Shown here: positions 1-64,000 of the stretch, piece by piece | Position numbering within the stretch: the stretch's first letter is position 1 | How the letters are laid out: each line of letters starts with the position of its first letter | Assembly (NCBI GenBank): GCA_046543005.1 | Contig: JBKHAG010000001.1 | Coordinates: 1,632 to 65,631, forward strand | Length of the DNA: 64,000 nt | Direction: 5' to 3' | DNA from: Candidatus Woesearchaeota archaeon | Lineage (GTDB): Archaea > Nanobdellota > Nanobdellia > Woesearchaeales > SKGA01 | Made by a program: the position numbers and the translations under genes | Notes under the pieces: model-generated | Databases searched by the model: none | What the model was told of the DNA's origin: nothing | What the model saw: only the letters and a program-made list of their open reading frames with translations

Positions 1-901
1 TAACAACAAGAGGTAAAATCACAATAAGTAAAATTGGTAAAACGACCCCTAACATATTAAGTGTTGTAAGAGGTGATTTTAAACCATGAGCGTAATGAAG
101 CATTTTTTCATAGGTTTCATCAAGCATTACAGAAAGCGCTTTATCCAAACTTTCTCGACGTTTGTTTTCTGTTGATTCATACAATGATGCTTGAATTAAA
201 TGTATACTCTCAACAAATTCAGGATCATCATTTTTCCACCCATCTAAATAAGCAAATAAAGAATCTTTAATAGAATCATATGTTTGAGTTTCCACATCCC
301 ACACTATTTTTCTTAAATCAAGAGCAAGAGGAGGAGCAAGATGTTCTGAAGCAAAACGAATCGCCAATTCTAAATTTGAAGTGTGGCGCATATAAGTGAC
401 GATGTAAAAAACCGCTAAAACCATTTGGTTTGAAGCCTTCATTTTCCAAGTTTTTGACAAGGTAAAGGGCAAGTTTTGCAAAGGTACTAAAATTACTAAA
501 CTTAAAAGGACAAAAAATAAAACAAAAAATAGATTCCCTGTTTGTCCTAAAAGACTAGGAATAAGGAAAAAAATAATAATTGCTCCAAAGGTTATTGCTA
601 AAGGAATAAGTAAGGCAGCACTATAAACGCCTGTTGGTGTTGTAGAAAGATGACATGTTTTGATTGCTTGTTCAAGTTTTTTTTCTTTTTTTTTATCGGG
701 CGCGTAAGGTAAAACCTTTTCTGCGAATTGACAAATTTTTTCATACACATTTAATTTTTTTGGCAAGTATTGATTTTTAAATTCTGAATAAGCTCGAGAT
801 TGTACAGGGTTTTCTTGTTTAAAAGAATCACCACGTAATTCTCGCTCTAAACGTTGTTTAAAAAAGTCCGCCACATCCTTGTCTTCTTTTCCTGCAACCA
901 T
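1..901 (-). CDS. FlaJ/TadC-like (T2SS-F family) polytopic membrane platform protein, 3'-partial (runs off window start)
   Basis: Minus-strand ORF starts ATG 899-901 (MVAGKEDKDVADFF...), 6 bp downstream of the secretion ATPase stop; cytoplasmic N-domain followed by hydrophobic helices; classic ATPase+platform gene pair. Not in ORF track because no stop in window. Confidence 0.45.
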   Translation of the reverse strand, partial: MVAGKEDKDVADFFKQRLERELRGDSFKQENPVQSRAYSEFKNQYLPKKLNVYEKICQFAEKVLPYAPDKKKEKKLEQAIKTCHLSTTPTGVYSAALLIPLAITFGAIIIFFLIPSLLGQTGNLFFVLFFVLLSLVILVPLQNLPFTLSKTWKMKASNQMVLAVFYIVTYMRHTSNLELAIRFASEHLAPPLALDLRKIVWDVETQTYDSIKDSLFAYLDGWKNDDPEFVESIHLIQASLYESTENKRRESLDKALSVMLDETYEKMLHYAHGLKSPLTTLNMLGVVLPILLIVILPLVV

Positions 902-906
902 AGTAT

Positions 907-3174
907 CTATAATTCTTTTCGTCTAAGTTCTTTATCAAACCATTGAGTCCATTCAAATAAAATTTCTTTAGAATCTGCATGCCCTCTTTTTTTTACAACT
1001 CGTTCAACTACTTTGTGAAATGAATCATAAGCAAGCAATACAAAAGGCGCTTCAAGTAAAGAAGAATCTTTTCTTTTTTGACTTGTTGTAAAAATGTGCT
1101 CATTAATTTGGGAGCGCAATAAAATATTTTCCCACATCGCGTCCCAGTCACCTGCATATTCTTTAATTTTTGATGCGATTTCTTTTAAAATATCGCTTTC
1201 ACCATTAAGAAGTTCAGGCGTTGGTTCGAGCTGATCAGTAGTCGCATTATATTTTAACAAATCAACAAAGGCTCCTTCTGATAAAGGATCATCATCCCAG
1301 TCCTTTCGCACTTCAGTGATTTGTAATATTCTTCGTAGCTTGTGTAATCCATCTGCAGATTTAATGGGGTTTGCAATAATAATAATATCTGTTGCTTTAA
1401 AAGAAGTTTTAGGAACACCAATATCATTTACCAAACGGTCAAAAATTCCATAAGGAGTATCGCCATGAATTGTTCCTGCAACAACATTTGCAGCAGCTCC
1501 AACTCTCATCGCTTCATAAAGTGCTTTTGCTTCAGCACTTCTTACTTCACCAACGATTAGCGCACTATCTCCTAATCGAAGCGTACTTCGAATCCCATCA
1601 GCTGCCGAAAACTCATTACCCATTTTTGCAAGAGCGCTTGCGACTTTTAGGGGTTGAATATTAAATCCTAATTCTCGCATAGATTTTGTTGGAAGTTCTA
1701 AAGTATCTTCAATCGTAAGAATTCTGTGGCGACGCATAATAGATAAAATAAGCGCGGATAAAAAACTACTTTTCCCACTACTTCTTGTTCCACAAACAAG
1801 CATGGTTCGCGTCCCATCAATTAAAAACCATAATAATCCTGCAGCTAAACTATTAATCATTTTATAGGACATAAAAAGAGGCAATGTCCAAGGTTTATCT
1901 CGATGTCTTCGAAAAGAAAATGCAAGACCTGTAGGATTAAGCGGTCGCGTTATTGTTGATGTCCTCACACTTGCTCCAGGAAATTCTATTTCCGTATCTA
2001 AAATAGGATTTGCTTCGTCTAAAGGTCTTCCTGACATCATTCGTAATTTTGATGCCCAACTTTGCACATCAGCAACAGTTGGAAAAATATTTGTTTTACA
2101 ATCATCATATTCTGAGTGAACTATATACATAGGTAGTTCGCCTGCAGGACTATTTACAGAAATATCTTGTATTTTAGAATCTTCAAGCAATACTTCAACA
2201 AGTCCAAAACCAACTGTATAACGCACCAGTATTCGTGCAAGCTCATCAAGTTCTTTTTCAGGAATAGATAGCTTTCTATATGAAGCGAGCTCTTCTAACA
2301 AGTCTTTACCTACATTAAAAAAGATTTCTCTCATCCTCATAGGATCAGTAAATTCATCTTGTTCTGGAGTATGCTCACTTAAAATTTTTTTTGCTGTATC
2401 AAGTAAATCATAACGTTCTTCAGAAAGTCTAAATTCAGGAGGAACAATATGATATATATATTGTACAGAATCTGGTTGATCAAAAACAACAATTTCTGTC
2501 TCTCCAACCATATAATTATCAAGCTCATTGGCGTGCTTAGGATATGTAGCCATAAGTTTTGTAAACATAAAATCCGGTTTTATTATAGGGGAAAATAATT
2601 TTCTGTATACGGTTCGTTTTCCTATTTCGTATCCTTGAATATAAGGTCGAGCTAAAAGTAATAATTTTGTTTGAGAGAGTAATTGAATTATATATTCTAA
2701 AAGTTTAGCGTATACTTGATGGCTTTTTCGTAAATTTTCATCAGGCTCTTTGTCTATAAAAATGTGTTCTCGGCGTAATAATCGTTTAAGTAAAACAAAA
2801 CAACCAATAGGGTCTTTTTTGAGTTGAGAAAAAAGTTTTTGATGTAATTCATTATACCTTGTTGCAAGCTGTGAAGAAGCAATACTTTGGGTAAGTGCAG
2901 AATAGCTAAACAATTCTTTATTTCTAACTAACTTTTGATAAAGACGAGCAATCTCAGAAAGTAAAGAAACGTGATGAGTATCATATTCATAATCATGTTT
3001 TTGATTAAATATAATTCTTGTTGCTGTAGGGTTTTCTTGTAAAAGTTCTATGGCCTCAGCCATAGTTATAGGATCATCTTCAATAGAAGGAATGCGTCCT
3101 CTAAGCGTATAATCAACTTGTATAGTTACTGAGGAACCCTCTCTAAGCACATCATAAGAAAGTTGCTTTTCCAT
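907..3174 (-). CDS. Type II/IV secretion-system ATPase, FlaI/GspE/VirB11 family, with ~200-aa N-terminal extension (755 aa)
   Basis: Walker A-like VCGTRSSGKSSFLSAL; FlaI/VirB11 signature SALIVGEVRSAEAKALYEAMRVG (cf. IVGEIR..EA..LFQAM.TG); followed by platform-protein gene. Confidence 0.7.
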   Translation of the reverse strand: MEKQLSYDVLREGSSVTIQVDYTLRGRIPSIEDDPITMAEAIELLQENPTATRIIFNQKHDYEYDTHHVSLLSEIARLYQKLVRNKELFSYSALTQSIASSQLATRYNELHQKLFSQLKKDPIGCFVLLKRLLRREHIFIDKEPDENLRKSHQVYAKLLEYIIQLLSQTKLLLLARPYIQGYEIGKRTVYRKLFSPIIKPDFMFTKLMATYPKHANELDNYMVGETEIVVFDQPDSVQYIYHIVPPEFRLSEERYDLLDTAKKILSEHTPEQDEFTDPMRMREIFFNVGKDLLEELASYRKLSIPEKELDELARILVRYTVGFGLVEVLLEDSKIQDISVNSPAGELPMYIVHSEYDDCKTNIFPTVADVQSWASKLRMMSGRPLDEANPILDTEIEFPGASVRTSTITRPLNPTGLAFSFRRHRDKPWTLPLFMSYKMINSLAAGLLWFLIDGTRTMLVCGTRSSGKSSFLSALILSIMRRHRILTIEDTLELPTKSMRELGFNIQPLKVASALAKMGNEFSAADGIRSTLRLGDSALIVGEVRSAEAKALYEAMRVGAAANVVAGTIHGDTPYGIFDRLVNDIGVPKTSFKATDIIIIANPIKSADGLHKLRRILQITEVRKDWDDDPLSEGAFVDLLKYNATTDQLEPTPELLNGESDILKEIASKIKEYAGDWDAMWENILLRSQINEHIFTTSQKRKDSSLLEAPFVLLAYDSFHKVVERVVKKRGHADSKEILFEWTQWFDKELRRKEL

Positions 3175-3530
3175 AGATTTAGGAGTACGAGATGTTGATT
3201 TTTTTTCTTGTTCTTTAGAAGATTTAGCTCGCGCTGAACTAGTATCTAAAGAACCTGATTGTAGAGGTTCTATTTGTGCTCACCTTTTCACGTAATGTTT
3301 ACGTCTATTAAAGAGTAAGGAGTTTATAAATATTCCCTATAAATGGCGCTGTCCCAAAAGGTATGCATATGTATACTGCCTTGCGGCGAATTTTTTTAAA
3401 GCAAATAAGAAGAACTGTAAAGTTCGCACTTATAATCCTTGATTCAAAAATAAAATCTATACGACCCAAGGCGATAACAAAAACGCGCAGTATACTAATC
3501 TACACCATGTGGGACAAGCCCCTATAAATG

Positions 3531-3721
3531 GCCTTGTTTAAAATATTGTACATTTGTATACTGCGCGTCATTATCATTATCATTATTATTGTTATTATTA
3601 TTGTTATTATTATCGCCTTGAAACAAATAACGAGCAGGCAGTAAACAGCTAAGCACATAGCCAGATTACTGTTTCTGCTGTAATTGACAGTATACATAAA
3701 AACTCCTTTTTGAACAAGGCC
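3531..3721 (+). repeat. MITE-like intergenic repeat element, copy A (191 bp), with 14-bp terminal inverted repeats GGCCTTGTTTAAAA / TTTTTGAACAAGGCC and internal (ATT/ATC)n microsatellite
   Basis: Near-identical to 16336-16503 and 24912-25093; 5' GGCCTTGTTTAAAATATTGTACATTTGTATACTGCGCG ... AAACAAATAACGAGCAGGC.GTAAACAGCTAAGCACATAGCCAGATTACTGTTT.TG.TGTAATTGACAGTATACATAAAAACTCCTTTTTGAACAAGGCC 3'; inner IR TGTATACTG/CAGTATACA. Confidence 0.7.
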
Positions 3722-3765
3722 CTAGGAAGGTGATTTTTCCCTCATCTATACCTCGTCATAAAACA

Positions 3766-3773
3766 AAGTTTAA
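3766..3773 (+). promoter_or_regulatory. Putative archaeal TATA box (TTTAAATA) ~28-35 nt upstream of trpS ATG (leaderless-type promoter)
   Basis: AT-rich octamer at canonical archaeal distance from start codon. Confidence 0.25.
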
Positions 3774-3800
3774 ATAACGTCCTTTGTTACTTGCAAGCAC

Positions 3801-5048
3801 ATGAAAACAAACGAACACGTTTTAAAACAAAAAAACACGTCAAAAGTAAATCCTTATGAAGTTGATGGTAAAATAGATTATGATAGACTAATTGCTGAAT
3901 TTGGCATTAATCCACTCACACAAAAAGAAATTGATTTGATAGAACAAATTAGTAAAAAACCTGTTCATAAATATATTCGTAGAGGAATTTTTTTTTCTCA
4001 TCGAGATTTACCATGGTGTCTTAAGGAGTATGAAAAAGGCAACAAATTTTTTTTATATACTGGTCGAGGACCTTCAGGACCTATCCAGTTAGGGCATTTA
4101 GCAACATGGTTATTTGCTAAATGGCTTCAAGATGTTTTTGATGTTGAAATGTGGTTTCAATTTACAGACGAAGAAAAATTTTTGTTTAAAAAAGATTTGA
4201 GCTTAGAAGAAACTCAAAAATGGACATATGAAAATATGCTTGATGTTATCGCATTAGGTTTTGATCCTAAAAAAACTCATTTCCTTGTTGATACAAAACA
4301 TGCAGGCATCATGTATCCGCAAGCTATTAAAGTTGCTAAAAAAATAACTTTTTCAACAATTAAATCAGCATTTGGTTTTACAGAAAGTAACAATATAGGG
4401 AGTATTTTTTATACAGCGATGCAAACAGTACCAACTTTTTTACCTAACGTGTTACGAAATGAAAAAAGACCTTGTTTAATCCCTTTAGGTGTTGATCAGG
4501 ATCCTCATTTTAGAATTAGTCGAGATGTTATTGAAAAATTGGGCTTTGATAAACCTGCTATTATACATGCTAAAATGATGAGCCCTTTAGGAAGCGTTGA
4601 AGGTAAAATGAGTAGTTCTCATCCTAGTGCTGCAATATACACCACAGATGATGCTACAACAATTAAGAAAAAAATTAATAAATACGCATTTTCTGGAGGT
4701 CGAGCAACTCTTGAAGAACATCGTAAAAAAGGAGGAAATCCAGATATTGACGTTTCATTTCAGTGGTTGCGTTATTTTGAAGAAGACGATGAAGAGCTTG
4801 CAAAAATTGAAAAAAACTATCGCGAAGGTAAATTATTAAGTGGCGAACTTAAAAAACTCATCATTGAAAAAATTCAAGCGTTTCTTGCGGTTCATCAACA
4901 ACTTCGCGAACAAGCTAAAAATCGTGTTGATGAATTCATATTTACACCAGAAAAAATAAAGAATTCAAAAACAACTACCAAAGAAATATTTGCCTCTAGA
5001 AATGGAACGCATGATGAAAAAATGAACAAAATATTTGCAAAAAAGTAA
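3801..5048 (+). CDS. trpS: Tryptophanyl-tRNA synthetase, archaeal/eukaryal type
   Basis: Class I HIGH-region GPSGPIQLGHL; eukaryal/archaeal TrpRS motif PLGVDQDPHFRISRDV (cf. AIDQDPYFRMTRDV); KMSKS variant KMSSS. Confidence 0.8.
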   Translation: MKTNEHVLKQKNTSKVNPYEVDGKIDYDRLIAEFGINPLTQKEIDLIEQISKKPVHKYIRRGIFFSHRDLPWCLKEYEKGNKFFLYTGRGPSGPIQLGHLATWLFAKWLQDVFDVEMWFQFTDEEKFLFKKDLSLEETQKWTYENMLDVIALGFDPKKTHFLVDTKHAGIMYPQAIKVAKKITFSTIKSAFGFTESNNIGSIFYTAMQTVPTFLPNVLRNEKRPCLIPLGVDQDPHFRISRDVIEKLGFDKPAIIHAKMMSPLGSVEGKMSSSHPSAAIYTTDDATTIKKKINKYAFSGGRATLEEHRKKGGNPDIDVSFQWLRYFEEDDEELAKIEKNYREGKLLSGELKKLIIEKIQAFLAVHQQLREQAKNRVDEFIFTPEKIKNSKTTTKEIFASRNGTHDEKMNKIFAKK

Positions 5049-5097
5049 CAAAAACACTTAAATACGCTAAGACCATAACACAAAGTACAGGTGAGGC

Positions 5098-5565
5098 ATG
5101 GCTAACGATTTTCCAGCAACAATTGATCAAAAAGCACCCAGCGTACAAGAACACGTTTCTAAACATAGTTCTGAAGAATCTCTTTTAAGCAGTGTTCGTT
5201 CTCAACTCACAGATGTTTCTTCTCGACTTAAAATGCTTGAAGAACGCTATAATACGCTACGAAAAACAGTTCAACTCACAGAACAAAACGCTATTGAAAC
5301 AGAAAAGAATAACTTTAAAGAATTACAACTCGTCTCAGAAACAGTTTTGGATGTAAAAAAAACAGTTCAAGAAGTTAACAATAAAATTCAATTATTAGAA
5401 GGAGAAATTAGCAATTTTGTTCCTCGTACAGAATTTAAGACCATTGAACGATATGTTTCTTTTTGGGAACCTATGGATTTTGTTACGCGCAAAGAAGTTA
5501 ATGATTTTTTACGCAAGAAATTTAAAGAATTAGAAGAGAAAAAAAATGCTATTAAAAAAACATAA
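5098..5565 (+). CDS. Hypothetical coiled-coil protein (155 aa)
   Basis: Long ORF, heptad-like charged/hydrophobic periodicity; no recognisable motif. Confidence 0.4.
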   Translation: MANDFPATIDQKAPSVQEHVSKHSSEESLLSSVRSQLTDVSSRLKMLEERYNTLRKTVQLTEQNAIETEKNNFKELQLVSETVLDVKKTVQEVNNKIQLLEGEISNFVPRTEFKTIERYVSFWEPMDFVTRKEVNDFLRKKFKELEEKKNAIKKT

Positions 5566-5597
5566 ATCTTTTAATGTAAAAATAAAAAAGGCAAAAA

Positions 5598-6002
5598 TTA
5601 TTTTTTAGATTCTTGTAAATCTTGTGTTATTTGAGAAAGTTCAGATACATTTTTTGTAAACACAGGCAATACTTTTGCAAAAACTTTTTCCATCGCTTGA
5701 ATTTCTGCTCCAACATCTAAAATGTGTTTATCATATTCACCAACCTTTCCAACAACTGCTTTGTGGAGTTTATCAAACTCTTCTTTAACATCAATTATTT
5801 GCTGTTTCATTTCTGAAAGTTGTTTGTCAGCACTATTTTTCCATTCTAAAATAGAATTAATATCTTTAACGAGCTCATTCCATTTTTCATCAATTATTGC
5901 TTCAATAAGTTCTTCGTTTGAAACAGAATTATCTTGAGAAGGCATGAAAGGAGGTGGCATCTGATTAGGATTTTGATTTGGCATTGGTTGTTGTTGATTC
6001 AT
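5598..6002 (-). CDS. Hypothetical protein with Q/P/N-rich N-terminus and coiled-coil C-terminal region (134 aa)
   Basis: ORF convergent with 5098-5565; MNQQQPMPNQNPNQMPPPFMPSQ... then helical. Confidence 0.4.
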   Translation of the reverse strand: MNQQQPMPNQNPNQMPPPFMPSQDNSVSNEELIEAIIDEKWNELVKDINSILEWKNSADKQLSEMKQQIIDVKEEFDKLHKAVVGKVGEYDKHILDVGAEIQAMEKVFAKVLPVFTKNVSELSQITQDLQESKK

Positions 6003-6022
6003 ATAGTCTCACCTTAAAAAAA

Positions 6023-6742
6023 TTAATTATTAGCACTAGAAAGTAAAATTATTGTAAAAAACCCTATAAGGATAAAAAGTAACATCCCTAACACTTTTGG
6101 ATGAACAATAGTATTTATCACATTAGTTCCAAAATCGCCCGTATTTGTTGATGAAGTTGACGATGGTTGAGGCGTTGATTGATACGTTGGTTGCTGAGAT
6201 GTTGTATGTGTAGTTGATTGAGCAGATGATGATTGCGTTGAATTATCTGTATAGACTTCATGATTTTCTGATGCCCCACCAACTCCTTGCTGAGTAGTTG
6301 AAACTACCACACCTCCATTACTAGGATCTTGATTAGCTAATTTTTGACCAAAGGTCGAGGATAAAGAGATTAATAATATTAGTACAAATAAAACAACCAA
6401 TACCCACTTTACTGCAGCGTTTTCTTTTGAGAGTAAAAAATCTGAAAAAAAGTTTGCATTTTCTCCTACAAACATTTTTAAAATAATAAAGATAAAAAAG
6501 ATAAATACAATAAGAGCTGCAAACCAAGGTGCTAAAGTAGACAACAAAGTAGAAATATCTGTTGCTATCACGACAAATAATGAAACCACTAAAGAAATAA
6601 TCGCATATAAACCACGTTCTCCAGGTACATCTTTTAAGAATCGTATTAATCCTAATATTCCAAAAAAGATTGCAAACACTAAGAGGAACATAAATACAGG
6701 TCCTAAAAAGTTAACCAATGAAATATCCAAAAATGTTGCCAT
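6023..6742 (-). CDS. Polytopic membrane protein with Ser/Thr/Gln-rich (likely glycosylated, extracellular) C-terminal tail
   Basis: 4-5 hydrophobic helices; TQQGVGGASENHEVYTDNSTQSSSAQSTTHTTSQQPTYQSTPQPSSTSSTNTG low-complexity region. Confidence 0.45.
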   Translation of the reverse strand: MATFLDISLVNFLGPVFMFLLVFAIFFGILGLIRFLKDVPGERGLYAIISLVVSLFVVIATDISTLLSTLAPWFAALIVFIFFIFIILKMFVGENANFFSDFLLSKENAAVKWVLVVLFVLILLISLSSTFGQKLANQDPSNGGVVVSTTQQGVGGASENHEVYTDNSTQSSSAQSTTHTTSQQPTYQSTPQPSSTSSTNTGDFGTNVINTIVHPKVLGMLLFILIGFFTIILLSSANN

Positions 6743-6776
6743 TTGTATTATTCCTCCGTTAGTATAATGCTAAAAA

Positions 6777-7394
6777 TCAGTCTTGTTTTCCGTTAAGAAA
6801 ACTCTCCCAATTTTCTCGTCTAATTTTTGCTTGTTTTTCTTTTTGTTCTGGTGTTTTGCTCGTCCCTGTAATGAATTTCATAATAAGTCCAAAGACTAAT
6901 ATTGCAATAACAAGTGCAATTACATCACTATTAAGTAAGCCCCACATCCATCCAGGAAGGTTCCACCAACCCATTGATACTATAAAAATCACAACAACTA
7001 ATGCTCCTGAAAGAACAGTAAATACTTTACCAGGTCCTTTTGACCCGTCTGCTCGTTTTCCAGTCCAAAGACCAAGTGTTAAAAGCACCATTACGATTGC
7101 AACTAAAAGCAAACTTACTTGAGGTAAAGCATTATTTAATGCAGTTACAACAGTCACTGAAGTTCCTGGAATAACAATACCATAATAATGTGAAAAAATC
7201 ACACTCATTGCAACTACTAAAGAAACAACTGCAGAATATTTTTTAACTTGATCATCTGTTGTTCCTAAAATTTTTGTTTTTTCAAGTACCGCAAACACGA
7301 TTGTAAAAATAAGTATAAAGGGTAAAATTACATCAAAAATTCCCCAATTATTAAGTGATTGAATAAGTCCTCCAAAGCCGCCATAGTATGCCAT
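6777..7394 (-). CDS. Membrane protein, tandem paralog A (205 aa)
   Basis: N-terminus MAYYGGFGGL..IFDVILPFILIFTIVFAVLEKTKILG parallels neighbour MAATVLGGTL..VYDIILPFLLVFTLMFAFLEKTKVLG; multiple TM helices. Confidence 0.5.
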   Translation of the reverse strand: MAYYGGFGGLIQSLNNWGIFDVILPFILIFTIVFAVLEKTKILGTTDDQVKKYSAVVSLVVAMSVIFSHYYGIVIPGTSVTVVTALNNALPQVSLLLVAIVMVLLTLGLWTGKRADGSKGPGKVFTVLSGALVVVIFIVSMGWWNLPGWMWGLLNSDVIALVIAILVFGLIMKFITGTSKTPEQKEKQAKIRRENWESFLNGKQD

Positions 7395-7405
7395 CGTTTA
7401 TCTCC

Positions 7406-7978
7406 TCAAGATTTTTTTTCTGTGCTGGGTTTTTTTGATGAGGTCACCCAGGCCATAAAACCTACAAAAACAAGTATCATTAAAACAGTAGCTATTGCAG
7501 CGCTATTCCAATGAGTTGTAAAGAAGCCATAAATTAGAGTTAACCAACCTAAAGCATTAAATAAAATTAAAATAATTCCTAAAAGTGAAAAAATCCAAAA
7601 ACCCGTTTTCCAGCCTTTCCCCATTGAATCAAGAGAAAATTCTTCTTTACCAGTATGAGTTATTCCCACTGCAAGCATAAAACAAGTCCCTGTTATAATA
7701 ATAATCATAACATTTGCAATAACCTCACTTAATATTCGAACGAGTTGGCTTGATGCGATAACAAAAAACGCCGTTGTAAAAGCAACAATTGCATTTAGAT
7801 TTTTTCGCGTATAAGCAGTTTCTTTTCCGTCAGTTACAATAAGCTCTACGCCTAAGACTTTTGTTTTTTCTAAAAACGCAAACATGAGCGTAAAAACTAA
7901 GAGAAAGGGTAAGATTATGTCATAAACACCTAGAGTTGTTAAAAAATCTAGAGTTCCGCCAAGTACTGTTGCTGCCAC
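7406..7978 (-). CDS. Membrane protein, tandem paralog B (190 aa)
   Basis: See paralog A; shared D.ILPF.L.FT..FA.LEKTK.LG motif. Confidence 0.5.
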   Translation of the reverse strand: MAATVLGGTLDFLTTLGVYDIILPFLLVFTLMFAFLEKTKVLGVELIVTDGKETAYTRKNLNAIVAFTTAFFVIASSQLVRILSEVIANVMIIIITGTCFMLAVGITHTGKEEFSLDSMGKGWKTGFWIFSLLGIILILFNALGWLTLIYGFFTTHWNSAAIATVLMILVFVGFMAWVTSSKKPSTEKKS

Positions 7979-8161
7979 CTCAAGTAGTTTTGGGCAAAAG
8001 AGACTATATAAAGGTTTCTATTTATAAAAAAATATGAACAAAGAAGATGCGAAGTAGTTAAGTAAGGTAACGCACTACAACCTCTATAAAAAGGTCCAAC
8101 ATTATTTTTCGTAATAAAAAAGTCCGAGAATTTATAAATAAGGAGAAACTACCCTACCCAT

Positions 8162-8776
8162 ATGGCACAAGACCCAAAAAACAGATTTTCACACATTAAA
8201 GAAGAGTTTATTCAAATGCAAAAAGCGTACGAAGAAGACGATAAACTTCGTGAAGAAATAATAATCTTATCAAGAGATATTATAAAACCATCTAAACAAG
8301 CAATTTACAGCGTACACAGAGAACAATTTGATCAAGCTCAACAACAATTAGAACATGCTCGAGAGCAAATTCACAAAGCAAAAAAACGAATCGAACAATC
8401 ATCTTTTGACTATATCGGTTCTTTTCGTGCGGGCCTTGAAGAATATGTTGAAGCGATGCTTACCTTTTCCTTTATGAAAACTGGTCAAATCCTTTCTAAA
8501 AAAGACTGTGAACTCGAATTTGAACTTCCTTCTGAAACCTATATAGCAGCAATTAGTGATTTTACTGGCGAACTTGTTCGCGCAGGAGTACGAGCAGCAA
8601 TTGCTAAAAACAAGAAACTTATCACACAAATTCATCAAACTATTGAAGAATTACACGGACTTACCATGGGCTTTAATGCGCGTTCAGGAGATCTTCGAAA
8701 AAAAATCGACACCATAAAATATAATTTAGCAAAAATTGAAAACATCGTTTATGATATTACTATAAAACAAAATTAA
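8162..8776 (+). CDS. Translin-family protein
   Basis: C-terminal region ISDFTGELVRAGV...GFNARSGDLRKKIDTIKYNLAKIENIVYDITIK aligns by eye with the translin C-terminus (..DLTGELMR.. / GFRLLNLKNDSLRKRYDGLKYDVKKVEEVVYDLSIR). Confidence 0.6.
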   Translation: MAQDPKNRFSHIKEEFIQMQKAYEEDDKLREEIIILSRDIIKPSKQAIYSVHREQFDQAQQQLEHAREQIHKAKKRIEQSSFDYIGSFRAGLEEYVEAMLTFSFMKTGQILSKKDCELEFELPSETYIAAISDFTGELVRAGVRAAIAKNKKLITQIHQTIEELHGLTMGFNARSGDLRKKIDTIKYNLAKIENIVYDITIKQN

Positions 8777-8841
8777 ATAAAATAAATATATAATCACAAC
8801 TCGATAATGTTTTGTAAAAAAACATTAAAGCAATATAATTA

Positions 8842-10551
8842 ATGGAGAAAAATATGTTACGAACACACACATGCGCAGAATTACGAGCAACAGACGTAGA
8901 CCAAACAGTAACCCTTGCGGGTTGGGTTCATAGTATTCGAACTCACGGAGCACTAACCTTTATTGATATACGAGATCGTTATGGACGAACTCAACTCACT
9001 ATTGAAAATCTTAATCAAGAAATTGGTAAAGAGTTTGTTATTAGTGCAACAGGAATTGTGGTAAAAAAAGATCAACCAAATAAGGAACTCGCAACTGGAG
9101 AAATCGAAGTAAAAGTTGAAAAGCTTACTATTTTAAACACTTCAAAGGCTCTCCCCATAGATGAACACGCAACTGACGAAACAAAATTACAATATCGTTA
9201 TATTGATATCAGAAATAATAATGTTTTACAGCACTTAGCTTTTAGAAGTAAAGTTTCACACGCAACAAGAGAGTTTTTTGAACAAAATGAATTCTTAGAA
9301 ATTGAAACTCCTTATTTGATGAAATCAACACCGGAAGGTGCTCGAGATTATGTTGTTCCATCAAGAGTTAATCCAAACGAATTCTATGCACTTCCGCAAA
9401 GTCCTCAACTCTATAAACAGATTTTAATGATTGCTGGAGTGGATAAATATTATCAACTTGCACGAGCGCTTCGTGATGAAGATTTGCGTGCAGACAGACA
9501 ACCAGAACATACTCAAATAGATTTTGAAATGAGTTTTGTGCACCAATCTGACGTTCAAGAATTTACTGAAAAATTACTTAAACACATATTTAAAAAAACA
9601 ATGAATATAGAACTTGATAATTTTCCAGTCTTTAGTTATGATGAAGCTATGAGCCGGTTTGGCAGCGATAAACCAGATATTCGATTTGGACTGGAACTTT
9701 CCAATATTACTACAATTGCAAAAACTACAGAATTTAAAGTTTTTAATTCTGCAGACATGGTCAATGCCATTTTTATCGAAGAAAAATTATCTAGAAAACA
9801 AATTGACAAGTACACTGATTTTGTTAAAATCTATAAAGCAAAAGGTTTGGCCTACGCACAAGTTATAAATAATAAACTTGACGCAGGTATTAGTAAATTC
9901 TTAGACTCAACGACTCAAGAAAAAATTATTAAAGCAGTTGGATGCTCAGATAAAGAAGGTACCTTATTATTTGTTGCAGATAGTGAAAAAATATCTCAAA
10001 GCGCTCTTGGTTTTTTGCGAAAAAAACTTTCTGAAGATTTTAATCTTACAAACTCTGATGACTTCAAATTTTGTTGGGTTAATGATTTCCCTTTATTTTC
10101 TTATAATGAAGACGAACAACGATGGGAGCCAGAACACCACATGTTTAGTATGCCTAAAGAAGAATTCATTGATGACTTTGAACAACGACCTCAAGAAACA
10201 AAAGGCGACTTATGGGATTTGGTTCTTAACGGTTGGGAAATGGCATCAGGTTCTATTCGAGTAAGCAATCCTAAAATTCAAGAACGTATTATGAATTTTG
10301 TTGGCTTTGATAAAGAGGAAGCTCAAAAAAGATTTGGCTTTTTGTTACACGCATACGAATATGGGGGTCCTATTCATGGCGGAATGGGAATCGGTCTTGA
10401 TAGACTTGTTACGCTTATGCTAAAACTCTCAGATATTCGAGAAGTTATCGCGTTTCCAAAAAATAAACATGCGCAATGTCCAATGGATGGTTCGCCAAGT
10501 CGCATTTCACAAGAACAACTTGATGAACTTAACATCAGTTTAAAAAAATAA
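8842..10551 (+). CDS. aspS: Aspartyl-tRNA synthetase, bacterial type (with insertion/GAD-like domain, 569 aa)
   Basis: N-term OB fold MLRTHTCAELRATDVDQTVTLAGWVHSIRTHGALTFIDIRDRYG; motif 2 region QSPQLYKQILMIAGVDKYYQLARALRDEDLRADRQPEHTQIDFEMSF is the bacterial AspRS signature; class II motif 3 GGMGIGLDRLV. Confidence 0.85.
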   Translation: MEKNMLRTHTCAELRATDVDQTVTLAGWVHSIRTHGALTFIDIRDRYGRTQLTIENLNQEIGKEFVISATGIVVKKDQPNKELATGEIEVKVEKLTILNTSKALPIDEHATDETKLQYRYIDIRNNNVLQHLAFRSKVSHATREFFEQNEFLEIETPYLMKSTPEGARDYVVPSRVNPNEFYALPQSPQLYKQILMIAGVDKYYQLARALRDEDLRADRQPEHTQIDFEMSFVHQSDVQEFTEKLLKHIFKKTMNIELDNFPVFSYDEAMSRFGSDKPDIRFGLELSNITTIAKTTEFKVFNSADMVNAIFIEEKLSRKQIDKYTDFVKIYKAKGLAYAQVINNKLDAGISKFLDSTTQEKIIKAVGCSDKEGTLLFVADSEKISQSALGFLRKKLSEDFNLTNSDDFKFCWVNDFPLFSYNEDEQRWEPEHHMFSMPKEEFIDDFEQRPQETKGDLWDLVLNGWEMASGSIRVSNPKIQERIMNFVGFDKEEAQKRFGFLLHAYEYGGPIHGGMGIGLDRLVTLMLKLSDIREVIAFPKNKHAQCPMDGSPSRISQEQLDELNISLKK

Positions 10552-10596
10552 AACTATGCACACAAAAATAAACAAAAAATCCTTAGAGGTATAACG

Positions 10597-11892
10597 ATGA
10601 AAGAATTTCAAACTATAAAAGAAGCGATGAGTCAAGGAAAGGGTCGTGTAAATATTCGCGGCTGGGTCTATAGAGAAAGAGGTAATAAAAATATTCAGTT
10701 TATCGTTCTTCGTGACGCGCAACACATTATTCAATGTGTTGTTGAAAAACTAGTTGTTGGAGAGGATATGTTTGAGCAAGCAAGTAAAGTTCAAATTGAA
10801 ACTGCTATGAGTATTACCGGAGACATTGTTGCCGACAAGCGAGCACCATCAGGTTTTGAAATTAAAGTAAAAGAATTAGAAATTATTGGTGACTGCGACA
10901 CATTTCCTATTGCAAAAGATAATTCACCAGAATTTCTTCTTGATATTAGACATCTTGCTTTACGTACAAGAAAACAAGCAGCAATACTTCGTATTCGAAG
11001 TTCATATGTTCAAGCGCGCGAACAATTTTTCAAAGAAAAAGATTTTTTTAGATTTGATGCGCCAATTTTACAACCTAATCAAAGCGAAGGCGGAAGCACA
11101 TTATTTAGTGTGAATTATTATAAAGAAAAAACCTTCCTTTCACAAAGTTGGCAATTATATGCTGAAGCAGCAGTGAGTGCTCTTGAGCGAATTTACAATT
11201 TTGGTCCTACGTTTCGAGCTGAAAAAAGCAAAACTTCTCGTCATTTAAGCGAGTTTTGGATGGCCGAAATGGAAGCTGCTTGGTTTGATCTTAACGATAT
11301 TATTTCTTTTGCATTTGAAGAATTAAAATTTTGTATTCAACAAACTGTTAAAGAACGCAAAGAAGATTTTATTCTTCTTGGACAAGACCCTCAAGCGCTT
11401 CTTGAGATGTGCGATAAAGAATGGCCTGTTATGAAATACCGTGAAGCTCTTAGTTTAATTAAAGAAAAAGAAAATATGGATATTCCTTTTGGTAAAGATT
11501 TACGTACTGAAGAAGAAAAAGCATTGATGAATCATTTTGATACACCAGTTGCTGTAACGCATTATCCTGTAAAAGCAATGGCTTTTTACAAACCTCGAGA
11601 TCCGCAGTTTCCTGATGAAGCTCTTTGTGTAGATATTCTTTCACCAACAGGCGTGGAAATTACTGGCGGAAGTCAACGGTCTATGGATATTGAGGATATG
11701 AAAAAACGCCTTCAAGCAGAAGATGAAGATCCTGCAAATTACCAATGGTATTTTGATACAAGAATATATGGTGGTGTTCCACACAGTGGTTATGGTATTG
11801 GAACTGAACGAGTTATTCAATGGATCACAGGTACAGAAAACATCAAAGATTGTATTCCATTTCCTAGAACTATGCTTCGTTGGAGTCCATAA
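10597..11892 (+). CDS. asnS: Asparaginyl-tRNA synthetase
   Basis: FRAEKSKTSRHLSEFWMAEMEAAWF (AsnRS-type EFWM.E.E.A), GGSQRS...YGGVPHSGYGIGTERV class II motif 3; 431 aa. Confidence 0.75.
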   Translation: MKEFQTIKEAMSQGKGRVNIRGWVYRERGNKNIQFIVLRDAQHIIQCVVEKLVVGEDMFEQASKVQIETAMSITGDIVADKRAPSGFEIKVKELEIIGDCDTFPIAKDNSPEFLLDIRHLALRTRKQAAILRIRSSYVQAREQFFKEKDFFRFDAPILQPNQSEGGSTLFSVNYYKEKTFLSQSWQLYAEAAVSALERIYNFGPTFRAEKSKTSRHLSEFWMAEMEAAWFDLNDIISFAFEELKFCIQQTVKERKEDFILLGQDPQALLEMCDKEWPVMKYREALSLIKEKENMDIPFGKDLRTEEEKALMNHFDTPVAVTHYPVKAMAFYKPRDPQFPDEALCVDILSPTGVEITGGSQRSMDIEDMKKRLQAEDEDPANYQWYFDTRIYGGVPHSGYGIGTERVIQWITGTENIKDCIPFPRTMLRWSP

Positions 11893-11947
11893 ATACACTG
11901 CAGAGTGTTGTGTATTTGACCTGAAAAGTTGTTTTTATTTTAACTTT

Positions 11948-13165
11948 TTATTTTTCTAATATTGCTTCAATTTCGTGGATGACTCGTTCTACAAAAGCAG
12001 TTTTTTTCTCACCATCTGCAGGTTCAAGTGCTAAAGAATTAAGTAATTGATGTATTTTTTCTTGTTCTTTGACAAGTGTTAAGGTATCGTTTTCTTTACT
12101 ATATTGAGAAACAATTGTTTCTTCAATAGAAGATGCTCCTTGCGCAACAGCACTTTCTTGTTCTTCAAATTGATGTGCTCGCAAGGCATAGGTGTTTTTT
12201 AACACCATGTACGCACCAGCAGAATATAATTCTTGAATTGCTTGTTGCATATCAATATCTGAAGGTGTTCCTTGTAGTAAAGTTCCTTGTATTCTAAGCA
12301 AAACAAGCGCCCCTTCAAACACATTTTGAGTAACGAGATCAAATAATTCTTGAGTTACTTGTTGAGGTGTTTTATCTTGAGCATTAACAGTAAAAACAAT
12401 CACCGGTTGAGAGGGTATTGGCACATGAGAAAATTTTTGCTTTTGAGTATCATCATAGAAAACAAAAGAACCTGTTTTTAATTTTTCAAGTTCTGAAAAA
12501 TTGTTAGGAAATGTAGGTCCTGGAAACACTACTGCTTTATGAGAAGTATCAGAATAGGACTTTTTAATATGTACATGACCGCCCGCATAGTAATCACATC
12601 CTGAAGGTAAATATGCAATATCTTGGCTTTGCATAGTTGCGAGTTCAGGAGGTTGAAGTTGAGTGATTGCGCCATGAAATAAAAAAATAGTTGGTGCGTT
12701 TTCAGGTAATTGTAAAGGCGCTAGTTGTTTATAAAAAACGCTATCTAGTTGTCCTTTCTTACCACTAATACCTGTAATATGGGCATTTGTTTTAGCATCA
12801 ATAGTCCACTTTAAATGCAATTTTTCGTTGTCATCAATATCTCCTTGCATAACATTTATGAGTAAACCCGTAAGAGCTAAAATATCAATCATTGTTTTTC
12901 CGCGAGCACTCGCGTCATGACTTCCTGCTATTGCATAAATAGGAATATTATTTTTTTGTAATTGGCTTAATTGTTCAACAACAAATTCTAGTGCTTCAAG
13001 TCGAGGAAGTGCAGTATTAAAAAGATCTCCTGCAATGAGCACGAAATCAACAGATTCTTTAATGGCATAATCAATAACGTAAGAAAAACTTTGCAAACCT
13101 AAATCTGCTAATCGAGGGTCTTTAAATCCATCAATGTGGGAATCTGCAAAGTGCACGAATTTCAT
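11948..13165 (-). CDS. mre11: Mre11/SbcD-like calcineurin-type metallophosphoesterase (DNA repair nuclease); start corrected to internal ATG
   Basis: MKFVHFADSHIDGF...FVLIAGDLFNTALP...GSHDAS...GGHVHI phosphoesterase motifs I-V; ORF-track N-terminal 92 codons are Cys/Phe-rich junk overlapping the divergent promoter; ATG at 13163-13165. Confidence 0.7.
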   Translation of the reverse strand: MKFVHFADSHIDGFKDPRLADLGLQSFSYVIDYAIKESVDFVLIAGDLFNTALPRLEALEFVVEQLSQLQKNNIPIYAIAGSHDASARGKTMIDILALTGLLINVMQGDIDDNEKLHLKWTIDAKTNAHITGISGKKGQLDSVFYKQLAPLQLPENAPTIFLFHGAITQLQPPELATMQSQDIAYLPSGCDYYAGGHVHIKKSYSDTSHKAVVFPGPTFPNNFSELEKLKTGSFVFYDDTQKQKFSHVPIPSQPVIVFTVNAQDKTPQQVTQELFDLVTQNVFEGALVLLRIQGTLLQGTPSDIDMQQAIQELYSAGAYMVLKNTYALRAHQFEEQESAVAQGASSIEETIVSQYSKENDTLTLVKEQEKIHQLLNSLALEPADGEKKTAFVERVIHEIEAILEK

Positions 13166-13271
13166 AAAAAAGAGAAAGTAAACTCTGTTTATTAAAGCTT
13201 GCGAAAAATAAAAAGCACACAAAAAACTTGTAAAGCAAAAGATTTTTAAAAACAAACAAAGTAAATACAAA

Positions 13272-13883
13272 ATGAAACATAAAACTAAAATTTTTGTACT
13301 CCACGGCGGATGCACACATTCAAGTAGAAAAAAATATGAAACGTTTCTAAAATCGATTACTATTTCATTACATAAAAGAAAACATTGGCGAAAAGAATAT
13401 CTTACTAAAAAATTAAAAAAATATGAAATAATTGCTCCCACGATGCCTCTAAAAGAAAACGCTAAGTATAAAGATTGGAAAATAATTTTTGAAAAATATA
13501 TGCAACAAATGGATGAAGATATTATTTTAATAGGCGAATCATTAGGAGGTATTTTTTTAGCAAAATATTTATCTGAAAATAAGATTAAAAAAAATATTTT
13601 AGGGACGTATCTTGTCGCACCACCTTTTGATAATGAGTTATCTAATGAAGAATTAGTTGGTGGTTTTAATTTACCAAAAGATATTTCACTATTACAAAAA
13701 CAAAATAAACACTTACACTTATTTTTTTCAAAAGACGATCCTGTTGTTAATATTGAACAAGCAAAAAAATACCAACAACAACTTGAAGAAAAAACAATTC
13801 ATATTTTTGAAAGTAAAAACGGACATTTTAGAGTTGAAAAATTTCCTGAACTTATAAAATTAATAAAAAAAGAGTGTCGCTAA
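13272..13883 (+). CDS. Alpha/beta-fold serine hydrolase (esterase-like), 203 aa
   Basis: IFVLHGG near N-terminus; nucleophile elbow GESLGG (G-x-S-x-G); putative His in ...NGHF. Confidence 0.5.
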   Translation: MKHKTKIFVLHGGCTHSSRKKYETFLKSITISLHKRKHWRKEYLTKKLKKYEIIAPTMPLKENAKYKDWKIIFEKYMQQMDEDIILIGESLGGIFLAKYLSENKIKKNILGTYLVAPPFDNELSNEELVGGFNLPKDISLLQKQNKHLHLFFSKDDPVVNIEQAKKYQQQLEEKTIHIFESKNGHFRVEKFPELIKLIKKECR

Positions 13884-14885
13884 TTATTGTGTTAGTACAT
13901 AAACGCATCGAGTCAAGGACTTATGAATATAAATTTCATGACGTTGTATGATTTTCCAATGCGTCCCTTTAAGAAGGTCCTCAAGGCTTAGTTCTGCTAA
14001 CAGCCCCACCACGACACGATTAGTTGTATTTTGAGCGTGTTTAAAAAATTTCTTGTAAAAAAAATTTTTGTCAAGAGAAAGAGAACTATTTTGTCCATAG
14101 GGCAAATCAGTCACAATGCAAGGCAATCTTTTTTTGATATCAAAAAAATCTTCTTTTTTTACAACAATATCAACACCGAAATAGTTTGCATTTTTTGTTG
14201 TAGCAAGAACCATATCTTGGCGTATATCGCTTCCTTTTGCAATAAAGCCTTGCAGTGCTGCTTCAATGAGTAATCCTCCTGCACCACAAAAAGGATCAAT
14301 AATACTATTACTTTGCGCTAATAAATTCATTGCTTTGGCTATTTTTGGATGTATAGCAATAGGCTTACTTACTGCTTGTAAGTGTGCTCTTCGCTGACGA
14401 GGAGAATCTTCATTTGTTGCTATAAGTTCTAAAATGTATAACATCTCTTTTGTTTGTAAAACATAAAACGTTTTTTTAGGTTTTGATAAATTTACTTTAT
14501 AGGATAGTTCTTTTGCAACATATTTTTGTAAATCTCGTGTTAAAAAAGAAATTGATTGAGTGTCTCCCTTTTTTTGTTTTACACAATAATTATCTTGAGC
14601 ATGAGCGTTTAACGTTTTTACACAAGAGCGAAATAATCGTTCTTTTTTTTGAGCATCAAAAGATGCACCGTCAAATAAAATAGCCAGTGAAAAAGAATCC
14701 AAAACATTGCAAGATTCTTTTGCAAAACCAAATAAAGAAATGTCTTTTTCAAAAATAACTGTGGGCGTTAAAAAAATTCCTTGAGCAATAGAAAATAATT
14801 TTTCTTTAAAAAAAGATTCTAATTCTGCTTGTGCTAAACCCACATGTTCTTTTGAAGAAAAAATAATTCCTGCCATTATAATCAC
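13884..14885 (-). CDS. SAM-dependent RNA (guanine-N2/adenine-N6 family) methyltransferase, probably THUMP-type tRNA m2G methyltransferase (Trm14/RlmL-like)
   Basis: SAM motif I IDPFCGAGGLLIEAAL, motif IV VTDLPYG (D/N-PPY variant); N-terminal ~150 aa domain preceding the MTase. Confidence 0.5.
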   Translation of the reverse strand: MIIMAGIIFSSKEHVGLAQAELESFFKEKLFSIAQGIFLTPTVIFEKDISLFGFAKESCNVLDSFSLAILFDGASFDAQKKERLFRSCVKTLNAHAQDNYCVKQKKGDTQSISFLTRDLQKYVAKELSYKVNLSKPKKTFYVLQTKEMLYILELIATNEDSPRQRRAHLQAVSKPIAIHPKIAKAMNLLAQSNSIIDPFCGAGGLLIEAALQGFIAKGSDIRQDMVLATTKNANYFGVDIVVKKEDFFDIKKRLPCIVTDLPYGQNSSLSLDKNFFYKKFFKHAQNTTNRVVVGLLAELSLEDLLKGTHWKIIQRHEIYIHKSLTRCVYVLTQ

Positions 14886-14894
14886 AATAACTTT

Positions 14895-16250
14895 TTACGT
14901 ATCCCAGCTTTGAATAATATGTTTTGCTAAAAGCAATCCTCGAGCAAGTGTTGAGCTATTTGGATTAAATTCTAAGGAACGAATAATTGTTTGGCATTCA
15001 TTACCAAAAGAGTCATTATTTTTTTGCTGTGCTAAAAAAGTTATAAGACCTTGTATGAGCATTCCTGTTTCTTGAGTACCAACGCCTGTTTGAAGAGGTT
15101 GACCTAATTCATCATAAGAATGTACAAGTTGATCTGTAGAAGGTAAAGAGAGGTCTTTAGCTAAAGAATTTTGTTCTTGAGATTCAAACTCTAAAAAATC
15201 CTCTTCTGAAAATAAGTCTAAGGAATTAGATTGAAGAGTACCTGATTCTTCTGATTTTTGAGAATCAGAAGCTACCTCTTCAAGAGTTGTTTGTTGTTCT
15301 TGAACATATTCAGGTTCTAAGACATCAATACAATACAAATTTTTATGTTTATCTGCAACAAACTCCATATGAAAAGAATCTTTATCTAAAAAGTGTGAAA
15401 CTTTTTTTGTTAATCTAGCAACTTCTAAAAGAAGGGGATCGGGAGCGCTTTGAGCTGAACTCATAGTCATATAATGTTTAGGCATTGCCATGTTTGATTC
15501 CATGTCAAATACAACAACTTTTTTTTGTTTTACCACACTTCGAGAAGTTATTTTTAAAAAATCAATTGATGTTGTAAACACATCTCGTTGTACGGTATTG
15601 GTGTAATCTAAAAAACCCGTATAACTTTTTATAGTAATTGTATTTGCTTCTTCATCAAAATCAGATTCCAAACAAGTCGTTACCAAAGGAAGTCTTGTTA
15701 AAACTACTGCCATAGAGAATTCTTTAATTTCTTTTTTTTGACGATAATCAATAGAGCTTGGACAAAATGCGCTTAAATAAACGCTCTTTAGTCGCTTTAA
15801 AAAGCTTTCAAAATTATTTTTTGTTATGAGGCGTCCCCGACAAATACCATCGGCATCTTCATAGCTTGTACTTCTTCGAAGAGTAAGAATATGGCGTTCA
15901 GATTTTGTTAAATCATTAAGATTATCTGTATCAAGACAAACAAGTTCATAGCATTCACGAAGTTGTTGAAGAACGCTTTGGGGAAAATCAGCATGTTCAA
16001 AAACACTTGCTAATTCTGCAAATGCGCTTACTTGTTCTTCTTTTCGCAACGTACCTTCTAAAAAAGGTCGAATACGTTCACCTAAAGCATTGTAAGATAC
16101 AAATTCAAAAAAAACATCGCTTGTTATAACCAGTGAAAAAGGAACATTAAAATCTTTTTCTAAATGCGAAAGAATAGTTGCTTTAACACCTACAACGAAA
16201 TCATCTTCTTGTAGTGCTGATTTTAAAGGTAGATATGTTCTCATTAACAA
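14895..16250 (-). CDS. PEP-utilising-enzyme N-terminal ATP-grasp (PPDK_N/PEP synthase-like) domain protein with acidic C-terminal extension
   Basis: VGVKATILSHL..NVPFSLVITSDVFFEF (cf. GGKxAxLxxM..G.PVP.GF.ITT.AY..F); RRSTSYEDADGICRGR (cf. VRSSA.EDL...FAGQ); ...LYCIDVLEPEY (cf. L.ILQ.RP). Confidence 0.5.
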   Translation of the reverse strand: MLMRTYLPLKSALQEDDFVVGVKATILSHLEKDFNVPFSLVITSDVFFEFVSYNALGERIRPFLEGTLRKEEQVSAFAELASVFEHADFPQSVLQQLRECYELVCLDTDNLNDLTKSERHILTLRRSTSYEDADGICRGRLITKNNFESFLKRLKSVYLSAFCPSSIDYRQKKEIKEFSMAVVLTRLPLVTTCLESDFDEEANTITIKSYTGFLDYTNTVQRDVFTTSIDFLKITSRSVVKQKKVVVFDMESNMAMPKHYMTMSSAQSAPDPLLLEVARLTKKVSHFLDKDSFHMEFVADKHKNLYCIDVLEPEYVQEQQTTLEEVASDSQKSEESGTLQSNSLDLFSEEDFLEFESQEQNSLAKDLSLPSTDQLVHSYDELGQPLQTGVGTQETGMLIQGLITFLAQQKNNDSFGNECQTIIRSLEFNPNSSTLARGLLLAKHIIQSWDT

Positions 16251-16335
16251 AGCATACTACTCAGAAGTTTATAAAACTTACTTTACATAAAACAAAGTAG
16301 TAAAAAATAATAAAAAGGCAAGAAAAACAAAGTTA

Positions 16336-16503
16336 GGCTTTGTTTAAAATACTGTACATCTGCATACTGCGCGTTATTTTGATTATTATTATTATCGGTT
16401 TGGGACAAATAACGAGCAGGCGCTAAACAGGTAAGCACATAGCCAGATTACTGTTTGTGTTGTAATTGACAATATACATAAAAACTCCTTTTTGAACAAG
16501 GCC
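16336..16503 (+). repeat. MITE-like intergenic repeat element, copy B (168 bp)
   Basis: GGCTTTGTTTAAAATACTGTACATCTGCATACTGCGCG...ACAAATAACGAGCAGGCGCTAAACAGGTAAGCACATAGCCAGATTACTGTTTGTGTTGTAATTGACAATATACATAAAAACTCCTTTTTGAACAAGGCC; shorter ATT tract than copies A/C. Confidence 0.7.
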
Positions 16504-16558
16504 AACAAAAAGCAACATTTATAAACGATTATTTGTTAAATGCGCGTGAGGTGAGTGG

Positions 16559-17971
16559 GTGAATTTTGATATTATTACATTGGGAAGCGCAACAGTAGAT
16601 GTTTTTGCAAGTTCTGAGTCCCAACTTATAAAATTAGTCTCATCTCATAGTGAAGAAGATTTTATTGCGTTTCGCAGCGGCGATAAAATTTTAGTTTCAG
16701 ATCTTAAAATAACTACTGGAGGAGGCGGTACAAACACAGCAGTTTCATTTAGTAGATTAGGATTAAAAACAGGTTTTTGCGGAGTTGTTGGAAAAGATAT
16801 ATATGCTAAACAAATTCTTGATGAATTATCTCAAGAAGAGGTCACTTTTTTAGGAACTCAACTTGGTAAAAGCGGTTATTCGGTTATTTTTGATTCAGTA
16901 GAACATGATAGAGTTATTCTTGCATTTAAAGGATCTAATAATAGTTTATCTTTTGAAGCAATAAAATCAACAATTGAGCAAGTACAAACAAAATGGGTAT
17001 ATTCATCATCAGTGTTAGATGAATCATTTTCTAGTGCGGTTACAATATGTTCACTTCTTAAAAAAAAAGGTGCGCGTATCGCATGGAATCCTTCATTATA
17101 TCAAACAAAATTAGGACCTCGAGTATTACAACCTTTTCTTTCACTCCTTGATGTATTAATTTTAAATAAAGAAGAGGCCAAAGCATTTTTACAAACCAAT
17201 AAAGAAGATGAACAAATATCTGCTCTTTTAAAACGACTTCAAAAACACACCAGTGCAACATATATTATTATTACAGACGGTAAAAAAGGAGCATTTTGTT
17301 CTTATAATAACAATCTCTATTTTATTTCACCAAGCCCAAATATAGAAGTTAAAGAAACAACAGGTGCAGGAGATGCGTTTGCAAGCGGCTTTGTAACAGG
17401 ACTTAGTAAAAATTATTCTTGTGAAGACGCTCTTACCTTAGGTATGTTAAATTCTGAACACGTCATCAGTGCTCAAGGAGCAAAAACTAATTTATTACAC
17501 GCTCAAAGCTCTCATAAGCTCATCCCTTCATTTAAAGGAAAAATTTTGAAAAACGCATTAACAAATGCTCATGAACAAGAATTAGACGAGCAAGAAAAAA
17601 AAGTAAACGATTCTCAAAACAAAAAAGTAAGCAACGAAATAAATAAACAACAAAACATGCAAAATACAAGTACTATTAAAGAAAAAACTAATGTAAGCAC
17701 AAAAGAAAAAGTAAATAAGAGTGAGCATAAAACAAACAATCCGTTTATATTAAAAAATGCAGATAAAATCTATTCACTTGAAGAATTATATGATGCTTTA
17801 CGAACATTGCCTAAAAGCACATTTATGTTTCATGTGAATAATAAAGAAAATCATTTTGCTCAATGGATACGCGATTGTTTTATATTACCTGAACTTGCTC
17901 AACTTGTTGCACGAGAAAAAACAAAAATAGGAATTCAACTCGCGTTAAAAACATATATTGACAAAAAATAA
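16559..17971 (+). CDS. PfkB/ribokinase-family carbohydrate (or nucleoside) kinase with ~150-aa Lys/Asn-rich C-terminal extension
   Basis: N-terminal DIITLGSATVDVF, glycine motif TTGGGGTN, PfkB signature TGAGDAFASGFVTGL; the kinase domain ends ~aa 320, followed by a low-complexity linker and a ~70-aa terminal module. Confidence 0.7.
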   Translation: MNFDIITLGSATVDVFASSESQLIKLVSSHSEEDFIAFRSGDKILVSDLKITTGGGGTNTAVSFSRLGLKTGFCGVVGKDIYAKQILDELSQEEVTFLGTQLGKSGYSVIFDSVEHDRVILAFKGSNNSLSFEAIKSTIEQVQTKWVYSSSVLDESFSSAVTICSLLKKKGARIAWNPSLYQTKLGPRVLQPFLSLLDVLILNKEEAKAFLQTNKEDEQISALLKRLQKHTSATYIIITDGKKGAFCSYNNNLYFISPSPNIEVKETTGAGDAFASGFVTGLSKNYSCEDALTLGMLNSEHVISAQGAKTNLLHAQSSHKLIPSFKGKILKNALTNAHEQELDEQEKKVNDSQNKKVSNEINKQQNMQNTSTIKEKTNVSTKEKVNKSEHKTNNPFILKNADKIYSLEELYDALRTLPKSTFMFHVNNKENHFAQWIRDCFILPELAQLVAREKTKIGIQLALKTYIDKK

Positions 17972-17987
17972 CTTTGGTGACTAGTAC

Positions 17988-18788
17988 ATGAAAATTAAAA
18001 CTTCAAAACTTATGCGTGATGGAAAAACTCTCATGCTCGCCTATGATCAAGGCTTAGAACACGGACCGGGAGATTTTAATTTACAAAATGTTGATCCTGA
18101 ATATGTATTAAATATCGCTTTAGAAGGTCGATTTAATGCAGTTATTTTACAAAATGGTATTGCTGAAAAATACTATCACGATAAATATAAAGATATCCCT
18201 CTTGTTGTTAAATTAAATGGAAAAACCAACATACCACACATCGCACCTGTAAGTAAACAAGTTTGTAGTGTTAATAGAGCTGTTCGTTTAGGAGCAGACG
18301 CTGTAGGATATACTATTTACGATGGGAGTGAACAAGAACCACATATTTTTCACGAATTTGGAAAAATCGTTGAACAAGCACACGATTATGGCCTTCCGGT
18401 TATTGCATGGATGTACCCTCGAGGTAGCTCTGTTCGTAACGACATATCAACAGATATTCTTTCCTACTCTGCACGTATAGGTTTAGAATTAGGTGCGGAT
18501 TTTGTTAAATTAAAATATAATAATAATCCTGAAGGATACAAATGGGTTGTAAAAAACGCAGGACGAACTCGGGTTATTGTTGCAGGCGGAGCTAAAAAAA
18601 ACCCTCAAGAATTCTTAAAAGAAAGCCAGGAAATATTATCTACGGGCGCAAGCGGTTTTGCTATTGGAAGAAATATTTGGCAAAATACCAGACCTCACGG
18701 AATTACTCAAGCTCTTCGAGAAGTAATTTTTAATAATAAAAAACCAGAAGAAATGCTTCACTATCTTCAAGGTAACGCAGAAAAATAA
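17988..18788 (+). CDS. Class I (DhnA/FbaB-family) aldolase: fructose-bisphosphate aldolase or ADH-synthase paralog
   Basis: LMLAYDQGLEHGP, IAWMYPRG, GADFVKLKY (Schiff-base Lys region), VIVAGGAK, IGRNIWQ; closely parallels the archaeal MJ0400/MJ1585 family by eye. Confidence 0.7.
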   Translation: MKIKTSKLMRDGKTLMLAYDQGLEHGPGDFNLQNVDPEYVLNIALEGRFNAVILQNGIAEKYYHDKYKDIPLVVKLNGKTNIPHIAPVSKQVCSVNRAVRLGADAVGYTIYDGSEQEPHIFHEFGKIVEQAHDYGLPVIAWMYPRGSSVRNDISTDILSYSARIGLELGADFVKLKYNNNPEGYKWVVKNAGRTRVIVAGGAKKNPQEFLKESQEILSTGASGFAIGRNIWQNTRPHGITQALREVIFNNKKPEEMLHYLQGNAEK

Positions 18789-18844
18789 TAAAGACATCTT
18801 ATTCTTAAGAAAGTTTAATAAGCAAAGCAAAATTCATAAGCATT

Positions 18845-20056
18845 ATGAGTTTTGAAATTATAGCTGAAGATGGTGCTGCACGGGCAGGAATTTTACGTAC
18901 TGAACATGGCGTAGTTCAAACGCCTTTTTTTATGCCTGTTGCCAGTAAAGGCAGTGTAAAAGCCGTCGAAGGTAAAGATTTAGAGCAATTAGGCTATCAA
19001 AGTATTATTTCTAATTCATTTATTCTTTCACTTTCCCCAGGAATTGATGTTGTGCAATCATGTGGAGGCATTCATAAATTCATGCAATTTTCAAACACTA
19101 TTTTTACAGATAGTGGCGGTTTTCAAGTTTTGAGTAAAGATTTTTTGATTAAAAAAACCAACCAAGGAGCGCAATTTCGCGATTCTCACGGTAAAAAAAT
19201 GTTATTTACACCTGAGCGAGCAATTGAAAACCAGATGCGCTTGGGAAGCGATGTTGCTATGTGTCTTGATGATGTTGCTCATTATGGTCTTGATGGAAAG
19301 TCTTACGTTGATGCCATTCGTAGAACTCATGACTGGGCACAAAGAAGCTTAATATGGCATAAAAAATTAAAAGAAGAAGAAAATAGTAAACAATTATTGT
19401 TTGGTATTGCTCAAGGTGGCGTTCGCGAGGAATATAGAAGATTTTCAACCTATAAAATTAATGAAATGGATTTTGACGGTTTTGCGCTTGGCGGTCTTGT
19501 AGTAGGCGAGAGTAGAAAAGAACTTAATACATCAATTCAAATTTCTGTTTCTCATTTTTGCAAAAATAAAATTCGTTATGCAATGGGATTAGGCAGTCCT
19601 TCAGACATAATTAAAGCCATTGGCGCAGGTGTTGATTGTTTTGATAGTATTTATCCAACAAGTAATGCTCGTCACGGTAGTTTATTGACAAAAAAAGGAC
19701 GAATAGCCATTAAAAAAACAAAATATAAACGTGATTTTGGACCTATTGAAGAAGAATGCGACTGTGAAACATGTAAAAAATATTCTAAGGCGTATATTCA
19801 CCATCTTTTAAGGACTCACGAATTATTAGGCTATAAACTCGCAACGATACACAATCTTCATTTTATGAAAAATCTTATGAAATCAGCACAAAATGCAATT
19901 AAAGAGGGACGCTTCAAGGAATTCTGTGAAGAATTTTTAGAAGAGTATTTTTCAGGAAAAGAAAAAAAAGAATTCTCTAATCACGTACAAAAACGATATG
20001 TCGCTCAAAAAAAACTACCCAAAAACCCGTTACATTTAGAATGGAAACAAAAATAG
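18845..20056 (+). CDS. tgt: tRNA-guanine transglycosylase (TGT), short 403-aa form without PUA/C-terminal domains
   Basis: N-term MSFEIIAEDGAARAGILRTEHGVVQTPFFMPVASKG; FTDSGGFQV; DGFALGGLVVGE; zinc site CDCETCKKYSKAYIHHL (CxCxxC..H). Confidence 0.75.
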   Translation: MSFEIIAEDGAARAGILRTEHGVVQTPFFMPVASKGSVKAVEGKDLEQLGYQSIISNSFILSLSPGIDVVQSCGGIHKFMQFSNTIFTDSGGFQVLSKDFLIKKTNQGAQFRDSHGKKMLFTPERAIENQMRLGSDVAMCLDDVAHYGLDGKSYVDAIRRTHDWAQRSLIWHKKLKEEENSKQLLFGIAQGGVREEYRRFSTYKINEMDFDGFALGGLVVGESRKELNTSIQISVSHFCKNKIRYAMGLGSPSDIIKAIGAGVDCFDSIYPTSNARHGSLLTKKGRIAIKKTKYKRDFGPIEEECDCETCKKYSKAYIHHLLRTHELLGYKLATIHNLHFMKNLMKSAQNAIKEGRFKEFCEEFLEEYFSGKEKKEFSNHVQKRYVAQKKLPKNPLHLEWKQK

Positions 20057-20118
20057 GGACCACAAGAATACTGCTTTGGGGTTAAGTTAATAAAGAAGAA
20101 CTTCTTGATACTTTTATC

Positions 20119-20727
20119 ATGGCTATAGAAAAAATTCCTGGACGTGTCCTTGGTAACGCTTTTATTCATTGGGAGTTTGTTATTAAAGAAACATTTAACT
20201 GGGAATTATTATACAAAAGAATGTATGAGTTCTTGCAAGAAGAAGAGTGGCTTGACTTGCAACAAGGTAAAGCAGATTTTGAAACATATCATTATCATTC
20301 AGATTTAGGTGGCGGCCTTAGAAGTCAAGATATTTGGTGGAGAGCATTTCGTAAACCAGAAGATGATATGGCAGGTCAATTAAAATTCTATCTTAAACTT
20401 GATTTTAAAACACTTGCAATTAAGAAAAAAGAAGTCATGTATAAAGGTAAAAAAATAGAATTAGATAGTGGTGAACTTACGCTTCGTTGTTGGCTTTATT
20501 TAGACAAGCAAAATGATAAAGGCAAAGCAAGGGAATGGAAAAACAACTTTTTTTTAAGATTATTACATAAATGGTTTTGGGACAAAGAGTCTAAACGACA
20601 AATTGATTATGCAAAAGAAGAACTAGAAAAATTCTCAAAAGATTTACAAGCTTTGCTTACAGGATATACAGATGCTCAAAAAGGTGGCGAACAAGAATTC
20701 TTAACCAAAAAAGGATTTACTTCTTAA
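20119..20727 (+). CDS. Hypothetical protein (202 aa), Trp-rich
   Basis: ORF only; no motif recognised. Confidence 0.35.
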   Translation: MAIEKIPGRVLGNAFIHWEFVIKETFNWELLYKRMYEFLQEEEWLDLQQGKADFETYHYHSDLGGGLRSQDIWWRAFRKPEDDMAGQLKFYLKLDFKTLAIKKKEVMYKGKKIELDSGELTLRCWLYLDKQNDKGKAREWKNNFFLRLLHKWFWDKESKRQIDYAKEELEKFSKDLQALLTGYTDAQKGGEQEFLTKKGFTS

Positions 20728-20732
20728 ACGCT

Positions 20733-22757
20733 TTAAGACATATTTTTTTGAAAAATAAGAATGTGATAAGGATTTATTTTTTTAATACATAAGGCGTAAG
20801 ATTGATATTCAAAAAAATCAGTTTCTTTGGAATGTAATGTGTACGAAGAAGTGCCATTGTAAAAACCAACGCCTTTTTTGTATGCGCTGTCAAAGCAACA
20901 AGTATACGTTTCAAAATCTGAAACACCCACCAAATAATTACTTTGAAAATTAGCCCCAAAATTAATAATAACAATAAATTCTTTTTTAGAAACAACATCT
21001 TGCTTTTTATACACTAAGACTTTGTTTGTATCATCAACATGAGTGCAGGTTCTTGTCAAAGTATTTTGTGGCCAAAAAACTTCGTTATGTTTAACTAAAA
21101 AATTAACTTTTTGTAAAAAATCAATACTGTGAGCAGAATCTTTGTTAGATAATAAATTCCAATGTATGGAAACGTCATGTTCAAACGTTCCTGTTTGAAG
21201 TAAAAAAGTTTGTAATAAATTTAAAAAACGTCCTTCGCAACAAAAGGCAATATATGCTTGCATAACACGTATTTTACCAATAGCATGCATTTGTAAATCT
21301 TTATTGCCTAAGGTAAGAGCGTCATATGCATAAGAACCAGTTGTTCGCATAGGCATTAAACCCGCGGCAGCGTCATGATTGTGAAAATCAGCAACGGTAC
21401 TTGCAGATTTACCCCATTCTTTTTCTTGGCGTATTTTTTCTAAGGACCACAAGGAAATATCCTCAGCAGCTTTAGGCATAAATTCTGTATGAAACCAATA
21501 GGTTAATCGAGAACTTGTATAAGCGCTAACACCTAAAGCTCGCTCATGCATTGTTTGTGGTGCGACAAGAAGTCTTGCGTTATCACCATAAAAATAGTGA
21601 GATTCAACATGAATTAAAAAATTAGATTTTTGTTTACGCATTGTTTGAATAAAATTTCTTAAAAATAAACGACCATAGGGTCGCTCAAATCCTTGACCGT
21701 TATCACCATAACGTAAAAGACCATCTAAATTATCAATACGAATACCATCTATAGCATAATTTTTTTCAAAAAAAAGAACGCTTTGAGTTATGAATTGTTG
21801 AATATAAATATCATCAAAATTATATCGTTTAGTTCCCCAAGGAGTTTTTTCATCAAAAAAAAGTTTTCCAAAGGTTTCATCCCACAAACCCAAACCTACC
21901 GCTTCACCTTTGAGTTGTTGAAACGAAAAATCTTTATAAGGTGCATGTCCAATAACCACATCACAAATTACTGCAATATTTCGTTTATGACATTCATCTA
22001 CTAATTGAGCAAAAGAATCCGGATTCCCATAACGAGTATCAAAACTAAATGGAAAACAAGAAAGATATTTATGTTTCCAATTTTCTCCATCTATAGTTCT
22101 ATGTACAGGCAGCCATTGAATGGTGTTAAAACCTAATTTTTTAATATAATCTAAAATACCTGCTTGCAAAATATAAGAACAGGCATCACCAGAAAAGTTT
22201 TCAAAAGAAATAATATCGTCAAAACCTTCGTGCCAACGATAGAGTAATCCTTTAAGTTCGGTTTGCAAAATTATCGAAGGTCTTTGAATGAGTTCAACAT
22301 CAGCATATTTTTTTTTATATGCTTTTGGATCTGCAAAATCCCAAAAAATACTGTTAGCTTGTTCATCAAAGTAAACGCTTGCAGGATCTCTTAAAAGAGT
22401 TTTTTTGTTAGTAGAATTATCTATAAATAAAAATAAGTAGGGATCTTTATGTTTAATAAGTCCCTCACAGCACACGTGTAAAAAAGAACCTTTTTTTGTA
22501 AATTCGTGTTTGTCTAATATTTCTTGAGAACACTCGCCCCAGGAATTGAATGCGCCAACTAAAAAAAGTCTTCCTTGAGTTATTTTATCTTCAGGTAAAT
22601 ATATTTGAAAACGAATCGTTTTTGCTTGTAAAGAATCAAAACGATCAAGAACAGTATAACCAAAAGTTTGAGGAGTGCTTGTTGTTGTATTTTCTTGAGC
22701 ATACAAAGACAGTTCCCACTGATAATGTATTGTTCTGGGAGGAAATGTACTTGCCAT
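20733..22757 (-). CDS. GH13 alpha-amylase-family glycoside hydrolase (674 aa; possibly alpha-glucan branching/debranching type with N-terminal beta-sandwich)
   Basis: GH13 conserved regions: I DVVIGHA, II DGIRIDNLDGL (GFR.D), IV FHNHDAAAG. Confidence 0.65.
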   Translation of the reverse strand: MASTFPPRTIHYQWELSLYAQENTTTSTPQTFGYTVLDRFDSLQAKTIRFQIYLPEDKITQGRLFLVGAFNSWGECSQEILDKHEFTKKGSFLHVCCEGLIKHKDPYLFLFIDNSTNKKTLLRDPASVYFDEQANSIFWDFADPKAYKKKYADVELIQRPSIILQTELKGLLYRWHEGFDDIISFENFSGDACSYILQAGILDYIKKLGFNTIQWLPVHRTIDGENWKHKYLSCFPFSFDTRYGNPDSFAQLVDECHKRNIAVICDVVIGHAPYKDFSFQQLKGEAVGLGLWDETFGKLFFDEKTPWGTKRYNFDDIYIQQFITQSVLFFEKNYAIDGIRIDNLDGLLRYGDNGQGFERPYGRLFLRNFIQTMRKQKSNFLIHVESHYFYGDNARLLVAPQTMHERALGVSAYTSSRLTYWFHTEFMPKAAEDISLWSLEKIRQEKEWGKSASTVADFHNHDAAAGLMPMRTTGSYAYDALTLGNKDLQMHAIGKIRVMQAYIAFCCEGRFLNLLQTFLLQTGTFEHDVSIHWNLLSNKDSAHSIDFLQKVNFLVKHNEVFWPQNTLTRTCTHVDDTNKVLVYKKQDVVSKKEFIVIINFGANFQSNYLVGVSDFETYTCCFDSAYKKGVGFYNGTSSYTLHSKETDFFEYQSYALCIKKINPYHILIFQKNMS

Positions 22758-22839
22758 ACTACATAGTCAAACAGTTAGCGTATTTAAATTTTGGTTAAAA
22801 TGGCATGCAACTACTAAAATAAAATGTTTAGAAATAAAA

Positions 22840-23346
22840 TTAGTATTCCCAACCATTTTCATCAACATGCTTTTTTTTAGCATATGATTTAAGTTTTTCT
22901 AGCACAAAGCTAAAAAATTGTTTTTCAAATTCTAAATACTGAGTAACAATATCAATATTAATGATTTCTTCACGATTTTCAATAGAGGTAATAATACAAA
23001 CGTGTCTTCGATATTCTTGTTCAGAAGAATATTTAGAGCGAGTTATTTTTCGCAATAAAAAATAAAGATCAATATTATCTTTTATTTCTTGTTCATCATA
23101 TAACTGTTTTACTAAATTACCTCGTTCAAGAGGAGTTTTTGGTAATTCGGCTAAATTGTTTGTTTCTTGAGCATACATAAGTAATGCGTCAATCATTCGC
23201 TCATATGAATCAATCATTCGTCGTAGAGAATTAACTAAGACGTCTGCGGTTCGAGTATATTTTAAACTTACATAAACGAGATGATCTGCTCGCTTCAGCT
23301 CATCTCCAGCTTCTTCTAATAATTCAATCATTGTTGTTTGCCTCAA
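22840..23346 (-). CDS. Hypothetical protein (168 aa)
   Basis: ORF overlapping upstream gene by 23 nt; helical. Confidence 0.35.
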   Translation of the reverse strand: MRQTTMIELLEEAGDELKRADHLVYVSLKYTRTADVLVNSLRRMIDSYERMIDALLMYAQETNNLAELPKTPLERGNLVKQLYDEQEIKDNIDLYFLLRKITRSKYSSEQEYRRHVCIITSIENREEIINIDIVTQYLEFEKQFFSFVLEKLKSYAKKKHVDENGWEY

Positions 23347-23752
23347 AAAGTGTTATGGCGACTTGTTTGGTGTGAAAAGACCATAGTTGCAGGTCTTCAA
23401 TTGTTAATGCATGCATGTTAAAGTCATCGTCGCAAACGACTAGAGCGCCTTTTCGAAAAAATTGTGTTGTTGAATTAACATATTTTTCCCACGCACCAAC
23501 TACATCTATAAAGGATTGTGCATGTCTTGCTTTAACAAGGGACGATATTTTTTCAACGAATATGTGTGTGTTAGCAAGTGTTACGTTGGCAGTGCCCAAT
23601 TCTTTTTCAAAGAGTTTCTTATACGCTTCAAGTAACTGAGTAAGGGCCATAGTTATTAATTGGGGTTCTTTTAAGTTAATATATAATTGAATAATTTGAT
23701 CGGCTTTACGCAATGAAGAAAAAATAAATTCTTCATCAAAGGACTGTTTCAT
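23324..23752 (-). CDS. Hypothetical protein (142 aa)
   Basis: ORF immediately downstream of nac; no motif recognised. Confidence 0.35.
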   Translation of the reverse strand: MKQSFDEEFIFSSLRKADQIIQLYINLKEPQLITMALTQLLEAYKKLFEKELGTANVTLANTHIFVEKISSLVKARHAQSFIDVVGAWEKYVNSTTQFFRKGALVVCDDDFNMHALTIEDLQLWSFHTKQVAITLFEANNND

Positions 23753-23757
23753 GAGTA

Positions 23758-24126
23758 TTACTCATCACCAATGTCTTCATTTGAAGAATGTAACATCATA
23801 ATGGCTTGAGCAAGATCGCCTTTTGATTTCTCTAAAGCTTCTTTTGATTCTTCTTTACTTGCCCCAGTTTGTTCAATTATCGTTTGAATATCTTCAGCTG
23901 TGATGTCTGGAGTTATTTCTCTAGTTACAACATCAAAATCACCAACGATTTGAAAGGTATCTTGACCCATCATATTTACTTGAGAAACTTGAGGATTTGA
24001 AAATACCAAATCATGCTCAGGCATGCTAATAATAACTTTTGTTGCTTCAATATCTTCTTGTTCAACGCCCATCTTCTTCATGGCTTGTTGCATTTGTTTA
24101 GAATTCATATTCATTCCTGGAAACAT
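23758..24126 (-). CDS. nac: Nascent polypeptide-associated complex alpha subunit (NAC domain + C-terminal UBA)
   Basis: MFPGMNMNSKQMQQAMKKMGV...VIISMPEHDLVFSNPQVSQVNMMGQDTFQIVG (NAC domain) and C-terminal UBA-like IQTIIEQTGASKEESKEALEKSKGDLAQAIMML. Confidence 0.75.
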   Translation of the reverse strand: MFPGMNMNSKQMQQAMKKMGVEQEDIEATKVIISMPEHDLVFSNPQVSQVNMMGQDTFQIVGDFDVVTREITPDITAEDIQTIIEQTGASKEESKEALEKSKGDLAQAIMMLHSSNEDIGDE

Positions 24127-24148
24127 ATTTTCACCTCTACGAACATTC

Positions 24149-24301
24149 TTATAAATTATTTAGCACAATTGTAATAATCACAACTAAAATTGCAATAAAA
24201 AGGATTGTTTGTGGTGGAATGTGAAGTCGTGATTTAGACTCTTCATAAAAAGTCGTTAGTCCTGCGCCACTTGAAGGCATACGTACATTATCTTTGGCCA
24301 T
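24149..24301 (-). CDS. Sec61-beta / SecG (archaeal preprotein translocase subunit), ~50 aa; ORF-track 90-aa version is over-extended
   Basis: MAKDNVRMPSSGAGLTTFYEESKSRLHIPPQTILFIAILVVIITIVLNNL: SSGAGL..YxEE motif plus single C-terminal TM, typical of Sec61-beta; internal ATG at 24299-24301. Confidence 0.6.
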   Translation of the reverse strand: MAKDNVRMPSSGAGLTTFYEESKSRLHIPPQTILFIAILVVIITIVLNNL

Positions 24302-24400
24302 TGGAAAAATAAGAAACCCCGAGAAATTTATAAATGTTTTTAAAAGACGAGGCCGTAAAACAACAAATACAGAGAAAAATAAGAAAAAATAGAATAAAAA

Positions 24401-24762
24401 ACGTAGAACAAAGTAAGCCACCTTCTGTTACGACCAAAATACACACCATATGTGCATCGATATCGTTGATTGCATTTTACTAAGCGTCAATATGACTTGC
24501 ATCTATTGGGGCGCACGTTTCATCCCTTCAATTGGAGACGTCCACGGATGAGAACACCAGTGTTACCACGATGTCGAGCCGTATCATTCCATTGTCCAAA
24601 AGCGGTGTTACACAGTCAAAGCAAAGCTTTTTTGTGCATTGAGCAAGCTCAATATTTCTGTACGGTTGCCAGCCCTATTCGAACTCTTCTTTACGAAGCA
24701 ACATTTACGATGGATGGACTTTCCTAAAACCAAGAGGTTTTGAGCAATCTCTTCGTCCTACG
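24401..24762 (-). ncRNA. rnpB: RNase P RNA (archaeal type-A-like)
   Basis: Minus-strand reads CR-I GGAAAGUCC (rc of 24716-24724) preceded by P3 hairpin AAAACC-UCUU-GGUUUU; GGGCUGGCAAC (cf. GGGCAGGUAAC); ACAGAAA + perfect P12-like hairpin AUUGAGC-UU-GCUCAAU; 3' CR-V ACAGAAGGUGGCUUA (cf. ACAGAACCCGGCUUA); P4 pairs 5'-AAG(U)CCAUC with GGUGGCUU-3' with compensatory changes; P1 CGUAGGAC/GUUCUACG; region is GC-rich relative to surroundings. Confidence 0.7.
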
Positions 24763-24786
24763 AGAAAAAAAAGAAACAAATCATAG

Positions 24787-24794
24787 TTTATAAA
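24787..24794 (-). promoter_or_regulatory. Archaeal TATA box (TTTATAAA) ~25-32 nt upstream of the predicted RNase P RNA 5' end
   Basis: Canonical TATA octamer at the canonical archaeal spacing relative to the P1 helix start. Confidence 0.4.
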
Positions 24795-24911
24795 TCAATA
24801 TCCTCGTTTCCCTACAAAAAATATAAAAACCATTAAAAAAAACAATGTACCTGATAAAGTTGTTTTTTCATAGCATACGCCCGCATACCTTTTAAGGCGC
24901 AACTAAAAACA

Positions 24912-25093
24912 GGCCTTGATCAAAATACTGTACATTTGTATACTGCGCGTTATTATCATTATTATTATTATAATTATTATTATATCAGCTTGGAACAAAT
25001 AACGAGCAGGCGCTAAACAGCTAAGCACATAGCCAGATTACTGTTTGTGTTGTAATTGACAGTACACATAAAAACTCCTTTTTGAACAAGGCC
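24912..25093 (+). repeat. MITE-like intergenic repeat element, copy C (182 bp)
   Basis: GGCCTTGATCAAAATACTGTACATTTGTATACTGCGCG...(ATT)n...AAACAAATAACGAGCAGGCGCTAAACAGCTAAGCACATAGCCAGATTACTGTTTGTGTTGTAATTGACAGTACACATAAAAACTCCTTTTTGAACAAGGCC; flanked by TAAAAAC on both sides (possible TSD). Confidence 0.7.
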
Positions 25094-25132
25094 TAAAAAC
25101 CAATATATTTATAAAGGTATTTTTGTTGAATT

Positions 25133-26113
25133 TTGTTTATGGGTGAGGCAGTTTTTAAAATTAGAGCAATTTCTAAGTCTTTTGGAAATCAACACGTTTT
25201 AGATAACATTTCTTTAGATATATTTTCAGGAGAAATTATTGGAATTATTGGCGAAAGTGGCGCTGGAAAAACCACCTTTTTACACACGCTCATAGGTTTT
25301 TTACAGCCTGATCAAGGAGAGATTGTTTTTCAAGATAAAGATAAAGCAAATAAAGACGGATCCACCAGTTACCTCCCTGTTCAAAAAAATCAAAAGCGAA
25401 TAAAACAATTATATGGTTTTGCCTCTCAAAACCCTTCTTTTTATGAAGAACTCACAGTAAAGGAAAACCTTCAATATTTTGGAGTACTACATAATCTTCC
25501 TAAAAAAGTAATTGAATCAAATACGTCTGCTATGCTTTCATTAGTTGGTTTAGAGCGTACAAAAAATAGAACTGCTAAAAAACTTTCAGGAGGTATGAGT
25601 AGACGTTTAGATATAGCGTGTTCATTAATTCATAATCCTTCAATTCTTATTTTAGATGAACCCACTGCAGATCTTGATCCCTTACTTAGGAACCAAATTT
25701 GGAGTTTGGTAAAAAAAATCAATAAGAAAAAAACAACAGTTATTTTATCAAGTCATCATTTGGCAGAACTAGAAACTATTTGCGACAGAATAATAATTCT
25801 TAAAGATAATAAAATTTTAACCATTGCAAAACCTGAAGATTTAAAGAAAAAATACGCGGTTGAAAAAACACTTGTTGTGCAAACGAGACCTGGAAATTAT
25901 TTTGAATTACAACAAGAACTTAAGAATAAAGGAATTGTTTCAACATTTAAAAATGGTTTTTTAGAAATAACAACAGATAAGGCAGAAAAAACAGTAAAAG
26001 AATTTATTCGAATTAGTTCAAAATTACATGAAGAGTTATCCTATATTGAAATCAATGCAGGATCTTTAGATGATGTTTTTGTCAATTTATGGGATAAGAG
26101 AGGTCGAGAATGA
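25133..26113 (+). CDS. ABC transporter ATP-binding protein
   Basis: Walker A GESGAGKTTFLHTL, signature LSGGMSRRLDIACSL, Walker B ILILDEPTADLD; 4-nt overlap with permease gene. Confidence 0.85.
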   Translation: MFMGEAVFKIRAISKSFGNQHVLDNISLDIFSGEIIGIIGESGAGKTTFLHTLIGFLQPDQGEIVFQDKDKANKDGSTSYLPVQKNQKRIKQLYGFASQNPSFYEELTVKENLQYFGVLHNLPKKVIESNTSAMLSLVGLERTKNRTAKKLSGGMSRRLDIACSLIHNPSILILDEPTADLDPLLRNQIWSLVKKINKKKTTVILSSHHLAELETICDRIIILKDNKILTIAKPEDLKKKYAVEKTLVVQTRPGNYFELQQELKNKGIVSTFKNGFLEITTDKAEKTVKEFIRISSKLHEELSYIEINAGSLDDVFVNLWDKRGRE

Positions 26114-28080
26114 ATAAGTTTTTTTCAACTATAAAAAAAAATATAAAAATTCTTTTACGAATGAAAACTTCGTTAATTTCTATTATTATTGGACCATTGC
26201 TTATTGTTTTTCTTATAGGATTCGCATTTAATTCTCCTTCAGGAGTTGATTTAAGCGTAGGATATTTTGCGCCTGATGATAGCGCTATGACTCAAGAATT
26301 TATTACAAGCATTCAAGAAACATATACTACTCAATCATTTTCTACAAACGAAGAATGTTTTAAACAAGTACAAAAAGGTTTTTTACACGCGTGCATTATA
26401 TTTCCCATAGATTTTTCAATAAAAGATTCTAATCAACCTACAATCCAATTTGTTGTTGATACTTCAAGAACCAATATAGCATACGAAATAATTGATACTG
26501 TCTCAGATCAAATAGGTGTAAAAACTGATGAATTAAGTAAAGAACTTATTTCTGTAATTACAACAACACTAACATCATCTAAAGAAACTATGAAGTCTCA
26601 AGCAAGCGCTGTTGATAATATTTCTCAGACAATTCAAAGTTCTCTTTCAACAACTACAGATATTTCTACTCAACTAAACAATATACAGTTTGACACGCAA
26701 GCAGTTAATATTTCATACCAAAACGATACAATCATATTACAAAATTATACGTCACAATTAACTACTGAAATAGAAACATTTTATTCATCTTATAGCGGAA
26801 CATTAAGCCCAGATGCAGATAGTGCGTTATCTGATTTGCATTCGTTTGCATTAAACACTACTATAAACAGTACAATAGCACTTAACACTCTTGATGAGAA
26901 AATTAGTGATGCTAATGAAGCTCTTTTAGATTGGACTGTGCAAATGACATCTGCTCAAGATGTTGCTCAAGATAGTAAAACTGCAGTTCATAATTTGCAA
27001 AGCTCATTACAATCTATACAATCTCAACTTACTCAAATAAGTTCAGAATTACAAAATAAAGTCACGGCAATTGAAAATATAAAAATAACGTCTAGTTCTG
27101 CTATTGCCGATCCTGTGGAAACTGAAATAATCACGGTTAGTGCGCACAACAGCAATCTGTTAATTTTATTTCCTTATGTTGTTATGTTAGTTATTTTATT
27201 TGTAGGCATGATGCTGGCAAGTACCTTAGTAGTTGTTGAAAAAAGAAATCGCGCGCGATTTAGAGTATTTAGCACGCCAACGAATGAAGAATTTTTTATT
27301 GCAACAACCATAGTCACAACGATTTTAGTTATTTTACTTCAATTACTTATCACATTTTCAATTACTCAATTATTATTTGTAGATATTTTATCTGCAAATG
27401 TTTTAGTCCATAGTATTATTTTGCTTGCAAGCGCAATAACATTTGCTGTTATTGGAATGGTTATTGGTCTTATCTCGTCAACTCAACAAGCAGTTAATAT
27501 GATAACGATTTTCTTCGGTGCAGGTTTATTGTTCTTATCAAATATGGTGTTACCTTTAGAATCGGTATCTGCTGCACTACAAAAAATTGCTAGTTATAAC
27601 CCTTATGTTATTAGTTCTGAACTATTTAGACAATCACTATTATTTTCTTCATCCCTAAAAGATCTTTTAGGCAGTCTATGTAAATTAGGGATAATTACAG
27701 GCATTTTACTACTAATTATTATTCTATCTCAAGGTATTTCTCAAAAAAAATTTTTTACAAAACAACATAAAAGAAAAGGATTGCCAAAAACAACGTATTT
27801 ACGAATTAAAGATTATATTGTTATCAACGATAAAGATCTTCTAATTGCTCTTCAACACGTCAACGATGAAGAATTTGACGAATTTATAAAACAACATAAA
27901 AAGAAGTTTAAAAAATTCCTTAAAAAACAACTTCGTTATAAAAAATTAAGTAAAAAAGTTGGAAAGGAATCATTTGATAGAAAAGATTTACTCATAGAGC
28001 TTGCAACAATTCATAAAGAATATGTTGAAAAACTCCAAAAGTATCAAAAAAAATTCCAACAACAAGCTCATAAAAAATAA
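26110..28080 (+). CDS. ABC-2/YhgE-Pip-like permease with large extracellular Ser/Thr-rich coiled-coil domain and Lys-rich C-terminal cytoplasmic tail
   Basis: N-terminal TM, ~300-aa extracellular low-complexity region, 5 C-terminal TM helices, then a KK-rich tail; translationally coupled to the ABC ATPase. Confidence 0.6.
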   Translation: MNKFFSTIKKNIKILLRMKTSLISIIIGPLLIVFLIGFAFNSPSGVDLSVGYFAPDDSAMTQEFITSIQETYTTQSFSTNEECFKQVQKGFLHACIIFPIDFSIKDSNQPTIQFVVDTSRTNIAYEIIDTVSDQIGVKTDELSKELISVITTTLTSSKETMKSQASAVDNISQTIQSSLSTTTDISTQLNNIQFDTQAVNISYQNDTIILQNYTSQLTTEIETFYSSYSGTLSPDADSALSDLHSFALNTTINSTIALNTLDEKISDANEALLDWTVQMTSAQDVAQDSKTAVHNLQSSLQSIQSQLTQISSELQNKVTAIENIKITSSSAIADPVETEIITVSAHNSNLLILFPYVVMLVILFVGMMLASTLVVVEKRNRARFRVFSTPTNEEFFIATTIVTTILVILLQLLITFSITQLLFVDILSANVLVHSIILLASAITFAVIGMVIGLISSTQQAVNMITIFFGAGLLFLSNMVLPLESVSAALQKIASYNPYVISSELFRQSLLFSSSLKDLLGSLCKLGIITGILLLIIILSQGISQKKFFTKQHKRKGLPKTTYLRIKDYIVINDKDLLIALQHVNDEEFDEFIKQHKKKFKKFLKKQLRYKKLSKKVGKESFDRKDLLIELATIHKEYVEKLQKYQKKFQQQAHKK

Positions 28081-28083
28081 GCG

Positions 28084-28539
28084 CTAAACAACTTTAACAG
28101 TAAAATAAATAATAAAAAATAGTTGTACGATAAAAAATAGTGTTTCTGCAAATGAACCTACTCTAATAGGTCCACATATTTTTTTCTTAAACGGATAAAG
28201 ACGAATTCCCTTTTTTGTTAACATATCCAAAAGTATATGTGATATAAAACCCAACGCAAAAGAAATAGCCAACCATTTATTTACAAAAGAAAGTAAAAGT
28301 ATATATACAATAATTAAAGGAAAAACACTATGAAAAAACCCTCTATGTTTTGAGAATAAACCAACAATTTTTGCACGTCTTCCAACATAAGAAGTTGAAG
28401 AATCTATATCTGGAAATAAACTTCCAAACAAAGAAAAAAAAATAATTCCTGCAGATAGCATAATACTAGAATATGAAAAAAAGAAAACGAGAAGAACGCC
28501 TATAAAAACACCCGTTAAAGCGTGAGTTCTTCCCAGCAT
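28084..28539 (-). CDS. Small polytopic membrane protein, DUF457/YdjM-like (membrane-bound metal-dependent hydrolase family)
   Basis: MLGRTHALTGVFIGVLL... N-terminus and ...FFHSV..., ...HILLDMLT... histidine positions typical of the family. Confidence 0.4.
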   Translation of the reverse strand: MLGRTHALTGVFIGVLLVFFFSYSSIMLSAGIIFFSLFGSLFPDIDSSTSYVGRRAKIVGLFSKHRGFFHSVFPLIIVYILLLSFVNKWLAISFALGFISHILLDMLTKKGIRLYPFKKKICGPIRVGSFAETLFFIVQLFFIIYFTVKVV

Positions 28540-28564
28540 AAAAAACCTCTTTTAGATAAAAAAT

Positions 28565-29710
28565 TTATAAATCATCACCAATATCATCAATAGACATAAC
28601 AGAATCATCATCTCCTGCATCTAAACGTTCTTCATTTTGTGCTTGTTCAAAGACATCAGTTCCTTTTGAATCAGATGATTTTTGTGAAGAATCTTCATGT
28701 TTATTTACGGGCAAAGTTGCTTTTTTTTGCTCTTCGTCATGCTTGGGCGGTTGAGGATTTTTTTCTATTTCATACACCACCAATTCTTTATTATTATACG
28801 CCTGATTTACTTGAACGCGAGCTCGAACATTTATGATATGTCCTAAAAGATCTGTTTTTGCCTCTTCTAAAGCTTCAGTATTTTCTTTGAATTTTAAAAA
28901 ATCCTCAGAACTAACATCAAATAAGGAATTAGTTTGTTCTTTCCAAAAAGTTGCACGAATATTTCCTGAACCATCATCTAAAAATACATTAAGAACATAA
29001 TTATATTGCGGATCTACAGCTTCGTGTGTTGGACATATCCAAGCGCCAGCGTCATCTTGACGAACTCGTTTATTACATTGCGGACATACCTCAAAAAATC
29101 GAGGATTATACACTTGCACAATGGTTGCTGTTATGTTAACAAAAGAATCTTCATCACTAAGTGCAGCTATTTGTTTTTTTTCTGCAGATGGTTTGTCTTG
29201 ACGTTCTTTTACTGTTACAGATTTACCTTGAGGATTTACAACACAATGAGATGCGTTTCCCATATGGAGTTCTGTTCTGCCATTATTTTCTTTAGTATAA
29301 GCATGTTGGATTTCTAGCACGTCACCTTCGTTAATATGTTCAATATATTTTGTTTTATCGTTCCAAAAAGTTACTCTCATAAAACCAGTTTCGTCACCGA
29401 CAAAAATACTTCCAACGCGGCCTTGACCGTCATTACCAAATGTTCTTACTTCATATACTTTTAAAACTTTTACAACAACAGTTACGTTTCGCATTCCTGG
29501 AGTTACTTTTCCTAAATTTGTTTCAGAAACAGGCGTTGTAGTTACGTTAAGACCTAGTTCGTTTGCAATAATGTGTGCTGCACCATCTTCTGAAATTAAA
29601 CCCCCTAAAGAATCCATTTTTGATTTTATTTGAGATTCAACTTCTTCTTTAGATAGTTTTCCTGAATTAATAATTGCGTCAATAATTTGTTGTGTAGATT
29701 CGTCTCTCAT
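28565..29710 (-). CDS. Replication protein A (ssDNA-binding, OB folds + C4 zinc ribbon) with acidic C-terminal tail
   Basis: N-terminal helical module LGGLISEDGAAHIIANELGL, OB-fold segments, zinc ribbon CPQCNKRV...CPTHEAV. Confidence 0.7.
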   Translation of the reverse strand: MRDESTQQIIDAIINSGKLSKEEVESQIKSKMDSLGGLISEDGAAHIIANELGLNVTTTPVSETNLGKVTPGMRNVTVVVKVLKVYEVRTFGNDGQGRVGSIFVGDETGFMRVTFWNDKTKYIEHINEGDVLEIQHAYTKENNGRTELHMGNASHCVVNPQGKSVTVKERQDKPSAEKKQIAALSDEDSFVNITATIVQVYNPRFFEVCPQCNKRVRQDDAGAWICPTHEAVDPQYNYVLNVFLDDGSGNIRATFWKEQTNSLFDVSSEDFLKFKENTEALEEAKTDLLGHIINVRARVQVNQAYNNKELVVYEIEKNPQPPKHDEEQKKATLPVNKHEDSSQKSSDSKGTDVFEQAQNEERLDAGDDDSVMSIDDIGDDL

Positions 29711-29792
29711 GCTAATCTCTCCCTAATAAGCCAATAGTAGCCCTTTGCGACATATAAAGAATCCACTCTTTTTAAGTATTGTGGGCTTGTGA

Positions 29793-29812
29793 CCTGTGTA
29801 TAAAAACACAGG
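29793..29812 (-). terminator. Candidate terminator hairpin (CCUGUGU-loop-ACACAGG) flanked by U-tracts at the distal end of the 34-kb minus-strand block
   Basis: 7-bp perfect stem; minus-strand transcript reads ...AAAAAUGUUUUUG-CCUGUGUUUUUAUACACAGG; lies between the last gene of the block (29833) and the RPA gene. Confidence 0.25.
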
Positions 29813-29832
29813 CAAAAACATTTTTAAATAAA

Positions 29833-30402
29833 TTACTCACAAGTAAAAAAAGAAGAAATTTGTGATGCAGAATACCCTCTTTTACGAAGAGTTTTATAAA
29901 TTATTTCTTGAGAATATCCTTTTTTTTGTAAATCCCAAACATAGTTTTGTAATTGTACTTTTTGCTGATGATATGCATTTTCACTGTGCTCGACTCGTTT
30001 GATAATCAAAAAAATAAAAATGATTAATAAAATAAGACCTGCTGTGACAAACCAAACCCATGTAAATGAAGAAGTTTCTTCTTGTAAAATGCGAGACTCG
30101 GGTGCAGGAGCAATTATTTGAGTATTGTCTTCTATATCAAATACGTATTGTTGATATTCTTTTTTGAGTTCCTCAGATGTTGGTTGAGAATAATCTTCTA
30201 AAGAAACACCTGAATCGTTAACTAAAGGTGTTGAATCAAATTCATTAATGCAAGAAAGTGTTAAAAATTCCTGTACGCGAGGATCGTTTGTTGTAGATAC
30301 ATCTGCACAAGAAATGCAAGTAACTATAAAAGAACTGTTAGCCACTAATAAGATACATAAAATAAAAAATACTATTGGTTTTATACATTGTTTCTTACGC
30401 AT
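29833..30402 (-). CDS. Type I membrane protein (signal peptide + C-terminal TM) with cytoplasmic KKGY...ISSF tail; start corrected to internal ATG overlapping the giant-gene stop
   Basis: MRKKQCIKPIVFFILCILLVANSS... ; TM WVWFVTAGLILLIIFIFLII; tail LQKKGYSQEIIYKTLRKRGYSASQISSFF resembles the C-terminus of the 1073-aa giant protein. Confidence 0.45.
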   Translation of the reverse strand: MRKKQCIKPIVFFILCILLVANSSFIVTCISCADVSTTNDPRVQEFLTLSCINEFDSTPLVNDSGVSLEDYSQPTSEELKKEYQQYVFDIEDNTQIIAPAPESRILQEETSSFTWVWFVTAGLILLIIFIFLIIKRVEHSENAYHQQKVQLQNYVWDLQKKGYSQEIIYKTLRKRGYSASQISSFFTCE

Positions 30403-33400
30403 AAAACAAGCCTCCAGAGTATGAACAAACATCAACATCATTATCTTGCATATACTTTTGAGCATTTTGCCAATTAGTTGAACCATATTCAAAATGCCAT
30501 CTTTCGCCTTTAAAACAAAGCCAACCTAAAGGACATAAAAAATCTTCTTCAAATATTCGATTACCTTCTTCATTTTTTATGACTACATCTATTGCAGCGC
30601 CCTGCAAATGAGTGCAACCATCATTAAGGGTTTCAGGCGTTCCAGGATTACATGTAGGAACTTTCATTTTTCCAGTTTCTTCATCAATATCTTTTGAATT
30701 CATATCATATAACCATTTTTGGATATCATACGTTCTATGTGCTTGATTTATGTACATGGTGTAATTTGCTTCTTTAAGTTTTTTATCAAGCTCAACTAAT
30801 TGGTTTACGAGTTGAGGAATTGCTGCACAAATTCTACGTTTTTTATTTGGATCGTTTGTAAAATATGCTTCTTCACAAGTGATGCGTTCAAACTCAGGAA
30901 ATTCTATTGCATTAATACCTGTTACTGTTTCGTATTCTCCACCACATAAATCGTTTTGTAAAAAGGAATCTAATAAAACTGTCGCGTCGTGGCGCATTTG
31001 CATTGTTGAGGCGATAGTCTCTCCTTCTACTGCAAATACTGCATAGGAATATGTTTTACCATCGCAGGCAGTTACCAAACCTGCCTGAGTTGCAATATTA
31101 TGAGGATATGATTCTGATGCACTCATAAGACCTGTTTTTCCTATTGCAGTATCTTGAGTAAAACCTGAACTAGGCATGTCTGTAAAAAAAGGATATTCTA
31201 AATCATTATACATAGATAACATATCTATTGTTTTTTGTTGCGCTTGTTTTACGTGCGCATCGTATGCTTGTTGAGAAAGGCCTAAAGACTGTTTTACCTT
31301 TGAAGCCATAGATGAAGGTAATGTTAATTTTTTATTATATAATTGAGAATAAAATAAGGTAAAATCATCTGCAGTACTTGTTAAACTTGAACGATGATTT
31401 TTGTAAGCTTTAGCAGGGGAAATAGATGAAGAGGATACGCTTTGCCACGCAGTATATGTACTATCTTGTAAATTATTGTTTTCTAAAAAAGAATCTAAAG
31501 CAGAAAAAGCAGGAAGGGAAAAATCGTTTTGAGAAAGCATTGATTCAATATGCTCTAAAACGAGTGTTGTTTGTTTGTTATCGCTTACTTCAAGCATAGG
31601 TTGCACGTGAGTATCTAATTCAGGCCATTGATTTGCAGGCGTTAGTGCGTAAGCAAGGGACGCTAACTTTATTTTAAAGGCACTCATTGTATCGACAACT
31701 TTTTTAGAATTAACTGAAATAAAGGGTTCAGATACAAAAAGCATATCATCATTTGTAGTTGTTAAACTCACCGCTAAAAGACCATCTTCTTGGGAAAAAG
31801 CGTTAGCCAAATCATCTAAATCTTCTTTAAGGTAAGAAAATGCTTTTGTTTGAGAAAGTTGTGTTGAAGAATCCCCTTGAGCTACTTGTTCAATAGTTGG
31901 TGAAAAAGAACTAATTAAGTCCGTGTATTGTTGTTGGACAGTTCGTAAATAGGAACCAACATATACAAAACGTTCTGCGGCGCAGGATTGAGCAGGTTGT
32001 GCGAATGTTTTTTGAGGCCCATAAGGGGTGCTTGCAGTAAATGATTTAAATTGTATTTGTTGACTTTTTTGAGGATAATGAAGGTTATCATAAATATCAA
32101 TTTCTGAAGAAACAACAGAATACGTATGCGTATAATTTATATCTTCCACCATAGAATCTTGTGGAGCCCACAAATACGTGTATATAATAGAACCGTCATC
32201 TTGTATTTTTTTAAAAAGAGTATTTTTTTGATCATAAGGGTCTGCAAAATTTTCTCGTTCTTTTGCTCCTTGTAAAGGAATACGTCGGTGAGCAAGAGAA
32301 GAAGGTATTGATGCTAAGGAATCTTCATTCGCAGAATCATCTAACATACTTTTTTTGTATGTTTGATATTTTTCTTCTGAAGAATATAAATCTAAAACGA
32401 AAGCAAAAGGTTTATTTTCATCTTGAGTTATATTCCAAGAAATTAAAAGAGGAGTGCTATCTGTTGCGCATGCTTGTTGTTGTATTTTGGGCACAGTAGG
32501 TTCATAGTCTATTTGAGACGCAAGTTCAACACCAAAACGCAATTTTTTTTGTGTAAAAGGAAATTCTGCTTGAAAACGGTATGCTGTTTGCGCAAGAGAG
32601 CAAGAAAATTCACCATAAGAAGTGTTAAAAGGAATCCAATGAAGAGGATATAAACGAGTTGCTTTTTCATTTGTGCGCGATTCAGATTTTGCAGTTACAT
32701 CTCCACACATATCAACACGACAAAATGTTTGAATAGTGTATGTTCTTTCAATTTCTTCTAATGTATTGTAGCACACAGGATCTATTGAATGAATAAAAAT
32801 AGGTTCACCTTCAGGGTCTGGTTCAAATTCTAATTTACAACGAGAATTTTTTGGCGAAGGTTTTGAAATAATTCCTTTACCAACATATATTCCTGTATGT
32901 CCTAAAGCAGTTTTTTTTGTCGCGCTAAATAAATCCCCTGGACGCAATAGTGCAGGATTAATAAACTGGTTATCACGTGTTGATTGTTGATTACATTTAT
33001 CAAGTCCTGTACCTAAAATTTCTTTTTGTAAGGAATTGTTATTATCATCTTTTGCAAAATAATATACGCTTTCAACAAAAGTCGCATCTTGAGTTGTACA
33101 CGTGCCAGCAGAGGCGTCTTGAGCAGAACAGCGAGTTGTTTGTCCAAAACCTGTTCCTACATATTCTTTTGCATATTCAACAATATTTGAACAACTAGTA
33201 TCTTGAATTGATAACTCGTCAATGTCTTCTAAAAAAGTTACAAGTTCACAATATGTTTGTGTTAATTTTTGTGCGTATTCACACGTTTTATCTTTTGTAA
33301 AATAAGGTTTTCTTGTCGGGTCATCTCCTTGGGCTACAAGCGCATGATCATAACTTCCTTGATATGAACAAAAAATACAATTCCAATATGTTTGTGGATC

Positions 33401-35806
33401 GTTTTGATAGGGCGCGCATTTAACATAATTTCCTGCAGAAAGTGGTTGAGGAGTTTTAGTTAGTACTTCTTTTACTGCACCGCTATCGACTTGCGCAGTA
33501 CATCTAAACTGGTCAAGATCTGAGCGAACATATTCTTGTAAACTCGGTGTTGGTCCTTGCTCACAAATACTACTTTGCCAGCCACAACCAGTTAATGAAC
33601 TTTGTTGTGTGCTTAAAACACAACTATTTTGTAATCCCATGCTTGATTCATGTATTGCATGCGTAAGTAATAATGCAGGGTCTGCATCAAATTCTTTTGC
33701 AGCTTCTAAGGCGATTTCTAAATATGTTTTACCATCAGAATTCCAAGCAATTTCATATAATTGTTTTTGATAAGTTGTAGATAATTCTTCAGTTCCAGAA
33801 CATGAAAAAACAGGTCCTGTCGCATGAGAAACGTCTTTGAGATCATCTTGAGTATATGCTTTGTAAAGAGAAGGTTTAACATTTTTTACATCAACAAATG
33901 AAGGTAAAAAAGAATTTGTCATGAATTGTAAAGAATCAGATGATTGTTCTGTTGCAAAATCTTTATCAAACACCCACTTTTGTTGACCTGCATACAAGGT
34001 TGTTTTTTTATTTTCTTTGTCAAAAATAAAATATACTTGAGACTCTGCACTATCAGATAAATATAATTTAGTAGGTGAAAAAGGAAGTTGAGTAATATAT
34101 TGCATTGAATCAGTTTGTGGTTGTGCGTCTACAACTTTTGTAACAAAGGCTTGACCACTTTCAAAAAGTACCAAAGCCACTTTATCTTCAGAAGTTGGTA
34201 AAGAATAATCAATATCAAAAGTGCACACACAAGATGTTGTTTTTAATTGTTGACAAGCGAGTAATTGGTCTAAAAAATCATACACTAAAGCGTTTTCTTC
34301 CTTGTCAAGAGTTATTTTTGTTTTCAATTTATGTTTTTTATTAAACTGCGCAGTAATTTTTTTTACACAGTCTTTTGTTGGTTGCGTACATGACGTTTGC
34401 AAAGTCTGGACAAATTCATCTAGAGGGTTAAAATGAGAAAATAATAAAGAAGTAGAAGTTGAAAGCGAAGGCGTAAAATAAACAAACCCTCCTATATCAG
34501 TATCTTGTTGATTTGCGTTCTCTTCTATATTAGTAACACCGCTTTGATTATAAGAATAGCGAATAACTGCTAAGACATCTGTAAAATCAGAAGTTGCATA
34601 ATAATTGGGAATTGTGCGTTGTACTAAGCCTTGTGAAGGTGTTGATTGAATTATTTGTCCATCTCCAATATATAATGCGACTTCACTTATGGGTGTAGAT
34701 CTTTTAAAAGTGTCTGTAGAGTCTTGAATAAATAAGATATCCCCTGGTTGTGCCCTATCAAAAATATGTGTTAAACTACACGAAGGAATATCTTCATTTT
34801 GCAAACTACTCTTTTTTGAAGCTATAAAATCATCAAAATAAGTTCCACAAACAAGCGTAGTTTCTTCTTTTGTTGCAGCAACATAATATTGTGAAGGCGA
34901 ATCTCGTTGATTAAGTAAGGAAACATTTGCATGCTTTGCAACCCACCAAATCCAACCAGCGCTATCAAAACCAGGAGTTGAAGGTATTCTTGTTTGACTC
35001 ACGAATTGTTCTGCTACAACGTCATGAAAAAAACTTTTTTCTTCGTTTTTTGTTTGATCCTTAATTATTTGAGAAAAGGTATAAGGTGATTCTCCACCCG
35101 GCACATACTCAATATGTTGATCTCTTACGTGTCGCTCATAAAGTGATTGACCTACTTGAGCAAAACATTTTCCTGTTGAACACGTAATAATAGTTTCTTC
35201 TTGGATAGAATCAACATCTAGTAATTGAAGACGAAGTAAGGCATCTTGAATGCGAGGCACAGAATTTTGTGCTTGAACAGTTCGTTGTTTTAAAGGTATT
35301 TTTGGTTCTTGATCAATTGTTGCAAAAATCGTTGTGTGATTCTTTTCTTCTTTAAATTCATAGTCATACACAAACTGTAAGGAAACTGGTTGAAACTGAC
35401 CTACAAATTCTCGCACAGCTGCAGAAAGATACATTTGAAAAGATTCTTCAAAATCAGGAACACAATTTTTTGTAGGAGTTGCATAGGTGTTATATAATAG
35501 AGAACCACAAGGAGGTTTTTGTTTACTTCCCGAAACTGTATTTTGTAAAAAAATTCCGCCTTGTTCAAAAAAATCTTCTTGAGCTTTTTGAGCTGCAAAT
35601 GTCGCACCCATATCAATATAAAGATCAGCATATGTTGCCAGTTCTGATTTGTACAACATATCGTATTGTATTTCTCCAATAGGATTATCTACTTGAACAT
35701 TTGTAGCATTAGAAGACATCACTAAAAAAGTAATAAAAAGTAAAAATACTCCTACAGGCACACCTATAATAATTGCTTTTTTTGAAGACAATAATTCTTT
35801 TTTCAT
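30395..35806 (-). CDS. Giant (1803 aa) N-terminally anchored extracellular multi-domain murein-hydrolase-like protein: two NlpC/P60-like domains, SLT/lysozyme-like domain, C-terminal M15 (VanY-type D-Ala-D-Ala carboxypeptidase) domain
   Basis: NlpC/P60-like 1: GFDSAGWIWWV...PGDILFI...ISEVALYIGDGQII (cf. GFDCSGF...PGDLVFF...ISHVGIYVGNGQMI). NlpC/P60-like 2: QDASAGT...RPGDLFSA...GHTGIYVGKGIIS. SLT-like: LTHAIHESSMG...SLTGCGWQ. M15: CNPGTPETLNDGCTHLQGAAIDVV...GERWHFEYG (cf. PGTSEH..G.AIDI / E.WHF). N-terminal signal-anchor KKAIIIGVPVGVFLLFITFLVM. Confidence 0.65.
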   Translation of the reverse strand: MKKELLSSKKAIIIGVPVGVFLLFITFLVMSSNATNVQVDNPIGEIQYDMLYKSELATYADLYIDMGATFAAQKAQEDFFEQGGIFLQNTVSGSKQKPPCGSLLYNTYATPTKNCVPDFEESFQMYLSAAVREFVGQFQPVSLQFVYDYEFKEEKNHTTIFATIDQEPKIPLKQRTVQAQNSVPRIQDALLRLQLLDVDSIQEETIITCSTGKCFAQVGQSLYERHVRDQHIEYVPGGESPYTFSQIIKDQTKNEEKSFFHDVVAEQFVSQTRIPSTPGFDSAGWIWWVAKHANVSLLNQRDSPSQYYVAATKEETTLVCGTYFDDFIASKKSSLQNEDIPSCSLTHIFDRAQPGDILFIQDSTDTFKRSTPISEVALYIGDGQIIQSTPSQGLVQRTIPNYYATSDFTDVLAVIRYSYNQSGVTNIEENANQQDTDIGGFVYFTPSLSTSTSLLFSHFNPLDEFVQTLQTSCTQPTKDCVKKITAQFNKKHKLKTKITLDKEENALVYDFLDQLLACQQLKTTSCVCTFDIDYSLPTSEDKVALVLFESGQAFVTKVVDAQPQTDSMQYITQLPFSPTKLYLSDSAESQVYFIFDKENKKTTLYAGQQKWVFDKDFATEQSSDSLQFMTNSFLPSFVDVKNVKPSLYKAYTQDDLKDVSHATGPVFSCSGTEELSTTYQKQLYEIAWNSDGKTYLEIALEAAKEFDADPALLLTHAIHESSMGLQNSCVLSTQQSSLTGCGWQSSICEQGPTPSLQEYVRSDLDQFRCTAQVDSGAVKEVLTKTPQPLSAGNYVKCAPYQNDPQTYWNCIFCSYQGSYDHALVAQGDDPTRKPYFTKDKTCEYAQKLTQTYCELVTFLEDIDELSIQDTSCSNIVEYAKEYVGTGFGQTTRCSAQDASAGTCTTQDATFVESVYYFAKDDNNNSLQKEILGTGLDKCNQQSTRDNQFINPALLRPGDLFSATKKTALGHTGIYVGKGIISKPSPKNSRCKLEFEPDPEGEPIFIHSIDPVCYNTLEEIERTYTIQTFCRVDMCGDVTAKSESRTNEKATRLYPLHWIPFNTSYGEFSCSLAQTAYRFQAEFPFTQKKLRFGVELASQIDYEPTVPKIQQQACATDSTPLLISWNITQDENKPFAFVLDLYSSEEKYQTYKKSMLDDSANEDSLASIPSSLAHRRIPLQGAKERENFADPYDQKNTLFKKIQDDGSIIYTYLWAPQDSMVEDINYTHTYSVVSSEIDIYDNLHYPQKSQQIQFKSFTASTPYGPQKTFAQPAQSCAAERFVYVGSYLRTVQQQYTDLISSFSPTIEQVAQGDSSTQLSQTKAFSYLKEDLDDLANAFSQEDGLLAVSLTTTNDDMLFVSEPFISVNSKKVVDTMSAFKIKLASLAYALTPANQWPELDTHVQPMLEVSDNKQTTLVLEHIESMLSQNDFSLPAFSALDSFLENNNLQDSTYTAWQSVSSSSISPAKAYKNHRSSLTSTADDFTLFYSQLYNKKLTLPSSMASKVKQSLGLSQQAYDAHVKQAQQKTIDMLSMYNDLEYPFFTDMPSSGFTQDTAIGKTGLMSASESYPHNIATQAGLVTACDGKTYSYAVFAVEGETIASTMQMRHDATVLLDSFLQNDLCGGEYETVTGINAIEFPEFERITCEEAYFTNDPNKKRRICAAIPQLVNQLVELDKKLKEANYTMYINQAHRTYDIQKWLYDMNSKDIDEETGKMKVPTCNPGTPETLNDGCTHLQGAAIDVVIKNEEGNRIFEEDFLCPLGWLCFKGERWHFEYGSTNWQNAQKYMQDNDVDVCSYSGGLFYA

Positions 35807-36450
35807 GAGAGTGCCCCCTGTTTAGCATATGCTTGATCAGTAAATAATGATTGTAAACGAACACCTTCACTAAAACCTATTTTTGCATAACCTATAGATA
35901 CAACAATTTCGTACGTTTGGGGTGTTTCTGCTAATTGATTAAAATATGCAGGAATTTGTAAATGATAGGTTCCAAAAAAACCAGAAGAGTCGCTTGTTCG
36001 TGTATCACCATAGTTATAATGAGTCAAATCTAAAGGAACAATCTCTTTGTAAACCACACCATCTTTAAAGACACTTGCAATAAGTGTTTGTCCTGCATCT
36101 CGAGATAAAAACACTTTTGCTGCTTGTTGCAAAGAAGATTTTATTTTATTTTGCAATTGAGTATCTTTTATCGTTGTTGAAAATTCTAAAGCAAAATACA
36201 TATTAAGCCATTCATAGACAGGTTTTGTTGTTTCATCTATTTGTAAAGGAGTTTGCACGAAAGTTCTTAGTTGTTGTAAATTGTTACTCGCGTCCCGAGA
36301 TACTGTTAGGGTATCTTCACTTTTTGAAAGATTCGAATTGGTAATAAATAAAATCAATAATAAAGAGCCCACGATTAAAAGAGCTGCTAAAATAAAATCA
36401 GTAGCAAATAAAATTTGGAGTCCTTTTTTATTGAATCTTTTTTTATTCAT
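35803..36450 (-). CDS. Pilin-like protein with archaeal class III (type IV prepilin-like) signal peptide, 215 aa
   Basis: MNKKRFNKKG|LQILFATDFILAALLIVGSLLLILFI; 4-nt overlap with the downstream giant gene. Confidence 0.55.
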   Translation of the reverse strand: MNKKRFNKKGLQILFATDFILAALLIVGSLLLILFITNSNLSKSEDTLTVSRDASNNLQQLRTFVQTPLQIDETTKPVYEWLNMYFALEFSTTIKDTQLQNKIKSSLQQAAKVFLSRDAGQTLIASVFKDGVVYKEIVPLDLTHYNYGDTRTSDSSGFFGTYHLQIPAYFNQLAETPQTYEIVVSIGYAKIGFSEGVRLQSLFTDQAYAKQGALS

Positions 36451-36943
36451 GAAAGGCCACCTCCAAAAAAGCTGGAGAAAAATGAGATCCGTTATAGACT
36501 AAACAATATCTTTTGTAAATATTTTGTGAAGCTCCACCACCTAAGTGGAGTCGCTTATTTTCCATGTCCGAAGAAGACTTTAAATGATTTAAAGTAACTG
36601 TTAAAGAAGGTTGAGGCTCTGATGCAAAACAAGCATCAAGACTTGATTGATTAAATGAAGCATCATTTATAATATTTGGTTGAGGTTTTTGAGTCCCCGG
36701 ATCTGTATATGTAAAACAAGTCGAACTTATTCGTGCAAGGGCCAAATCGCGAGGCAATTCTTCAGGCACAGGACTTAAAGAGTCAATATATCCTCCAAAA
36801 AGTAAAACAAAAAATACTAAAATAATTACTATTGGAAATAACATCAATACCCAATATAATGCAGAACTGCTTGATTCAAAACCGCTTTGTGAATCAGCAG
36901 ATCCTTTTTTTGAACGCAATAATGTGCTTAAGCGACTATTCAT
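36443..36943 (-). CDS. Pilin-like/N-terminally anchored secreted protein, 166 aa
   Basis: LLRSKKG|SADSQ... followed by hydrophobic stretch WVLMLFPIVIILVFFVLLFGG; overlaps neighbours. Confidence 0.45.
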   Translation of the reverse strand: MNSRLSTLLRSKKGSADSQSGFESSSSALYWVLMLFPIVIILVFFVLLFGGYIDSLSPVPEELPRDLALARISSTCFTYTDPGTQKPQPNIINDASFNQSSLDACFASEPQPSLTVTLNHLKSSSDMENKRLHLGGGASQNIYKRYCLVYNGSHFSPAFLEVAFHE

Positions 36944-37908
36944 GCAACCACCTCTTCAAGGGCATGCACAACTCGTTTAGCAAATACTTGTTTAAATCCT
37001 TTTAACTCGTTAGTTGATTCTAAAAGCTTTGAAGAAAGTAAAGAGTTTTGAGAATTTGCAAAAGCAATTTCTATTGTTGGTTGCGTAGTTGCAGAAGATA
37101 ATTTTTGGGGAACGCGCAATACAACAATACGAGGTTCTAAATATGTAATTAAAGATTTTGCATACTGATGAGATAATTCTTTTTCATGTAAACTATAAAA
37201 TAATTGGGTTTTGTATGCTAAATCAGCATCTTTATCCATAAAGGAAAGTCGCAATACTACTGTTTTACTTGCGTCTGGTTGGTTAAAACCATCTTGTTGG
37301 AGTTGCGCAGTTATTGTTCTTGATAATTCATCAAGACTTGGTTGCATCAAAGGATTATTTTTTGCATCAACAACGACAGTTACATGTAAATCTTTTTTTT
37401 GATGATTTACTTTTTCATTAGCTAACATGTCTTGAACAAAAGAATAGTCAAAAGAATCATTTTTTAAAATAAGCGAAGAAGATGTTTTTAAAAATGAAAA
37501 AGATCGAGCGTGCAAATAAGCCGCAGGTTTTACCGTTATTAATGTTGATGCCCAAAATGATTTTGTGTATATTGAATATAAATCTTGGAGTTGTTCTAAA
37601 CTTTCATATGAAGCGTTAGTTGCGTCATCCTTATTAAGATCAAACGAAGATATTTTTATCTTATTTGTACTAACCGAAACAAAAGAATTTTGCGAAGGTG
37701 AAGAGTAAGAAACTTGAGTTACATAAGGAACTGCGTGTAAGGCGTCAACCAAGTAGGCGGTGTCTTTCATTAAAAATTGCTGTTGGATTTCATCAGGGTT
37801 TAAGACGGCAGAGACAATACTAAATAGAATAATTAAAATCATTGCAACTAATACAATGCTTAATAATTGTGACTGTGTTAAACCTAATGCACCTCTTTTT
37901 GATTTCAT
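36940..37908 (-). CDS. Pilin-like protein with class III signal peptide, 322 aa
   Basis: MKSKRG|ALGLTQSQLLSIVLVAMILIILF. Confidence 0.5.
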   Translation of the reverse strand: MKSKRGALGLTQSQLLSIVLVAMILIILFSIVSAVLNPDEIQQQFLMKDTAYLVDALHAVPYVTQVSYSSPSQNSFVSVSTNKIKISSFDLNKDDATNASYESLEQLQDLYSIYTKSFWASTLITVKPAAYLHARSFSFLKTSSSLILKNDSFDYSFVQDMLANEKVNHQKKDLHVTVVVDAKNNPLMQPSLDELSRTITAQLQQDGFNQPDASKTVVLRLSFMDKDADLAYKTQLFYSLHEKELSHQYAKSLITYLEPRIVVLRVPQKLSSATTQPTIEIAFANSQNSLLSSKLLESTNELKGFKQVFAKRVVHALEEVVA

Positions 37909-37955
37909 GCGTAAAGTATACTCCCTCTTTATAATAAATAATAGTAATAATACTA

Positions 37956-39668
37956 TTATGCTAAAGCAAATGATAAAATAAAAGAATCCCCTTCTCGCTT
38001 AAGCGGCAAGGCATATTTTTCAAACTCTTCTTTGTAATTTTCTTCAGGTTGAACATATTTAAAATAAACATCATTTTCATCATAATCAACCCATCCTGAT
38101 GTTAGTGTTAATGAAGAAACGGATTCAAAAGTTTTTTGATCACCGTTTGATAAAATTTCTTTTTGTAATTTAGTGAAGGGTAAATCTATTGTTGTTGAAT
38201 AAAAGCAATGATGCACAAATCTTTTATCAAGAGGATTTTTTTTACCTTCACATAAAGACATATTGGCAAGCACATAAGAATCCTTTTGGACAAAATGTAC
38301 TTGAGAATAGATAAAAGAATGCGAACCCTCACCCATCTGAGCAGACAGTATTTCTTTTCGTTTAGATGCGTAACGAGTTGCCGAATCAGATAATGTCCCA
38401 TCTAAAGAGTCTTCTAAATGTAAAATGAATTGATTAAATAATTTTATGTGGATTGTTGTAAATTCTTCTTTGGAAGAAAAGGACGGTAATAATTGATTTT
38501 CAACTAAATAGCTTAAACTATCAAAAGATTTTTTTTTAGAAGAAATATATTCTAACTGTTGTTGTTCTTTGAGCAAATCATTAGTAGTTTGTTTATTTAA
38601 TGGATCTACAGGTTGACCTACACCAATAACTAAAGGTGCTAAAAGTTCATTAGATTTTTCTTTGACCGATAAAGATTTTTGAAAAAGCATATTTATTGAA
38701 GGTCCTTCAAGTACTCGCTTTCGCGCTTGAGCTTTATTTTTAGCATAACCCATACCACCAATAACAACACCGCCATCCCACTGCATTGCTGAAGAAACAA
38801 ATTCTACAATATCTTTATCTTGATCTTTTAAATTATATTTAAAACGACTATCTTTTAAAGTGAATAATAAATCTTTACCATCTTTGAAAATATTATCAGC
38901 GTCTGAAGAACTAAAATAATCTAAAAGAGCTGGTTGAATAAGCGTCACGATATCCATTGATTGAGCAACAAATCCTTCGTTTGCTTTATCTGAGGATGTT
39001 CTTAATTTAAGAATCTCATTTACATAAGCATCTTGTTTTACTTTTTCGTTACTATTTGCACGTCCTCGTCTATTTCCAAATACAATGTTTTCTTCTTTAA
39101 ACGAATAACACGTTGGTTCTGAGCACATATAAGATTGTCCGACAATTAATTTTTGTGGAGCAACAAAAGGTTCTTCTTGAATTTTTGTCCAATAAGGACC
39201 TTCATCGCAATAACAAACGCAAGCTCTGTTGGTGCATTGTTTAACATCGGGGCGTAAAAAGGTATAAAAATAATTATCATCACGTAATGTGGAGGTTAGT
39301 TCTTCTGAGCGTTGAAATGTTGTTGTCGGATTAAATGACAAATGTATATCCTCTGATCCACCTGAAAAAAATAAAAAGAGTTCATCTTCATGAATTGTTA
39401 GAGGGACAGAAGATGTTGCGTAACCTTGAGTTATTAACATAGATGGAAAATCATCTAACAACGTTTCAGGAATAGTTACGTCTGGTTCATCTATATCTGC
39501 TAAATAATTAACATTGTGAACAAAGGTTTCTAAGAGTTGCGAATTATCAACATCAGGTCGCCAAAGATGAGTTCCTGCTTTTAAAAAAGCAAAAACTAAT
39601 ATGATAGTAAGTATAAGAGCAAGCATCATGCTTAAGACAGCCATTCCTTTTTTTGAAGTATAATCCAT
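37956..39668 (-). CDS. Large pilin-like protein with class III signal peptide, 570 aa
   Basis: MDYTSKKG|MAVLSMMLALILTIILVFAFL; Cys-containing extracellular domain. Confidence 0.5.
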   Translation of the reverse strand: MDYTSKKGMAVLSMMLALILTIILVFAFLKAGTHLWRPDVDNSQLLETFVHNVNYLADIDEPDVTIPETLLDDFPSMLITQGYATSSVPLTIHEDELFLFFSGGSEDIHLSFNPTTTFQRSEELTSTLRDDNYFYTFLRPDVKQCTNRACVCYCDEGPYWTKIQEEPFVAPQKLIVGQSYMCSEPTCYSFKEENIVFGNRRGRANSNEKVKQDAYVNEILKLRTSSDKANEGFVAQSMDIVTLIQPALLDYFSSSDADNIFKDGKDLLFTLKDSRFKYNLKDQDKDIVEFVSSAMQWDGGVVIGGMGYAKNKAQARKRVLEGPSINMLFQKSLSVKEKSNELLAPLVIGVGQPVDPLNKQTTNDLLKEQQQLEYISSKKKSFDSLSYLVENQLLPSFSSKEEFTTIHIKLFNQFILHLEDSLDGTLSDSATRYASKRKEILSAQMGEGSHSFIYSQVHFVQKDSYVLANMSLCEGKKNPLDKRFVHHCFYSTTIDLPFTKLQKEILSNGDQKTFESVSSLTLTSGWVDYDENDVYFKYVQPEENYKEEFEKYALPLKREGDSFILSFALA

Positions 39669-39699
39669 ATTCTTTACAACTACTTTTGCTTATATGAAC

Positions 39700-40344
39700 C
39701 TATGCAGAATCCTCTTTTGAATCTTCATCAAGATATTTAGCATCATTAATTTTTTGTATACATTCATCTTTTGGCGTGGCGCAAACAGTTTCTAAATTAT
39801 TTGGACTAAATAATGTTCCTGCGCCGTCTTTTTTAATTTTTAAAAAATCTCTTTCAAAATCAGCAGGAGTACACATTTTATCGTCACCAGATGCTCCATT
39901 AAAACAAAATAATGTTGGTGAAGGTTGCTCATCTAAAGAATCGAGCAAATAATCTTTTTCAGGTTCAGGTAAATGTAATTTCACATCCTCATTTCCTGTG
40001 TTTTTTAAAGCCAAATAATTAATAATTTCATCTCGCGCAATAGCAGAAATATTATGAACTTCCTCTTTAAACAATTTATAACCGCGTTCATCATTTGAAA
40101 CCCATACTAAGTCATCAATAACATATCGCACCGCGTAAGGGTCATCTTTACTGTCGCACGGACAAGGATCAATAATATTTTTTAAGCCATCATCATCATA
40201 ATCTGATTGTTCTAAATATTCCTTAATAGTTTCGCCTCCTTTATCAGTTGCGTCTCCGACCAGAAATATCATTGCTAAAATAATAACGATTATAACTATT
40301 AATGAGCCCACTAAAGATAATGTACTTAATCCTTTTTTATTCAT
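39700..40344 (-). CDS. Pilin-like protein with class III signal peptide (start corrected), ~214 aa
   Basis: Internal start MNKKG|LSTLSLVGSLIVIIVIILAMIFLVG (ATG 40342-40344); ORF-track 22-codon N-extension unlikely. Confidence 0.5.
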   Translation of the reverse strand: MNKKGLSTLSLVGSLIVIIVIILAMIFLVGDATDKGGETIKEYLEQSDYDDDGLKNIIDPCPCDSKDDPYAVRYVIDDLVWVSNDERGYKLFKEEVHNISAIARDEIINYLALKNTGNEDVKLHLPEPEKDYLLDSLDEQPSPTLFCFNGASGDDKMCTPADFERDFLKIKKDGAGTLFSPNNLETVCATPKDECIQKINDAKYLDEDSKEDSA

Positions 40345-40603
40345 TTTGTATACCTCGCGAAGAATCAGAATATTGTGCGTTACTAGGTGACTGGACACCT
40401 TCAGAAGCACTAAATAATGAAGAAACAGCGCCGCCTATTCTGTTAAATAAAGTATCTGGGCTGGTGACTTCATCAACACTACTGTCTGCTCGTCCAAACC
40501 CATTTGTAAAAAATAGAGTTAATAATAATAAAACGATAACACCTATGATTAAATACATAATCATGGAAAATCCTATTCCTTTTTTATCTTGTTTGTCTAT
40601 CAT
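40337..40603 (-). CDS. Small pilin-like protein, 88 aa
   Basis: MIDKQDKKG|IGFSMIMYLIIGVIVLLLLTLFF; 8-nt overlap with next gene. Confidence 0.5.
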   Translation of the reverse strand: MIDKQDKKGIGFSMIMYLIIGVIVLLLLTLFFTNGFGRADSSVDEVTSPDTLFNRIGGAVSSLFSASEGVQSPSNAQYSDSSRGIQNE

Positions 40604-40611
40604 ATATCCAC

Positions 40612-40797
40612 CTAACGTTTTGCTCCTGAAAACAAACTACCTAACGTTTCTAAAAGAGAACCTCCTTTATCGGCTTGTTTTGTCATAAAAATAATAACGA
40701 GTAATAAACTAATAACTGCTACAGCCATTATAATAATTGTTGTCATAGAGATTTCTCCTTTCTTAAAAGGTATATGTTGTATCATCTTGTAAAACAT
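40612..40797 (-). CDS. Very small pilin-like protein, 61 aa (candidate major filament subunit)
   Basis: HIPFKKG|EISMTTIIIMAVAVISLLLVIIF then short polar tail; size typical of major pilins of Flp/archaeal type. Confidence 0.45.
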   Translation of the reverse strand: MFYKMIQHIPFKKGEISMTTIIIMAVAVISLLLVIIFMTKQADKGGSLLETLGSLFSGAKR

Positions 40798-41567
40798 TGC
40801 GCCTCCAACGCATCTTGAAGTGGCATTACACTTAACACATATAAATACTCGTGATGTGAAAATAATGTTTTAACCGATTGAATTGTACTGTATGTTGAAC
40901 CTAAAGGTCCTAAAAGGACTCCAACTGCTTGATGTTTAAGTATTTTGGTGTTTTTGGAATCCTCTGCTCCTGCAAAAACACCAATAACATATGTTTCTTT
41001 AGCTTTTATTGGTTGACTAATAAAAATAGAAAAATCAACTTCAGATTTGGCATCTGGGTGTGACAAAATATATTCAGAATATGTATAAGGAACATCGTCA
41101 ATTACTTTATATTGTGTAGAGTTTAAAAATTTTAGATAATGCTCTGGTTCTATTTGAGTATCTGAAGATATTTTTTGAGGATCTAAAGAAAATTGATACA
41201 TAATAAAACATTTTTCATCTTCAAAAAAATTAGTATCCCACACATCATTAATATTTCCGTGATGTAAAATCCACGCAGTATTTGCAAGCATATTAGCAAG
41301 TTCTTTTTGAACTTGATAGGATGTTTTTCCTTCTTGAGGTAATGTTTTTGAAATAGTTCGACATTGATTATTTATAGTGGGAACTATTTTTAAATCATCA
41401 CTGGCTTTTTGTAAACCCAACATAAGATGACACGCGAGTCCTTCTTGACCGTCTTGGACAATTGTACCCATACCCATAAAGTGTGCGATTAAAAGTCCTG
41501 CAGATATGACAAAAAATATAATAATAATAAGTGTCGACATTCCTACAGTTATTGCTTTTTTATCCAA
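40782..41567 (-). CDS. Pilin-like protein, paralog of 41775-42638 (261 aa); apparent TTG start
   Basis: (L/M)DKKA|ITVGMSTLIIIIFFVISAGLLIA; shared motifs with neighbour: C(H)(L/A)MLG(L/V)Q, GHGN..D(V/L)W, DD(V/F)PYTY(S/A)(E/D)Y(I/V)(L/M)(S/H)HPD(A/T)K.E.D. Confidence 0.5.
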   Translation of the reverse strand: MDKKAITVGMSTLIIIIFFVISAGLLIAHFMGMGTIVQDGQEGLACHLMLGLQKASDDLKIVPTINNQCRTISKTLPQEGKTSYQVQKELANMLANTAWILHHGNINDVWDTNFFEDEKCFIMYQFSLDPQKISSDTQIEPEHYLKFLNSTQYKVIDDVPYTYSEYILSHPDAKSEVDFSIFISQPIKAKETYVIGVFAGAEDSKNTKILKHQAVGVLLGPLGSTYSTIQSVKTLFSHHEYLYVLSVMPLQDALEAQCFTR

Positions 41568-41688
41568 ACAAATTCACCTTTTTTATAATTACTGACGCTA
41601 CAAGTAAAAAAACAAGGAGTAAAAAAGTAATTGATAAAATCCATTCAGTCGTGCTTGCTTTTTTTGTAGTAAATAGGGTGCTTCTCAT
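41560..41688 (-). CDS. Unannotated 42-aa small ORF with class III-like N-terminus in the spacer between the two paralogs (below ORF-track size cutoff)
   Basis: MRSTLFTTKKA|STTEWILSITFLLLVFLLVASVIIKKVNLFG; TATA-like TATTTAAATA ~30 nt upstream of ATG 41686-41688; TAA stop overlaps start of 40782-41567 (TTGGATAA). Confidence 0.3.
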   Translation of the reverse strand: MRSTLFTTKKASTTEWILSITFLLLVFLLVASVIIKKVNLFG

Positions 41689-41774
41689 AGCATTTTTAAA
41701 GAAAAGAAAGTATTTAAATATAGCGTTTATGAAAAATAAGTAAAGAGTTTTTTACCAAGAAGAAAAATCTTTAT

Positions 41775-42638
41775 TTATAAGGTATCTTGCTCGTTAAGGT
41801 ACACACAACCCGAGCTTATTGCTTCTTCTAGTGTTGAAAACCAAATAATTGTAGTATCGACTCTAAAATCATCAATAATAACTTTACCCAGCACTCCTGT
41901 AAATACATATCCTAATATATTTGCTAATCGACTGGAACTATCTATACTCATAACGCTTATTGCATAAAATTGATTAGTAGATAGATTTTTTTCTTGTAAA
42001 TGTTGAGAAGACACTTTGACAATTTCTTTTTTTTCTTGAGCGTAAAAAGGAGCCAATAATACATCATGCTCTATTTTTGTATCGGGATGATGCATAACAT
42101 AATCTGCGTAGGTATAAGGAAAATCATCGATTGTTTTATACAACGTAGAATTTAAATATAAATCTAAAGATAAATAATTCATTTGTGACTGCATTTCTTC
42201 AGGTATCTTTGTTTTAGGAATTTGAATTTCATAAACAATACCACATTCAGAATTTCTAAAAAAATCATAATCACCCCACAAGTCAGGATAATTTCCGTGA
42301 CCAATAACCCACGATGTTTGAGCAATATAATTTGAAATTTCAGAAAATATCTGTTGAGGAGTGCGAGAGTTTTGGGAAATTTCTCGACGCATTGTTTGAC
42401 AAGTATTTTGTACTTTAGTATTAGCTAAAGCAGTCTCTCTATTGGTAAAATCTTGAACGCCTAACATCGCGTGACATAGTTGTTCTTCTTCTAAAGAATT
42501 AATTGAATTATGAGTTGAAAAAATAATAGCAACAAGTAAGCCAAAACCAATAAGTGCAATAATAATAATAACGAGTTTTGTCACGCCTATATTTGCTTTT
42601 TTAGAACATAGTTTTTGTTTCACACTACCACGACTCAC
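41775..42638 (-). CDS. Pilin-like protein, paralog of 40782-41567 (287 aa)
   Basis: LCSKKA|NIGVTKLVIIIIALIGFGLLVAIIF; paralogous motifs as above. Confidence 0.5.
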   Translation of the reverse strand: MSRGSVKQKLCSKKANIGVTKLVIIIIALIGFGLLVAIIFSTHNSINSLEEEQLCHAMLGVQDFTNRETALANTKVQNTCQTMRREISQNSRTPQQIFSEISNYIAQTSWVIGHGNYPDLWGDYDFFRNSECGIVYEIQIPKTKIPEEMQSQMNYLSLDLYLNSTLYKTIDDFPYTYADYVMHHPDTKIEHDVLLAPFYAQEKKEIVKVSSQHLQEKNLSTNQFYAISVMSIDSSSRLANILGYVFTGVLGKVIIDDFRVDTTIIWFSTLEEAISSGCVYLNEQDTL

Positions 42639-42640
42639 GT

Positions 42641-43918
42641 TTATGCAGTTTCACAAACACCTGCAGAATTCCAAAAACAATTTACATCACAATACTCATT
42701 TGAACCTATACATATTTCTTCTGACTCATAACCCGAACACGCTTTACAAGTATAACAGTCACCTCGACCTTCTGGTTTTGAAGCCTTTTTTGGCACCCAA
42801 AAACAATCAGTATCTTCATATGCGAAATTATTAATTAGGCATTGATTTGAATCACAACTACCTTTCGTATCGTAGTCTTGACAAGAACTAACTGTTGAGC
42901 AAGACGTACATCTTGGCGAGCCTATAAAAGGATCTACCACGTGACAATTTAAAGAAAACCACATGTTTTTTTCTGGACGTTGACTATAGTCTAAACATGA
43001 TTGAATAGAAAATAAATCACAAGTTGTTGCTCCACTAAAGAAGAATGATTCAATAATATCTTCTTGGGAACCAATAATAAAGGTATCACAATAAACAGGT
43101 AAACTGTTTTCAACATTATCTAAATGCAGTCCTAATTCATCACTACCTAAACTAAATGTTGGACAAGGAACTTTATAATCATTATCTGGTGCAGAATACG
43201 TCTTCATTTCTGTTAAATTAAGCGAATTTTGCTTGTGTATATTTTCTTCATACACGCAACCTGCTTGGTTTTGTCCCCAAGCTAAATCAACCGTGACATC
43301 TTGTAATGCAAAAGGTTCTTGATCAGGATTCGTATGCGCTTGCACACCTAAAAAACAAAAATGTTCATTATTTCGTTGTCGTGAATAAAAATGTCCTGTA
43401 ATAGAACCAACAAGTAAAGGTTGGGAAGAATTATTTAGCAAAGCACCAGGATCATACTTTGTTGTTGAAGAATCACTTGTAGATGAAGCATCACTTGAGG
43501 AAGTGCTATCTGATGAAGTATCGCTTGATGAATCTTCTTGAGAGGAATCTTGTGAATTATAATTTAGCGAAGAATCAAGCACTTCAACATCTTCTCCAGC
43601 TTTCCATTTGTCAAAATATTCTTGTGGGACGGAAGGTTTTTTTACACAACAAATATAGTCTTTTTTGGTTTGAACAATTGTTGACTGCATAGAAACTTTT
43701 GAATTACATTCCTCGCTTGCGTTAAGCAAAACGCCTCCATAATTAGCACAATTTTCTTGAAAATTTTGTACAGGCGATGCTGCTCGAAAAAGCGTAGGAA
43801 ATAAAATAGCCAAGATAACAATCATTACTGCTATTCCAATAATAATTGCCCATGTCATATCAATAGATCCCTTGCGGGACGATAAAAAAGAAGAAGAAAA
43901 AGAAAACAAAATTGTCAC
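42641..43918 (-). CDS. Cys-rich pilin-like/secreted protein with poly-Ser/Asp linker, 425 aa
   Basis: SSRKG|SIDMTWAIIIGIAVMIVILAILF; linker SSQDSSQEDSSSDTSSDSTSSSDASSTSDSSTT; C-terminal half with >20 Cys. Confidence 0.5.
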   Translation of the reverse strand: MTILFSFSSSFLSSRKGSIDMTWAIIIGIAVMIVILAILFPTLFRAASPVQNFQENCANYGGVLLNASEECNSKVSMQSTIVQTKKDYICCVKKPSVPQEYFDKWKAGEDVEVLDSSLNYNSQDSSQEDSSSDTSSDSTSSSDASSTSDSSTTKYDPGALLNNSSQPLLVGSITGHFYSRQRNNEHFCFLGVQAHTNPDQEPFALQDVTVDLAWGQNQAGCVYEENIHKQNSLNLTEMKTYSAPDNDYKVPCPTFSLGSDELGLHLDNVENSLPVYCDTFIIGSQEDIIESFFFSGATTCDLFSIQSCLDYSQRPEKNMWFSLNCHVVDPFIGSPRCTSCSTVSSCQDYDTKGSCDSNQCLINNFAYEDTDCFWVPKKASKPEGRGDCYTCKACSGYESEEICIGSNEYCDVNCFWNSAGVCETA

Positions 43919-44176
43919 CTATAATTCTCTACAACAGATTTGTTCTCCATCACAAGATCCGCCAATAAGTTTTATTTGACCGTCTGGACAGCTACCGTCA
44001 ACAGAATTTATGCAATTTCCTTCATAAATACCATAAGAACAATCTTGAGATGTGGTTACATCGCTACTTGCTCCAAAAATAAGTACTGCTAAAACAACCA
44101 ACACAATAAGTGCAATTGCTGCAATGATAATTACATTCATGGATAATCCTTGACCTTTTTTAGATTTAAAATTCAT
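43919..44176 (-). CDS. Small pilin-like protein with Cys-rich C-terminal knob, 85 aa
   Basis: MNFKSKKG|QGLSMNVIIIAAIALIVLVVLAVLIF ... CSYGIYEGNCINSVDGSCPDGQIKLIGGSCDGEQICC. Confidence 0.55.
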   Translation of the reverse strand: MNFKSKKGQGLSMNVIIIAAIALIVLVVLAVLIFGASSDVTTSQDCSYGIYEGNCINSVDGSCPDGQIKLIGGSCDGEQICCREL

Positions 44177-44271
44177 ACAAACACCTCGTTTGATTGTACT
44201 GTAACTAAGAAAACATCATATTTAAATCTTTGTATAACAAAAAAGAAAAAAAGAAAAAATTGAACAAACAA

Positions 44272-44817
44272 TTAGTCGTTATAAATATCACAAGCAACAT
44301 AAAATTCTGCTTGAGCTGCTTGAACAGGAATTGTTTGTAAAAACACATTTTCTAAATGAAGAGGTCCAACAGTATCACCTTCAGACAAGGTATATTGAGA
44401 ATCTTCTATTATTATTGTTACAGTTTCAGATTCACTATTAACGCCTAATAACTGATAATCTAAGCCACAAAGAGTTGGATTACCAGAGTAATTATAAGTA
44501 CTTGTTTGTTCTGCAGAAACAGGAATTGTTTGAGTATACGTTTCAATAATAGTATACCCTTCAAAACCCATTACTACACGCATTGGAAAAAGATTTTCAT
44601 CAAAAGAATTTTTTGCTTTACTAATCTTTGAATCAACAAAATACTTCGCATCTCCTGCTAAATTTTCACTAGAAGTAGCATCATCTAAAACCATCCCGGC
44701 ATCATTAGGTATTGCCGTTTTATGTCCAGAAGTCGTTGTCATAATCAAACTAATAACTCCTATAATCGCTACTACAGCAACAAGAGAAATTAGTGCCAAA
44801 TTATTATTTTTATCCAT
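44272..44817 (-). CDS. Pilin-like protein, 181 aa
   Basis: MDKNNNLALISLVAVVAIIGVISLIM N-terminal hydrophobic segment. Confidence 0.45.
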   Translation of the reverse strand: MDKNNNLALISLVAVVAIIGVISLIMTTTSGHKTAIPNDAGMVLDDATSSENLAGDAKYFVDSKISKAKNSFDENLFPMRVVMGFEGYTIIETYTQTIPVSAEQTSTYNYSGNPTLCGLDYQLLGVNSESETVTIIIEDSQYTLSEGDTVGPLHLENVFLQTIPVQAAQAEFYVACDIYND

Positions 44818-44904
44818 TTTTTAAACACCTCACAACCTTAAAAAAGTTATGTCAATTAAAAATAATACTCAATAATATATAATATGTATCGATTTTCAAT
44901 AAAT

Positions 44905-45435
44905 TTACGGCATGCAAAAACCAAGTTCTACTTTGGCATCACCAGGCGTGGGATGATAAGGAATATGAAAAATCCCTGGAGCTCCCCGCCCCACTGTTTT
45001 AGGCAAACAATCTGCAAATGATTGATTAATAATAAGATCTTGAGAGGAAGAAACATAATGGTTTAAATCAATTTGTAAACTATACGGTATGTCCCACTCT
45101 TTAAGTGTTTGTTGAGAAATATGATCAACAATCTGCTGCACATAATCACACGAATTAAGAGAGCCACAAATAACTGTATTTTTAGTACCACAATTAACTA
45201 ACAAATCTTCAAAAGAAGTTTTTCCACAATTAGGAATAGAAACATCAAGTAACACATCAACATAACTTGTTGCGAGTTCATTATAGGCGTATTCTTTATA
45301 CAAACTTCCTTTTGAGGAAGCAGGTTTTGATGCACTATATGAAACATATACTAACATTGCAACTGTAAGAATAACAACGATTACAATAAGACCCATTATT
45401 TCAGATTGTCCCTTACGGGCGCGTTTAGAATTCAT
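44905..45435 (-). CDS. Pilin-like protein with class III signal peptide, 176 aa
   Basis: MNSKRARKG|QSEIMGLIVIVVILTVAMLVYV. Confidence 0.55.
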   Translation of the reverse strand: MNSKRARKGQSEIMGLIVIVVILTVAMLVYVSYSASKPASSKGSLYKEYAYNELATSYVDVLLDVSIPNCGKTSFEDLLVNCGTKNTVICGSLNSCDYVQQIVDHISQQTLKEWDIPYSLQIDLNHYVSSSQDLIINQSFADCLPKTVGRGAPGIFHIPYHPTPGDAKVELGFCMP

Positions 45436-45965
45436 GCTTGTACATTCCTCCTGTATGTTTGAATTTCCAACAATCCAAAATGGCTTTCGTCAGTAAGCGA
45501 ATCATATAATGTTATAGGAATAATAGTCATTGTTGAAGAATATGATTGATTATCACCTATTTCATTTTCATAAATAACATATTGGGTAACATCGCCTTGC
45601 TCAGATGTTGGATACACATCTTTAATAGTAATTTTTGCATCTCCAAATTGGTTAAAATAATATTCTGCAGCAAATGGTATGTTTTGTATTGTTGTATTAA
45701 ATAAACGTACTTTATATAAATCAAAACAAGACGTTTTTGCAACATCATATTCTGAGCAAGAAAGTTCGCCAAGCGAAGCAATGATTTGAGTTTGAGCAAC
45801 ATCGTCAAGATCGGCAAATGTTCGTGAAAGCGTTACTGTTTCTTCTTGTTGGGCGCGTGAAAAAAATATTATCCCTAAAATAATAAGAAATAAAATAACT
45901 ATAACTGCAAAAATAGATTCTAAGCTTTGCATTTGACCTTTTTTTGAAGATAGCAAATATTTCAT
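45432..45965 (-). CDS. Pilin-like protein with class III signal peptide, 177 aa
   Basis: LLSSKKG|QMQSLESIFAVIVILFLIILGIIFF; 4-nt overlap with next gene. Confidence 0.55.
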   Translation of the reverse strand: MKYLLSSKKGQMQSLESIFAVIVILFLIILGIIFFSRAQQEETVTLSRTFADLDDVAQTQIIASLGELSCSEYDVAKTSCFDLYKVRLFNTTIQNIPFAAEYYFNQFGDAKITIKDVYPTSEQGDVTQYVIYENEIGDNQSYSSTMTIIPITLYDSLTDESHFGLLEIQTYRRNVQA

Positions 45966-46060
45966 TTTTATTTTGTATTCTCTTTTTGTTTTTTTAAGTG
46001 CACATTTTTCTTTTGTTCTTTTTTATTATACTGTTTTTTATTTTCTTTTTGTTTATTTCT

Positions 46061-47287
46061 TTAATAAATTACAGGACATGTTCCTGAAATGTAAAGCTCT
46101 GCATTTGTTTTAGAGAGTTTTGTTGAAGCATCTTTTAATGTTTGAGCAACAGATAACGTCCAACGATTGCTTGATGAACTACTATCTCGTATAGTTTGTA
46201 CATGATCAACAGGACCAGACAAATCACCAACGCCTAAAAGATCTTGACAAACATGGGAAACATGATGTGATTGATTTAGTGTTTTATTATACAATAAGGA
46301 ACTTAGTAAGTAAGATTTTTTTAGGGCTTTATTCATTGTACAACGATACATATTAATGTCTTGACTAAACACTGCGGCAAATAAACTTGCTTTTCCTAAA
46401 TAAGGCGCAGTGTGAGAAGATTCGTACGTGTCAACTTGATCTTCAAAGGAAGCATCATCGGTTTTTTTATCATCAAAAGCTATTGTTGGCCAATTAGTGG
46501 GAACTTGAGAACCACCATAAACACTAACCATTCCTGCACCAAACACGTCTGAAGGAATGAGTGGCTTAATATGCACCACCGTCACATCGTCTGAAGGAAG
46601 CTTGTCAAGTATGGAAAAAACATCTTGTTCTTCAAAGGCAAACACAACATAGTGCGCGTATCGTTGTGAAGAAAGAGCTTCAATATCTGTTTCATCTTCT
46701 ACAATAATTTTTGTGAAATTTGTTGGGAAAACATTTAAAAAATCCCTATATGAAGTCATTAAATGATCTGAAGACGTCTCGGCGTTAGAAGAGATAGTTG
46801 ATTTACTTTGTTGTTCTTGTGAAAACACATATGCAGTATCTTCGTTTGTTGCATATAAAAAAGTTCCCACATCAAAACCCAAAGACCACTTTTCTGTATA
46901 GGTAAATAGTTGATTTCCAACAAGTTCTTTTGGACCGACAATTAAATCATATTTTATTTGGTCAACAACATAGTCATTAAATCGATAATCATAAAATCCT
47001 GCTGAATCGCTACAAGTAAATGCAAGCGTTCCTTGAGGAGTGGCAAATGTTTTAACAGTTGCATCTTTTTGTGCTGAGGAAGTAAAAATTGTTTGAAAAC
47101 TTTTTGCTATTGTTACAGATACTTTTGTTTGTGAAGTTTGTGAGGTTGTATTTATTGTTGTTAAAAAAAATCCAAAAATAATAACGCCAACGATTAATAC
47201 AAATATCCAATTAAATTGAATACTTATTTGACCTTTTTTTGAAGAACGAGAGCGAAAAAAAAGAGTTGAACGGGGTGGTAGTGTCAT
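46061..47287 (-). CDS. Pilin-like protein with class III signal peptide, 408 aa
   Basis: RSSKKG|QISIQFNWIFVLIVGVIIFGFFL. Confidence 0.55.
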   Translation of the reverse strand: MTLPPRSTLFFRSRSSKKGQISIQFNWIFVLIVGVIIFGFFLTTINTTSQTSQTKVSVTIAKSFQTIFTSSAQKDATVKTFATPQGTLAFTCSDSAGFYDYRFNDYVVDQIKYDLIVGPKELVGNQLFTYTEKWSLGFDVGTFLYATNEDTAYVFSQEQQSKSTISSNAETSSDHLMTSYRDFLNVFPTNFTKIIVEDETDIEALSSQRYAHYVVFAFEEQDVFSILDKLPSDDVTVVHIKPLIPSDVFGAGMVSVYGGSQVPTNWPTIAFDDKKTDDASFEDQVDTYESSHTAPYLGKASLFAAVFSQDINMYRCTMNKALKKSYLLSSLLYNKTLNQSHHVSHVCQDLLGVGDLSGPVDHVQTIRDSSSSSNRWTLSVAQTLKDASTKLSKTNAELYISGTCPVIY

Positions 47288-47289
47288 AG

Positions 47290-47865
47290 TTACACCTCAT
47301 TTGTGCTTAAAACAAGCGTTGTTCTTCCTAATCCTTGCATTCGAAATCGCGCGCGACCATTTGTTGCTTGTTTACACAACACAGAAACAGAGCCATCATC
47401 ACCTAAACCATCGTCTTCTTCATCTTCATCTAAAACTATGTAAGAAGAATATCCTAAAGGGTATACAATAGAGTCACTAATTAAAAAAAGATTTGTTGAC
47501 ACGCCTTGCTCTAAAGAACGAAGAATAAGTTTTTTAGAAGACGAAGAAAGATCATATATACCTGTAAGAGAAATGTCAAGTTCATCGTTTGAGTTTCGTA
47601 TATCTGCAATTGTTTGTGCAGAGATAAAACATAAGGTGTGATACTTGCCAGGAAATACCCATTGTTCTTGCGTTACTGAACCATAATCATTATTTCGCTG
47701 TAAAGCGGTTTGTACATCATCAGAAAAACGAATTAAATCAACTAAATCTTTATCTTGCATAACATCATTAACACCTTTAAAACCCACAAAAGATAAAATA
47801 ACAATAATAAAAAGAGCAGCAATGAGAGGAAACAATAATTTTATTTGAGCAGTTTTAGCAAACAT
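47290..47865 (-). CDS. N-terminally anchored pilin-like protein, 191 aa
   Basis: MFAKTAQIKLLFPLIAALFIIVILSFVGF; stop/start abuts neighbours. Confidence 0.4.
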   Translation of the reverse strand: MFAKTAQIKLLFPLIAALFIIVILSFVGFKGVNDVMQDKDLVDLIRFSDDVQTALQRNNDYGSVTQEQWVFPGKYHTLCFISAQTIADIRNSNDELDISLTGIYDLSSSSKKLILRSLEQGVSTNLFLISDSIVYPLGYSSYIVLDEDEEDDGLGDDGSVSVLCKQATNGRARFRMQGLGRTTLVLSTNEV

Positions 47866-50800
47866 TATGTTTTACCCCCTACAACATCTTGATAAAAAGA
47901 AGAAATGTTTTTAGTTTGTATATATCCTTTTTTTGCCAGACGAGACAATACACTTTTTACATCTTCAGAAGTGAGTTTTTCTTGATGTAATAATGCTTTT
48001 AGAAGAGAAAGTAAAGCAGGCGTGTCTGATGCATACACAGGTATTTTTTTAGCAAATAAATGCATAAAAAGGTCTGGGGTGATGTGTCGAGGAACAGTTG
48101 TTGCGTGTTTTGAAAGTTGAGTTTTAGAAACATCTTCTGTGTGAGCTTTGTCAATTAGAGAAGATAATGATTTAAAAGTTTTTGAAGACGGCAAAGGAAT
48201 AGAAGACGAAGTAGGTTGCTTATCAAGACTTATTTTTTCAAGAGATGGTGTATCATCTTCACTTGGACTTTTAGAAACGGCTTTTTTATTTTTTGCTTGA
48301 AAAGAAGGTTTTGAATCAGCATCACCATCATTATCTGAGGAGGATGAAAATGCGCTTAATAAAGATTTTCTTGAAGATGATCGTTCTTGAACTCGTTTAG
48401 ATCTTGTCTCTTCTTGAAGCTGTTTTCTTTTTTGCATAAGTTGAGCATACTTTTGTTGTCGAGCAATTTGTTCTTTTCTTGAGAGTTCTTCTTGGCGTTG
48501 TTGTTGGGCCGTTTGTTGATAAGTTCTTTGCTGTTTATTTTGTTGAGATTTTTCTTTTTGAGAGTGATAAATAAAAGCCACACCGCCAATCATAAACAAC
48601 AATCCTAAAATAATAAACGTAAGTCCTAAAAAAGATATTGATGAGTCAGTGGAGTCGGAGTCTTGAGTGCTATCCCGACAATTTCCTGAAGTTGAGCAAT
48701 ATTCTTCTGGTTTACAATCATCATCGCTCGTACATTCTGCTTCGTATTCACTATATCCTAAAGAAAATTGTTTACTTGCAAATACTTCGTCTCCAAAGTC
48801 ACATACTACAACCCACTGGTTAAATTCTTCTGTTTTATTACTTACAAAAGCAGGATGAGAGCTTGCATCGATTGTTTGTTTGTGGGTCGTACTGTTAGTG
48901 ACTGTAAATGTTTCTAATGACGCAAACCAATCTTGTTTATTTGTTGGATGCGTTGATTCAAAAAGTCCTTGAGTGCAAGTTGCATCGTATGTTGTTTGTA
49001 CTTCTAAGTCAATAGTTTTAGTACTTGAAGATCCTTGACGAGGAGAAATAAGCGTAATATCTTGCTCTGCAATATCGCTTTGAGAAAGTGTAAATGGCGT
49101 TGCAACATCGCTAAGTAAAACGCTACCGTTAGTTTGTAAACCTGCAACATCACTACCTTGATAACAAAATCGCGTATCTGTTGGTGAAGATATTGGCATG
49201 GAGTAACTTGTTGATTGATTAAAGGTCGTGCATGATTCGTTGCTATCTATAAATGAATAAGATACTGTTTGCGTACATCCACTTCCTACATCTGCACAAG
49301 TTGCATTAATAAGATAGCCCGATGGTTGTTCTTGCACATCAAGAGTTATTACTGGAGGCACATCGTCACAATATAAATAATCTGCACTTCTTTGCGTAAC
49401 ACTAAATGATGACGAAGAGCTATTATGTCCTGCGCGATCTTGAGCATACGCAGTTACCACATAGGTGGAATTTATGTTAGTATCAATACTTGAAGGGAAT
49501 TCAAAATCTAACTCATCGTCTGTAAAACTTGTCGTATAATTTTCTAAAAGAAAAGTAGTGTTTTCTTGTTCGTTAATTGAAATAATATATCGCACTGTAT
49601 CATTTATTGGTTCTGCAAAGGTTACTTGCACATCAGAGCCACAATGATTTTTTGTTGAATTAAACACTGGCTGAGCCGGCTCTGTAGTATCAATATAAAA
49701 AGTAAATGTTTTAAAAAATGAATCTGCCGCTAAACAATAAATATCAATTGGATACGCACCATCATCTAAACTTACAGGAAGTTCAAACTCGTGAGTCTCA
49801 TTTAAAGTAGTATTGTTTGTTATATTATCAGCTAATTGTTCATCTTCATAATCAAATACATATTTACATGCTGATAAAGTGTTAGTTTGTAGCGTAAGTG
49901 TTGGTTGTTTTTTTGAAAAATAATATTCTTGAAGATTTGCTCGAAGTGTGGTGTTTAGATGAATTGAAAAATCTTGAACTTTGGATTGTTTATGTCCTGC
50001 TAGATCATAACAAGTTGTATTAAGAGTATAATTATAAGTATCTCCGATAATAAACTCTTGAGAAACAAAATTAAACGCCTTATTATATGAGGAACTAAAA
50101 TCAAAAATACTTGTTGCTTTTTGTCCAGTATACAAATCACTTGTTGGTTGATAATTTGGTGAAGGATTTTGTAAAAAATCATATGAACACAATAATAAAT
50201 CTTGAGATGTTGATACTATTTTTTGAGTGGTAGAAATATTTAAAATATCAAAAATGGTTTGAGGTTGTGCTTGCGAACTAAAACTAACCCCTGAAGAATC
50301 ATACCCTATATAAAAAGGATTTGCATGATATGTATAATCTCCATCTTGGCCTGTTTGACAAAGTAATAAATAATTATTATTTGTTTGAAATGAATCAGAA
50401 GTAAATTCCTTTGCAACTAAATAAGTTTGAGGTTCTAAGTCTGAAACATCATCAGATGAACTTACAACTAATAACTCGTGAGTGTGTGCTTGCTCGTCTT
50501 CTCCTAATTCGTCATCCACACGAATAGAAGTTGGTAAACTAAAAAGGTCTTCTTCATTTAATATTCCTAATTCTAACAACTCATTATTTTCTACTAACCG
50601 ACAACGAGATTCGTGTTCTGTTTGAAAAGTAACATTAAAAGGTGTTTGGTTCCTTACCGCACTGTCTTGAGATTGTGAAGCGTAAAAAGTATTAGCAGGC
50701 GAAGTAATCCATGCATCCATAGGATTTGATTCTACTTCGAATGCTTTAGTAAATGTTTTTTCATTCCCGTCTGTATCTTGTGACGTAAGCTCAAATTCAT

Positions 50801-51086
50801 ACTCTCCATTAAATAAATAAACTTGAGACATACAAGTAAACGAACGATTATAATCATCTTCTTGGACACATTGAGCAGAGTATACCTTTTCTGAATCTAA
50901 AGAAACAATTTCTGAAGCAAGTATGGTAACTGGAGCGTCATGCATTTCAAATTCTACTTCAAAAAAAGGTATTGGCGAATAAGAACTTGCAACTGTTGTT
51001 GAAGCAAGAACAGGCGATAGTGAGAATAAAAGAGCCAAAGCTAAAAAAGAATAAAGCAGTAACTTTTTTTTTAGCTGTGTATTCAC
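47865..51086 (-). CDS. Giant (1073 aa) type I membrane surface protein: signal peptide, large acidic/Cys-containing ectodomain, TM, coiled-coil Q/K/R-rich cytoplasmic tail ending in KKGY..ISSFY motif
   Basis: MNTQLKKKLLLYSFLALALLFSLSPVLAS; TM ISFLGLTFIILGLLFMIGGVAFIY; tail QQRQEELSRKEQIARQQKYAQLMQKRKQ...; C-term LSRLAKKGYIQTKNISSFYQD. Confidence 0.55.
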   Translation of the reverse strand: MNTQLKKKLLLYSFLALALLFSLSPVLASTTVASSYSPIPFFEVEFEMHDAPVTILASEIVSLDSEKVYSAQCVQEDDYNRSFTCMSQVYLFNGEYEFELTSQDTDGNEKTFTKAFEVESNPMDAWITSPANTFYASQSQDSAVRNQTPFNVTFQTEHESRCRLVENNELLELGILNEEDLFSLPTSIRVDDELGEDEQAHTHELLVVSSSDDVSDLEPQTYLVAKEFTSDSFQTNNNYLLLCQTGQDGDYTYHANPFYIGYDSSGVSFSSQAQPQTIFDILNISTTQKIVSTSQDLLLCSYDFLQNPSPNYQPTSDLYTGQKATSIFDFSSSYNKAFNFVSQEFIIGDTYNYTLNTTCYDLAGHKQSKVQDFSIHLNTTLRANLQEYYFSKKQPTLTLQTNTLSACKYVFDYEDEQLADNITNNTTLNETHEFELPVSLDDGAYPIDIYCLAADSFFKTFTFYIDTTEPAQPVFNSTKNHCGSDVQVTFAEPINDTVRYIISINEQENTTFLLENYTTSFTDDELDFEFPSSIDTNINSTYVVTAYAQDRAGHNSSSSSFSVTQRSADYLYCDDVPPVITLDVQEQPSGYLINATCADVGSGCTQTVSYSFIDSNESCTTFNQSTSYSMPISSPTDTRFCYQGSDVAGLQTNGSVLLSDVATPFTLSQSDIAEQDITLISPRQGSSSTKTIDLEVQTTYDATCTQGLFESTHPTNKQDWFASLETFTVTNSTTHKQTIDASSHPAFVSNKTEEFNQWVVVCDFGDEVFASKQFSLGYSEYEAECTSDDDCKPEEYCSTSGNCRDSTQDSDSTDSSISFLGLTFIILGLLFMIGGVAFIYHSQKEKSQQNKQQRTYQQTAQQQRQEELSRKEQIARQQKYAQLMQKRKQLQEETRSKRVQERSSSRKSLLSAFSSSSDNDGDADSKPSFQAKNKKAVSKSPSEDDTPSLEKISLDKQPTSSSIPLPSSKTFKSLSSLIDKAHTEDVSKTQLSKHATTVPRHITPDLFMHLFAKKIPVYASDTPALLSLLKALLHQEKLTSEDVKSVLSRLAKKGYIQTKNISSFYQDVVGGKT

Positions 51087-51116
51087 CCATTCACCTCTTT
51101 TTGTAAAATAAAATAA

Positions 51117-54100
51117 TTATAATCCTTCGTTAGTATCTCCTATCGTTGTTAAAATAATAGTAGGCTCATCAAATGTTGTTTTTCGAAGTCTCATGTTTAC
51201 TGAAACAACTTCTCCTGTGTTGCCTAATTCATCTTCTGCCCACACGTGTAAATGTTTATTTGAGTATTGTTGTGCATTAAATGTAGCCAATTTAGTATAC
51301 TCTTCTTCATCTGAAAAAGAAACAGGGGAACTAGATTCTAAACAATAAGTCGAAGGGTTAAATTCATCGCCTAACGCTAAACCACTACCAACACAATATC
51401 GTATCATTTTGCAACCAGCATGTACAACCTCTGGCTTATCAGTACAATTTACAACAAATGTTCGTTCATCGGCCCAGTGTACCGATTCAGAGTTATCATG
51501 GTAGATTTGCGGAGGCGAATCATCAATCTCAGGATACTCTTCATTAAAATCATCATCTTCATACACAACATCTTTATGATATAGTGTTACTTGAGGTCCT
51601 TCTTTATCAATTACAAAATTAATAGAATCTGCTTCTTGATTTTGTGTTATTGTATCATCTTCAAAGTCACAACTTGTATAATAATGCACATAAGTATTGT
51701 CATTAGTTAAAGTCAAAGGAACACTTGCTGTGTGTGTATATGTTCCATCACTGTTTTGAGAACTTTGATCAAAAGAATACTGTCCTTGAGTTGTTATTTT
51801 TTCTTGGTCAAAAGTACAATTTCCTGGTTGTTGCGTGACAATTGAAAATTCATCCACGTCATCAATTGAAGAGAAAAAGTCTGCGTGAGGACTTGGATTA
51901 GTAATACTTATGTCGCCATCTATGGTAATGCTCGTTGTATTTTCCACAGTATTTCCTGCTTCATCTGTGCAAGACAATTTTGCTTGATACAAACCATCTT
52001 CAAGGTTTTGAATCTGAATAGATTCTTCGCTGGTTTGTTCAAAAAAATAGTGCCAATTATTAGGACTACCCATTTCTTGATTGGATACTTGTAGTTCGCA
52101 AGTAGATGGTTCTGATATCGTAAAATTATATTCTAAAATACTTCTATAAATATCCCCTTGCAAAATTTGTTGCGAATACAGTTCATAAGAAATATCCAAA
52201 TCAGGATTTTGCGTATCTAAATAAATTTTCGCAGTGTTAAGTTCTTCTTTATTTTGAGCATCGTCTTGGGCGTAATAGAGCAACAAATATTCTCCTTGCT
52301 CAACTGCGGATTCTTCATTTTGCTCTTGTAAATCATCAACAAGATCATCAAACGATTGTATTGGATATAATTGATATCCCTCGTCTACACAATCTTGAGC
52401 TCGTTGAAGAATAGGCATTTGAGAACTTTGAGCATCATCGTGTGTTGGTGAATCTGTTTGTGTTTGTTGTCTTTGGCTTAAATCGTATTCAGAATTAACT
52501 TCATCATCAGGAGGCGTATTTTCTTCTTGTGTTAGATCTTCTTGATGTTCAACAAGTAAATTCCTACAGGATAAAGAATCTGTTGTAATAGGAATTAAGC
52601 TAGCATATAATTTAAGACCCTTATCAGAAAACACATTATCAGAAATAGTATAGTCTAAATTTTCAAGTGTTTGTAAACTATATGTTGGTAAATTATTTGA
52701 GTTTTGATTAGTGTTAAGAACTAATTTTGTTCTTGGAGCACTATTATCTGTATAACAAAGTTCATCACTTGAAGACCGACAATCATCTTTAGTTACTCTT
52801 TCTAATTGTTCGTTAGTATTTTTTACACAATAGCCTTCTTGAGAAGTATCTCCTGTTTGAATCCATTGACATGTTGTATAATTAAAATAATCATTACTTT
52901 CTTGAAGTTGTTTATTTGTCCCTAAAACTGCTTCATCGTTAGCATACAAAATATCAAAGGAAGAATTTTTAGCCAAAGAAAGTTTTCCTACACAATCTTC
53001 TTTAGTGTCATAAAAAAAACAACCCATGTCTTCTTTATCAATACAATTTGAATAATAAGTATCACGAGAAATTCCTAAAATATCTTTTGCAACAATTTTT
53101 TCTTTATCTGTGTCTTCTTCATTAGTATCTGCAAATAATCCTCGCTGGTTAAAATAACAATTTTCTCCATACGCTTGACAAACCAACTCATCAGCATAAC
53201 CAGTCACAGAATCATCTGCTAAAAAACAATCTTGTTGAGTAACATTTGTTGGTCGACAAACCCCCGTTTTTAAATCATCATCAATAACAGACCATTCACA
53301 TCCCGAATCGTGATTTTCTTCGTCTGTAAATTTATAACAACTATCCACTTCACAAGAATCTTTGTTTGTATAATCATAACAAGTTTGTATATTATTACAA
53401 GTAGAATATACTTTTTGTGTAGCAAATGGCGAATCAATATAACAAAGTCCTTCACCGTTAGAAACATCAGGACCTGAACCTTCCAAATAGACTAAATCTG
53501 AACAACTTGTTTTTTTACCATCATACATCACGTCTAAATCATAATGACCAAAAAGTCCAAAAAAACCATTGCACGCAACACATGGAGCTTTAGGTTTACA
53601 TTCGGCACCAACATCTGTACTTGTTTCTACGCAAGTTTCATCAGCATCACATTCTTGTCCAAATAAAGATAAATTTACCAAACCTTCATCATTTTTACAA
53701 GATTGCGGAGCGTAGGTTCCTGAGGTAGTTTCTAAACAATTTTTTCCCCCAACATGAGAGGTCATACAATATTCAACACCTGTATTAAAGCAAGGAAGTT
53801 TTTCTTCATCTTCAAAGGCGCAACGAATATTGCCAGCATCATCTTCTAAGCACACATTATAACAATAAGAGGTCTCTGGCTTAAGTTTATTTTCAAAAGT
53901 ATATGTATATACATCATTTGGAGAAGAAAACAAATCACTTCCCGAAATTTGTTGAGTATATGACGTCCCCCCACAATGGCCTTCAGAACCGGATTCTTCA
54001 CACATCATAACTTCATAACTAACAACATCTGATTTACAAGCGTCTTGAATTTTCCAACGAAGTTCAACATTGTTTGTTCCCTGTTCATACCATATTCCTG

Positions 54101-55385
54101 TTTGGTTTTCTTCAGGTAATCTATTTTGAGCAGAATATATAGAAAAAACATTTTTTGTTAAATCTTGTTCACTAAATAAAGGAGTGTTTAAAAATATTGG
54201 TTTGTTTTCTACACATTCACCACCACACACATAAATATTATTTTCACAATCGCTAGGACAGTTTTCACAATCAGATAGAGTGCATATACCATCACAATTA
54301 GGAAGGCAATTCGAAAAATCATAAGCACAACCAGAACAAGCCACTTCACCATCATCGTCTTGACTAAATTGTGAAAACAAATTACAACTAAGATTATCTA
54401 AAGGGTCTTCAGACTCTCCCCTTGGGTCAACAAAAAAAGGTTCACCATCTACTATTTCACACTGTTCGCCTGTTGCTTGTAATTGATTATCACCGCATTG
54501 ACTACTTGTTGTTTGAGGCGCGCAAGTTTGAACTTCAGAGGGTTTATTTTCATTATTATCACATGTTTGATTTTCTCTCCAAACAGTCCTATTTTGTATC
54601 CAAGCACCTGCAACTTCTTTACAATCACTCCAATCAGAATAATTCCACACAGGATTACATACTTCGCGTTTATATAAACAATCCAAGGTAAAATTTAATT
54701 TAGCGTCTTCATGTAATGATTGCGTATGCGTTAAGGAAGTACACTGATATAAAACCTCATCGTATACAAATGTTCCATCAGTAGAAGCGATAATTTCAAA
54801 TTCATTTTGACCATCCATAATTCCTGGAACTTCATTTATGTGATAAAATCCCTCATCGTCAGCTTCAACAGGGCTACTAATGGAGCCTTCAATTATCATT
54901 GCACCTTCTAAAGAAACGACCTCATTTCCTGCAAGATCAGGGTTATTAACAAGATTTGCAAAAATATAACCAGATACATCATGATAATTATCTTGAGAAG
55001 TAGGATTACACACTACGTCACAAGTAAGTGAATCTCCAAGAGATTTAAATTCATACTCTTCATCAGCGCTTTGACTTGCTGCTTCACAATATTTTTTAAA
55101 AATTTGTGTAGAGTCTTCACCAAAAGATTTTGGTTGAGTACCATCACAACAACAACCAGTTTCAAAACCTTCAGACAATAAAATAGCTTCATCAAGAGTT
55201 GTAGCATCCTGAACATCAACAGGTAAAAAACCAGAAGAACACTCTCCCTCGTCTAAATTAACAAGATAATCGGATGAAGAACTAACAGGACCTAAACAAA
55301 ACTCATCTGCTAATACATTTGAAGATAAACTAATTACAAAAATTGCAATACATAAAACCAGGAATAATTTTTTCATACTCAACAC
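51117..55385 (-). CDS. Giant (1422 aa) secreted Cys-rich acidic protein (putative adhesin)
   Basis: Signal peptide MLSMKKLFLVLCIAIFVISLSSNVLA; >90 Cys, very D/E/S/T/N-rich; no TM after signal. Confidence 0.5.
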   Translation of the reverse strand: MLSMKKLFLVLCIAIFVISLSSNVLADEFCLGPVSSSSDYLVNLDEGECSSGFLPVDVQDATTLDEAILLSEGFETGCCCDGTQPKSFGEDSTQIFKKYCEAASQSADEEYEFKSLGDSLTCDVVCNPTSQDNYHDVSGYIFANLVNNPDLAGNEVVSLEGAMIIEGSISSPVEADDEGFYHINEVPGIMDGQNEFEIIASTDGTFVYDEVLYQCTSLTHTQSLHEDAKLNFTLDCLYKREVCNPVWNYSDWSDCKEVAGAWIQNRTVWRENQTCDNNENKPSEVQTCAPQTTSSQCGDNQLQATGEQCEIVDGEPFFVDPRGESEDPLDNLSCNLFSQFSQDDDGEVACSGCAYDFSNCLPNCDGICTLSDCENCPSDCENNIYVCGGECVENKPIFLNTPLFSEQDLTKNVFSIYSAQNRLPEENQTGIWYEQGTNNVELRWKIQDACKSDVVSYEVMMCEESGSEGHCGGTSYTQQISGSDLFSSPNDVYTYTFENKLKPETSYCYNVCLEDDAGNIRCAFEDEEKLPCFNTGVEYCMTSHVGGKNCLETTSGTYAPQSCKNDEGLVNLSLFGQECDADETCVETSTDVGAECKPKAPCVACNGFFGLFGHYDLDVMYDGKKTSCSDLVYLEGSGPDVSNGEGLCYIDSPFATQKVYSTCNNIQTCYDYTNKDSCEVDSCYKFTDEENHDSGCEWSVIDDDLKTGVCRPTNVTQQDCFLADDSVTGYADELVCQAYGENCYFNQRGLFADTNEEDTDKEKIVAKDILGISRDTYYSNCIDKEDMGCFFYDTKEDCVGKLSLAKNSSFDILYANDEAVLGTNKQLQESNDYFNYTTCQWIQTGDTSQEGYCVKNTNEQLERVTKDDCRSSSDELCYTDNSAPRTKLVLNTNQNSNNLPTYSLQTLENLDYTISDNVFSDKGLKLYASLIPITTDSLSCRNLLVEHQEDLTQEENTPPDDEVNSEYDLSQRQQTQTDSPTHDDAQSSQMPILQRAQDCVDEGYQLYPIQSFDDLVDDLQEQNEESAVEQGEYLLLYYAQDDAQNKEELNTAKIYLDTQNPDLDISYELYSQQILQGDIYRSILEYNFTISEPSTCELQVSNQEMGSPNNWHYFFEQTSEESIQIQNLEDGLYQAKLSCTDEAGNTVENTTSITIDGDISITNPSPHADFFSSIDDVDEFSIVTQQPGNCTFDQEKITTQGQYSFDQSSQNSDGTYTHTASVPLTLTNDNTYVHYYTSCDFEDDTITQNQEADSINFVIDKEGPQVTLYHKDVVYEDDDFNEEYPEIDDSPPQIYHDNSESVHWADERTFVVNCTDKPEVVHAGCKMIRYCVGSGLALGDEFNPSTYCLESSSPVSFSDEEEYTKLATFNAQQYSNKHLHVWAEDELGNTGEVVSVNMRLRKTTFDEPTIILTTIGDTNEGL

Positions 55386-55534
55386 CCTTTTTTGATAGTG
55401 ATAAAGCTACATCTTTACAAGACACACCTGTTGGTTTTAAAGAATGACTCTTTATAAATATTTCGTGTAAAGAGGATAAAAATAAGTAATTAAAACAAAA
55501 ACCTGGCCAGCCCTATCCTGTTACAACAAATCAA

Positions 55535-58500
55535 TCATTGCTCTTCCCAACCAGAACCAGTACACTCAAAACCATCAACAGTCGCGTCATTATTTAAACA
55601 AAGAGAACTAGTAAAAACATCGCGACAATCAGAAAAATCTTCAAAACAAGGATAAATAATTCCATCTAAACTTAGCAAACGATTATCTGAAACAATATCA
55701 CCAGAAGCCACAAGATCACCAGCAATACACGTCCAATCTCTACCATTATTTTTATACAAATCTGATTGTGAAAAATAATCATCTTCATCATCACAACAGC
55801 GATCTATGTTATAATCATCATAAGGCTGCAAAGAATTACCAAACCAATTAGGAGTTATATTTTCAAATTCAGCAAGAAAAGACGTATCAGCCCACGTATC
55901 ATCACCAAATGTTTGTAAAAGTGCAGTAGCACACGTACAACCTATTGCTGTTGTTTGAGATTCATAACTATTCCCCTCCTCATCGCAACCAGCGCTATTA
56001 TCATTTGTTGCTCGACAGACAAAATAGTCGTTATTATCAGAAAAAAATAATTCTGCAGAAATGCCTTGACATTTTTCATCAGCATTTAAAGACATCTTGC
56101 ATTGAGTAACATCATGATACGAACACTGACCAGAAGTTTCATCACAAGTTGCATAACATGAAAAGACCTCAGATGTAGTGACAGGATCAATTTGTAAACC
56201 TTGTGAATTCCAACCAATATCAACACCTTGCTCACTTCCACACAACCCTTCATCTAATAAGTCAATATACTCATCATCAACTTCTAAACTTCTATCTTTT
56301 TCAAAAGAGTTTTGCGAAGAATAATTATAACACATTACATTATGTTCATCAATAGATTCTTTTAAAACAAAATTTTCTCCACAAGAACTTCCCTGTATTT
56401 TTTGACTTTGTGAAAATCCAGGTCCTTGACAGCGAGCAAATTGTTGACCATCCAAATCCAAATTTTCATATTGTTCTTCAAAATCATTAAAGTCATTACA
56501 AACTTGTAAAGATTCTCTTGTTATTGTTACATCTCCAGAACAAAAAGCACCTCTTGAGCCGCTACATTCTTGAGAAATTGCAAGTGAAAGAATATCATTA
56601 AATGAGTTATCAGTAGAGGAAATTTCATAATCATCATACGTTTCTAAACTCGAAGAACCATCATTTGATTCTACCAATAAATGAGAAAAATAATCCCAGT
56701 CTTCATAGTCATTTGGTGCACAAGTGATAAAATCATCACCATGAATTGAAAAACACTTTTGATTGTTTGAATAAAATTTTCCACCTTCTAAAAGGGAAGG
56801 GAAACTATTAGGATCACAACAGACGTGAGGGGATTGTAATAAGTCGCTATTATCAGGATCTAAAACTGTTAGTAAAGGATAGGTATCAGTTGCATAATCT
56901 TGCACATCAAAATCATAACCACCATCATACCCGTGCGGCAAACATTGCGCGACGTACACGTCTTGAGTTAATACTTCGCTTGTAAACGTTGGCGATGTTG
57001 CTAAGTCATCATTTTCAAAAGTTGTTTGATTTTGTTGTACATAAAATTCTATCAAATGTTTTTGAGGCGAAGAATCATCAGCAGTACTAAAAAACTGTTT
57101 TGTAAATTTTCCTAAAGACAAGTTAAACGAAGAATAAAGAGAGTGATTAGCCACAAAAAAGACATCATCTGTGGAGTTTATTCTAAAGTCTTCTGTATTA
57201 TCTTTAAAGACATACGTAGAAATGTGCCCGCCTAAAAGTGTTGAAGGCTGCGAGCGCGACGCATTAACAATATACTTATCTTCAATGGAGGCAAAGGAAT
57301 TATTTACATCATCATATTCATTTAACAAATTTAAATGGGCTTCTGGCAAGTCAAAGACTAAAATAGAAACGTTTTGAAAATCAATTTGACCAAACTCATC
57401 ACGTAACATAACTAAAACATCATGCACGCCAATATCTTCAACAGTTGTTGGAATACTTGCTGATTGATTTGTTTGTTGATAAAGCGACGAGTTCATCCAT
57501 GTAGGTACTGTTTCTTGTGCGTTACTTGAACTACCAAATTCCTTTTGGTCAATTGTTCCATTATCATTAAGATTAAACACGTCAACACAATTACTTGTTG
57601 AGTCAAGCTCAATACACTTTTGTAAATTAGCTTCATCTTCTTGACAACATTGCCAATCAACAATAGTTGTATACTCTTGACGCCAACCACCATATTGAAA
57701 TTCGATATCATCAAGATCAGGGTCTATTCCAGAAGGTTCAAGCTTTATTGGTTTTCCTGCAACGAATTGGTAATCAATTGGTTTATCAAATAATACTAAT
57801 TGCGTCCCTTTTTGACGCAAATAATCAAGAACGGGCGCTCGTTGTTGCACGCCAATATTAAAATATAATGATTGATCACCTACTTGTGAAGCAGAATCTT
57901 TTATACGTAATACATTATTTGTTCCAAGAACAATTTTATCATCATCAACATATTTTTCTTGTTCATACTCAACAACAAAAGATTTTTTGTAATGCCTATT
58001 CATCGTAGTTGTCGTGTTCCAATCAGTACGTAAATCAAATTCAGGATTTCTTACAAATTCAGAAAGTAAACTTGTTGTGTAATAATAAAGGTGTTCTAAA
58101 TCATAATCAAATTTTTCAAAAAAATCCGCATAAGCAGTTGTCGTTTTTCCTTGAATAGTTATTACAAAAGGATACCTTACTTGAAAAGAAATTCCTTTAG
58201 GTTTTTGAAACGCGCTAAATACTTCAATTGCTGATTCATTAACCCGCATATTTGCCGCGTTACTTTCAAAGACACTAAAGTTTACACAAGAATTTAAATT
58301 ATTTTTAATATACGTGTCAAGTTGACGTTGCAAGGAATGATTGTTTTGTGCAGAGTCATAATAATAGGGACTGCAAACTGCAAGCGAAGAAACATTAAAC
58401 GCGTTAAGACCATCATAAGAACAAAGAGGAGCCATGTTGTTTGTTCCCATATATCCGCTTCGTTGCACGCGATCATCACTACTTCCTCGACAACCACCAT

Positions 58501-59065
58501 TATCTAAGGATAAACGAAATTTTGTCATGTAATCAATAAAATGAGTTTTTGGTGTGGGATACCACGAGTCTTGTTCTTGAGCATTACTAAGATCTATAAA
58601 ACTGTTAGTTTGAGTAAGTGAAGAATCATAATCATATACGTTAGAACAAGAAACATCTGCAAGCACACCCATACTCACATTTCTTTTTTTAGGAGTATAT
58701 GTTACATAAGAGCCCGATTCTCCTTCTTGAGATTTATATTGATGTGCTTTTTCAACGTATTCATGATACAGTATGGGATGTGTAGATGAATTAGTAAGAC
58801 CTCCTTGATAATCATAAATTACACCTCCTTGTTGTGCAAGAAGAATAATTCCTTCGTTTGCAACACGATTCACACAACTTTGTACATATGTTCTAAGAGC
58901 AGTTTGTTCAATTTGAGATTCAAGATTTTCTTCGGCGATGTTTTGAAAAGAAGATTGTTGCAAAGATTGTTGCACAAAGGAAATAAAAAGAACACTAAAT
59001 AAAAGTAATAATCCTACAACAACAAAAACAGCAACTTGACCTCTCCTCTTCATATCCTCTAGCAA
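55535..59065 (-). CDS. Giant (1176 aa) protein with class III (prepilin-like) signal peptide: putative giant minor pilin/tip adhesin
   Basis: MLEDMKRRG|QVAVFVVVGLLLLFSVLFISFV; rest acidic, Cys-rich. Confidence 0.5.
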   Translation of the reverse strand: MLEDMKRRGQVAVFVVVGLLLLFSVLFISFVQQSLQQSSFQNIAEENLESQIEQTALRTYVQSCVNRVANEGIILLAQQGGVIYDYQGGLTNSSTHPILYHEYVEKAHQYKSQEGESGSYVTYTPKKRNVSMGVLADVSCSNVYDYDSSLTQTNSFIDLSNAQEQDSWYPTPKTHFIDYMTKFRLSLDNGGCRGSSDDRVQRSGYMGTNNMAPLCSYDGLNAFNVSSLAVCSPYYYDSAQNNHSLQRQLDTYIKNNLNSCVNFSVFESNAANMRVNESAIEVFSAFQKPKGISFQVRYPFVITIQGKTTTAYADFFEKFDYDLEHLYYYTTSLLSEFVRNPEFDLRTDWNTTTTMNRHYKKSFVVEYEQEKYVDDDKIVLGTNNVLRIKDSASQVGDQSLYFNIGVQQRAPVLDYLRQKGTQLVLFDKPIDYQFVAGKPIKLEPSGIDPDLDDIEFQYGGWRQEYTTIVDWQCCQEDEANLQKCIELDSTSNCVDVFNLNDNGTIDQKEFGSSSNAQETVPTWMNSSLYQQTNQSASIPTTVEDIGVHDVLVMLRDEFGQIDFQNVSILVFDLPEAHLNLLNEYDDVNNSFASIEDKYIVNASRSQPSTLLGGHISTYVFKDNTEDFRINSTDDVFFVANHSLYSSFNLSLGKFTKQFFSTADDSSPQKHLIEFYVQQNQTTFENDDLATSPTFTSEVLTQDVYVAQCLPHGYDGGYDFDVQDYATDTYPLLTVLDPDNSDLLQSPHVCCDPNSFPSLLEGGKFYSNNQKCFSIHGDDFITCAPNDYEDWDYFSHLLVESNDGSSSLETYDDYEISSTDNSFNDILSLAISQECSGSRGAFCSGDVTITRESLQVCNDFNDFEEQYENLDLDGQQFARCQGPGFSQSQKIQGSSCGENFVLKESIDEHNVMCYNYSSQNSFEKDRSLEVDDEYIDLLDEGLCGSEQGVDIGWNSQGLQIDPVTTSEVFSCYATCDETSGQCSYHDVTQCKMSLNADEKCQGISAELFFSDNNDYFVCRATNDNSAGCDEEGNSYESQTTAIGCTCATALLQTFGDDTWADTSFLAEFENITPNWFGNSLQPYDDYNIDRCCDDEDDYFSQSDLYKNNGRDWTCIAGDLVASGDIVSDNRLLSLDGIIYPCFEDFSDCRDVFTSSLCLNNDATVDGFECTGSGWEEQ

Positions 59066-59394
59066 GGAAGAAGACTTTTTAAAGATTAGGATTACATGAC
59101 CTTATGTAAAATAACATACATTAGTATATTTTCTTGTGGCTTTCTTTTTGAAAAAGACAAGAAGAATTTTTAAATTGGTACGTATAATCGCTGATTCAAA
59201 CAGAGTAAACACGTGCCAAAGGCACTGATTATATTGAGCAATATACGTTTTTATCCAATTTGAAACAGAGCTAATAAAAAGAAAAGAAAAAAGTAAAAAA
59301 ATTAAAGCGTATAAGACGCCATATGCTTAAATAAATAAACAAATAATTAAAAAAATAGTAAGAAAATAAAAAAGCTCAAAATATACAAAAATAT

Positions 59395-60276
59395 TTATTT
59401 AAAAACAATACTTGCAAAACTTACTGTGTTTTTGTAATCACCAGTTACATCGCCTGAAAGATATGCTTGTTCTACTAACACTTGCTGAGGAGAAATTAAA
59501 CTAAATAACATATCAACAGCGCTCTGTGAAGAAATTGGAACAAGAGTTTTTTGCAGCACGCGAGTAAATTCTTCATGATCAAAATTTTTTAGTGAAGAAA
59601 ATAATTGCGAATCAATATCTAAAATGTGTTTAGGCACATCTTCTGTAAACGGCACATATTTGAATTCTCGCCCGTACTGGGTAAAATTATTTACTACAAT
59701 AAAGGTTGCTTGTTTGTTTTGTTCAATTAATGTTTCTTTAATATCTAAAGCTAATTCTTTAAGATTTGTTTGAGGAGTAACAAGCAAAGGAGCTATTTTT
59801 ATATGTTTTTTTTCTTCACCATGAACATATTGAATAAAAGGTATTTGTACCTCAAGAAGCGACTCTTGGGCGTGAAGCTCATCATTAATTGCAATGTGTT
59901 CTTTTGCAACGAGCGCTTTTAAAAATTCTTGATCAGGACGTACTTCACCCATAGGAAGTTGAAACGTTTGCAGTGTTGTTCCTGCACCTGTTGAATTTTG
60001 CGCGCAACCAATAAGAACATAGAGAGGTTCTTTTACGTGTTGTTGAGCAAGTTCATTATATGCCCACGCCATGCACGGTCCTGCAACCTCATAACTTGCG
60101 TGAGCAACGATGAGTGCTTGAAGAGGCGTATTGGTTACATTTTTTACAGGAAGCGCTCCAGGCCCTCTATCCCCTATAAATAAATCTTCTATTTGTTTTT
60201 GTAAAAATTGGGGGTCTGACGAGTAATGGGTTTTTGTTGCGATTGGAAGTCTCATATCAACTACGCAAGAAAACAA
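59395..60276 (-). CDS. MEMO1/AmmeMemoRadiSam-system-protein-B family protein
   Basis: ...LQALIVAHASYEVAGPCMAWAY (cf. HAGY.YSG..AA.AY); ~290 aa, typical size. Confidence 0.55.
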   Translation of the reverse strand: MFSCVVDMRLPIATKTHYSSDPQFLQKQIEDLFIGDRGPGALPVKNVTNTPLQALIVAHASYEVAGPCMAWAYNELAQQHVKEPLYVLIGCAQNSTGAGTTLQTFQLPMGEVRPDQEFLKALVAKEHIAINDELHAQESLLEVQIPFIQYVHGEEKKHIKIAPLLVTPQTNLKELALDIKETLIEQNKQATFIVVNNFTQYGREFKYVPFTEDVPKHILDIDSQLFSSLKNFDHEEFTRVLQKTLVPISSQSAVDMLFSLISPQQVLVEQAYLSGDVTGDYKNTVSFASIVFK

Positions 60277-60319
60277 TCTTAATAAAGATTACGAAAAAAT
60301 ATTAAAAAAAGAAGAAAAA

Positions 60320-63300
60320 CTAAACACGCGTTTGAAGTGCACCGGTGTTAGAACTATCATTGTCTGAAGAAAAAACATCATCATCAATGTCTAAAGGAGG
60401 TACGTTAGAACAAGAGTCGTGATTTAATTGACTTGATGAAAAATTACAACTAACAGTACCATAAGGGTGCGTTGCGTTCCAAAATTCACAACTTTGATTG
60501 TTATATCTATATATGACATCATCCTCTATTTGTTCACAATATTCTCCGAGTTCAAGCACACCATTGTTTGGTGTTGAGTCAAACAAGTTTGAATAATCTT
60601 CATCTTCTTTACTAGTAAAATCAGGAAGTAACACAATATCTTTCCAGTTAAAGTCCGGCCAAAATGTCATGTATTCTCCATACACGTTTTGCGCAGCTAC
60701 AGCACCGTCATCCGGATTAGATACTCTTTCTTTAAACAAAATACTAAATTGTTGAGTGTTTTCATTTCCTGTAATAAATGGTCGGGCGATAAAATCAGAA
60801 GGCACTCCCGCGCCAATAAATGGTTCGAGCGTTTTTTTAATAGATGGAAAATTTCTATACTCTACAACGAGCTGTTTAAGATTATCTGTTGATTGTTGCA
60901 CACCTTCTTGCACTGCAATAATTTGTTTTTGTCCACGCGAACGCATTGCAAACACATCAAAGTCAGCATCGTTAATTGTTATAGGTAGAGTTGTTTGTGC
61001 ATCAAAAACTCCAGTATCGTGAAGTCCAGAAGAACTTGTAAACCACTGGTTTAATAAGTCTTTAAAGTCCTGCCATAAAGCGTTAAAAAATCCAGTCTTC
61101 GTAGCAAAAATACCGTTAAAATCATTATCGCTAGTTAGTTCTTGGGCGATAAGTAATATATTAAAGTCAGGATTATAAGATAATCGTACATCTAAACTAC
61201 TCGTAGTTTCAAAATCATCACATACTTGATAAAAGGTTTGTGGTGTTGTGGTTGATTGCTCTACAGAATTACACCATGTTGTAATATCTTGATCATCATT
61301 ATTACTTGTAAACCCTGTCAAGTCTTGACTTGCAAAAAGCAAATGTTGTTTTATTGAACTTAAAAATTCACTAGCAGTATAATCTGAAGAATGACTAAGC
61401 GCAACAAGAGAACTCACATCATCATTTTCATCATAAAGTGTTAAAGTACAAAATGTTGTGATATTTTCTGAAGTTAAATCTTCTAAATGTGATTGTTCAT
61501 GAAGATATATTTCTTCAGGAATAAAATTTTGCACATCTTCACACACTAAATCAAACGAGTAACGTTCAACCACGCCATCATCTTGTGAAGCAATTGTTAA
61601 ATTATATAATGATGAAAGCATAATAGTTGCTACAGGGTAATCTTCGACAGGAATCCACGCACCATGGTCTGAGCAAATATGTGTTCCTTTCACAACAAGA
61701 GGATCCACAGTAGTTTGTACTAAAGAATTATCTTGATTAAAAGTTTTTCCATCAAAACTTTGTTTAAGGTCGTAATCCTCATTTCCACAAAGCAAATATT
61801 CTCCATCAAAAAATAATAAGTTATCATAATTTTCTTCGTTAAGACGTTCACCTACAACTTCGTCGTCCATGACAGGATTACCATGAAAACATCCGCCCTT
61901 AGCATCAGCCCAGTATTCTCCACCTAATTGATTGCCTGCGGTTTTGAAAGGAATATAAGTATCATCTCCACAACATGCTCGACCAGTCCAGTCAAAGCTT
62001 GCTTGCGCCTCACACGCATACCAATATTCGCCAGTTTTATCAATTAACTCATTTGAAAAATCTTCATCAAACCAACCTTTGTCAGTTTCACCATCAAGAT
62101 TACTAATCCACGAACCAAAGTTTCCTGTACAATAATGCGTCGGAGTATTTGTTGTTAAATCAGAATCATCTTCACTTACAAAGAAGTTATCTACTGCAAT
62201 AGTTGCATGGCCATTTTCAGATGTTTTAAATTTAACAGCTTTTATCAAAGACATGTCAAAATTGGAAGGACAAGATTGAGGTAATTCAAATACTGCATGG
62301 TGCCAACGCATCTGTGATTGTCCATTTAGCAAACTTTTTGAAAGTTTCCCTAAAGAACAATTATTATCATTATTATCTACTAAATACACAGACGTATAAG
62401 AAGCAAAATCTTTTGTATTAAAAGCAATATCAAATTCTAAATAATCAAATGTTTCAATATTTGTTTGTTGTTCATAAATTAATTTATTTTTAGGTGAAAA
62501 AGTAAAATAAAAAATCCCATCATCATCTTTTGATTGAATTGCAACCATATCTTTTAAAACACCATCCTCAAAAGTATCAAAATTTTTCAATGTATGTAAT
62601 GTTCCTCCTTTTCCATAAAACCCTAAATTATTTTGATTCCCGCTCTCAGAGAATAAAGAAACATCTAAATTATTATTACACGTTGTATAATCAGTACAAC
62701 ATTCTGAAATTCGAGCTTGACCAGAATGACTATAACAAATAAATGCTTCAGGAAGAGTTAAATCGCCAAGAGCCAATGCTTGAAAATTTGGTTGCCAACC
62801 ACTATTTGCTAAACAACAGGTTTGGCCAACAATAGACCCGGAACAAATATATGAAGATGTTGTATCTGCTGGGATATAGTCGCCTAAAATAGAGTGACAC
62901 GTTTCTTCATCTAACTCCTCACCCTCTTCAAGAAGTGGTAAAGGCGCGCTTATATATTCAGGATCAGTAATAGAATCTTGTGCAACACAACAAACCTTAT
63001 CTCCTCCAAGAGTTTCACTTGTTTGGGCATAATCACCTGATAAACAATAATGAGAAGAATCTACTAAATGACCAGTATAAGATATTTCATCCCTTTCAAA
63101 ATCAATATCTGAACAAGAACCTTCATATGAACCAGACTCCATTAAACAATTTTCTAAATTATCTCCACAAAAAGATTTCTCTTGAAAATCAGTAGTTTCA
63201 TCGGTTTCTGCATCACTAGAATCTAATGAAGAAGTATCACAAAAAATACTATCACCATTTAATGCAACACACAATTCTCTTGTAATGTTAGCTTTACAAG

Positions 63301-64000
63301 AGCTATCATCTATATTATTAACAAAATCAGAAATAGAATTAAAATGACCTTCATCATCAGCATCTAAAACACTTTTTTTAGCTTTACAATTATATTCTTG
63401 GTCTCCTTCATAACAAACAGTTTTAAAACCTTCATCATTGCTTTCAAATGAAAATGTTGCTTGAGAATCACAATAAAAATTGGCTGAAGAATTTGTTTCA
63501 AAAAAGAAATTAACGTCATCTGCTAAAACATCTTGACAAACACCATCTTCAGCAAATAAAGGAGCTAAAGCATTTAAAGGGTTAGTACAAGGAAAGCCCT
63601 CGTTTGCTGTTGTTGAAAAAGAAAAATTTTCTCCATCTGCAATCGCAATTCCAGTTGGACGATTTGCACCAGTTGCGTTACAATAAAACCATTCTTGACC
63701 ATTTGCAATATAATCAACACCAGCAACAGAATGAATGATAAAAGAATTAGGACCTTCTTGAGCATCCCACCATCTCCAAGCAGGAGTATAGTCAGAATAA
63801 ACCAAATTATTCCATAAAGTATATTGGTATTCATCAGATAACGAAGAATCTACTAAACCATAAAAACTATCATTTGCACACAAATATTGTTGATCACCAG
63901 TAGAAGAAGAGGTTCCAACATACCCAAGATCTCCACCATTTAAACTAATTAAATTAGCATCATCACCACAACACCCATCAGAACCATCTTGAATTTCTTC
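60320..64000 (-). CDS. Giant secreted Cys-rich acidic protein, 5'-partial (open frame continues to window end; ORF-track start is an internal TTG)
   Basis: 39 in-frame sense codons upstream of TTG 63881-63883 with no stop (…GDQQYL|CANDSFYG…); >1200 aa visible; composition like other giants. Confidence 0.5.
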   Translation of the reverse strand, partial: EEIQDGSDGCCGDDANLISLNGGDLGYVGTSSSTGDQQYLCANDSFYGLVDSSLSDEYQYTLWNNLVYSDYTPAWRWWDAQEGPNSFIIHSVAGVDYIANGQEWFYCNATGANRPTGIAIADGENFSFSTTANEGFPCTNPLNALAPLFAEDGVCQDVLADDVNFFFETNSSANFYCDSQATFSFESNDEGFKTVCYEGDQEYNCKAKKSVLDADDEGHFNSISDFVNNIDDSSCKANITRELCVALNGDSIFCDTSSLDSSDAETDETTDFQEKSFCGDNLENCLMESGSYEGSCSDIDFERDEISYTGHLVDSSHYCLSGDYAQTSETLGGDKVCCVAQDSITDPEYISAPLPLLEEGEELDEETCHSILGDYIPADTTSSYICSGSIVGQTCCLANSGWQPNFQALALGDLTLPEAFICYSHSGQARISECCTDYTTCNNNLDVSLFSESGNQNNLGFYGKGGTLHTLKNFDTFEDGVLKDMVAIQSKDDDGIFYFTFSPKNKLIYEQQTNIETFDYLEFDIAFNTKDFASYTSVYLVDNNDNNCSLGKLSKSLLNGQSQMRWHHAVFELPQSCPSNFDMSLIKAVKFKTSENGHATIAVDNFFVSEDDSDLTTNTPTHYCTGNFGSWISNLDGETDKGWFDEDFSNELIDKTGEYWYACEAQASFDWTGRACCGDDTYIPFKTAGNQLGGEYWADAKGGCFHGNPVMDDEVVGERLNEENYDNLLFFDGEYLLCGNEDYDLKQSFDGKTFNQDNSLVQTTVDPLVVKGTHICSDHGAWIPVEDYPVATIMLSSLYNLTIASQDDGVVERYSFDLVCEDVQNFIPEEIYLHEQSHLEDLTSENITTFCTLTLYDENDDVSSLVALSHSSDYTASEFLSSIKQHLLFASQDLTGFTSNNDDQDITTWCNSVEQSTTTPQTFYQVCDDFETTSSLDVRLSYNPDFNILLIAQELTSDNDFNGIFATKTGFFNALWQDFKDLLNQWFTSSSGLHDTGVFDAQTTLPITINDADFDVFAMRSRGQKQIIAVQEGVQQSTDNLKQLVVEYRNFPSIKKTLEPFIGAGVPSDFIARPFITGNENTQQFSILFKERVSNPDDGAVAAQNVYGEYMTFWPDFNWKDIVLLPDFTSKEDEDYSNLFDSTPNNGVLELGEYCEQIEDDVIYRYNNQSCEFWNATHPYGTVSCNFSSSQLNHDSCSNVPPLDIDDDVFSSDNDSSNTGALQTRV

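Follow-up and report, generated by a model that had tools for sequence, protein, structure and literature searches.

The locus analysed here raises the question of why similar non-coding repeats should stand just upstream of unrelated genes in an archaeal MAG (named by NCBI as 'Candidatus Nanoarchaeia archaeon'), and whether they were carried there, supply something to those genes, or are genes themselves. In the preliminary description, three full copies and one fragment were reported in the window (the whole stretch of DNA analysed, 64 kb with a GC content of ~32% and ~92% of it coding), the full copies being placed 75-95 bp upstream of start codons, and three readings were offered: a MITE, a mobile promoter or 5'-UTR cassette, or a small structured RNA. 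We propose that the repeats are very probably a MITE family, that is, non-autonomous DNA transposons, whose choice of target is ruled by the TATA box.

The window sequence is that of contig CAYPEB010000002.1 (70.4 kb, GCA_964409805.1) save for 2 mismatches in 15 kb, and together with 17.5 kb of contig 15 the host sequence covered came to 88 kb. The closest available relative is collinear with the window and was represented by ~60 kb from the Logan assemblies of SRR28369933 and SRR28093312; amino-acid identities are 69% for PfkB, 90% for the pilus-type (T2SSE-type) ATPase and 88% for TopoVI-B. The window proteins are also carried by GCA_048618355.1 and by the Logan assemblies SRR11308339, SRR21542053 and SRR21542054, which represent the same strain (at least 99.9% identity), and no polymorphism was found among these same-strain assemblies.

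Rather than three copies and a fragment, the window holds five elements (A, B, C, D and G); a sixth (E) lies on the same contig beyond the window and a seventh (F) is found in the relative. Copies A, B and C are where the preliminary description had placed them, with only the start of A shifting from 3531 to 3530. Copy A (3530-3721, + strand, type 1, 192 bp) has TIRs at 3530-3543 and 3707-3721, an inner inverted repeat at 3555-3563 and 3688-3696, a microsatellite at 3569-3610 and an internal hairpin at 3634-3680. Copy B (16336-16503, + strand, type 1, 168 bp) carries its microsatellite at 16375-16392, and copy C (24912-25093, + strand, type 1, 182 bp) at 24951-24982. The length of this tract differs from copy to copy, as had been noticed before (42, 18 and 32 nt in A, B and C, respectively), and the type 1 microsatellite grew after insertion. 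What had been taken for a fragment (3474-3521) forms the end of a full-length element, D (3345-3521, - strand, type 2, 177 bp), which sits inside the 627-nt spacer upstream of trpS and is inverted relative to A-C. Both of its ~40-nt termini are common with A-C; its interior is different and without a microsatellite. A blastn match of the interior of D led to copy G (59098-59271, - strand, type 2, 174 bp), which is decayed, with ~71% interior identity to D, degenerate termini (GACCTTATGTAAAATA... and ...TTTGAAACAGAGC) and no remaining duplication. Copy E (L002 53-244, - strand, type 1), at the start of the contig, is 94% identical to A, yet its 3' terminus is of the D type. Copy F (L009 14282-14434, type 1), in the syntenic relative, shows ~71-75% identity to A-C, with no more than (GTT)3 where the microsatellite would be.

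Across the family the elements range from 153 to 192 bp and each copy has TIRs of 14-16 bp starting GGCnnTG, although these are degenerate in G. Both inverted repeats previously seen in A-C are present, the outer pair being GGCCTTGTTYAAAA / TTTTTGAACAAGGCC, with the variants GGGCTTGTCCCA / TGGGACAGCGCC in D and E, and the inner pair TGTATACTG / CAGTATACA. A subterminal GTATAC(TG) repeat occurs throughout the family, the end pattern of which was written as GGCCTTGTTYAAAATAC...GTATAC, and the motif GTATACTGCGCG occurs 4 times as against 0.02 expected by chance. The high identity that had been described outside the microsatellite was borne out by long invariant blocks there, the mutual identity of A-C being 79-87% when the microsatellite gaps are counted. 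Alignment of all seven elements revealed two interior types on common ends: type 1 (A, B, C, E and F), with an internal hairpin plus a trinucleotide (ATT/ATC/GTT)n microsatellite, and type 2 (D and G).

A seven-element nhmmer profile found no more copies in the window, the rest of the 70.4-kb contig, the 17.5 kb of contig 15, the ~60 kb of the close relative or 22 kb of the third-closest relative. When a 20-mer core was compared with 185,579 GTDB species representatives, a single chance match in Undibacterium was obtained, and a degenerate 5' pattern together with a 24-mer 3' pattern conserved in the two species gave zero matches in JGI metagenomes and IMG/VR. Since these exact-pattern scans failed, the family is known only from the host species and one relative. 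Two candidates were rejected: a gap of 334 nt between genes of contig 15, which resembled an insertion, proved to be a run of scaffold Ns between duplicated flanks, and two Logan contigs that end inside G, considered as further G-like repeats, have ends without a k-1 overlap and represent a coverage break.

That these elements were inserted by transposition can be read from their flanks, which were compared in an 8-bp register in element orientation. The 5' and 3' flanks agree at 8/8 positions in D (ATTTATAG and ATTTATAG), E (TTGCAATC and TTGCAATC) and F (CTCTTTTA and CTCTTTTA), where a match of this kind has a chance probability of ~4e-5 as calculated from base composition. The duplication suspected around C was also substantiated, as an 8-bp duplication with a 7/8 match between TAAAAACA (24904-24911) and TAAAAACC (25094-25101). 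In A, the flanks CTATAAAT / CTAGGAAG agree at 5/8 positions, while no recognisable duplication was seen in B (CAAAGTTA and AACAAAAA, 3/8) or G (TTTTATTA and ATGTAATC, 4/8). Since its duplication is unrecognisable, B is probably the oldest type 1 copy. Insertion therefore duplicates 8 bp of the target.

The sites orthologous to those of A/D, B, C and E are empty in the relative. At the C site it reads ...AAAAAACC AACATA TTTATAAA GG, with AAAAAACC present singly; at the A/D site, ...CTTTTTGG GGAATA TTTATAAA, where the box and the BRE (GGAATA) are the same as in the window; and at the E site, ...TTTAGAAC ATAAAG CTTATAAA. The B site has a 139-nt spacer from which the element is absent, with the TATA box kept at L009 6243-6250. 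Conversely, F is found only in the relative, the orthologous site in the window being without an element. The elements have thus been active after the host lineage parted from its closest available relative. Logan k-mer contigs of the host strain begin or end inside the ends of B and C, which is expected because these are repeats. TIRs, a constant 8-bp duplication, small non-coding size and occupied versus empty orthologous sites, by which a MITE is recognised, are all found here. The preliminary description had allowed that a single orientation, a lack of target-site duplications and a lack of further copies would speak against a MITE; instead there are additional copies, these lie on both strands, three duplications are perfect and one is 7/8, and four sites are empty in the relative, and the MITE reading is upheld.

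The position of the elements relative to the genes is governed by the promoter. In six elements (B, C, D, E, F and G), a box with no more than one mismatch to TTTATAAA begins at +15 relative to the 3' end, and the 14-nt gap consists of the 8-bp duplication plus a 6-nt purine/A-rich stretch at the position of the archaeal BRE. For D the box TTTATAAA (3323-3330, - strand) belongs to the T2SSE-type ATPase gene; for B the same box (16518-16525, + strand) belongs to the PfkB kinase gene; and for C (25108-25115, + strand) it belongs to the leaderless ABC ATPase gene (ATG at 25139). The TATA-like box of G, TTTTTAAA (59076-59083, - strand), is 30 nt before ATG 59053 of a 1172-aa gene, for which the public gene call uses the same start, and the box of E is 34 nt ahead of tRNA-Phe(GAA). 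Read outwards from the 3' end of the element, the 8-mer, the spacer and the box are AACAAAAA, GCAACA and TTTATAAA in B; TAAAAACC, AATATA and TTTATAAA in C; ATTTATAG, GGAATA and TTTATAAA in D; TTGCAATC, ATAAAG and CTTATAAA in E; CTCTTTTA, AAAACA and TTTATAAA in F; and ATGTAATC, CTAATC and TTTAAAAA in G. The duplicated octamers have no common consensus, and it is therefore the distance from the box, rather than the sequence at the cut, that defines the site.

This rule is based on a sample of seven elements, found in two lineages and at six independent sites. As a null set we took 4004 intergenic positions outside the elements, among which a box at the exact offset had a frequency of 0.8% per oriented site, or 1.6% when either side was allowed; the probability of 6/7 elements obeying the offset, calculated from these null frequencies, is ~1e-10. 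The consensus box TTTATAAA is found just 13 times in the window, with 10 occurrences in intergenic sequence, and ahead of genes it stands 31-33 nt before the start codon. Since this is the spacing expected for the TATA boxes of leaderless archaeal mRNAs, these boxes are real promoters. An element occupies three of these ten intergenic boxes and a putative scar marks a fourth (see below). Target choice is thus non-random, and the element lands upstream, leaving the core promoter intact. In 6/7 elements the 3' end is toward the box, A being reversed, which gives a two-sided binomial probability of 0.125 for the orientation bias with A included. The earlier observation that the copies lie just upstream of genes was a real clue, since it reflects the constant 14 nt between element and TATA box; the distances of 75-95 bp given with it were wrong, the start codon being 80, 56 and 46 nt from the element end in A, B and C, respectively.

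The exception, A, is accounted for by its neighbour. The 5' end of A points to the TATA box at 3323-3330 with D in between, and the two elements are head-to-head, exactly 8 nt apart. One of the target-site duplications of D is on the promoter side (CTATAAAT, 3337-3344) and the second copy (CTATAAAT, 3522-3529) doubles as the 5' flank of A. One promoter can be hit twice, since insertion regenerates the target, and this explains the head-to-head pair. In the order of events that we envisage, A would have inserted first at the ATPase promoter, with the promoter-side copy of its duplication restoring the target; D would then have used the very same octamer, CTATAAAT, and the far-side copy belonging to A would later have decayed to 5/8. 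An insertion of A followed by D on the same octamer would leave the two elements with a spacing of exactly 8 nt.

The site at which the relative holds F may record the opposite event. In the window, the sequence TAAAAGAC GAGGCCG TAAAACAA (24341-24363) starts 6 nt past the TATA box at 24327-24334 (Sec61-beta gene), which is exactly the position where the relative holds F between TAAAAGAG duplications. The element both begins and ends with GGCC, a tetranucleotide that is rare in the window (34 sites in 64 kb), and the one in this footprint is the only intergenic GGCC of the 34 that adjoins a TATA box without being an element end. GAGGCCG at this single site is a probable scar of excision or of microhomology deletion. 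Loss of an element may therefore leave a small GGCC-containing footprint, as this site moderately suggests, and such loss would proceed by cut-and-paste.

The constant spacing might alternatively have arisen from a MITE that inserts at random, with purifying selection in a compact genome leaving the copies 14 nt from the box. It is true that the genome is ~92% coding with short intergenic spacers, and that an insertion would be lethal if it struck a gene such as trpS, tRNA-Phe or Sec61-beta or separated its TATA box from its start site. Selection would, however, yield a minimum distance and not an identical distance at 6/6 sites in two lineages, and one of these sites was used twice (D and A). 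Furthermore, B and C have 58-118 nt of apparently free spacer beyond the element (divergent promoters) and yet are found at 14 nt, and E is in a spacer between a gene end and a promoter with other positions available. Given the free spacer at B, C and E, it is unlikely that selection alone produced such exact spacing, and we consider random insertion to be improbable, although selection could in principle have sharpened a spacing set by the TATA-ruled insertion that we favour.

The second reading offered at the outset was a mobile promoter or regulatory cassette, in which the element supplies a promoter or an upstream activating site and the spacing is functional. Such a cassette would be compatible with the fixed 14-nt spacing, with the same end being toward the box in 6/7 elements and with the presence of elements upstream of unrelated genes, including that for tRNA-Phe; moreover, Correia elements and similar bacterial MITEs carry promoters (PMC10969869). 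Against this, the TATA box and the 6-nt BRE region are external to the element, beyond the target duplication, and the relative has them in near-identical form at its empty sites. These empty sites already contain the box and the 6-mer, which were therefore not brought by the element, and for the same reason the TATA box was ruled out as a part of the element. No conserved outward-facing TATA-like box was found within the element, and the orthologous genes of the relative evidently do without it. We therefore give the cassette very little credence, and the MITE with TATA-ruled targeting continues to be the preferred reading.

A dispersed family of small-RNA genes or a structured RNA, in which the inverted ends close an RNA of ~170 nt that acts in cis or in trans, is most improbable. 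The + strand of C does fold at -42.7 kcal/mol (z = -3.7), D gives z = -5.0, and the copies are co-oriented with the genes downstream; however, most of this folding comes from the terminal inverted repeats, and an equally stable structure is predicted for the minus strand (-43.3 kcal/mol). With the five type 1 copies aligned, the covariation score was no higher than that of shuffles (170/500). The best permissive matches to Rfam 15 over 3300-3800 scored at most 20 bits as against thresholds of 40-95 bits, and the sole gathering-level Rfam match of the window is the archaeal RNase P RNA at 24403-24761 (- strand). No conserved promoter was found inside or ahead of the elements, TTTAAAATA being present in the 5' TIR only in A, B and F. 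An sRNA gene running from this promoter in the 5' TIR to the T5 terminator CTCCTTTTTG was rejected, as neither signal is conserved in C, D, E and G. Types 1 and 2 have just their ends in common, which is the pattern of a transposon substrate, and the target duplications and empty sites show insertion by transposition. The type 1 internal hairpin (helix 5) is paired in 5/5 sequences with one compensatory swap from G-C to C-G, and the one-sided changes within it preserve G-U pairs on the + strand only. Since the hairpin is paired in all five type 1 sequences and includes a compensatory swap, a role at the transcript level is kept in play, and this hairpin may have such a role within the MITE. 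A protein-coding reading was rejected since the microsatellite shifts the frame between copies and the short ORFs, which vary in frame and content from copy to copy, are not conserved, leaving the elements with no coding capacity.

As to how the MITE family might be mobilised, a DDE-type transposase encoded elsewhere would bind the ends, cut the target with an 8-bp stagger and act in trans. A check for a transposase with matching ends, proposed in the preliminary description, returned none in the 88 kb of host sequence and ~60 kb of the relative (~150 kb in all), and the Pfam annotation of the window and of the other loci covered contained no transposase gene; both mobilisation in trans and the family of the enzyme are therefore matters that we infer. 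Among the known systems, 8-bp duplications and GG termini are typical of IS1595/Merlin (PMC8101967). Like the IS1595 (ISPna2 group)/Merlin elements, the family described here has an 8-bp duplication and GG(C) ends. On direct inspection, ISOar1 of the ISPna2 group has the ends GGCTCAATTCG (starting GGCTCAA) and the 8-bp duplication TATATCTT; in this comparison with one IS1595 member, the TIR similarity stops after GGC. The end consensus of ISPna2 in ISfinder, which we take to be GGCnnTG, fits the GGCCTTG, GGCGCTG and GGCTTTG found here. Unlike in IS1595, no IS1595-type transposase was found near any copy, there being no IS1595-type Pfam domains (DDE_Tnp_IS1595 or Zn_Tnp_IS1595) among the genes of the loci examined. 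We know of no TATA-directed targeting described for IS1595, and 8-bp duplications are also made by the ISL3, IS6, IS66, IS256 and ISH6 families. An IS1595-like enzyme would fit the family as judged from its sequence features, but this is unproven, and since other 8-bp families are possible and the cognate transposase is missing, the assignment is withheld.

In other respects the elements resemble known prokaryotic MITEs such as the Correia elements of Neisseria, Sulfolobus SM1-SM4 and other archaeal families, which are likewise short and non-coding with TIRs and target-site duplications, and which are multicopy, intergenic, often just upstream of genes and divided into subfamilies with the same ends and other interiors. 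The duplication made by Correia elements is TA, and promoters and IHF sites are part of these elements (PMC10969869), whereas the family here duplicates 8 bp of arbitrary sequence and is without a promoter. A woesearchaeal genome has been reported to have a high MITE density of 105 per Mb (PMC11602168), and the six copies in 88 kb found here, ~70 per Mb, are in the reported range. As a MITE the family is thus ordinary; its novelty is the fixed distance from an archaeal core promoter, which is unusual for a prokaryotic transposon. A search of the literature, together with general knowledge and not exhaustive, found no report of a prokaryotic MITE or transposon at a fixed offset from the core promoter.

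The closest functional parallels come from eukaryotic retrotransposons. Yeast Ty3 integrates at Pol III start sites via TFIIIB, and TRE5-A of Dictyostelium inserts ~48 bp upstream of tRNA genes. In common with these, the family described here inserts in a compact genome at a constant distance from a core promoter element, re-uses sites and leaves the promoter intact in keeping with a "safe haven" logic, and one of its targets is a tRNA gene promoter. In contrast, Ty3 and TRE5-A are retrotransposons, using integrase or target-primed reverse transcription and tethered to Pol III factors, whereas the family here derives from a DNA transposon, its archaeal host has a single RNA polymerase, and protein-coding genes are among the targets. 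The likeness is functional, tethering to TBP/TFB is hypothetical here and membership is excluded. Some bacterial IS elements also home to repeated motifs, with IS1397 and ISKpn1 inserting in REP/BIME palindromes and IS30 preferring IR-like sequences. Like the REP-homing elements, the family recognises a short motif repeated genome-wide and avoids genes; unlike them, the motif is the BRE/TATA of the core promoter, and insertion occurs at an offset from it instead of into it, so that membership of this group is excluded by mechanism.

The ruler itself could take one of two forms, in that the transposase may read BRE/TATA directly or may capture the bent promoter bound by TBP/TFB. The orientation bias might arise from asymmetric target capture or from selection, and the benefit to the element would be a safe landing place in a 92%-coding genome. 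A more specific proposal is that the transposase, instead of relying solely on DNA sequence, captures the pre-initiation complex (TBP/TFB on BRE/TATA) and cuts 8 bp at the upstream edge of TFB. We put this forward tentatively, as a doubtful version of the mechanism; if true, it would account for the exactness of the 14-nt ruler, for the bias in orientation and for the fact that one promoter was used repeatedly, and it would be an archaeal DNA-transposon counterpart of the Ty3/TFIIIB type of tethered integration.

For the biology of the host, the family shows how a transposon persists at ~70 copies per Mb in a streamlined genome while sparing its genes, and it acts as a natural marker by which functional promoters can be recognised in uncultivated Nanoarchaeia. 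If the ruler is indeed tethered through a protein, the family would represent transcription-factor-guided integration in a prokaryote and would possibly serve as a tool for promoter-proximal insertion.

The (ATT)n microsatellite is present in the type-1 MITE copies, where it lies in the window at 3569-3610, 16375-16392 and 24951-24982, is 18-42 nt long and is interrupted by ATC, GTT and ATA. In copy F of the syntenic relative it amounts to only (GTT)3, and the type-2 copies (D and G) lack it; its expansion within the element therefore postdates the split of the two lineages. The microsatellite of copy C is identical in a second MAG of the same strain. Directly after the microsatellite follows an internal block, TATCGCCTTG(A/G), which is common to all copies (in copy A at window 3611-3622) and repeats the terminal GCCTTG motif of the copies. 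A third, subterminal binding site for the transposase may lie in this block.

Copy E, which lies on the same contig outside the window, is followed downstream by the gene for tRNA-Phe(GAA), found at 90-164 of L014, the stretch of the same organism just past the contig start. In the orthologous tRNA-Phe of the relative (12127-12250 of its locus, L010), the T-arm region is interrupted by an intron-like insertion of about 50 nt, and ARAGORN made no call for this ortholog. The archaeal RNase P RNA (window 24403-24761, minus strand) barely reached the Rfam gathering threshold of 84 bits, its match scoring 84.2 bits, and has a TATA box at 24787-24794. The 85-aa ORF that overlaps it on the plus strand (24470-24727) is spurious.

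The window was found to differ from the public NCBI contig CAYPEB010000002.1 at 2 of 15,048 positions (window 1-15048), and from the contigs of GCA_048618355.1, another assembly of the same strain, at 2-5 positions per 6-13 kb, which indicates minor strain or consensus differences. In CAYPEB010000015.1, a contig of the same MAG as CAYPEB010000002.1, a scaffold gap of 100 N (L013 10921-11021) has about 60 nt of duplicated sequence on its flanks. Rather than an insertion, this is an artefact of the assembly, and it breaks a gene in two.

A long leader precedes the coding part of the T2SSE-type ATPase gene, whose TATA box (3323-3330) stands about 150-250 nt upstream of the start codon. Within this leader (window 3251-3270, minus strand; L010 7428-7450 in the relative) the GGTGAGCACA motif is conserved, and a hairpin, GAACC-N9-GGTTC, keeps its stem in the two species while its loop differs. 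In the relative, the gene call places the start codon 35 codons downstream of the one used here, giving a protein of 720 aa vs 755 aa. The window also holds a long run of co-directional minus-strand genes (30395-59053 and 60320-63883), among them genes for giant proteins of 1803, 1422, 1172, 1187 and 1073 aa, for which Pfam gave no match except weak Big_13 Ig-like domains. This run is probably a gene cluster specific to the lineage, linked to the cell surface or to pili and neighbouring the T2SSE-type ATPase region.

Follow-up and report, generated by a model that had tools for sequence, protein, structure and literature searches.

Minimal P15 and a covarying P19-position helix in the RNase P RNA of a Woesearchaeota-type archaeon

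The RNase P RNA locus and its signals

RNase P is the enzyme that trims tRNA precursors. The stretch of DNA analysed here (64 kb, referred to as the window) comes from a tiny, uncultured DPANN archaeon of the Woesearchaeota type with an AT-rich genome. All 4227 Rfam families were scanned against the entire window at their gathering thresholds, and a single match was returned, to the archaeal family RF00373 (RNaseP_arch), at 24403–24761 on the minus strand. The match covers model positions 1–288 of 288 with 84.2 bits (E = 8.4e-22), which is borderline against the curated gathering score of 84 bits. In a permissive scan of the region (E up to 10) the archaeal model alone was reported and the rest was noise. 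The match and the ends of a 12 bp P1 delimit a gene of 361 nt, from the first to the last base of P1 (24402–24762, minus strand); RNA positions below are counted from window position 24762. We conclude that the gene almost certainly encodes the catalytic RNA subunit of a ribonucleoprotein RNase P from a DPANN archaeon.

A preliminary description of the locus had proposed an archaeal RNase P RNA and had named two grounds for rejecting it, a missing covariance-model match and a failure to place the conserved nucleotides and P4 in a consistent secondary structure. The proposal held on both points. RF00373 matches at its gathering score, and the comparative secondary structure is complete, with 105 pairs, all of them standard. 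Conserved regions CR-I to CR-V were all found in the correct order (AGGAAAGUCC, ACAGAAA, GAUGAAACG, GCUUAGUAAAAUG and ACAGAAGGUGGCUUA), and the elements noticed earlier (CR-I, the GGGCUGGCAAC block, ACAGAAA and CR-V) were all located on the minus strand. Helices P1, P2, P3, P5, P7, P8, P9, P10/11 and P12 can be drawn with standard pairs throughout. Folding of the single sequence gave a minimum free energy of −99.6 kcal/mol with an unexceptional z of −1.5; this fold differs from the comparative structure (−71.3 kcal/mol with P4 left out), recovers P1, P3, P8, P15 and P19 but misses the long-range core, and is therefore uninformative on identity. The element also stands out in composition, as the preliminary description had observed: its GC fraction is 0.44–0.47 (24400–24700) compared with about 0.25–0.35 in the flanks, a spike within an AT-rich genome.

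Downstream of the RNA and on the same strand lie the genes for Sec61beta (24301–24149) and for NAC, a nascent-polypeptide-associated complex protein (24126–23758) with homologues in metagenome-assembled genomes of Woesearchaeota and Nanoarchaeota. The 90-aa open reading frame at 24149–24421 on the minus strand is an over-extended version of the 50-aa Sec61beta. We gathered the loci of relatives around NAC homologues and searched them for RNase P RNA with three tools, namely the CR-I to CR-V pattern, Rfam and a custom model of the 3' half of the RNA. In 46 of the 80 species-representative genomes RNase P RNA and NAC lie no more than 2.5 kb apart, the RNA usually directly upstream of Sec61beta–NAC on the same strand, so that the order RNase P RNA, Sec61beta, NAC is kept. 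The resulting comparison set comprises about 46 genomes of the Woesearchaeota type together with at least 120 contigs from metagenomes. Fifteen relatives scanned with Rfam scored 78–151 bits, and three of these fell below the RF00373 threshold (L002, 83 bits; L007, 78.7 bits; L010, 78 bits). The borderline and low scores arise because of large insertions; the core is not degenerate. The closest relative, L002, shares 89% identity in its NAC protein and about 94% nucleotide identity across the aligned region, which takes in the flanks. The differences cluster mainly in stems as compensatory changes, which affect nearly every helix and the inserted hairpins too. No RNase P protein genes were present among the scanned open reading frames of the window.

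A TATA box (TTTATAAA, 24787–24794, minus strand) is centred 28.5 nt upstream of the first P1 base. The box placed at about −28 in the preliminary description is therefore at the right distance, and a TATA-like box stands equally far upstream of P1 in nearly all relatives. The overall count of TTTATAAA in the window does not exceed chance (13 versus 9.8 expected), and the information lies solely in where the copies stand: 8 of the 13 are centred 21–47 nt upstream of a gene start (positions 15–50 nt upstream make up 2.8% of the window), and 9 of the 13 fall between genes, coding sequence making up 92% of the window. Directly after the 3' strand of P1 comes a T6 run (24396–24401, minus strand), a putative oligo-T terminator that is followed by further T-runs; T-rich runs occur at this place in most relatives. 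A scan with bacterial sigma-70 promoter and intrinsic-terminator models found no terminator hairpin, these models being irrelevant for an archaeon. The signals are most simply read as those of an RNA transcribed independently, with a start at the mature 5' end or very close to it.

Catalytic-domain core and the helix at the P19 position

All elements of the RNA are encoded on the minus strand. P1 is formed by the 5' strand CGUAGGACGAAG (24751–24762) and by 24402–24413 (RNA 1–12 with 350–361), and one G-U pair changes to G-C between the RNA and that of L002. The P1 pairing drawn earlier was correct in kind, but the helix has 12 bp rather than 8 and the end given for it, 24401, was one base too far. 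P2 pairs GAUUGC (24744–24749) with GCAAUC (24468–24473; RNA 14–19 with 290–295). It has at least 5 contiguous base pairs in 45 of 45 relatives, which between them show 30 different strand sequences, and its mean run of 6.1 compares with 4.3 for partners exchanged between species. P3 is a simple hairpin (AAAACC-UCUU-GGUUUU, 24726–24741, RNA 22–37). CR-I (AGGAAAGUCC) occupies 24716–24725 within the segment that contains J3-4 and the 5' strand of P4 (AGGAAAGUCCAUCC, 24712–24725, bulged U at 24718). P5 joins RNA 51–54 to 260–263 in the structure drawing, CR-IV in J15-2 (GCUUAGUAAAAUG) lies at 24473–24485 (RNA 278–290), and CR-V with the 3' strand of P4 (ACAGAAGGUGGCUUA) lies at 24414–24428 (RNA 335–349).

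P4 (RNA 42–50 with 341–348, U45 bulged) pairs AAG(U)CCAUC with GGUGGCUU in eight pairs plus the bulged U, exactly as drawn before. Across 47 related RNAs all eight pairs are standard in every sequence and three of them covary. Pair 5 is C-G in 42 sequences and U-A in 5; pair 6 is A-U in 21, G-C in 24 and G-U in 2; pair 7 is C-G in 44, U-A in 2 and U-G in one, the RNA of the window. The compensatory pattern that had been read into this helix thus holds for the A-U pair, which differs from the archaeal consensus on both sides, but not for the neighbouring U-G pair, where the change is one-sided.

Between the 3' strand of P2 and CR-V the preliminary description had noticed an extra segment of about 35 nt and had guessed at a lineage-specific insertion. 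The segment is real and measures 37 nt (24430–24466, RNA 297–333). It folds into a helix with a basal stem (ACGAU/GUCGU), a 4 × 4 internal loop (AUCG at 24458–24461 opposite UUUG at 24435–24438) and a distal 7 bp hairpin (24439–24457). The 3' strand of P2 follows directly after CR-IV and is itself followed by the helix and then by CR-V, which is the position of P19. The distance between CR-IV and CR-V is 22–193 nt in 47 of 47 relatives, with a mode of 41–44 nt, whereas the Rfam consensus has about 15 nt. The segment itself ranges from 17 to 110 nt among 46 relatives, and by folding the helix is closed at its ends in 45 of them.

Covariation supports both stems. A MAFFT alignment of 23 sequences contains two-sided changes in 6 of 6 basal-stem pairs and in 5 of 5 distal-stem pairs; 86.5% of the cells are paired, compared with 31–45% when the strands are slid, and the covariation score was reached by none of 500 shuffles. 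In a model-based alignment of 51 sequences, which leans towards its starting structure, 92.8% of the cells are paired, and the basal stem reaches 96% with covariation in 6 of 6 pairs. The distal hairpin of L002 is fully rewritten, from AUGCACA...UGUGUAU to GCAUUCA...UGAAUGC, with its 7 bp retained. These data bear out the guess of a lineage-specific insertion and show the element to be a structured, selected helix. The AUCG/UUUG loop is present in 27 of 46 genome sequences and stays constant while the flanking stems vary; an exact-pattern scan of metagenomes for this form of the loop recovered at least 120 loci. Attempts to interpret the loop as an 11-nt GNRA receptor, a loop E or a K-turn gave no fit. 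P19 is listed for bacterial types A and B, archaeal type A and eukaryotes (PMC2858038, Table 3), so the position itself is already known; for the conserved AUCG/UUUG loop no precedent was found. The loop may be a protein-binding or tertiary-contact site that stabilizes a reduced catalytic (C) domain.

Specificity domain

The specificity (S) domain begins with the P7–P10 cruciform. In the Rfam alignment the stretch 24671–24712 contains the 5' strands of P5 and P7 and the P8 (CUUC/GAAG) and P9 (AGUUC/GGGCU) hairpins. P7 pairs RNA 60–64 with 255–259, P8 and P9 occupy RNA 65–77 and 78–92, and P10/11 pairs RNA 93–101 with 249–253; the GGGCUGGCAAC block at 24665–24675 consists of the 3' strand of P9 and the 5' strand of P10/11. 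P8 and P9 were checked by folding each sequence individually, the MAFFT alignment having set the subclade of the window one column out of register, and two adjacent hairpins of differing sequence were found in 11 of 14 relatives. CR-II (ACAGAAAUA, 24653–24661, RNA 102–110) lies in J11/12, with ACAGAAA starting at 24661, and CR-III (GAUGAAACG) lies at 24516–24524 (RNA 239–247).

Directly after ACAGAAAUA, J11/12 carries a 46-nt insertion (24607–24652) of two hairpins (24639–24652 and 24610–24637; RNA 111–124 and 126–153). In the alignment only the window and L002 carry it; the insertion that L010 has at this site is 26 nt long, and a further 15 relatives lack one. Each of the two inserted hairpins shows compensatory changes relative to L002. 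The perfect hairpin seen earlier after ACAGAAA (24639–24652) is real, but its identification as P12-like did not survive alignment: it is the first hairpin of the insertion, and the true P12 is located at 24525–24605. An insertion inside J11/12, a tRNA-binding region, is unusual and could impair function, yet it has been kept with compensatory changes in L002.

The true P12 (RNA 158–239) comprises a basal stem, an asymmetric loop, a middle stem and a distal hairpin with a GNRA cap (GUAA). In the alignment 87.7% of its cells are paired, compared with 34–54% when the strands are slid, and two-sided changes occur in 19 of 21 pairs. The asymmetric loop (AAUGGAAUGAU opposite GGACGUC) is conserved and includes a C/D-box-like UGAU...GA. 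Euryarchaeal P12 carries K-turns bound by L7Ae (PMC5499556), and by analogy the loop is probably an L7Ae site. A manual fit to a standard or double K-turn was not satisfactory, because the tandem G-A pairs fit but the side of the canonical helix pairs uncleanly; we therefore term the loop K-turn-like only.

P15, type assignment and function

Between J5/15 and CR-IV there are 11 nt (GUCAUAUUGAC) and nothing else. They form P15, a hairpin of 4 bp and a 3-nt loop (GUCA-UAU-UGAC, 24486–24496, RNA 267–277), and the Rfam alignment places 1 nt of the RNA here against 35 in the model. Three of the four pairs covary in the 23-sequence alignment and all four in the 51-sequence alignment. GCAAG and CR-IV are separated by about 10 nt in most of the genome relatives and by 8–14 nt in 104 of 108 metagenome relatives. 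With so small a P15 the RNA has no L15 loop, P16, P17 or P6, and without L15 the RNA cannot pair with the CCA at the tRNA 3' end. In a small sample of tRNA genes from the loci of relatives at least 8 of 9 lack an encoded CCA and one (in L047) is ambiguous, which is consistent with the loss of L15 (rationale in PMC4919922).

The RNA passes the Rfam family test; the definitions of type A and type M, taken strictly, both fail to accommodate it. With archaeal type A RNAs (Methanothermobacter, Pyrococcus and most of RF00373) it shares P1–P5, P7–P12, CR-I to CR-V, the P8/P9 cruciform, the absence of P13/P14/P18, and a P12 with a K-turn-like loop and a GNRA cap. It differs from them in the 4 bp P15, the helix at the P19 position and the 46-nt insertion in J11/12; a P15 with L15, P16/P17 and the P6 pseudoknot, by which type A is recognized, are missing from the RNA and likewise from its relatives. 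Archaeal type M RNAs (Methanococcales, Archaeoglobus) lack P16, P6 and a CCA-binding loop in P15 (PMC4919922), and the RNA resembles them in this reduction of the C domain, having no P16, no P6 and no substrate-recognition loop in P15. However, type M also lacks P8 (PMC4919922, PMC1874661) and is listed without P19 (PMC2858038, Table 3); our RNA has a conserved P8 (CUUC/GAAG) beside P9, and P19 occurs throughout the lineage. An RNA of type T or P (Pyrobaculum) would have lost nearly all of its S domain; P7–P12, CR-II and CR-III are complete in the RNA and the domain is even enlarged. The P13/P14 and P18 helices that would, with a bacterial best match, mark bacterial type A are absent.

Eukaryotic nuclear RNase P RNA (human H1 RNA) also lacks the L15–CCA pairing, P16, P17 and P6 and has a P19 between P2 and P4. 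This likeness is one of architecture: the best model match of our RNA is archaeal, its P3 is a simple hairpin, and Pop1, which contacts P19 in human RNase P (PMC13022451), is absent from archaea. The P19 helices of bacterial type B, some bacterial type A and some archaeal type A RNAs occupy the same topological position and match in position alone; in the present lineage the helix accompanies a minimal P15 and bears a conserved internal loop specific to the lineage. We know of no precedent for the AUCG/UUUG loop in eukaryotic P19. It is possible, though we would stop somewhat short of calling it probable, that the Woesearchaeota-type RNase P RNAs (class Nanoarchaeia) form an undescribed class that is neither A nor M, with a type-A-like S domain (P8, P9 and a P12 with K-turn-like loop and GNRA cap), a minimal C domain like that of type M and eukaryotic RNAs (4 bp P15, no L15/P16/P17/P6) and an obligatory P19 whose AUCG/UUUG loop may offset the lost P6/P16/P17 strut. 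The RNA of the window would be a member with a rare insertion in the T-loop region of J11/12. In the literature searched, the combination of a mini-P15 with an obligatory P19 that bears a conserved loop seems not to have been described before. That search found no account of DPANN or Woesearchaeota RNase P RNA structure; its coverage was incomplete and it is weak evidence of novelty.

Other readings of the locus were weighed against an RNase P RNA with a functional P19 helix. The plus strand carries an open reading frame of 85 codons antisense to the RNA (24470–24727), and L002 has a partly similar one, so that the frame might specify a real protein and the resemblance to RNase P RNA be incidental. 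The preliminary description had dismissed the frame as spurious, and rightly: it exists, but no Pfam family matches its product, its TTG start sits within highly conserved RNA, and in L002 single-nucleotide indels break the frame after about 29 codons, the remaining residues continuing in another frame. Substitutions keep the base pairs of the RNA and not the codons, the gene caller put no gene here in L002, and the covariance-model match has an E of 8e-22. We regard a real 85-aa product as extremely improbable and the proposal as already refuted to a reasonable standard. A 37-nt segment that is just a linker without structure, or a selfish insertion of recent origin, and devoid of a functional helix would agree with the wide range of lengths (17–110 nt) and with an Rfam model that has no positions for it. 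Such a segment is very hard to reconcile with a helix closed at its ends in all but one of 46 relatives, with a basal stem that is 96% paired and covaries in all six pairs over 51 sequences, or with an AUCG/UUUG loop that is conserved between two variable stems, and we consider this reading very unlikely.

It is similarly improbable that the gene is a decaying, non-functional relic. To our knowledge Nanoarchaeum equitans has no RNase P, and on this reading 5' processing of tRNA would be unneeded, as there, or would be carried out by the protein-only enzyme HARP. A score that barely reaches the Rfam threshold, the large insertion in J11/12 and the drastic reduction of P15 could be taken as signs of decay. 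Against this, all universally conserved regions are intact, the comparison with the close relative L002 reveals compensatory changes in nearly every helix and in the inserted hairpins too, and the promoter box and T-run are conserved. The same architecture recurs, moreover, in 46 or more species-level genomes and in no fewer than 120 metagenome contigs. HARP is found in some archaea but is reported to be largely absent outside Euryarchaeota (PMC6380272). We conclude that the locus is a genuine archaeal RNase P RNA gene, which encodes an ordinary housekeeping RNA; its structural novelty is modest and lies at the level of the lineage.

From the observed family membership, secondary structure, covariation, conserved promoter box, T-run and gene neighbourhood we infer a model for catalysis, protein partners, transcript ends and the role of P19. 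The RNA would be transcribed from its own TATA-box promoter about 28 nt upstream and would end at the oligo-T run right after P1. [quoted passage not shown] In the C domain the universal core of P1–P4 with its bulged U, CR-I, CR-IV and CR-V is predicted to place the catalytic Mg2+ ions for hydrolysis of the leader. In the S domain, made up of the P7–P10 cruciform with P8/P9, CR-II, CR-III and P12, CR-II and CR-III would dock the tRNA elbow. With a minimal P15, pairing with the tRNA 3'-CCA should play no part in substrate binding. P19 and its loop probably brace the reduced C domain or bind a protein.

For the annotation of the locus the 85-aa open reading frame should be dropped, the 90-aa frame shortened to the 50-aa Sec61beta and an essential non-coding RNA gene added. 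The insertion-rich RNase P RNAs of this lineage score at 78–84 bits and annotation pipelines will miss some of them; such gaps could be mistaken for a loss of RNase P, which is a genuine concern in DPANN archaea. Without altering the overall picture of a housekeeping ribozyme gene, the RNA is also a modest case of a eukaryote-like RNA architecture in an archaeon, and the lineage-wide pairing of a minimal P15 with a conserved P19 constitutes a natural experiment on how a reduced catalytic domain is stabilized.

Sec61beta and gene order around NAC

The order RNase P RNA–Sec61beta–NAC (nascent-polypeptide-associated complex protein) is conserved between the window (23758-24762) and the loci surrounding NAC homologues in related Woesearchaeota-type genomes (L002, L004 and L007-L085). 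RNase P RNA lies no more than 2.5 kb from NAC in 46 of the 80 species-level genomes of the lineage. The 90-aa ORF with a GTG start at 24149-24421 (-) is Sec61beta extended too far; the true gene occupies 24149-24301 (-) and encodes 50 aa (Pfam Sec61_beta, E 1.7e-10). A TTTATAAA box at 24327-24334 (-) is centred 29.5 nt upstream of its ATG, a spacing which suggests that the Sec61beta mRNA is leaderless or has a very short leader.

RNase P RNA in the related loci

Other lineage-specific expansions of RNase P RNA are found among the relatives. In locus L007 (1246-1687, -; 78.7 bits) P12 is expanded by an internal insertion of ∼ 80 nt, and in L010 (1230-1611, +; 78 bits) 26 nt forming two small hairpins are inserted at the same J11/12 site as in the window RNA. 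Both RNAs score under the Rfam gathering score. In a further relative, L032, the internal loop of P19 reads ACCG/UUCG instead of AUCG/UUUG (alignment A2, columns 43-46 and 71-74), so that a putative U-U opposition becomes C-C. This change hints that the altered loop positions lie opposite each other in P19.

The RNase P RNA of L075 (region ∼ 1081-1547) is interrupted by a run of N with duplicated flanking sequence, which looks like a scaffolding artefact of that assembly. Many records, binchicken co-assembly MAGs, are titled 'uncultured Methanosarcinales archaeon' (L006, L008, L010, L012 and ∼ 25 other loci) and carry NAC genes of Woesearchaeota type, many together with RNase P RNA genes of the same type; these titles look like placeholder taxonomy.

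tRNA genes and other protein genes

Neither ARAGORN nor an Rfam scan at the gathering threshold detected a tRNA gene in the 64-kb window. Several relatives have a tRNA-His gene 1-2.5 kb from NAC (L023, L033, L036, L047, L065, L078 and L081). Nine tRNA genes were found in the relatives' loci; no CCA is encoded in at least eight of them, the one in L047 is ambiguous in this respect, and most of the nine are directly followed by a T-run.

Among the remaining protein genes, the one at 8162-8776 (+) has a product of the Translin family (Pfam PF01997, E 1e-28). Very large ORFs of 1803, 1073, 1422, 1176 and 1187 aa form a run on the minus strand (30395-35806 and 47865-63883), and most of the mid-size ORFs near them have no Pfam family. 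The very large ORFs themselves give only weak matches, to NlpC/P60 or Ig-like (Big_13) domains, or none; they probably code for proteins of a DPANN cell that sit on its surface or interact with its host.

Follow-up and report, generated by a model that had tools for sequence, protein, structure and literature searches.

A one-directional cluster of pilin-like and giant surface proteins in a tiny-genome archaeon, a probable means of holding on to bacterial cells and breaking into them

A tiny-genome archaeon of the Woesearchaeota carries a block of ~35 kb, running in one direction, that encodes ~17 pilin-like proteins, five giant Cys-rich surface proteins and a peptidoglycan hydrolase on a pilin-like anchor (Table 1). 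Judging from its sequence, we think it reasonably likely that the block supplies the subunits and cargo of a type-IV-filament (TFF) machine that is specific to Woesearchaeota/Nanoarchaeota. On the best reading, this is an unlinked cluster of type-IV-filament subunits that would confront bacteria with a display of giant adhesins and of modular pilins with muralytic domains. No published description of this cluster was found in the literature.

The window (the whole stretch of 64,000 nucleotides that was analysed) encodes archaeal RNase P RNA, NAC, Sec61beta and RPA and bears a Ca. Woesearchaeota name in NCBI, in agreement with the DPANN archaeon proposed in an earlier note on this DNA. That note had also described a unidirectional minus-strand block with overlapping genes at 29.8-64 kb, and the description holds: every substantial ORF between 29833 and 64000 lies on the minus strand (the run really begins at 28084, with two housekeeping genes), intergenic gaps in the block span -16 to +95 nt with two exceptions (149 and 341 nt), and eight junctions overlap by 1-16 nt each. 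A 98-nt overlap at 30395-30492 is only apparent and disappears if the last gene (p189) begins at an internal Met (30402). The cluster proteins average 2.70% Cys versus 1.13% for the housekeeping proteins of the same window; being Cys-rich and acidic, they are consistent with disulfide-stabilised extracellular proteins.

Table 1. Features of the window in order of position (↓, predicted processing site)
Feature	Positions	Strand	Product	N-terminus, match or orthologues
Polytopic protein, 5' part	1..901	-	740-aa polytopic membrane protein	ATPase adjacency and topology only
Secretion ATPase	907..3174	-	FlaI/TadA/PilB superfamily, 755 aa	PF00437, 3.8e-14
p189	29833..30402	-	Last block gene, 2-TM membrane protein	No class III motif
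G1803	30395..35806	-	Giant, class-III-like N-terminus, four muralytic modules	SSKKA↓IIIGVPVGVFLLF; Pfam
p215	35803..36450	-	Pilin-like	FNKKG↓LQILFATDFILAALLIVG
p166	36443..36943	-	Borderline pilin-like	KKG + 15-aa polar spacer; orthologues in 17 loci
p322	36940..37908	-	Pilin-like	KSKRG↓ALGLTQSQLLSIVLVAMIL
p570	37956..39668	-	Large pilin-like	TSKKG↓MAVLSMMLALIL
p236/214	39700..40344	-	Pilin-like	MNKKG↓LSTLSLVGSLIVIIV
p88	40337..40603	-	88-aa pilin-like	QDKKG↓IGFSMIMYLIIGV
p61	40612..40797	-	61-aa pilin-like	PFKKG↓EISMTTIIIMAVAV
p261	40782..41567	-	Pilin-like	MDKKA↓ITVGMSTLIIIIFF; orthologues in 21 loci
tiny42	41560..41688	-	42-aa Flp/Epd-like prepilin	TTKKA↓STTEWILSITFLLLVFLLVA
p287	41775..42638	-	Pilin-like	CSKKA↓NIGVTKLVIIII; orthologues in 14 loci
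p425	42641..43918	-	Pilin-like, 24 Cys	SSRKG↓SIDMTWAIIIG
c85	43919..44176	-	Small pilin-like	KSKKG↓QGLSMNVIIIAAIALIVLVVL; Pfam DUF6719
p181	44272..44817	-	N-terminal TM segment	No K[GA] motif
c176	44905..45435	-	Core pilin-like	ARKG↓QSEIMGLIVIVVIL; orthologues in 70 loci
c177	45432..45965	-	Core pilin-like	SSKKG↓QMQSLESIFAVIVILF; orthologues in 68 loci
c408	46061..47287	-	Signature core pilin-like	SSKKG↓QISIQFNWIFVLIVG
c191	47290..47865	-	Core pilin-like	AKTA↓Q; orthologues in 57 loci
G1073	47865..51086	-	Giant, Ig-like ectodomain, one TM	Sec signal peptide
G1422	51117..55385	-	Giant, secreted	Sec signal peptide; Pfam Big_13 (Ig-like), 5.5e-11
G1176	55535..59053	-	Giant prepilin-like, 1172 aa from MKRRG	MKRRG↓QVAVFVVVGLLLLF, class III-like motif
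Memo	59395..60255	-	Memo-family protein, 286 aa, between two giants	PF01875, 6.7e-30
G1620	60320..64000	-	Giant secreted Cys-rich acidic protein	Sec-type signal peptide MITKKLSILFVFAILLLVISSVSVSA↓DD

Class III-like N-termini were sought with a FlaFind-like rule ([KR][GA] among the first 50 residues, followed by an uncharged 17-mer of mean Kyte-Doolittle hydropathy >=2.0), applied to the 277 ORFs of >=40 aa in all six frames of the window. Seventeen ORFs matched, 16 of them in the block (30.4-59.1 kb). The remaining match (6023-6742) was rejected as a false positive, its motif being internal to a multi-TM protein. Motif carriers thus number 16 (plus two borderline cases) among the ~24 block genes versus one false match in the other 253 ORFs, which reproduces the ~16 class III signal peptides counted earlier. 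The pattern is a short leader, [KR][KR][GA] and a hydrophobic helix of ~20 residues; in the borderline proteins, KKG is followed by a 15-aa polar spacer ahead of the helix (p166) or the site reads KTA↓Q, with K-A-Q in orthologues (c191). Each motif-carrying block protein, these two included, has a single TM segment, at its N-terminus. Across 80 related loci the motif is present in 551/1153 same-strand genes versus 12/255 opposite-strand genes. The predicted processing sites have the consensus M(N)KK[G/A]↓Q, and among 527 proteins (median leader 5 aa) conservation goes beyond what the rule demands, with K/R at -3 in 426 and Q at +1 in 233. Read in this way, the N-termini are a position-specific motif across the lineage, not the ordinary Sec peptides that the earlier note had weighed as an alternative.

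Gene order is kept at 24-30% identity across distant Woesearchaeota/Nanoarchaeota genomes, giants and Memo included, so the conservation in related DPANN genomes for which the earlier note had proposed a check is indeed seen. The shared order is giant-Memo-giant-giant-giant, five core pilin-like genes (191/408/177/176/85 aa), variable pilin-like genes and a pilin-anchored peptidoglycan hydrolase. Carriers are DPANN-labelled genomes only, save a few apparently mislabelled ones, and the cluster was not found in free-living archaea. All five core families have KK[GA]Q and a hydrophobic helix, and their mutual similarity is confined to the first 40-70 residues (hhalign), just as likeness restricted to the N-terminus is a hallmark of type IV pilins; c176 and c177 are alike in the first ~40 aa only. 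Family consensus sequences are M..kKaQiigQvFIYI (c191, N-terminal), KKaQIQMgEtIaV (c177) and KKaQmEImGLA (c176). The signature protein c408 has an invariant QF.WIFV motif and 14 close homologues; its family is large, with hits in 128 GTDB species genomes and 1,945 representatives of 50%-identity protein clusters. In its AF2 model (pLDDT 79.7) a 47-residue N-terminal helix (25-71) leads into a beta-sheet, which is followed by an alpha/beta part and a bundle of helices; no PDB match was found.

The fifth core protein, c85, has a head of ~45 aa with 6 Cys and belongs to a family already known as Pfam DUF6719 (27.9 bits, cut-off 27). Orthologues occur in 51 loci, frequently in 2-3 tandem copies, and it is a candidate major subunit. 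The earlier note had proposed the ORFs of 42-61 aa for this role. While tiny42 is kept as an alternative candidate, with motif-positive ORFs of 47-75 aa in 30 related loci, mostly at its position, the duplicated and conserved c85 is at least equally good. Possible TATA-like elements lie in the ~95-nt spacer upstream of c85 (TTTAAATA) and ~30 nt upstream of tiny42. The p425 start codon directly adjoins the c85 stop codon, and p425 orthologues with SRKA/SKKG motifs are present in loci L002 and L004. Elsewhere in the variable region, p287 is a paralogue of p261 (32% identity), p570 orthologues of 508-570 aa sit at the equivalent position, and the p215 position is occupied in relatives by motif-positive genes of ~210-220 aa. 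For p236/214, gene calling gives 214 aa and the true start is likely the Met at 40344. No orthologues were found for p189, nor in related loci for p181, which we read as a lineage-specific insert.

The FlaI-like ATPase reported earlier was recovered. It is T2SSE/FlaI-like with a long N-terminal extension, matches NCBIfam FlaI at 1.6e-39 with a score well under the equivalog cut-off, and is a candidate motor for the cluster. Its proposed FlaJ-like neighbour stands on adjacency and topology (~9 TM segments, two cytoplasmic helical regions; full gene at L085 2474-4696) but not on a profile match, as no Pfam or NCBIfam model, T2SSF/FlaJ included, hit the 740-aa protein; it is a candidate FlaJ/TadC-type platform. 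The pair lies 27 kb from the subunit cluster, and in 83 related loci the ATPase gene was never within +-10 kb of it. Profile searches of the window ORFs agreed with the earlier note in finding no archaellum-specific genes and no prepilin peptidase (Peptidase_A24); the latter was likewise not found in any of the +-10 kb related loci, and leader cleavage is therefore putative.

A window without a peptidase, an unlinked ATPase and the lack of any match between the pilin-like block proteins and known pilin/archaellin HMMs would also suit an ordinary cell-envelope or S-layer cluster, in which the giants are envelope proteins, the KK[GA] N-termini are uncleaved signal anchors holding surface proteins to the membrane and no TFF machinery is involved; large proteins of archaeal T4P loci with a C-terminal TM have been read as S-layer-like (Makarova 2016). 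We consider this improbable. A plain anchor has no need of K-K-[GA]-Q right before the helix or of very short leaders, seen in ~527 proteins of many families, and as surface proteins on an anchor, products of 42-85 aa, hardly more than a helix, would be pointless. Moreover, S-layer domains were not detected, and the restriction to DPANN-labelled or few apparently mislabelled genomes argues against it.

Four giants measure 1803, 1073, 1422 and 1176 aa, and the fifth, with at least 1226 aa inside the window, is 1620 aa in full. With pI values of 4.05-4.74, 1.9-5.0% Cys and Sec peptides or TM segments, all five are acidic, Cys-rich and secreted or membrane-anchored, as first described. Sec-type signal peptides are present in G1073, G1422 and G1620, and class III-like motifs in G1803 (SSKKA↓IIIG...) and G1176 (MKRRG↓QVAVF...), the latter fitting the claim that one giant is itself prepilin-like. 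The G1620 gene runs ~1182 nt beyond the window end (whole gene at L087 3591-8453) and has no Pfam match; its orthologues hold the equivalent position in loci L089 and L090, where the order giant-Memo-G1176 homologue is kept (48% and 35% identity of the Memo protein, respectively). G1176 (38 Cys, pI 4.1) has seven homologues with a conserved N-terminus and orthologues in 23 loci. Its AF2 model (pLDDT 43) reaches moderate confidence only in the N-terminal helix 3-74, and it is a candidate modular pilin or adhesin. G1422 (71 Cys or 5%, pI 4.05) has orthologues in 21 loci at ~28% identity. In G1073, with orthologues in 19 loci, a TM segment at aa 815-833 precedes a cytoplasmic tail of ~240 aa, making it a candidate membrane anchor or envelope component.

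Murein-hydrolase domains had been ascribed to one giant, and G1803 bears this out. Its first module, NlpC/P60 (aa 278-410), scores 37.7 bits versus a Pfam cut-off of 23, and direct reading shows its catalytic Cys and His residues to be replaced. Three further modules fall below Pfam cut-offs: one lysozyme/glucosaminidase-like (around aa 700-790, ...AIHESSMG), a second NlpC/P60 (around aa 940-1010, GHTGIYVG...IHS) and VanY/M15 (aa 1665-1780, HLQGAAID...WHFEY). Orthologues of the G1803 N-module are present in relatives, which at the equivalent distal position carry Peptidase_M15/VanY and Glucosaminidase above the Pfam cut-off and a sub-threshold 3D domain, always on KK[GAS]+helix N-termini; the earlier idea of an attack apparatus gains from this. 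To our knowledge, archaea like this one have no murein of their own, and the hydrolases are therefore most likely aimed at a bacterium, be it host or prey. The 'large murein transglycosylases' of Woesearchaeota are already noted in the literature, and predation on bacteria has been proposed from them (Vigneron 2022).

In the machine that we propose, the ~17 class III-signal proteins would lose their leaders of 5-8 residues to a prepilin peptidase whose gene would lie elsewhere, and their hydrophobic N-terminal helices would then be built into a filament or a short pseudopilus. Assembly would be driven by the unlinked FlaI/TadA-type ATPase and the polytopic platform protein (1-3174), if their pairing with the cluster is assumed, and the shaft would consist of c85 (DUF6719, often duplicated), of the tiny ~45-aa Flp-like protein or of both. 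Bacterial T4P and T2SS have four minor pilins, and by analogy the conserved four-gene set c191-c408-c177-c176 may be a priming or tip complex. As adhesins or envelope anchors, G1620, G1422 and G1073 (Sec) and G1176 (modular pilin) would be displayed by the filament structure or sit beside it. Where the archaeon touches a bacterial partner, the partner's wall would be cut by the peptidoglycan-hydrolase modules that pilin-like N-termini carry, in G1803 here and in M15, GH73-like or 3D proteins among relatives. Archaea are known to have complex T4P loci that encode two large adhesin-like proteins beside at least five minor pilins (Makarova 2016), and bacteria to have modular pilins as well as a complex of four minor pilins and PilY1 at the pilus tip (Raynaud 2021).

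Alternatively, the product could be no long adhesive pilus but a short pseudopilus, or a surface assembly resembling a bindosome. The class-III proteins would then serve as an envelope piston or scaffold that either drives Sec-exported giants and hydrolases across the S-layer in the manner of a T2SS or holds them at the surface, as the Sulfolobus bindosome does with its proteins. One small and four larger conserved pilin-like proteins beside Sec giants mirror GspG, GspH/I/J/K and substrates, the many large enzyme-bearing class III-signal proteins resemble bindosome substrates, and the TM segment and tail of G1073 could anchor the structure. However, an archaeon bounded by a single membrane lacks an outer membrane that would have to be crossed, domain searches of the window found no secretin-like or Bas-specific components, and true filaments typically have subunits such as the tiny Flp-like ones and the duplicated c85. 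We hold this assembly to be possible but unlikely, and it is not separable from the filament by sequence alone. A competence-type (Com-like) pilus, taking up DNA to scavenge nucleotides, seems very improbable: one major and four minor subunits in the core module equal the ComG arrangement (ComGC-GG), and ultra-small symbionts have been proposed to take up DNA via type IV pili, but ComEC, ComEA and DprA were not found in the window or related loci, and the giants and conserved muralytic modules would be left unexplained. On the filament reading that we favour, the block is probably the tool with which related archaea grip and breach bacterial cells.

Every substantial ORF from position 29833 to the end of the window lies on the minus strand, and the operon-like packing described in the earlier note was confirmed: gaps between genes range from -16 to +95 nt, apart from two larger ones (149 and 341 nt), and at eight junctions neighbouring genes share 1-16 nt. 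A GAGGTG-like Shine-Dalgarno element lies upstream of most internal genes of this block, as expected for a polycistronic unit; in a genome of 33% GC, TATA-like and Shine-Dalgarno-like elements are only weak hints. The sequence past the window end was read from the MAG contig CAYPEB010000002.1 (GCA_964409805.1), on which the window corresponds to positions 1632-65631. There the last of the five giant proteins (named by length) proved to be 1620 aa long with a Sec signal peptide (G1620), its gene starting ~1.2 kb past the window end. Ahead of it come an RNase P p30 gene and, further out, divergently transcribed housekeeping genes. The complete G1620 gene and the genes beyond it therefore place the end of the block at roughly 65182 in window coordinates, giving a co-directional surface block of ~35.3 kb.

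The first 29.8 kb of the window consist of archaeal housekeeping genes (Trp/Tyr-, Asp- and Asp/Asn-tRNA synthetases, translin, archaeosine TGT, NAC, Sec61beta, RPA and an ABC transporter), and the 408-aa protein of the block is listed at NCBI as 'hypothetical protein ACLFNM_00240 [Candidatus Woesearchaeota archaeon]', so that the DPANN origin assumed at the outset is correct. Nothing examined points to a viral or mobile origin, GC content being uniform across the window (~33%) and the flanks being housekeeping genes. ARAGORN found no tRNA gene in the 64 kb. A direct repeat of ~220 nt occurs in three intergenic copies (74-90% identity), one directly in front of each of three plus-strand genes, for Trp/Tyr-tRNA synthetase, a PfkB kinase and an ABC ATPase. 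The repeat may be a promoter or leader common to these genes, or else a small mobile or repeat element. Genes for two class II tRNA synthetases of the Asp/Asn type stand in tandem, the first with a GAD insertion, which is typical of bacterial-type AspRS, and the second shorter and without it; the first is possibly a bacterial AspRS acquired horizontally beside the native enzyme.

Positions of features in the window and, where a locus is named, in related loci fetched from other genomes (L-numbers).
Feature	Position	Strand	Remarks
Polytopic protein gene, start (candidate platform)	1-901	(-)	directly downstream of the ATPase gene
T2SSE-family ATPase, 755 aa	907-3174	(-)	PF00437, 52.6 bits (cut-off 24.9)
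~220-nt repeat, copy 1	3530-3759
~220-nt repeat, copy 2	16336-16541
~220-nt repeat, copy 3	24912-25131
Three membrane proteins, 190-240 aa	6023-7978	(-)	no Pfam match; 3 kb from the ATPase/platform pair
Asp/Asn-type tRNA synthetase, with GAD insertion	8842-10551	(+)
Asp/Asn-type tRNA synthetase, shorter	10597-11892	(+)
Archaeal RNase P RNA	24403-24761	(-)	Rfam RF00373, 84.2 bits, just at gathering score
Spurious 85-aa ORF	24470-24727		overlaps the RNase P RNA
Surface block	29833 to ~65182	(-)	end lies past the window
p189 (block gene)	29833-30402	(-)
c408 (core pilin-like protein, 408 aa)	46061-47287	(-)
G1073 (giant, 1073 aa)	47865-51086	(-)	C-terminal TM segment and tail: aa 815-1073
Memo-family gene (PF01875)	59395-60255	(-)	between two giant genes
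Memo-family gene in L089	9091-9966		same position between giant and G1176 homologue
Memo-family gene in L090	8610-9524		same position between giant and G1176 homologue
Five multi-TM proteins in L023	6468-10675		149-201 aa, 5-6 TM, in a row beside the pilin cluster

The arrangement first described was confirmed on every point; the cluster is real and stands well above what chance would give, with conservation that spans a major DPANN lineage. Exact-match and word-indexed searches, of which the latter badly undercount compared with profile and pattern scans, returned 14 relatives of c408, seven of the giant G1176 and five of c176, a smaller pilin-like protein. By contrast, when one genome from each GTDB species was scanned for the invariant c408 motif QFNWIFV[LI], 128 c408 relatives were recovered, and a HMMER scan of 1.84 billion cluster representatives yielded 1,945 at E<=1e-3 (883 at E<=1e-30). 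The labels of the 80 loci retrieved are nearly all Woesearchaeota, Nanoarchaeota, Nanobdellota or Nanoarchaeia. Some cluster-bearing loci are named otherwise: 'uncultured Methanosarcinales archaeon' stands on L006, L009, L014 and ~25 more, one of these MAGs being a 774-kb complete chromosome (OZ246410.1), and two MAGs carry the names of bacteria (Aminicenantes and Dehalococcoidales); mis-assignment or mis-binning of DPANN contigs looks to be the origin of these names.

Gene order is kept in relatives at only 24-32% identity. The earlier note had asked whether the block is conserved in related DPANN genomes; conservation is seen both as shared order in close relatives and as c408 matches in 128 GTDB species. 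The order runs from RNase P p30 through a giant, Memo, G1176, G1422 and G1073 to proteins of ~180, 373-408, 170, 170, 85, 400-450 and 233-280 aa, and on to proteins of ~510-570, 304-322, 166-291 and 220 aa, followed by a large protein whose N-terminus matches that of G1803. Among 83 related loci the five core pilin-like families, named by length in aa, were present as follows: c191 in 57, c408 in all 83, c177 in 68, c176 in 70 and c85 in 51, the last often in two or three tandem copies.

The earlier note counted about 16 ORFs with archaeal class III signal peptides. A FlaFind-like rule was applied ([KR][GA] in the first 50 residues, then within 10 residues 17 uncharged residues with a mean hydropathy of 2.0 or more), and by this motif-based test 17 of the 277 six-frame ORFs of 40 aa or longer matched. 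Sixteen of these lie in the block, where two more genes are borderline; the seventeenth match, outside the block, falls on an internal part of a protein with several TM segments. Each motif-bearing block protein has a single TM segment, at its N-terminus. In the related loci the motif is found in 551 of 1153 genes on the c408 strand versus 12 of 255 on the opposite strand, and a tiny motif-positive gene (47-75 aa) recurs in 30 loci. Across 527 motif-positive proteins from 80 loci, position -3 is K or R in 81% and position +1 is Q in 44%, neither of which the rule required, and the median leader, counted from the nearest upstream Met, is five residues.

In all five core families the N-terminus approaches the consensus KK[G/A]Q, with a hydrophobic helix directly after (c408 KKGQiEiQFNWIFVLI; c176 KKaQmEImGLA; c177 KKaQIQMgEtIaV; c85 KKgQglSiNvIIIAAIAL; c191 kKaQiigQvFIYI). 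Profile-profile comparison finds these families alike in their first 40-70 residues only, and likeness confined to the N-terminus is a classical property of type IV pilins. The cluster, conserved, packed and co-directional, bears the class-III-type motif and includes one small and four larger pilin-like families. Judged from these motifs, class III processing of the block N-termini is very likely. A plain envelope cluster, in which the same N-termini would be uncleaved anchors, is quite improbable.

The only Pfam and NCBIfam matches in the block are NlpC/P60, Big_13, DUF6719 and Memo; the same scans returned no pilin, archaellin, adhesin or S-layer family, nor any match tying the pilin-like proteins to a named pilin family. 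No block protein matched PF04021 (Class_IIIsignal, DUF361, QXSXEXXXL): Q+1 is frequent, but the S+3/E+5/L+9 remainder of that pattern is not conserved. TIGR04205 gave a weak match only (E=0.037). The sole pilin-like protein of the block in a curated family is c85, which falls in DUF6719 (27.9 bits against a cut-off of 27, E=2.2e-6); this family is itself uncharacterised, and a literature search of incomplete coverage found no paper mentioning it. In the pilin fold a long N-terminal alpha-helix packs against a beta-sheet or Ig-like head. An AF2 model of c408 (pLDDT 79.7, pTM 0.76) has a 47-residue N-terminal helix (residues 25-71); a nine-strand sheet comes next, then an alpha/beta region and a helical bundle. 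This model has no significant neighbour in the PDB. The model of G1176, built from seven sequences, is too low in confidence to use (pLDDT 43).

The five giants are acidic and Cys-rich, as had been noted, with pI values of 4.05-4.74; Cys makes up on average 2.70% of block proteins versus 1.13% of the housekeeping proteins of the window. Three have classical Sec signal peptides. G1176 is a candidate giant prepilin by its N-terminus, MKRRG/QVAVFVVVGLLLLF (the slash marks the predicted cleavage site), and that of G1803, ...SSKKA/IIIGVPVGVFLLF, is class III-like. In a check for DUF2341 and beta-propeller domains neither was detected in the large proteins of the locus, the giants having Big_13 or no Pfam domain at all, and a PDB sequence search with three of the giants found nothing. 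N-glycosylation sequons are no commoner than composition predicts and lend no added support to a surface location. G1073 has a cytoplasmic tail of ~240 aa after a single C-terminal TM segment; a short basic segment containing 'KKGY...' closes both this tail and the C-terminus of p189, and by BLAST the two are not detectably similar.

A Memo-family gene interrupts the row of giants. We considered whether Memo and the last giant lie outside the cluster and dropped this idea, as the order giant-Memo-G1176 recurs in L089 and L090. Memo is 35-48% identical in these two loci, compared with 24-30% for the G1176 homologues. We take the Memo-like protein to be a putative redox or metal enzyme, and modification of the Cys-rich giants is one possibility for its role.

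One giant had been said to carry murein-hydrolase domains, and G1803 does contain an NlpC/P60 domain above the Pfam cut-off (aa 278-410, 37.7 bits). NlpC/P60 enzymes use a Cys-His-His/polar triad and M15/VanY enzymes H-x6-D and (E)xxH zinc motifs. Because Ser, Glu and Gln (FDSAG / EVALY / IQS) occupy the catalytic Cys, His and His positions, this first NlpC/P60 domain is probably inactive, or a binding module. When segments of G1803 were scanned separately, three further domains appeared, all below cut-off: a glucosaminidase/lysozyme-like domain (E 3.5e-3, segment ...AIHESSMG), a second NlpC/P60 domain that keeps GHTGIY...IHS (E 1.6e-3, 18.8 bits), and a C-terminal VanY/M15 domain with the LAS zinc motifs HLQGAAID and WHFEY (E 6e-4, 20.0 bits against a cut-off of 25).

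The decisive evidence comes from relatives, which at the equivalent distal position encode hydrolase proteins whose N-termini consist of KK[G/A/S] and a helix: Peptidase_M15/VanY above cut-off in L013, L059, L078 and L080, Glucosaminidase in L046 (58.6 bits), sub-threshold 3D domains in L014 and L047, and a combination of NlpC and lysozyme-like domains in L011. Muralytic modules were found in at least 12 loci, the 10-kb flank usually stopping right where the hydrolase gene begins. It follows that one pilin-like carrier, at one position of the cluster, has repeatedly received murein hydrolase domains of different families. Murein synthesis is not known from archaea of this kind, so the wall of a bacterium is the likely substrate.

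Besides giants with export signals and pilin-anchored muralytic modules, the genome encodes a TFF (type IV filament) ATPase. The gene called FlaI-like in the earlier note, 27 kb from the block, is a clear T2SSE match with weak likeness at the level of FlaI: its nearest NCBIfam models are FlaI and TadA, both far under their equivalog cut-offs (136 bits against 550 for FlaI). Directly downstream is a gene for a 740-aa protein with ~9 TM segments and two cytoplasmic helical regions. Its architecture is that of FlaJ/TadC/PilC, as had been proposed, but no Pfam or NCBIfam model matches. In none of 83 related loci does the ATPase come within 10 kb of the cluster, so subunit cluster and motor are separate loci as a rule; no ATPase, platform or prepilin peptidase adjoins the cluster in these loci. 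A search for PibD/FlaK/EppA gave no Peptidase_A24 match among the window ORFs, consistent with the earlier remark that no prepilin peptidase is visible there, and no GxGD polytopic protein among 84 related loci. An archaellum was rejected because no Fla genes are present: Pfam and NCBIfam found no archaellin or Fla accessory match anywhere in the window, again as first described. A competence pilus is very improbable.

Residues 1-300 of the ATPase form an N-terminal extension with no domain match. According to the accessible text of a 2026 census of archaeal TFF systems, variable N-terminal domains of TFF ATPases track subsystem type, and this extension might mark a DPANN-specific subsystem. 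All three small membrane proteins encoded near the ATPase/platform pair match proteins of L023, and those of 205 and 190 aa look paralogous; a link of these and the L023 proteins to the filament machinery is possible. Nanoarchaeal TFF ATPases without identifiable cognate pilins have been reported (Makarova et al. 2016), and the pilins missing there may be those of the present cluster.

Among described systems, the complex T4P loci of two archaeal groups come closest: those of methanococci (Makarova clade 1 / 'System 1', including the Methanococcus maripaludis Epd pilus) and those of Thermoproteales, with two large proteins. Such loci have at least five minor pilins, large adhesin-like or S-layer-like proteins and Cys-rich components. 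Shared with them are at least five minor pilins with class III signals, a small major pilin without globular domain, Q+1, and large adhesin-like proteins and Cys-rich components in one operon-like locus. The present cluster differs in the number of its pilin-like genes (~17) and the size of its five giants (1,073-1,803 aa), in lacking EppA/PibD, FleN/MinD and a DUF2341/PilY domain, in an unlinked ATPase and platform (the latter one 740-aa gene, not two), in its own protein families without a Pfam or NCBIfam pilin or archaellin match, in its muralytic modules, and in its restriction to Woesearchaeota and Nanoarchaeota. With the PilY1/PilC tip of T4aP and the GspH-I-J-K tip of T2SS it shares four co-linear larger pilin-like proteins plus one small abundant-type subunit, and very large non-pilin surface proteins adjacent; there is no sequence or detectable fold similarity, no beta-propeller/PilY1 domain, and the leaders are of the short archaeal type KK[GA]/Q rather than the bacterial G/F...E5.

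Streptococcus sanguinis PilB and PilC are modular type IV pilins (Raynaud et al. 2021), and the same plan of a pilin-like N-terminal module with grafted modules is seen in G1176, in the further block proteins p570 and p425, in G1803, and in the M15, GH73-like and 3D proteins of relatives. Here, however, the modules are peptidoglycan hydrolases, the sizes reach 1,803 aa and the proteins are archaeal; the survey of Raynaud et al. covers bacteria and, in its accessible text, lists no peptidoglycan hydrolases. In Woesearchaeota and Nanoarchaeota, peptidoglycan hydrolases, among them large lytic murein transglycosylases, have been read as anti-bacterial weapons (Vigneron 2022; Strock 2025), and G1803 is probably a large secreted muralytic protein of this kind. 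The accessible portions of both papers make no mention of pilins, pili, a class III N-terminus or a cluster of pilins and giants, and Strock 2025 is there stated to score Sec and Tat signals only. CPR bacteria and Omnitrophota repeatedly combine giant surface proteins with pili, and microscopy has shown DPANN and CPR cells attached through pili. Vampirococcus and other CPR bacteria, Omnitrophota and the nanohaloarchaeal SPEARE share reduced genomes, giant poorly annotated surface proteins, type IV or Tad pili, and muralytic enzymes for attachment or predation; they belong to other lineages with non-homologous proteins, whereas here giants, pilin-like genes and hydrolase lie in one conserved syntenic block.

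A short pseudopilus, or a secretion and display device like the Sulfolobus bindosome (Bas), is an unlikely alternative to a filament. Large SPIII-bearing functional proteins are common to both systems, and in the bindosome they depend on a TFF-type ATPase/platform pair; the cargo here, in contrast, is adhesin-like giants and muralytic enzymes, not solute-binding proteins, and no Bas homologues were found beyond weak superfamily-level ATPase similarity. A full-text literature search, incomplete in coverage so that a prior description is possible, found no account of the cluster, nor is it mentioned in the accessible text of the 2026 TFF census. Murein hydrolases on pilin-like N-termini inside a giant-adhesin cluster may be new in themselves.

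We favour, with some reserve, assembly of the type IV filament kind combined with digestion of a bacterial partner's wall, in keeping with the attachment or attack apparatus first proposed, which is supported as far as sequence analysis reaches. Of its two parts, TFF-type assembly is the more secure and quite probable, and the odds that the structure is directed at peptidoglycan-walled bacteria are slightly better than even. Precursors would be cleaved by an unlinked peptidase and assembled through the ATPase and the candidate platform protein. By analogy with the four bacterial T4P and T2SS minor pilins that present PilY1, c191, c408, c177 and c176 may form a priming or tip complex, and c85 and/or the 42-aa protein would make up the shaft. 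G1176, p570, p425 and G1803 would be modular pilins displayed on this structure, G1620 and G1422 putative secreted or associated adhesins and G1073 a membrane-anchored component; the wall of the bacterial partner would be digested locally.

Few uncultured archaea are as widespread as Woesearchaeota and their relatives. A cluster that takes ~35 kb of a genome probably below 1 Mb, with its order kept across more than 100 species-level genomes, marks a costly, selected surface machine. It supplies experimental targets (the cleavage motif, the five-gene core, candidate shaft subunits, candidate adhesins and pilin-anchored murein hydrolases), with which the question of whom these archaea live on, and how, becomes testable. 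The cluster would close a gap pointed out by the 2016 census, that of nanoarchaeal TFF ATPases without identifiable cognate pilins, and carry the 'modular pilin' principle over to archaea and lytic enzymes. More tentatively, and with the balance tipping slightly against it, it could be a hitherto unrecognised, lineage-wide machine for cross-domain parasitism or predation, a filament or pseudopilus with muralytic modular pilins and Cys-rich giant adhesins that opens bacterial walls. If so, Woesearchaeota and Nanoarchaeota would dock onto bacterial hosts and open their peptidoglycan locally with M15, GH73-like, 3D and NlpC/P60 modules; bacteria, not archaea, would be the partners of a major DPANN group, and the cluster would be the first example of cell-wall hydrolases delivered by pilins.

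Follow-up and report, generated by a model that had tools for sequence, protein, structure and literature searches.

The window analysed here is a 64,000-nucleotide stretch of a Candidatus Woesearchaeota contig (JBKHAG010000001.1), and its features of interest are collected in Table 1. The central one is an open reading frame of 1803 aa on the minus strand, which the ORF list and the translation confirm as real. A protein from a Candidatus Woesearchaeota MAG at NCBI (P0001) matches it at 100% identity, and an orthologue (P0002) is about 61-62% identical to it. The window also includes archaeal RNase P RNA, NAC and RPA genes, which together with the identical MAG protein bear out the claim that the protein is archaeal. 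It has 41 Cys residues, conserved pairs among them, which along with the N-terminal transmembrane (TM) segment or leader suggest that it is extracellular.

Table 1. Features of the hydrolase locus, with positions in the window and residue ranges (res) in the 1803-aa protein.
Feature	Position	Strand	Evidence
T2SSE (Type II/IV secretion-family ATPase)	907..3174	-	Pfam E 3.8e-14
Partner gene conserved downstream (~189 aa; signal of Sec type, C-terminal TM helix)	29833..30402	-	overlaps hydrolase stop
Whole gene: modular cell-wall hydrolase with pilin-like N-terminus	30395..35806	-	ORF list, translation, orthologue matches
M15B/VanY-type zinc peptidase domain (res 1640-1790): R1691, H1733, D1740, E1768, H1771	30437..30889	-	profiles, residue conservation
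~580-residue segment (res 1037-1620)	30947..32698	-	partial homologues P0108 and others
NlpC/P60 copy 2 (res 868-1036), with Asp907 in place of the nucleophile Cys	32699..33205	-	family alignment, codon check, Pfam
Divergent GH23-like lysozyme-fold domain (res 675-865), Cys-rich, putative catalytic E720	33212..33784	-	AF2 model, homologue alignment
Segment without Pfam match, common to many family members (res 426-644)	33875..34531	-	local phmmer map
NlpC/P60 copy 1 (res 270-410), catalytically degenerate	34577..34999	-	Pfam, PDB alignment to 6biq, family alignment
Conserved N-terminal module (res 35-200), candidate pilin-type	35207..35704	-	28-sequence alignment
Class-III-signal-like leader MKKELLSSKK-A, then 20-residue hydrophobic helix (res 1-31)	35714..35806	-	hydropathy and motif scan
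Upstream cluster, about 15 genes with prepilin-like N-termini	35803..47287	-	motif scan, synteny
85-aa short pilin candidate in the cluster	43919-44176	-	best PDB match is the archaellin 5z1l N-terminus

The hydrolase gene is the last of a run of genes that share an N-terminal motif. A [KR][GA] pair followed by a hydrophobic helix is present in 15/16 consecutive ORFs between 30395 and 47287, and in 0/27 ORFs in the remaining window to the left of the cluster. The start and stop codons of neighbouring cluster genes overlap by 4-8 nt, and the ATG of the hydrolase gene has a 4-nt overlap with the stop of the gene upstream. For the 85-aa ORF, the match to archaellin (E 0.13) is to the leader processed by FlaK. 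Five other loci of related archaea (L001, L004-L007), one of them in a Nanobdellota genome, have the same arrangement, and the partner gene lies directly downstream of the hydrolase in 6/6 loci. The original prediction had put the protein at the distal end of a pilin operon; the position is confirmed, and with 15 of the 16 genes carrying the motif and the synteny, the context is stronger than first stated. The locus is chromosomal and conserved, and it adjoins housekeeping genes. The T2SSE ATPase, 27 kb from the cluster, is a possible motor for filament assembly. A partial multi-TM ORF adjoining it has no Pfam match, and a scan of window ORFs detected no prepilin peptidase (Peptidase_A24) among those covered.

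The leader reads KK-A-IIIGVPVGVFLLFITFLVM, which fits a short basic N-terminus, a [KR]-[GA] motif and a hydrophobic helix of about 20 residues. Hydropathy and the motif scan both agree with the N-terminal anchor first proposed, and the pattern of [KR][KR][GA] plus a TM segment is found in 27/28 family members. The motif suggests a class-III signal; the Pfam class-III-signal model reports no match for any protein of the cluster. Following the helix, the conserved N-terminal module has the motif IGxxQY..L…YID…PCG…C.P.F, in which the Cys pair is invariant, and it is common even to small relatives with a single enzyme domain. Residues 1-215 have no match in Pfam, NCBIfam or PDB-profile searches. 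Whereas classical pilins have a continuous alpha-1 helix, this one is broken after the TM helix by a polar stretch of about 10 residues with Pro and Gly. These features are also those on which an ordinary hydrolase could be proposed, one that is membrane-anchored or Sec-secreted, with a signal anchor or class-I signal at its N-terminus and small membrane proteins for neighbours, and without any filament. The hydrophobic stretch could serve as a signal anchor, and such an enzyme would be consistent with the helix break, with the absence of Pfam pilin or class-III matches and with the absence of a prepilin peptidase from the window; Sec or Tat signals are also the rule for most of the published archaeal peptidoglycan hydrolases with known signals (PMC12352652). 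However, Sec signals would not be expected to have [KR][KR][GA] right ahead of the helix, as 27/28 homologues and 15/16 neighbour genes do, and both the archaellin-like N-terminus of the 85-aa protein and the conservation of the cluster and its gene order across six loci also count against it. We regard the ordinary hydrolase as a serious but rather doubtful alternative.

Two stretches of the protein match the Pfam family NlpC/P60 (PF00877, MEROPS C40), which has a gathering cut-off of 23 bits. When the copies are rescanned singly (residues 265-425 and 870-1035), copy 1 scores 30.1 bits (E 5e-7), above the cut-off, and copy 2 scores 18.7, below it. The second segment of the prediction stands nevertheless as a family member, with 49 homologues aligning well across it and its counterpart in P0002 scoring 27.9 bits, above the cut-off. 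The catalytic Cys-His-(His/Glu/Gln) triad is incomplete in both copies. In copy 1, S282, E375 and Q387 are found where Cys, His and His are expected, according to the alignment to 6biq and the family alignment. The first two are the substitutions that had been read by eye (GFDSAGW and SEVALY), and Q387 adds a third. In copy 2, the Cys is missing as proposed, but not at S899 in QDASAGT, for which the wrong stretch had been aligned; the true column is D907 in TTQDATFV (codon GAT), which is Cys in 47/49 homologues and Asp solely here. H970 and H1006 are kept. The loss in copy 2 is specific to this protein, since the ~61% identical P0002 retains the Cys. Across the NlpC/P60 domains of the family, loss of Cys is accompanied by loss of His (Fisher p=0.004), and this, together with the wholly missing triad of copy 1, favours the suggestion of pseudo-enzymes that only bind. 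Both copies are members of the fold that are predicted to be inactive as cysteine peptidases. Copy 1, though catalytically dead, is still under constraint, as its identity to the orthologue is 63% against 62% for the entire protein.

The domain first described as SLT-like is so at the level of the fold, a GH23-like lysozyme fold. Pfam SLT (PF01464; CAZy GH23) does not match the 1803-aa protein even at E<=10, and the only Pfam matches to the domain are weak ones to Glucosaminidase. Amongst homologues of the domain, weak matches are found to SLT in 1/34, to SLT_2 in 2/34 and to Glucosaminidase in 19/34. Aligned by hhalign to the canonical SLT domains of sister proteins, the domain gives a probability of 3%, in effect no match; it is not a member of Pfam SLT. 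The AF2 model (pLDDT 85.7) has a lysozyme-type fold, and in the sequence alignment E720, a Glu in 41/43 homologues, falls on the catalytic Glu of goose lysozyme. The domain is a candidate glycosidase or lytic transglycosylase.

The M15 domain at the C-terminus likewise scores below threshold as a single sequence, with 20.2 bits (E 5.5e-4) against Pfam VanY (PF02557, cut-off 25), and P0002 reaches 22.1 bits. The prediction of an M15 signature is upheld by the family: 33/35 homologous domains match VanY (best E 9.6e-13), and a profile of the 35 sequences finds in the PDB YodJ (4ox3, E 6.4e-9), VanXYg (4mur, 1.7e-8), VanX (1r44, 4.5e-7), Ply500 (2vo9, 1.2e-6) and LdcB (1.3e-5). The complete R…H-x6-D…E-x-W-H signature is present, with a LAS-type zinc site (H-x6-D … H), the catalytic Glu of E-x-x-H and the upstream Arg. 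R1691, H1733, D1740, E1768, W1770 and H1771 are near-invariant; without the Trp, conservation over 43 homologues is 88-100%, and those five align with their counterparts in 4ox3 and 4mur. The metal and acid residues, the absence of which would have spoken against the assignment, are all in place, and the domain is apparently active. Of the remaining sequence, residues 426-644 and 1037-1620 have no Pfam match; a per-segment comparison finds the stretch best kept in P0002, at 71% identity, to be residues 1361-1620.

The folds of all three murein-active classes are present in the protein as predicted, the SLT class as a fold only. By alignment and model, two payload domains are shown to retain putative catalytic residues (the lysozyme-fold and M15B domains), and the two NlpC/P60 domains to have no nucleophile. 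One could argue that all four domains just bind cell-wall polymer and that the protein is a non-enzymatic adhesin, as the nucleophile is lost in both NlpC/P60 copies and the other two domains diverge strongly and stay under their Pfam thresholds. But in the M15 domain the metal ligands, the catalytic Glu and the Arg are all in place and vary hardly at all over 35-43 homologues, and E720 is conserved in 41 of 43. These residues have been kept selectively in a protein whose NlpC/P60 triads have visibly decayed. We consider a pure adhesin unlikely.

Comparison of positional orthologues identifies a swapping of payloads, in which the N-terminal module and the locus are kept and the enzyme domains are exchanged. 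Sister proteins at the same locus position carry Pfam-significant YkuD (60.9 bits), Muramidase (PF11860, 126.9), Amidase_2 (48), canonical SLT (29-33 bits) and GDSL domains. Because of the YkuD, Amidase_2, Muramidase and canonical SLT payloads, bacterial peptidoglycan appears the most plausible target, and the swapping fits the idea that payloads diversify as an adaptation to different target walls. In pseudomurein, the N-acetyltalosaminuronic acid is beta-1,3-linked and the peptides are all-L, and the polymer resists lysozymes and D-amino-acid-specific peptidases, which makes it an unlikely target on chemical grounds. The known pseudomurein endoisopeptidases belong to a different family, and the YkuD, MurNAc-L-Ala amidase and muramidase domains of the sister proteins are specific to murein. 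An association of Woesearchaeota with methanogens has been proposed (discussed in PMC9723730), and pseudomurein of methanogen hosts, in place of bacterial murein, could be the target on that account, a possibility that the original prediction had raised; given the above, we find this extremely improbable. A housekeeping autolysin or envelope remodeller directed at the wall polymer of the archaeon itself, for instance to let a filament through, is also very improbable. Specialised lytic transglycosylases do serve envelope crossing in bacterial secretion and pilus systems, and the gene is co-located with a filament-like cluster. However, murein and pseudomurein are not known from archaea outside Methanobacteriales and Methanopyrales, there are no Mur genes in the window, and the exchange of at least 5 peptidoglycan-specific enzyme classes among positional orthologues looks driven by a target rather than like conserved housekeeping.

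Murein hydrolases in an archaeon are no longer the surprise that the original prediction took them for. Large extracellular proteins with a murein transglycosylase have been reported in small-genome Woese- and Pacearchaeota, where they are suggested to bind bacterial walls or degrade them (fam00969, PMC8204110; Vigneron 2022, PMC9723730; PMC10936187), and Strock et al. (2025, PMC12352652) have demonstrated killing of bacteria by archaeal peptidoglycan hydrolases. By description, our protein matches the fam00969 type in lineage, very large size, extracellular location, lysozyme-superfamily domain and proposed role, and appears to be a variant of that kind. The sister proteins carry canonical SLT, unlike the lysozyme-fold domain here. 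The three reports cover the transglycosylase domain only, with no NlpC/P60, M15, YkuD, amidase or muramidase payloads, and mention neither a pilin-like leader nor a conserved gene cluster; the link to a pilus-like cluster appears undescribed before. The modular hydrolases of Strock et al. have the same bacterial-type cleaving domains, are prominent in Nanoarchaeota and are proposed, and partly shown, to be antibacterial. Their survey was limited to proteins with a known Pfam wall-binding domain, and the signals in it were Sec/Tat, whereas our protein has no recognised binding domain, stacks four enzyme-type domains, of which two are dead, and has a prepilin-like leader. In architecture, it resembles two groups: modular type IV pilins such as PilB and PilC of Streptococcus sanguinis, in which filaments display the functional modules that have been grafted (Raynaud et al. 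2021, PMC8179133), and the archaeal class-III-signal substrate-binding proteins of the bindosome (bioRxiv 10.64898/2026.04.22.720090). The class-III-type leader, the small N-module and the grafted modules are common to them, as is a place amongst pilin genes. Those modules are mainly adhesins, lectins and binding proteins, from bacteria or Sulfolobales, and neither paper mentions "hydrolase" or "peptidoglycan"; here the payload has ~1600 residues, and the N-module is only a candidate for a pilin fold. Bacterial and phage multi-domain wall hydrolases and interbacterial effectors (NlpC/P60+lysozyme endolysins; T6SS Tse1 and Tse3) differ in delivery, as there are no T6SS or phage genes here, and also in that ours has an archaeal host, a conserved chromosomal locus by housekeeping genes and 2/4 enzyme domains degenerate.

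With moderate confidence, we favour the explanation that the last gene of the pilin-like cluster encodes a surface-displayed enzyme complex with which this Woesearchaeote binds and cuts bacterial peptidoglycan. The protein would be exported by a class-III-type signal, and displayed either by anchoring through its N-terminal helix or by incorporation, via the conserved N-terminal module, in a pilus-like filament or at its tip. The lysozyme-fold and M15B domains would cleave the polymer in its glycan strands and its peptide stems, and the dead NlpC/P60 modules would most likely bind stem peptides or act as scaffold. The purpose may be to contact, breach or feed on bacterial cells. Several observations count against this explanation: in the protein's own sequence neither the M15 nor the lysozyme-like domain reaches its Pfam gathering threshold, the T2SSE ATPase is at a distance and no prepilin peptidase was found in the window, and no DPANN archaeon has a cultivated bacterial host (PMC11291902). 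A subunit of 1800 residues is also very large for a filament to take up.

A more tentative possibility, which goes further than the surface-displayed complex, is that Woesearchaeota have a dedicated type-IV-filament apparatus in which the largest and last "pilin" is an exchangeable cassette for cutting and binding peptidoglycan, a wall drill mounted on a pilus. If so, the drill would allow a DPANN archaeon to reach across domains, attaching to bacterial cells and breaching them, and the shuffling of payloads between lineages would be the evolution of host range.

The ORF of the original prediction is unbroken over 1803 codons, and its product, the hydrolase, carries several wall-enzyme-type domains behind a prepilin-like leader (coordinates of all features in the window are in the table). 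A whole-protein Pfam scan finds NlpC/P60 in two stretches (E 2e-9), as well as VanY (E 0.02) and Glucosaminidase (E 0.19), and no match to SLT. Scanned alone, NlpC/P60 copy 1 scores 30.1 bits against a cut-off of 23, and copy 2 scores 18.7 bits, below that cut-off, but 27.9 bits in P0002, an orthologue. VanY falls below its cut-off (20.2 bits against 25), as does Glucosaminidase (18.2 against 30.2).

Table. Features of the window, with positions on the forward strand
Feature	Position	Strand	Description
Hydrolase	30395-35806	-	1803 aa
Residues 1361-1620 of the hydrolase	30947-31726		71% identity between the two orthologues
Prepilin-like cluster	30395-47287	-	16 consecutive ORFs
85-aa ORF	43919-44176	-	MNFKSKKGQGLSMNVIIIAAIAL…; Cys-rich tail
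Downstream protein	29833-30402	-	~189 aa; Sec-type signal and C-terminal TM helix; overlaps hydrolase stop codon
Four consecutive giant ORFs	47865-63883	-	1073, 1422, 1176 and 1187 aa; just upstream of the cluster
Giant ORF with prepilin-like leader	55535-59065		
Type II/IV-secretion (T2SSE-family) ATPase	907-3174	-	
ATPase and partial multi-transmembrane ORF	1-3174	-	partial ORF crosses left window edge
Archaeal RNase P RNA	24403-24761	-	84.2 bits
Three tandem paralogous ORFs	6023-7978	-	239, 205 and 190 aa
Two adjacent class-II tRNA synthetase genes	8842-11892	+	Asp/Asn/Lys-type

In copy 1, alignment with the PDB and alignment of 19 family sequences both place S282, E375 and Q387 at the Cys, His and His positions of active members, in agreement with the substitutions of Cys and His predicted by eye. 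Eight family members keep the Cys, and both His are kept in all eight of them (8/8); when the Cys is lost, the first His is kept in only 3 of 10 informative members (Fisher p=0.004). As judged from the alignment, this co-loss marks repeated degeneration into a pseudo-enzyme. The two options raised before were a Ser nucleophile and a binding-only pseudo-enzyme; we reject the first because Cys loss across the family accompanies His loss, and copy 1 lacks the His and the third residue as well. The identity of copy 1 between the two orthologues (63%, versus 62% for the rest of the hydrolase) argues that the dead domain is under continuing constraint; the simplest reading would be that it binds or acts as a scaffold. 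Copy 2 also lacks the Cys, as had been proposed, but the by-eye alignment (QDASAGT) was eight residues off, and the catalytic column is D907 (TTQDATFV, codon GAT). That column is a Cys in 47/49 homologues, including the 61% orthologue (TQCGTFV), and an Asp solely in the hydrolase of the window. A sequencing error is rejected, since going from TGY to GAT requires two substitutions. Copy 2 retains H970 and H1006, and its third His is located past a 22-residue insertion (IFIHS).

The M15 signature holds at the level of the family. A profile of 35 sequences matches the solved M15 peptidases YodJ (6e-9), VanXYg (2e-8), VanX, LdcB and Ply500; Pfam VanY is matched by 33 of the 35 members, and residues R1691, Q1696, H1733, D1740, E1768, W1770 and H1771 are near-invariant. 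The module is a genuine M15B-type zinc peptidase and, going by these residues, apparently catalytically active; a purely adhesive protein is a less likely reading. Single-sequence PDB searches give only matches of the 'CPLGWLCFKGERWHFEY' stretch to C-type lectins; these are spurious, a chance effect of composition or motif, and we reject them because the family profile matches M15 enzymes instead. For the region predicted as SLT, a 34-sequence profile matches goose-type lysozyme and a phage glucosaminidase no more than weakly (E about 0.25), with E720 lined up with the catalytic Glu. The AF2 model from the 34-sequence alignment is confident (pLDDT 85.7, pTM 0.84), Foldseek lists goose-type lysozyme and glucosaminidase families for it with E-values that are not significant, and comparing its profile with those of canonical SLT domains from sister proteins reveals no relationship. 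Together, matches, model and the lack of an SLT relationship identify the domain as a divergent lysozyme-fold (GH23-like) module that is not a Pfam SLT member. These comparisons establish the fold or family of the modules and which catalytic centers are intact; the original prediction observed most of this correctly, with one catalytic position misaligned and one family name too specific.

The hydrolase matches a hypothetical protein from a Candidatus Woesearchaeota MAG at 100% identity, and its sole other full-length relative in a 5.8-billion-protein database is P0002 (1822 aa, 61% identical), encoded in a fully syntenic locus. Word-indexed searches with the whole hydrolase and a two-sequence profile (E<=10) return just the hydrolase itself and one orthologue, and a GTDB genome scan finds no relatives. 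An exhaustive HMMER search of 1.84 billion representatives, with residues 604-1803 as the query, gives 121 relatives, which by local remapping match discrete modules of the hydrolase. Names given to relatives at source are 'NlpC/P60 family protein [Ca. Woesearchaeota / Nanobdellota archaeon]' and 'cell wall-associated NlpC family hydrolase/D-alanyl-D-alanine dipeptidase'. Residues 1361-1620, the best-conserved stretch outside the N-terminus, match no known domain; P0108, a stand-alone relative of 381 aa that matches this stretch, has no Pfam family either.

The window is archaeal: it encodes an RNase P RNA of the archaeal kind as well as NAC, RPA and housekeeping genes of archaeal type. Its G+C is ~33% all along with no compositional island at the hydrolase gene. 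A prophage or tail-lysin origin is rejected because the locus is chromosomal, adjoining RPA, RNase P, NAC and ABC genes, and syntenic in six genomes. The RNase P RNA is barely recognised, scoring just over the gathering score of 84, which suggests that it is divergent or reduced in this Woesearchaeote lineage. Elsewhere, the three tandem paralogues share the N-terminal motif D(V/I)ILPF.L.FT..FA.LEKT and have no Pfam family, and of the two synthetase genes only the first includes the GAD insertion domain that typifies AspRS of the bacterial type.

The hydrolase starts with MKKELLSSKK-A followed by a hydrophobic helix of 20 residues, and a [KR][KR][GA]+TM leader is found in 27/28 family members. 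Downstream lies a conserved module of ~170 residues (IGxxQY…YID…PCG…CxP), also common to small single-enzyme relatives, for which we find no match in Pfam or in a profile search of the PDB; within the window, matches of its profile to cluster proteins are confined to the leader region. The placement of the hydrolase at the distal end of a pilin-like operon is borne out: a [KR][GA] directly precedes an N-terminal hydrophobic helix in 15 of the 16 consecutive ORFs of the cluster, and in 0/27 ORFs in the rest of the window to its left. Genes in the cluster overlap by 4-8 nt and include short pilin-sized ORFs. Among them, the 85-aa ORF is the strongest candidate major filament subunit. Its leader is nearly identical to those of ORFs in two loci of related archaea, L001 (1516-1773) and L005 (52-336), and in the PDB it best matches an archaellin, 5z1l, at the processed N-terminus (E 0.13, not significant alone). 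The partial ORF that follows the T2SSE ATPase has no Pfam match, and the position of the two genes suggests a filament ATPase and platform protein pair. No prepilin peptidase is found within the window. Big_13 Ig-like matches occur in two of the four giant ORFs, and one giant ORF has the same leader as the cluster; all four may belong to the same surface system as adhesins.

Five further loci share the gene order: L001, L004, L006, L007 and, from a Nanobdellota genome, L005. Consecutive prepilin-like genes come first, then three that encode about 300, 165 and 210 aa, the big hydrolase, and a ~185-aa Sec-signal protein, with RPA, YdjM and an ABC transporter close by. The small Sec-signal gene is immediately downstream of the hydrolase in 6/6 loci, and might encode a partner, a chaperone or an immunity-like protein. 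In the big protein, the N-terminal module is constant across loci and the payload varies: NlpC/P60, lysozyme-fold and M15 (P0007); lysozyme-fold and two NlpC/P60 (P0005); NlpC/P60, GDSL, canonical SLT and YkuD (P0006); NlpC/P60 and Muramidase PF11860 (P0011). Two family members outside the examined loci have NlpC/P60, SLT and CHAP-like (P0004) and Amidase_2 with SH3_3 (P0036). Taking L004-L007 with P0004, P0006, P0011, P0025 and P0036, payloads comprise YkuD L,D-transpeptidase, GDSL/SGNH esterase, canonical SLT, Muramidase PF11860 and Amidase_2+SH3_3; some relatives pair the divergent lysozyme-fold domain with a canonical SLT in one protein. All four modules occur together only in the window protein and its close orthologue. 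The leader motif, the conserved cluster and the variable payload are direct readings of these loci. The strongest argument for bacterial murein as the substrate, one of the targets originally proposed, is that the sister payloads are peptidoglycan-specific; a pseudomurein-directed enzyme and an autolysin acting on the archaeon's own wall are less likely.

The hydrolase may be exported by the class-III route. Modular pilins (PMC8179133) and archaeal proteins that bind substrates and carry a class-III signal (bioRxiv 10.64898/2026.04.22.720090) suggest, by analogy, that it could then be displayed on a type-IV-like filament or at its base or tip. The lysozyme-fold domain would cut glycan strands and the M15 domain stem peptides, the dead NlpC/P60 copies would bind, and the protein could be used to attach to, breach or scavenge from bacteria. 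We consider this the likeliest reading, with moderate confidence; its most novel version, a pilus-mounted 'wall drill', we offer tentatively, as possible rather than probable. The main rival of the likeliest reading is an ordinary hydrolase, membrane-anchored or secreted, in which a filament plays no part, and which would make the protein one further member of the already reported DPANN wall-hydrolase class.

Binding or degrading bacterial walls has been proposed as the role of large murein-transglycosylase proteins of Woese-/Pacearchaeota (PMC8204110), a theme taken up again in PMC9723730 and PMC10936187. A 2025 study reports modular peptidoglycan hydrolases in about 5% of archaeal genomes, prominently Nanoarchaeota, and two haloarchaeal ones that kill a bacterium (PMC12352652). 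Murein-hydrolase domains in an archaeal protein are therefore no surprise in 2026, and the original interpretation, right in part, overstated the novelty. In the searchable literature we do not find a payload of several enzyme classes with dead NlpC/P60 copies among them, the conserved prepilin-like carrier module, a hydrolase as member of a conserved ~15-gene pilin-like cluster, or payload swapping between positional orthologues.

To our knowledge, the hosts of every cultivated DPANN archaeon are archaea. That the very abundant Woese-/Pacearchaeota live on bacteria has so far been argued only from 'murein transglycosylase' genes. This locus makes the hint concrete and testable, with a conserved prepilin-like gene cluster, a conserved N-terminal carrier module, and a lineage-variable wall-enzyme payload with live and dead catalytic centers readable from sequence. 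The M15 and lysozyme-fold domains are defined constructs for zymography, and the dead NlpC/P60 copies for binding tests. The locus offers a marker from which to predict host wall chemistry in metagenomes, and may yield new antibacterial enzymes.
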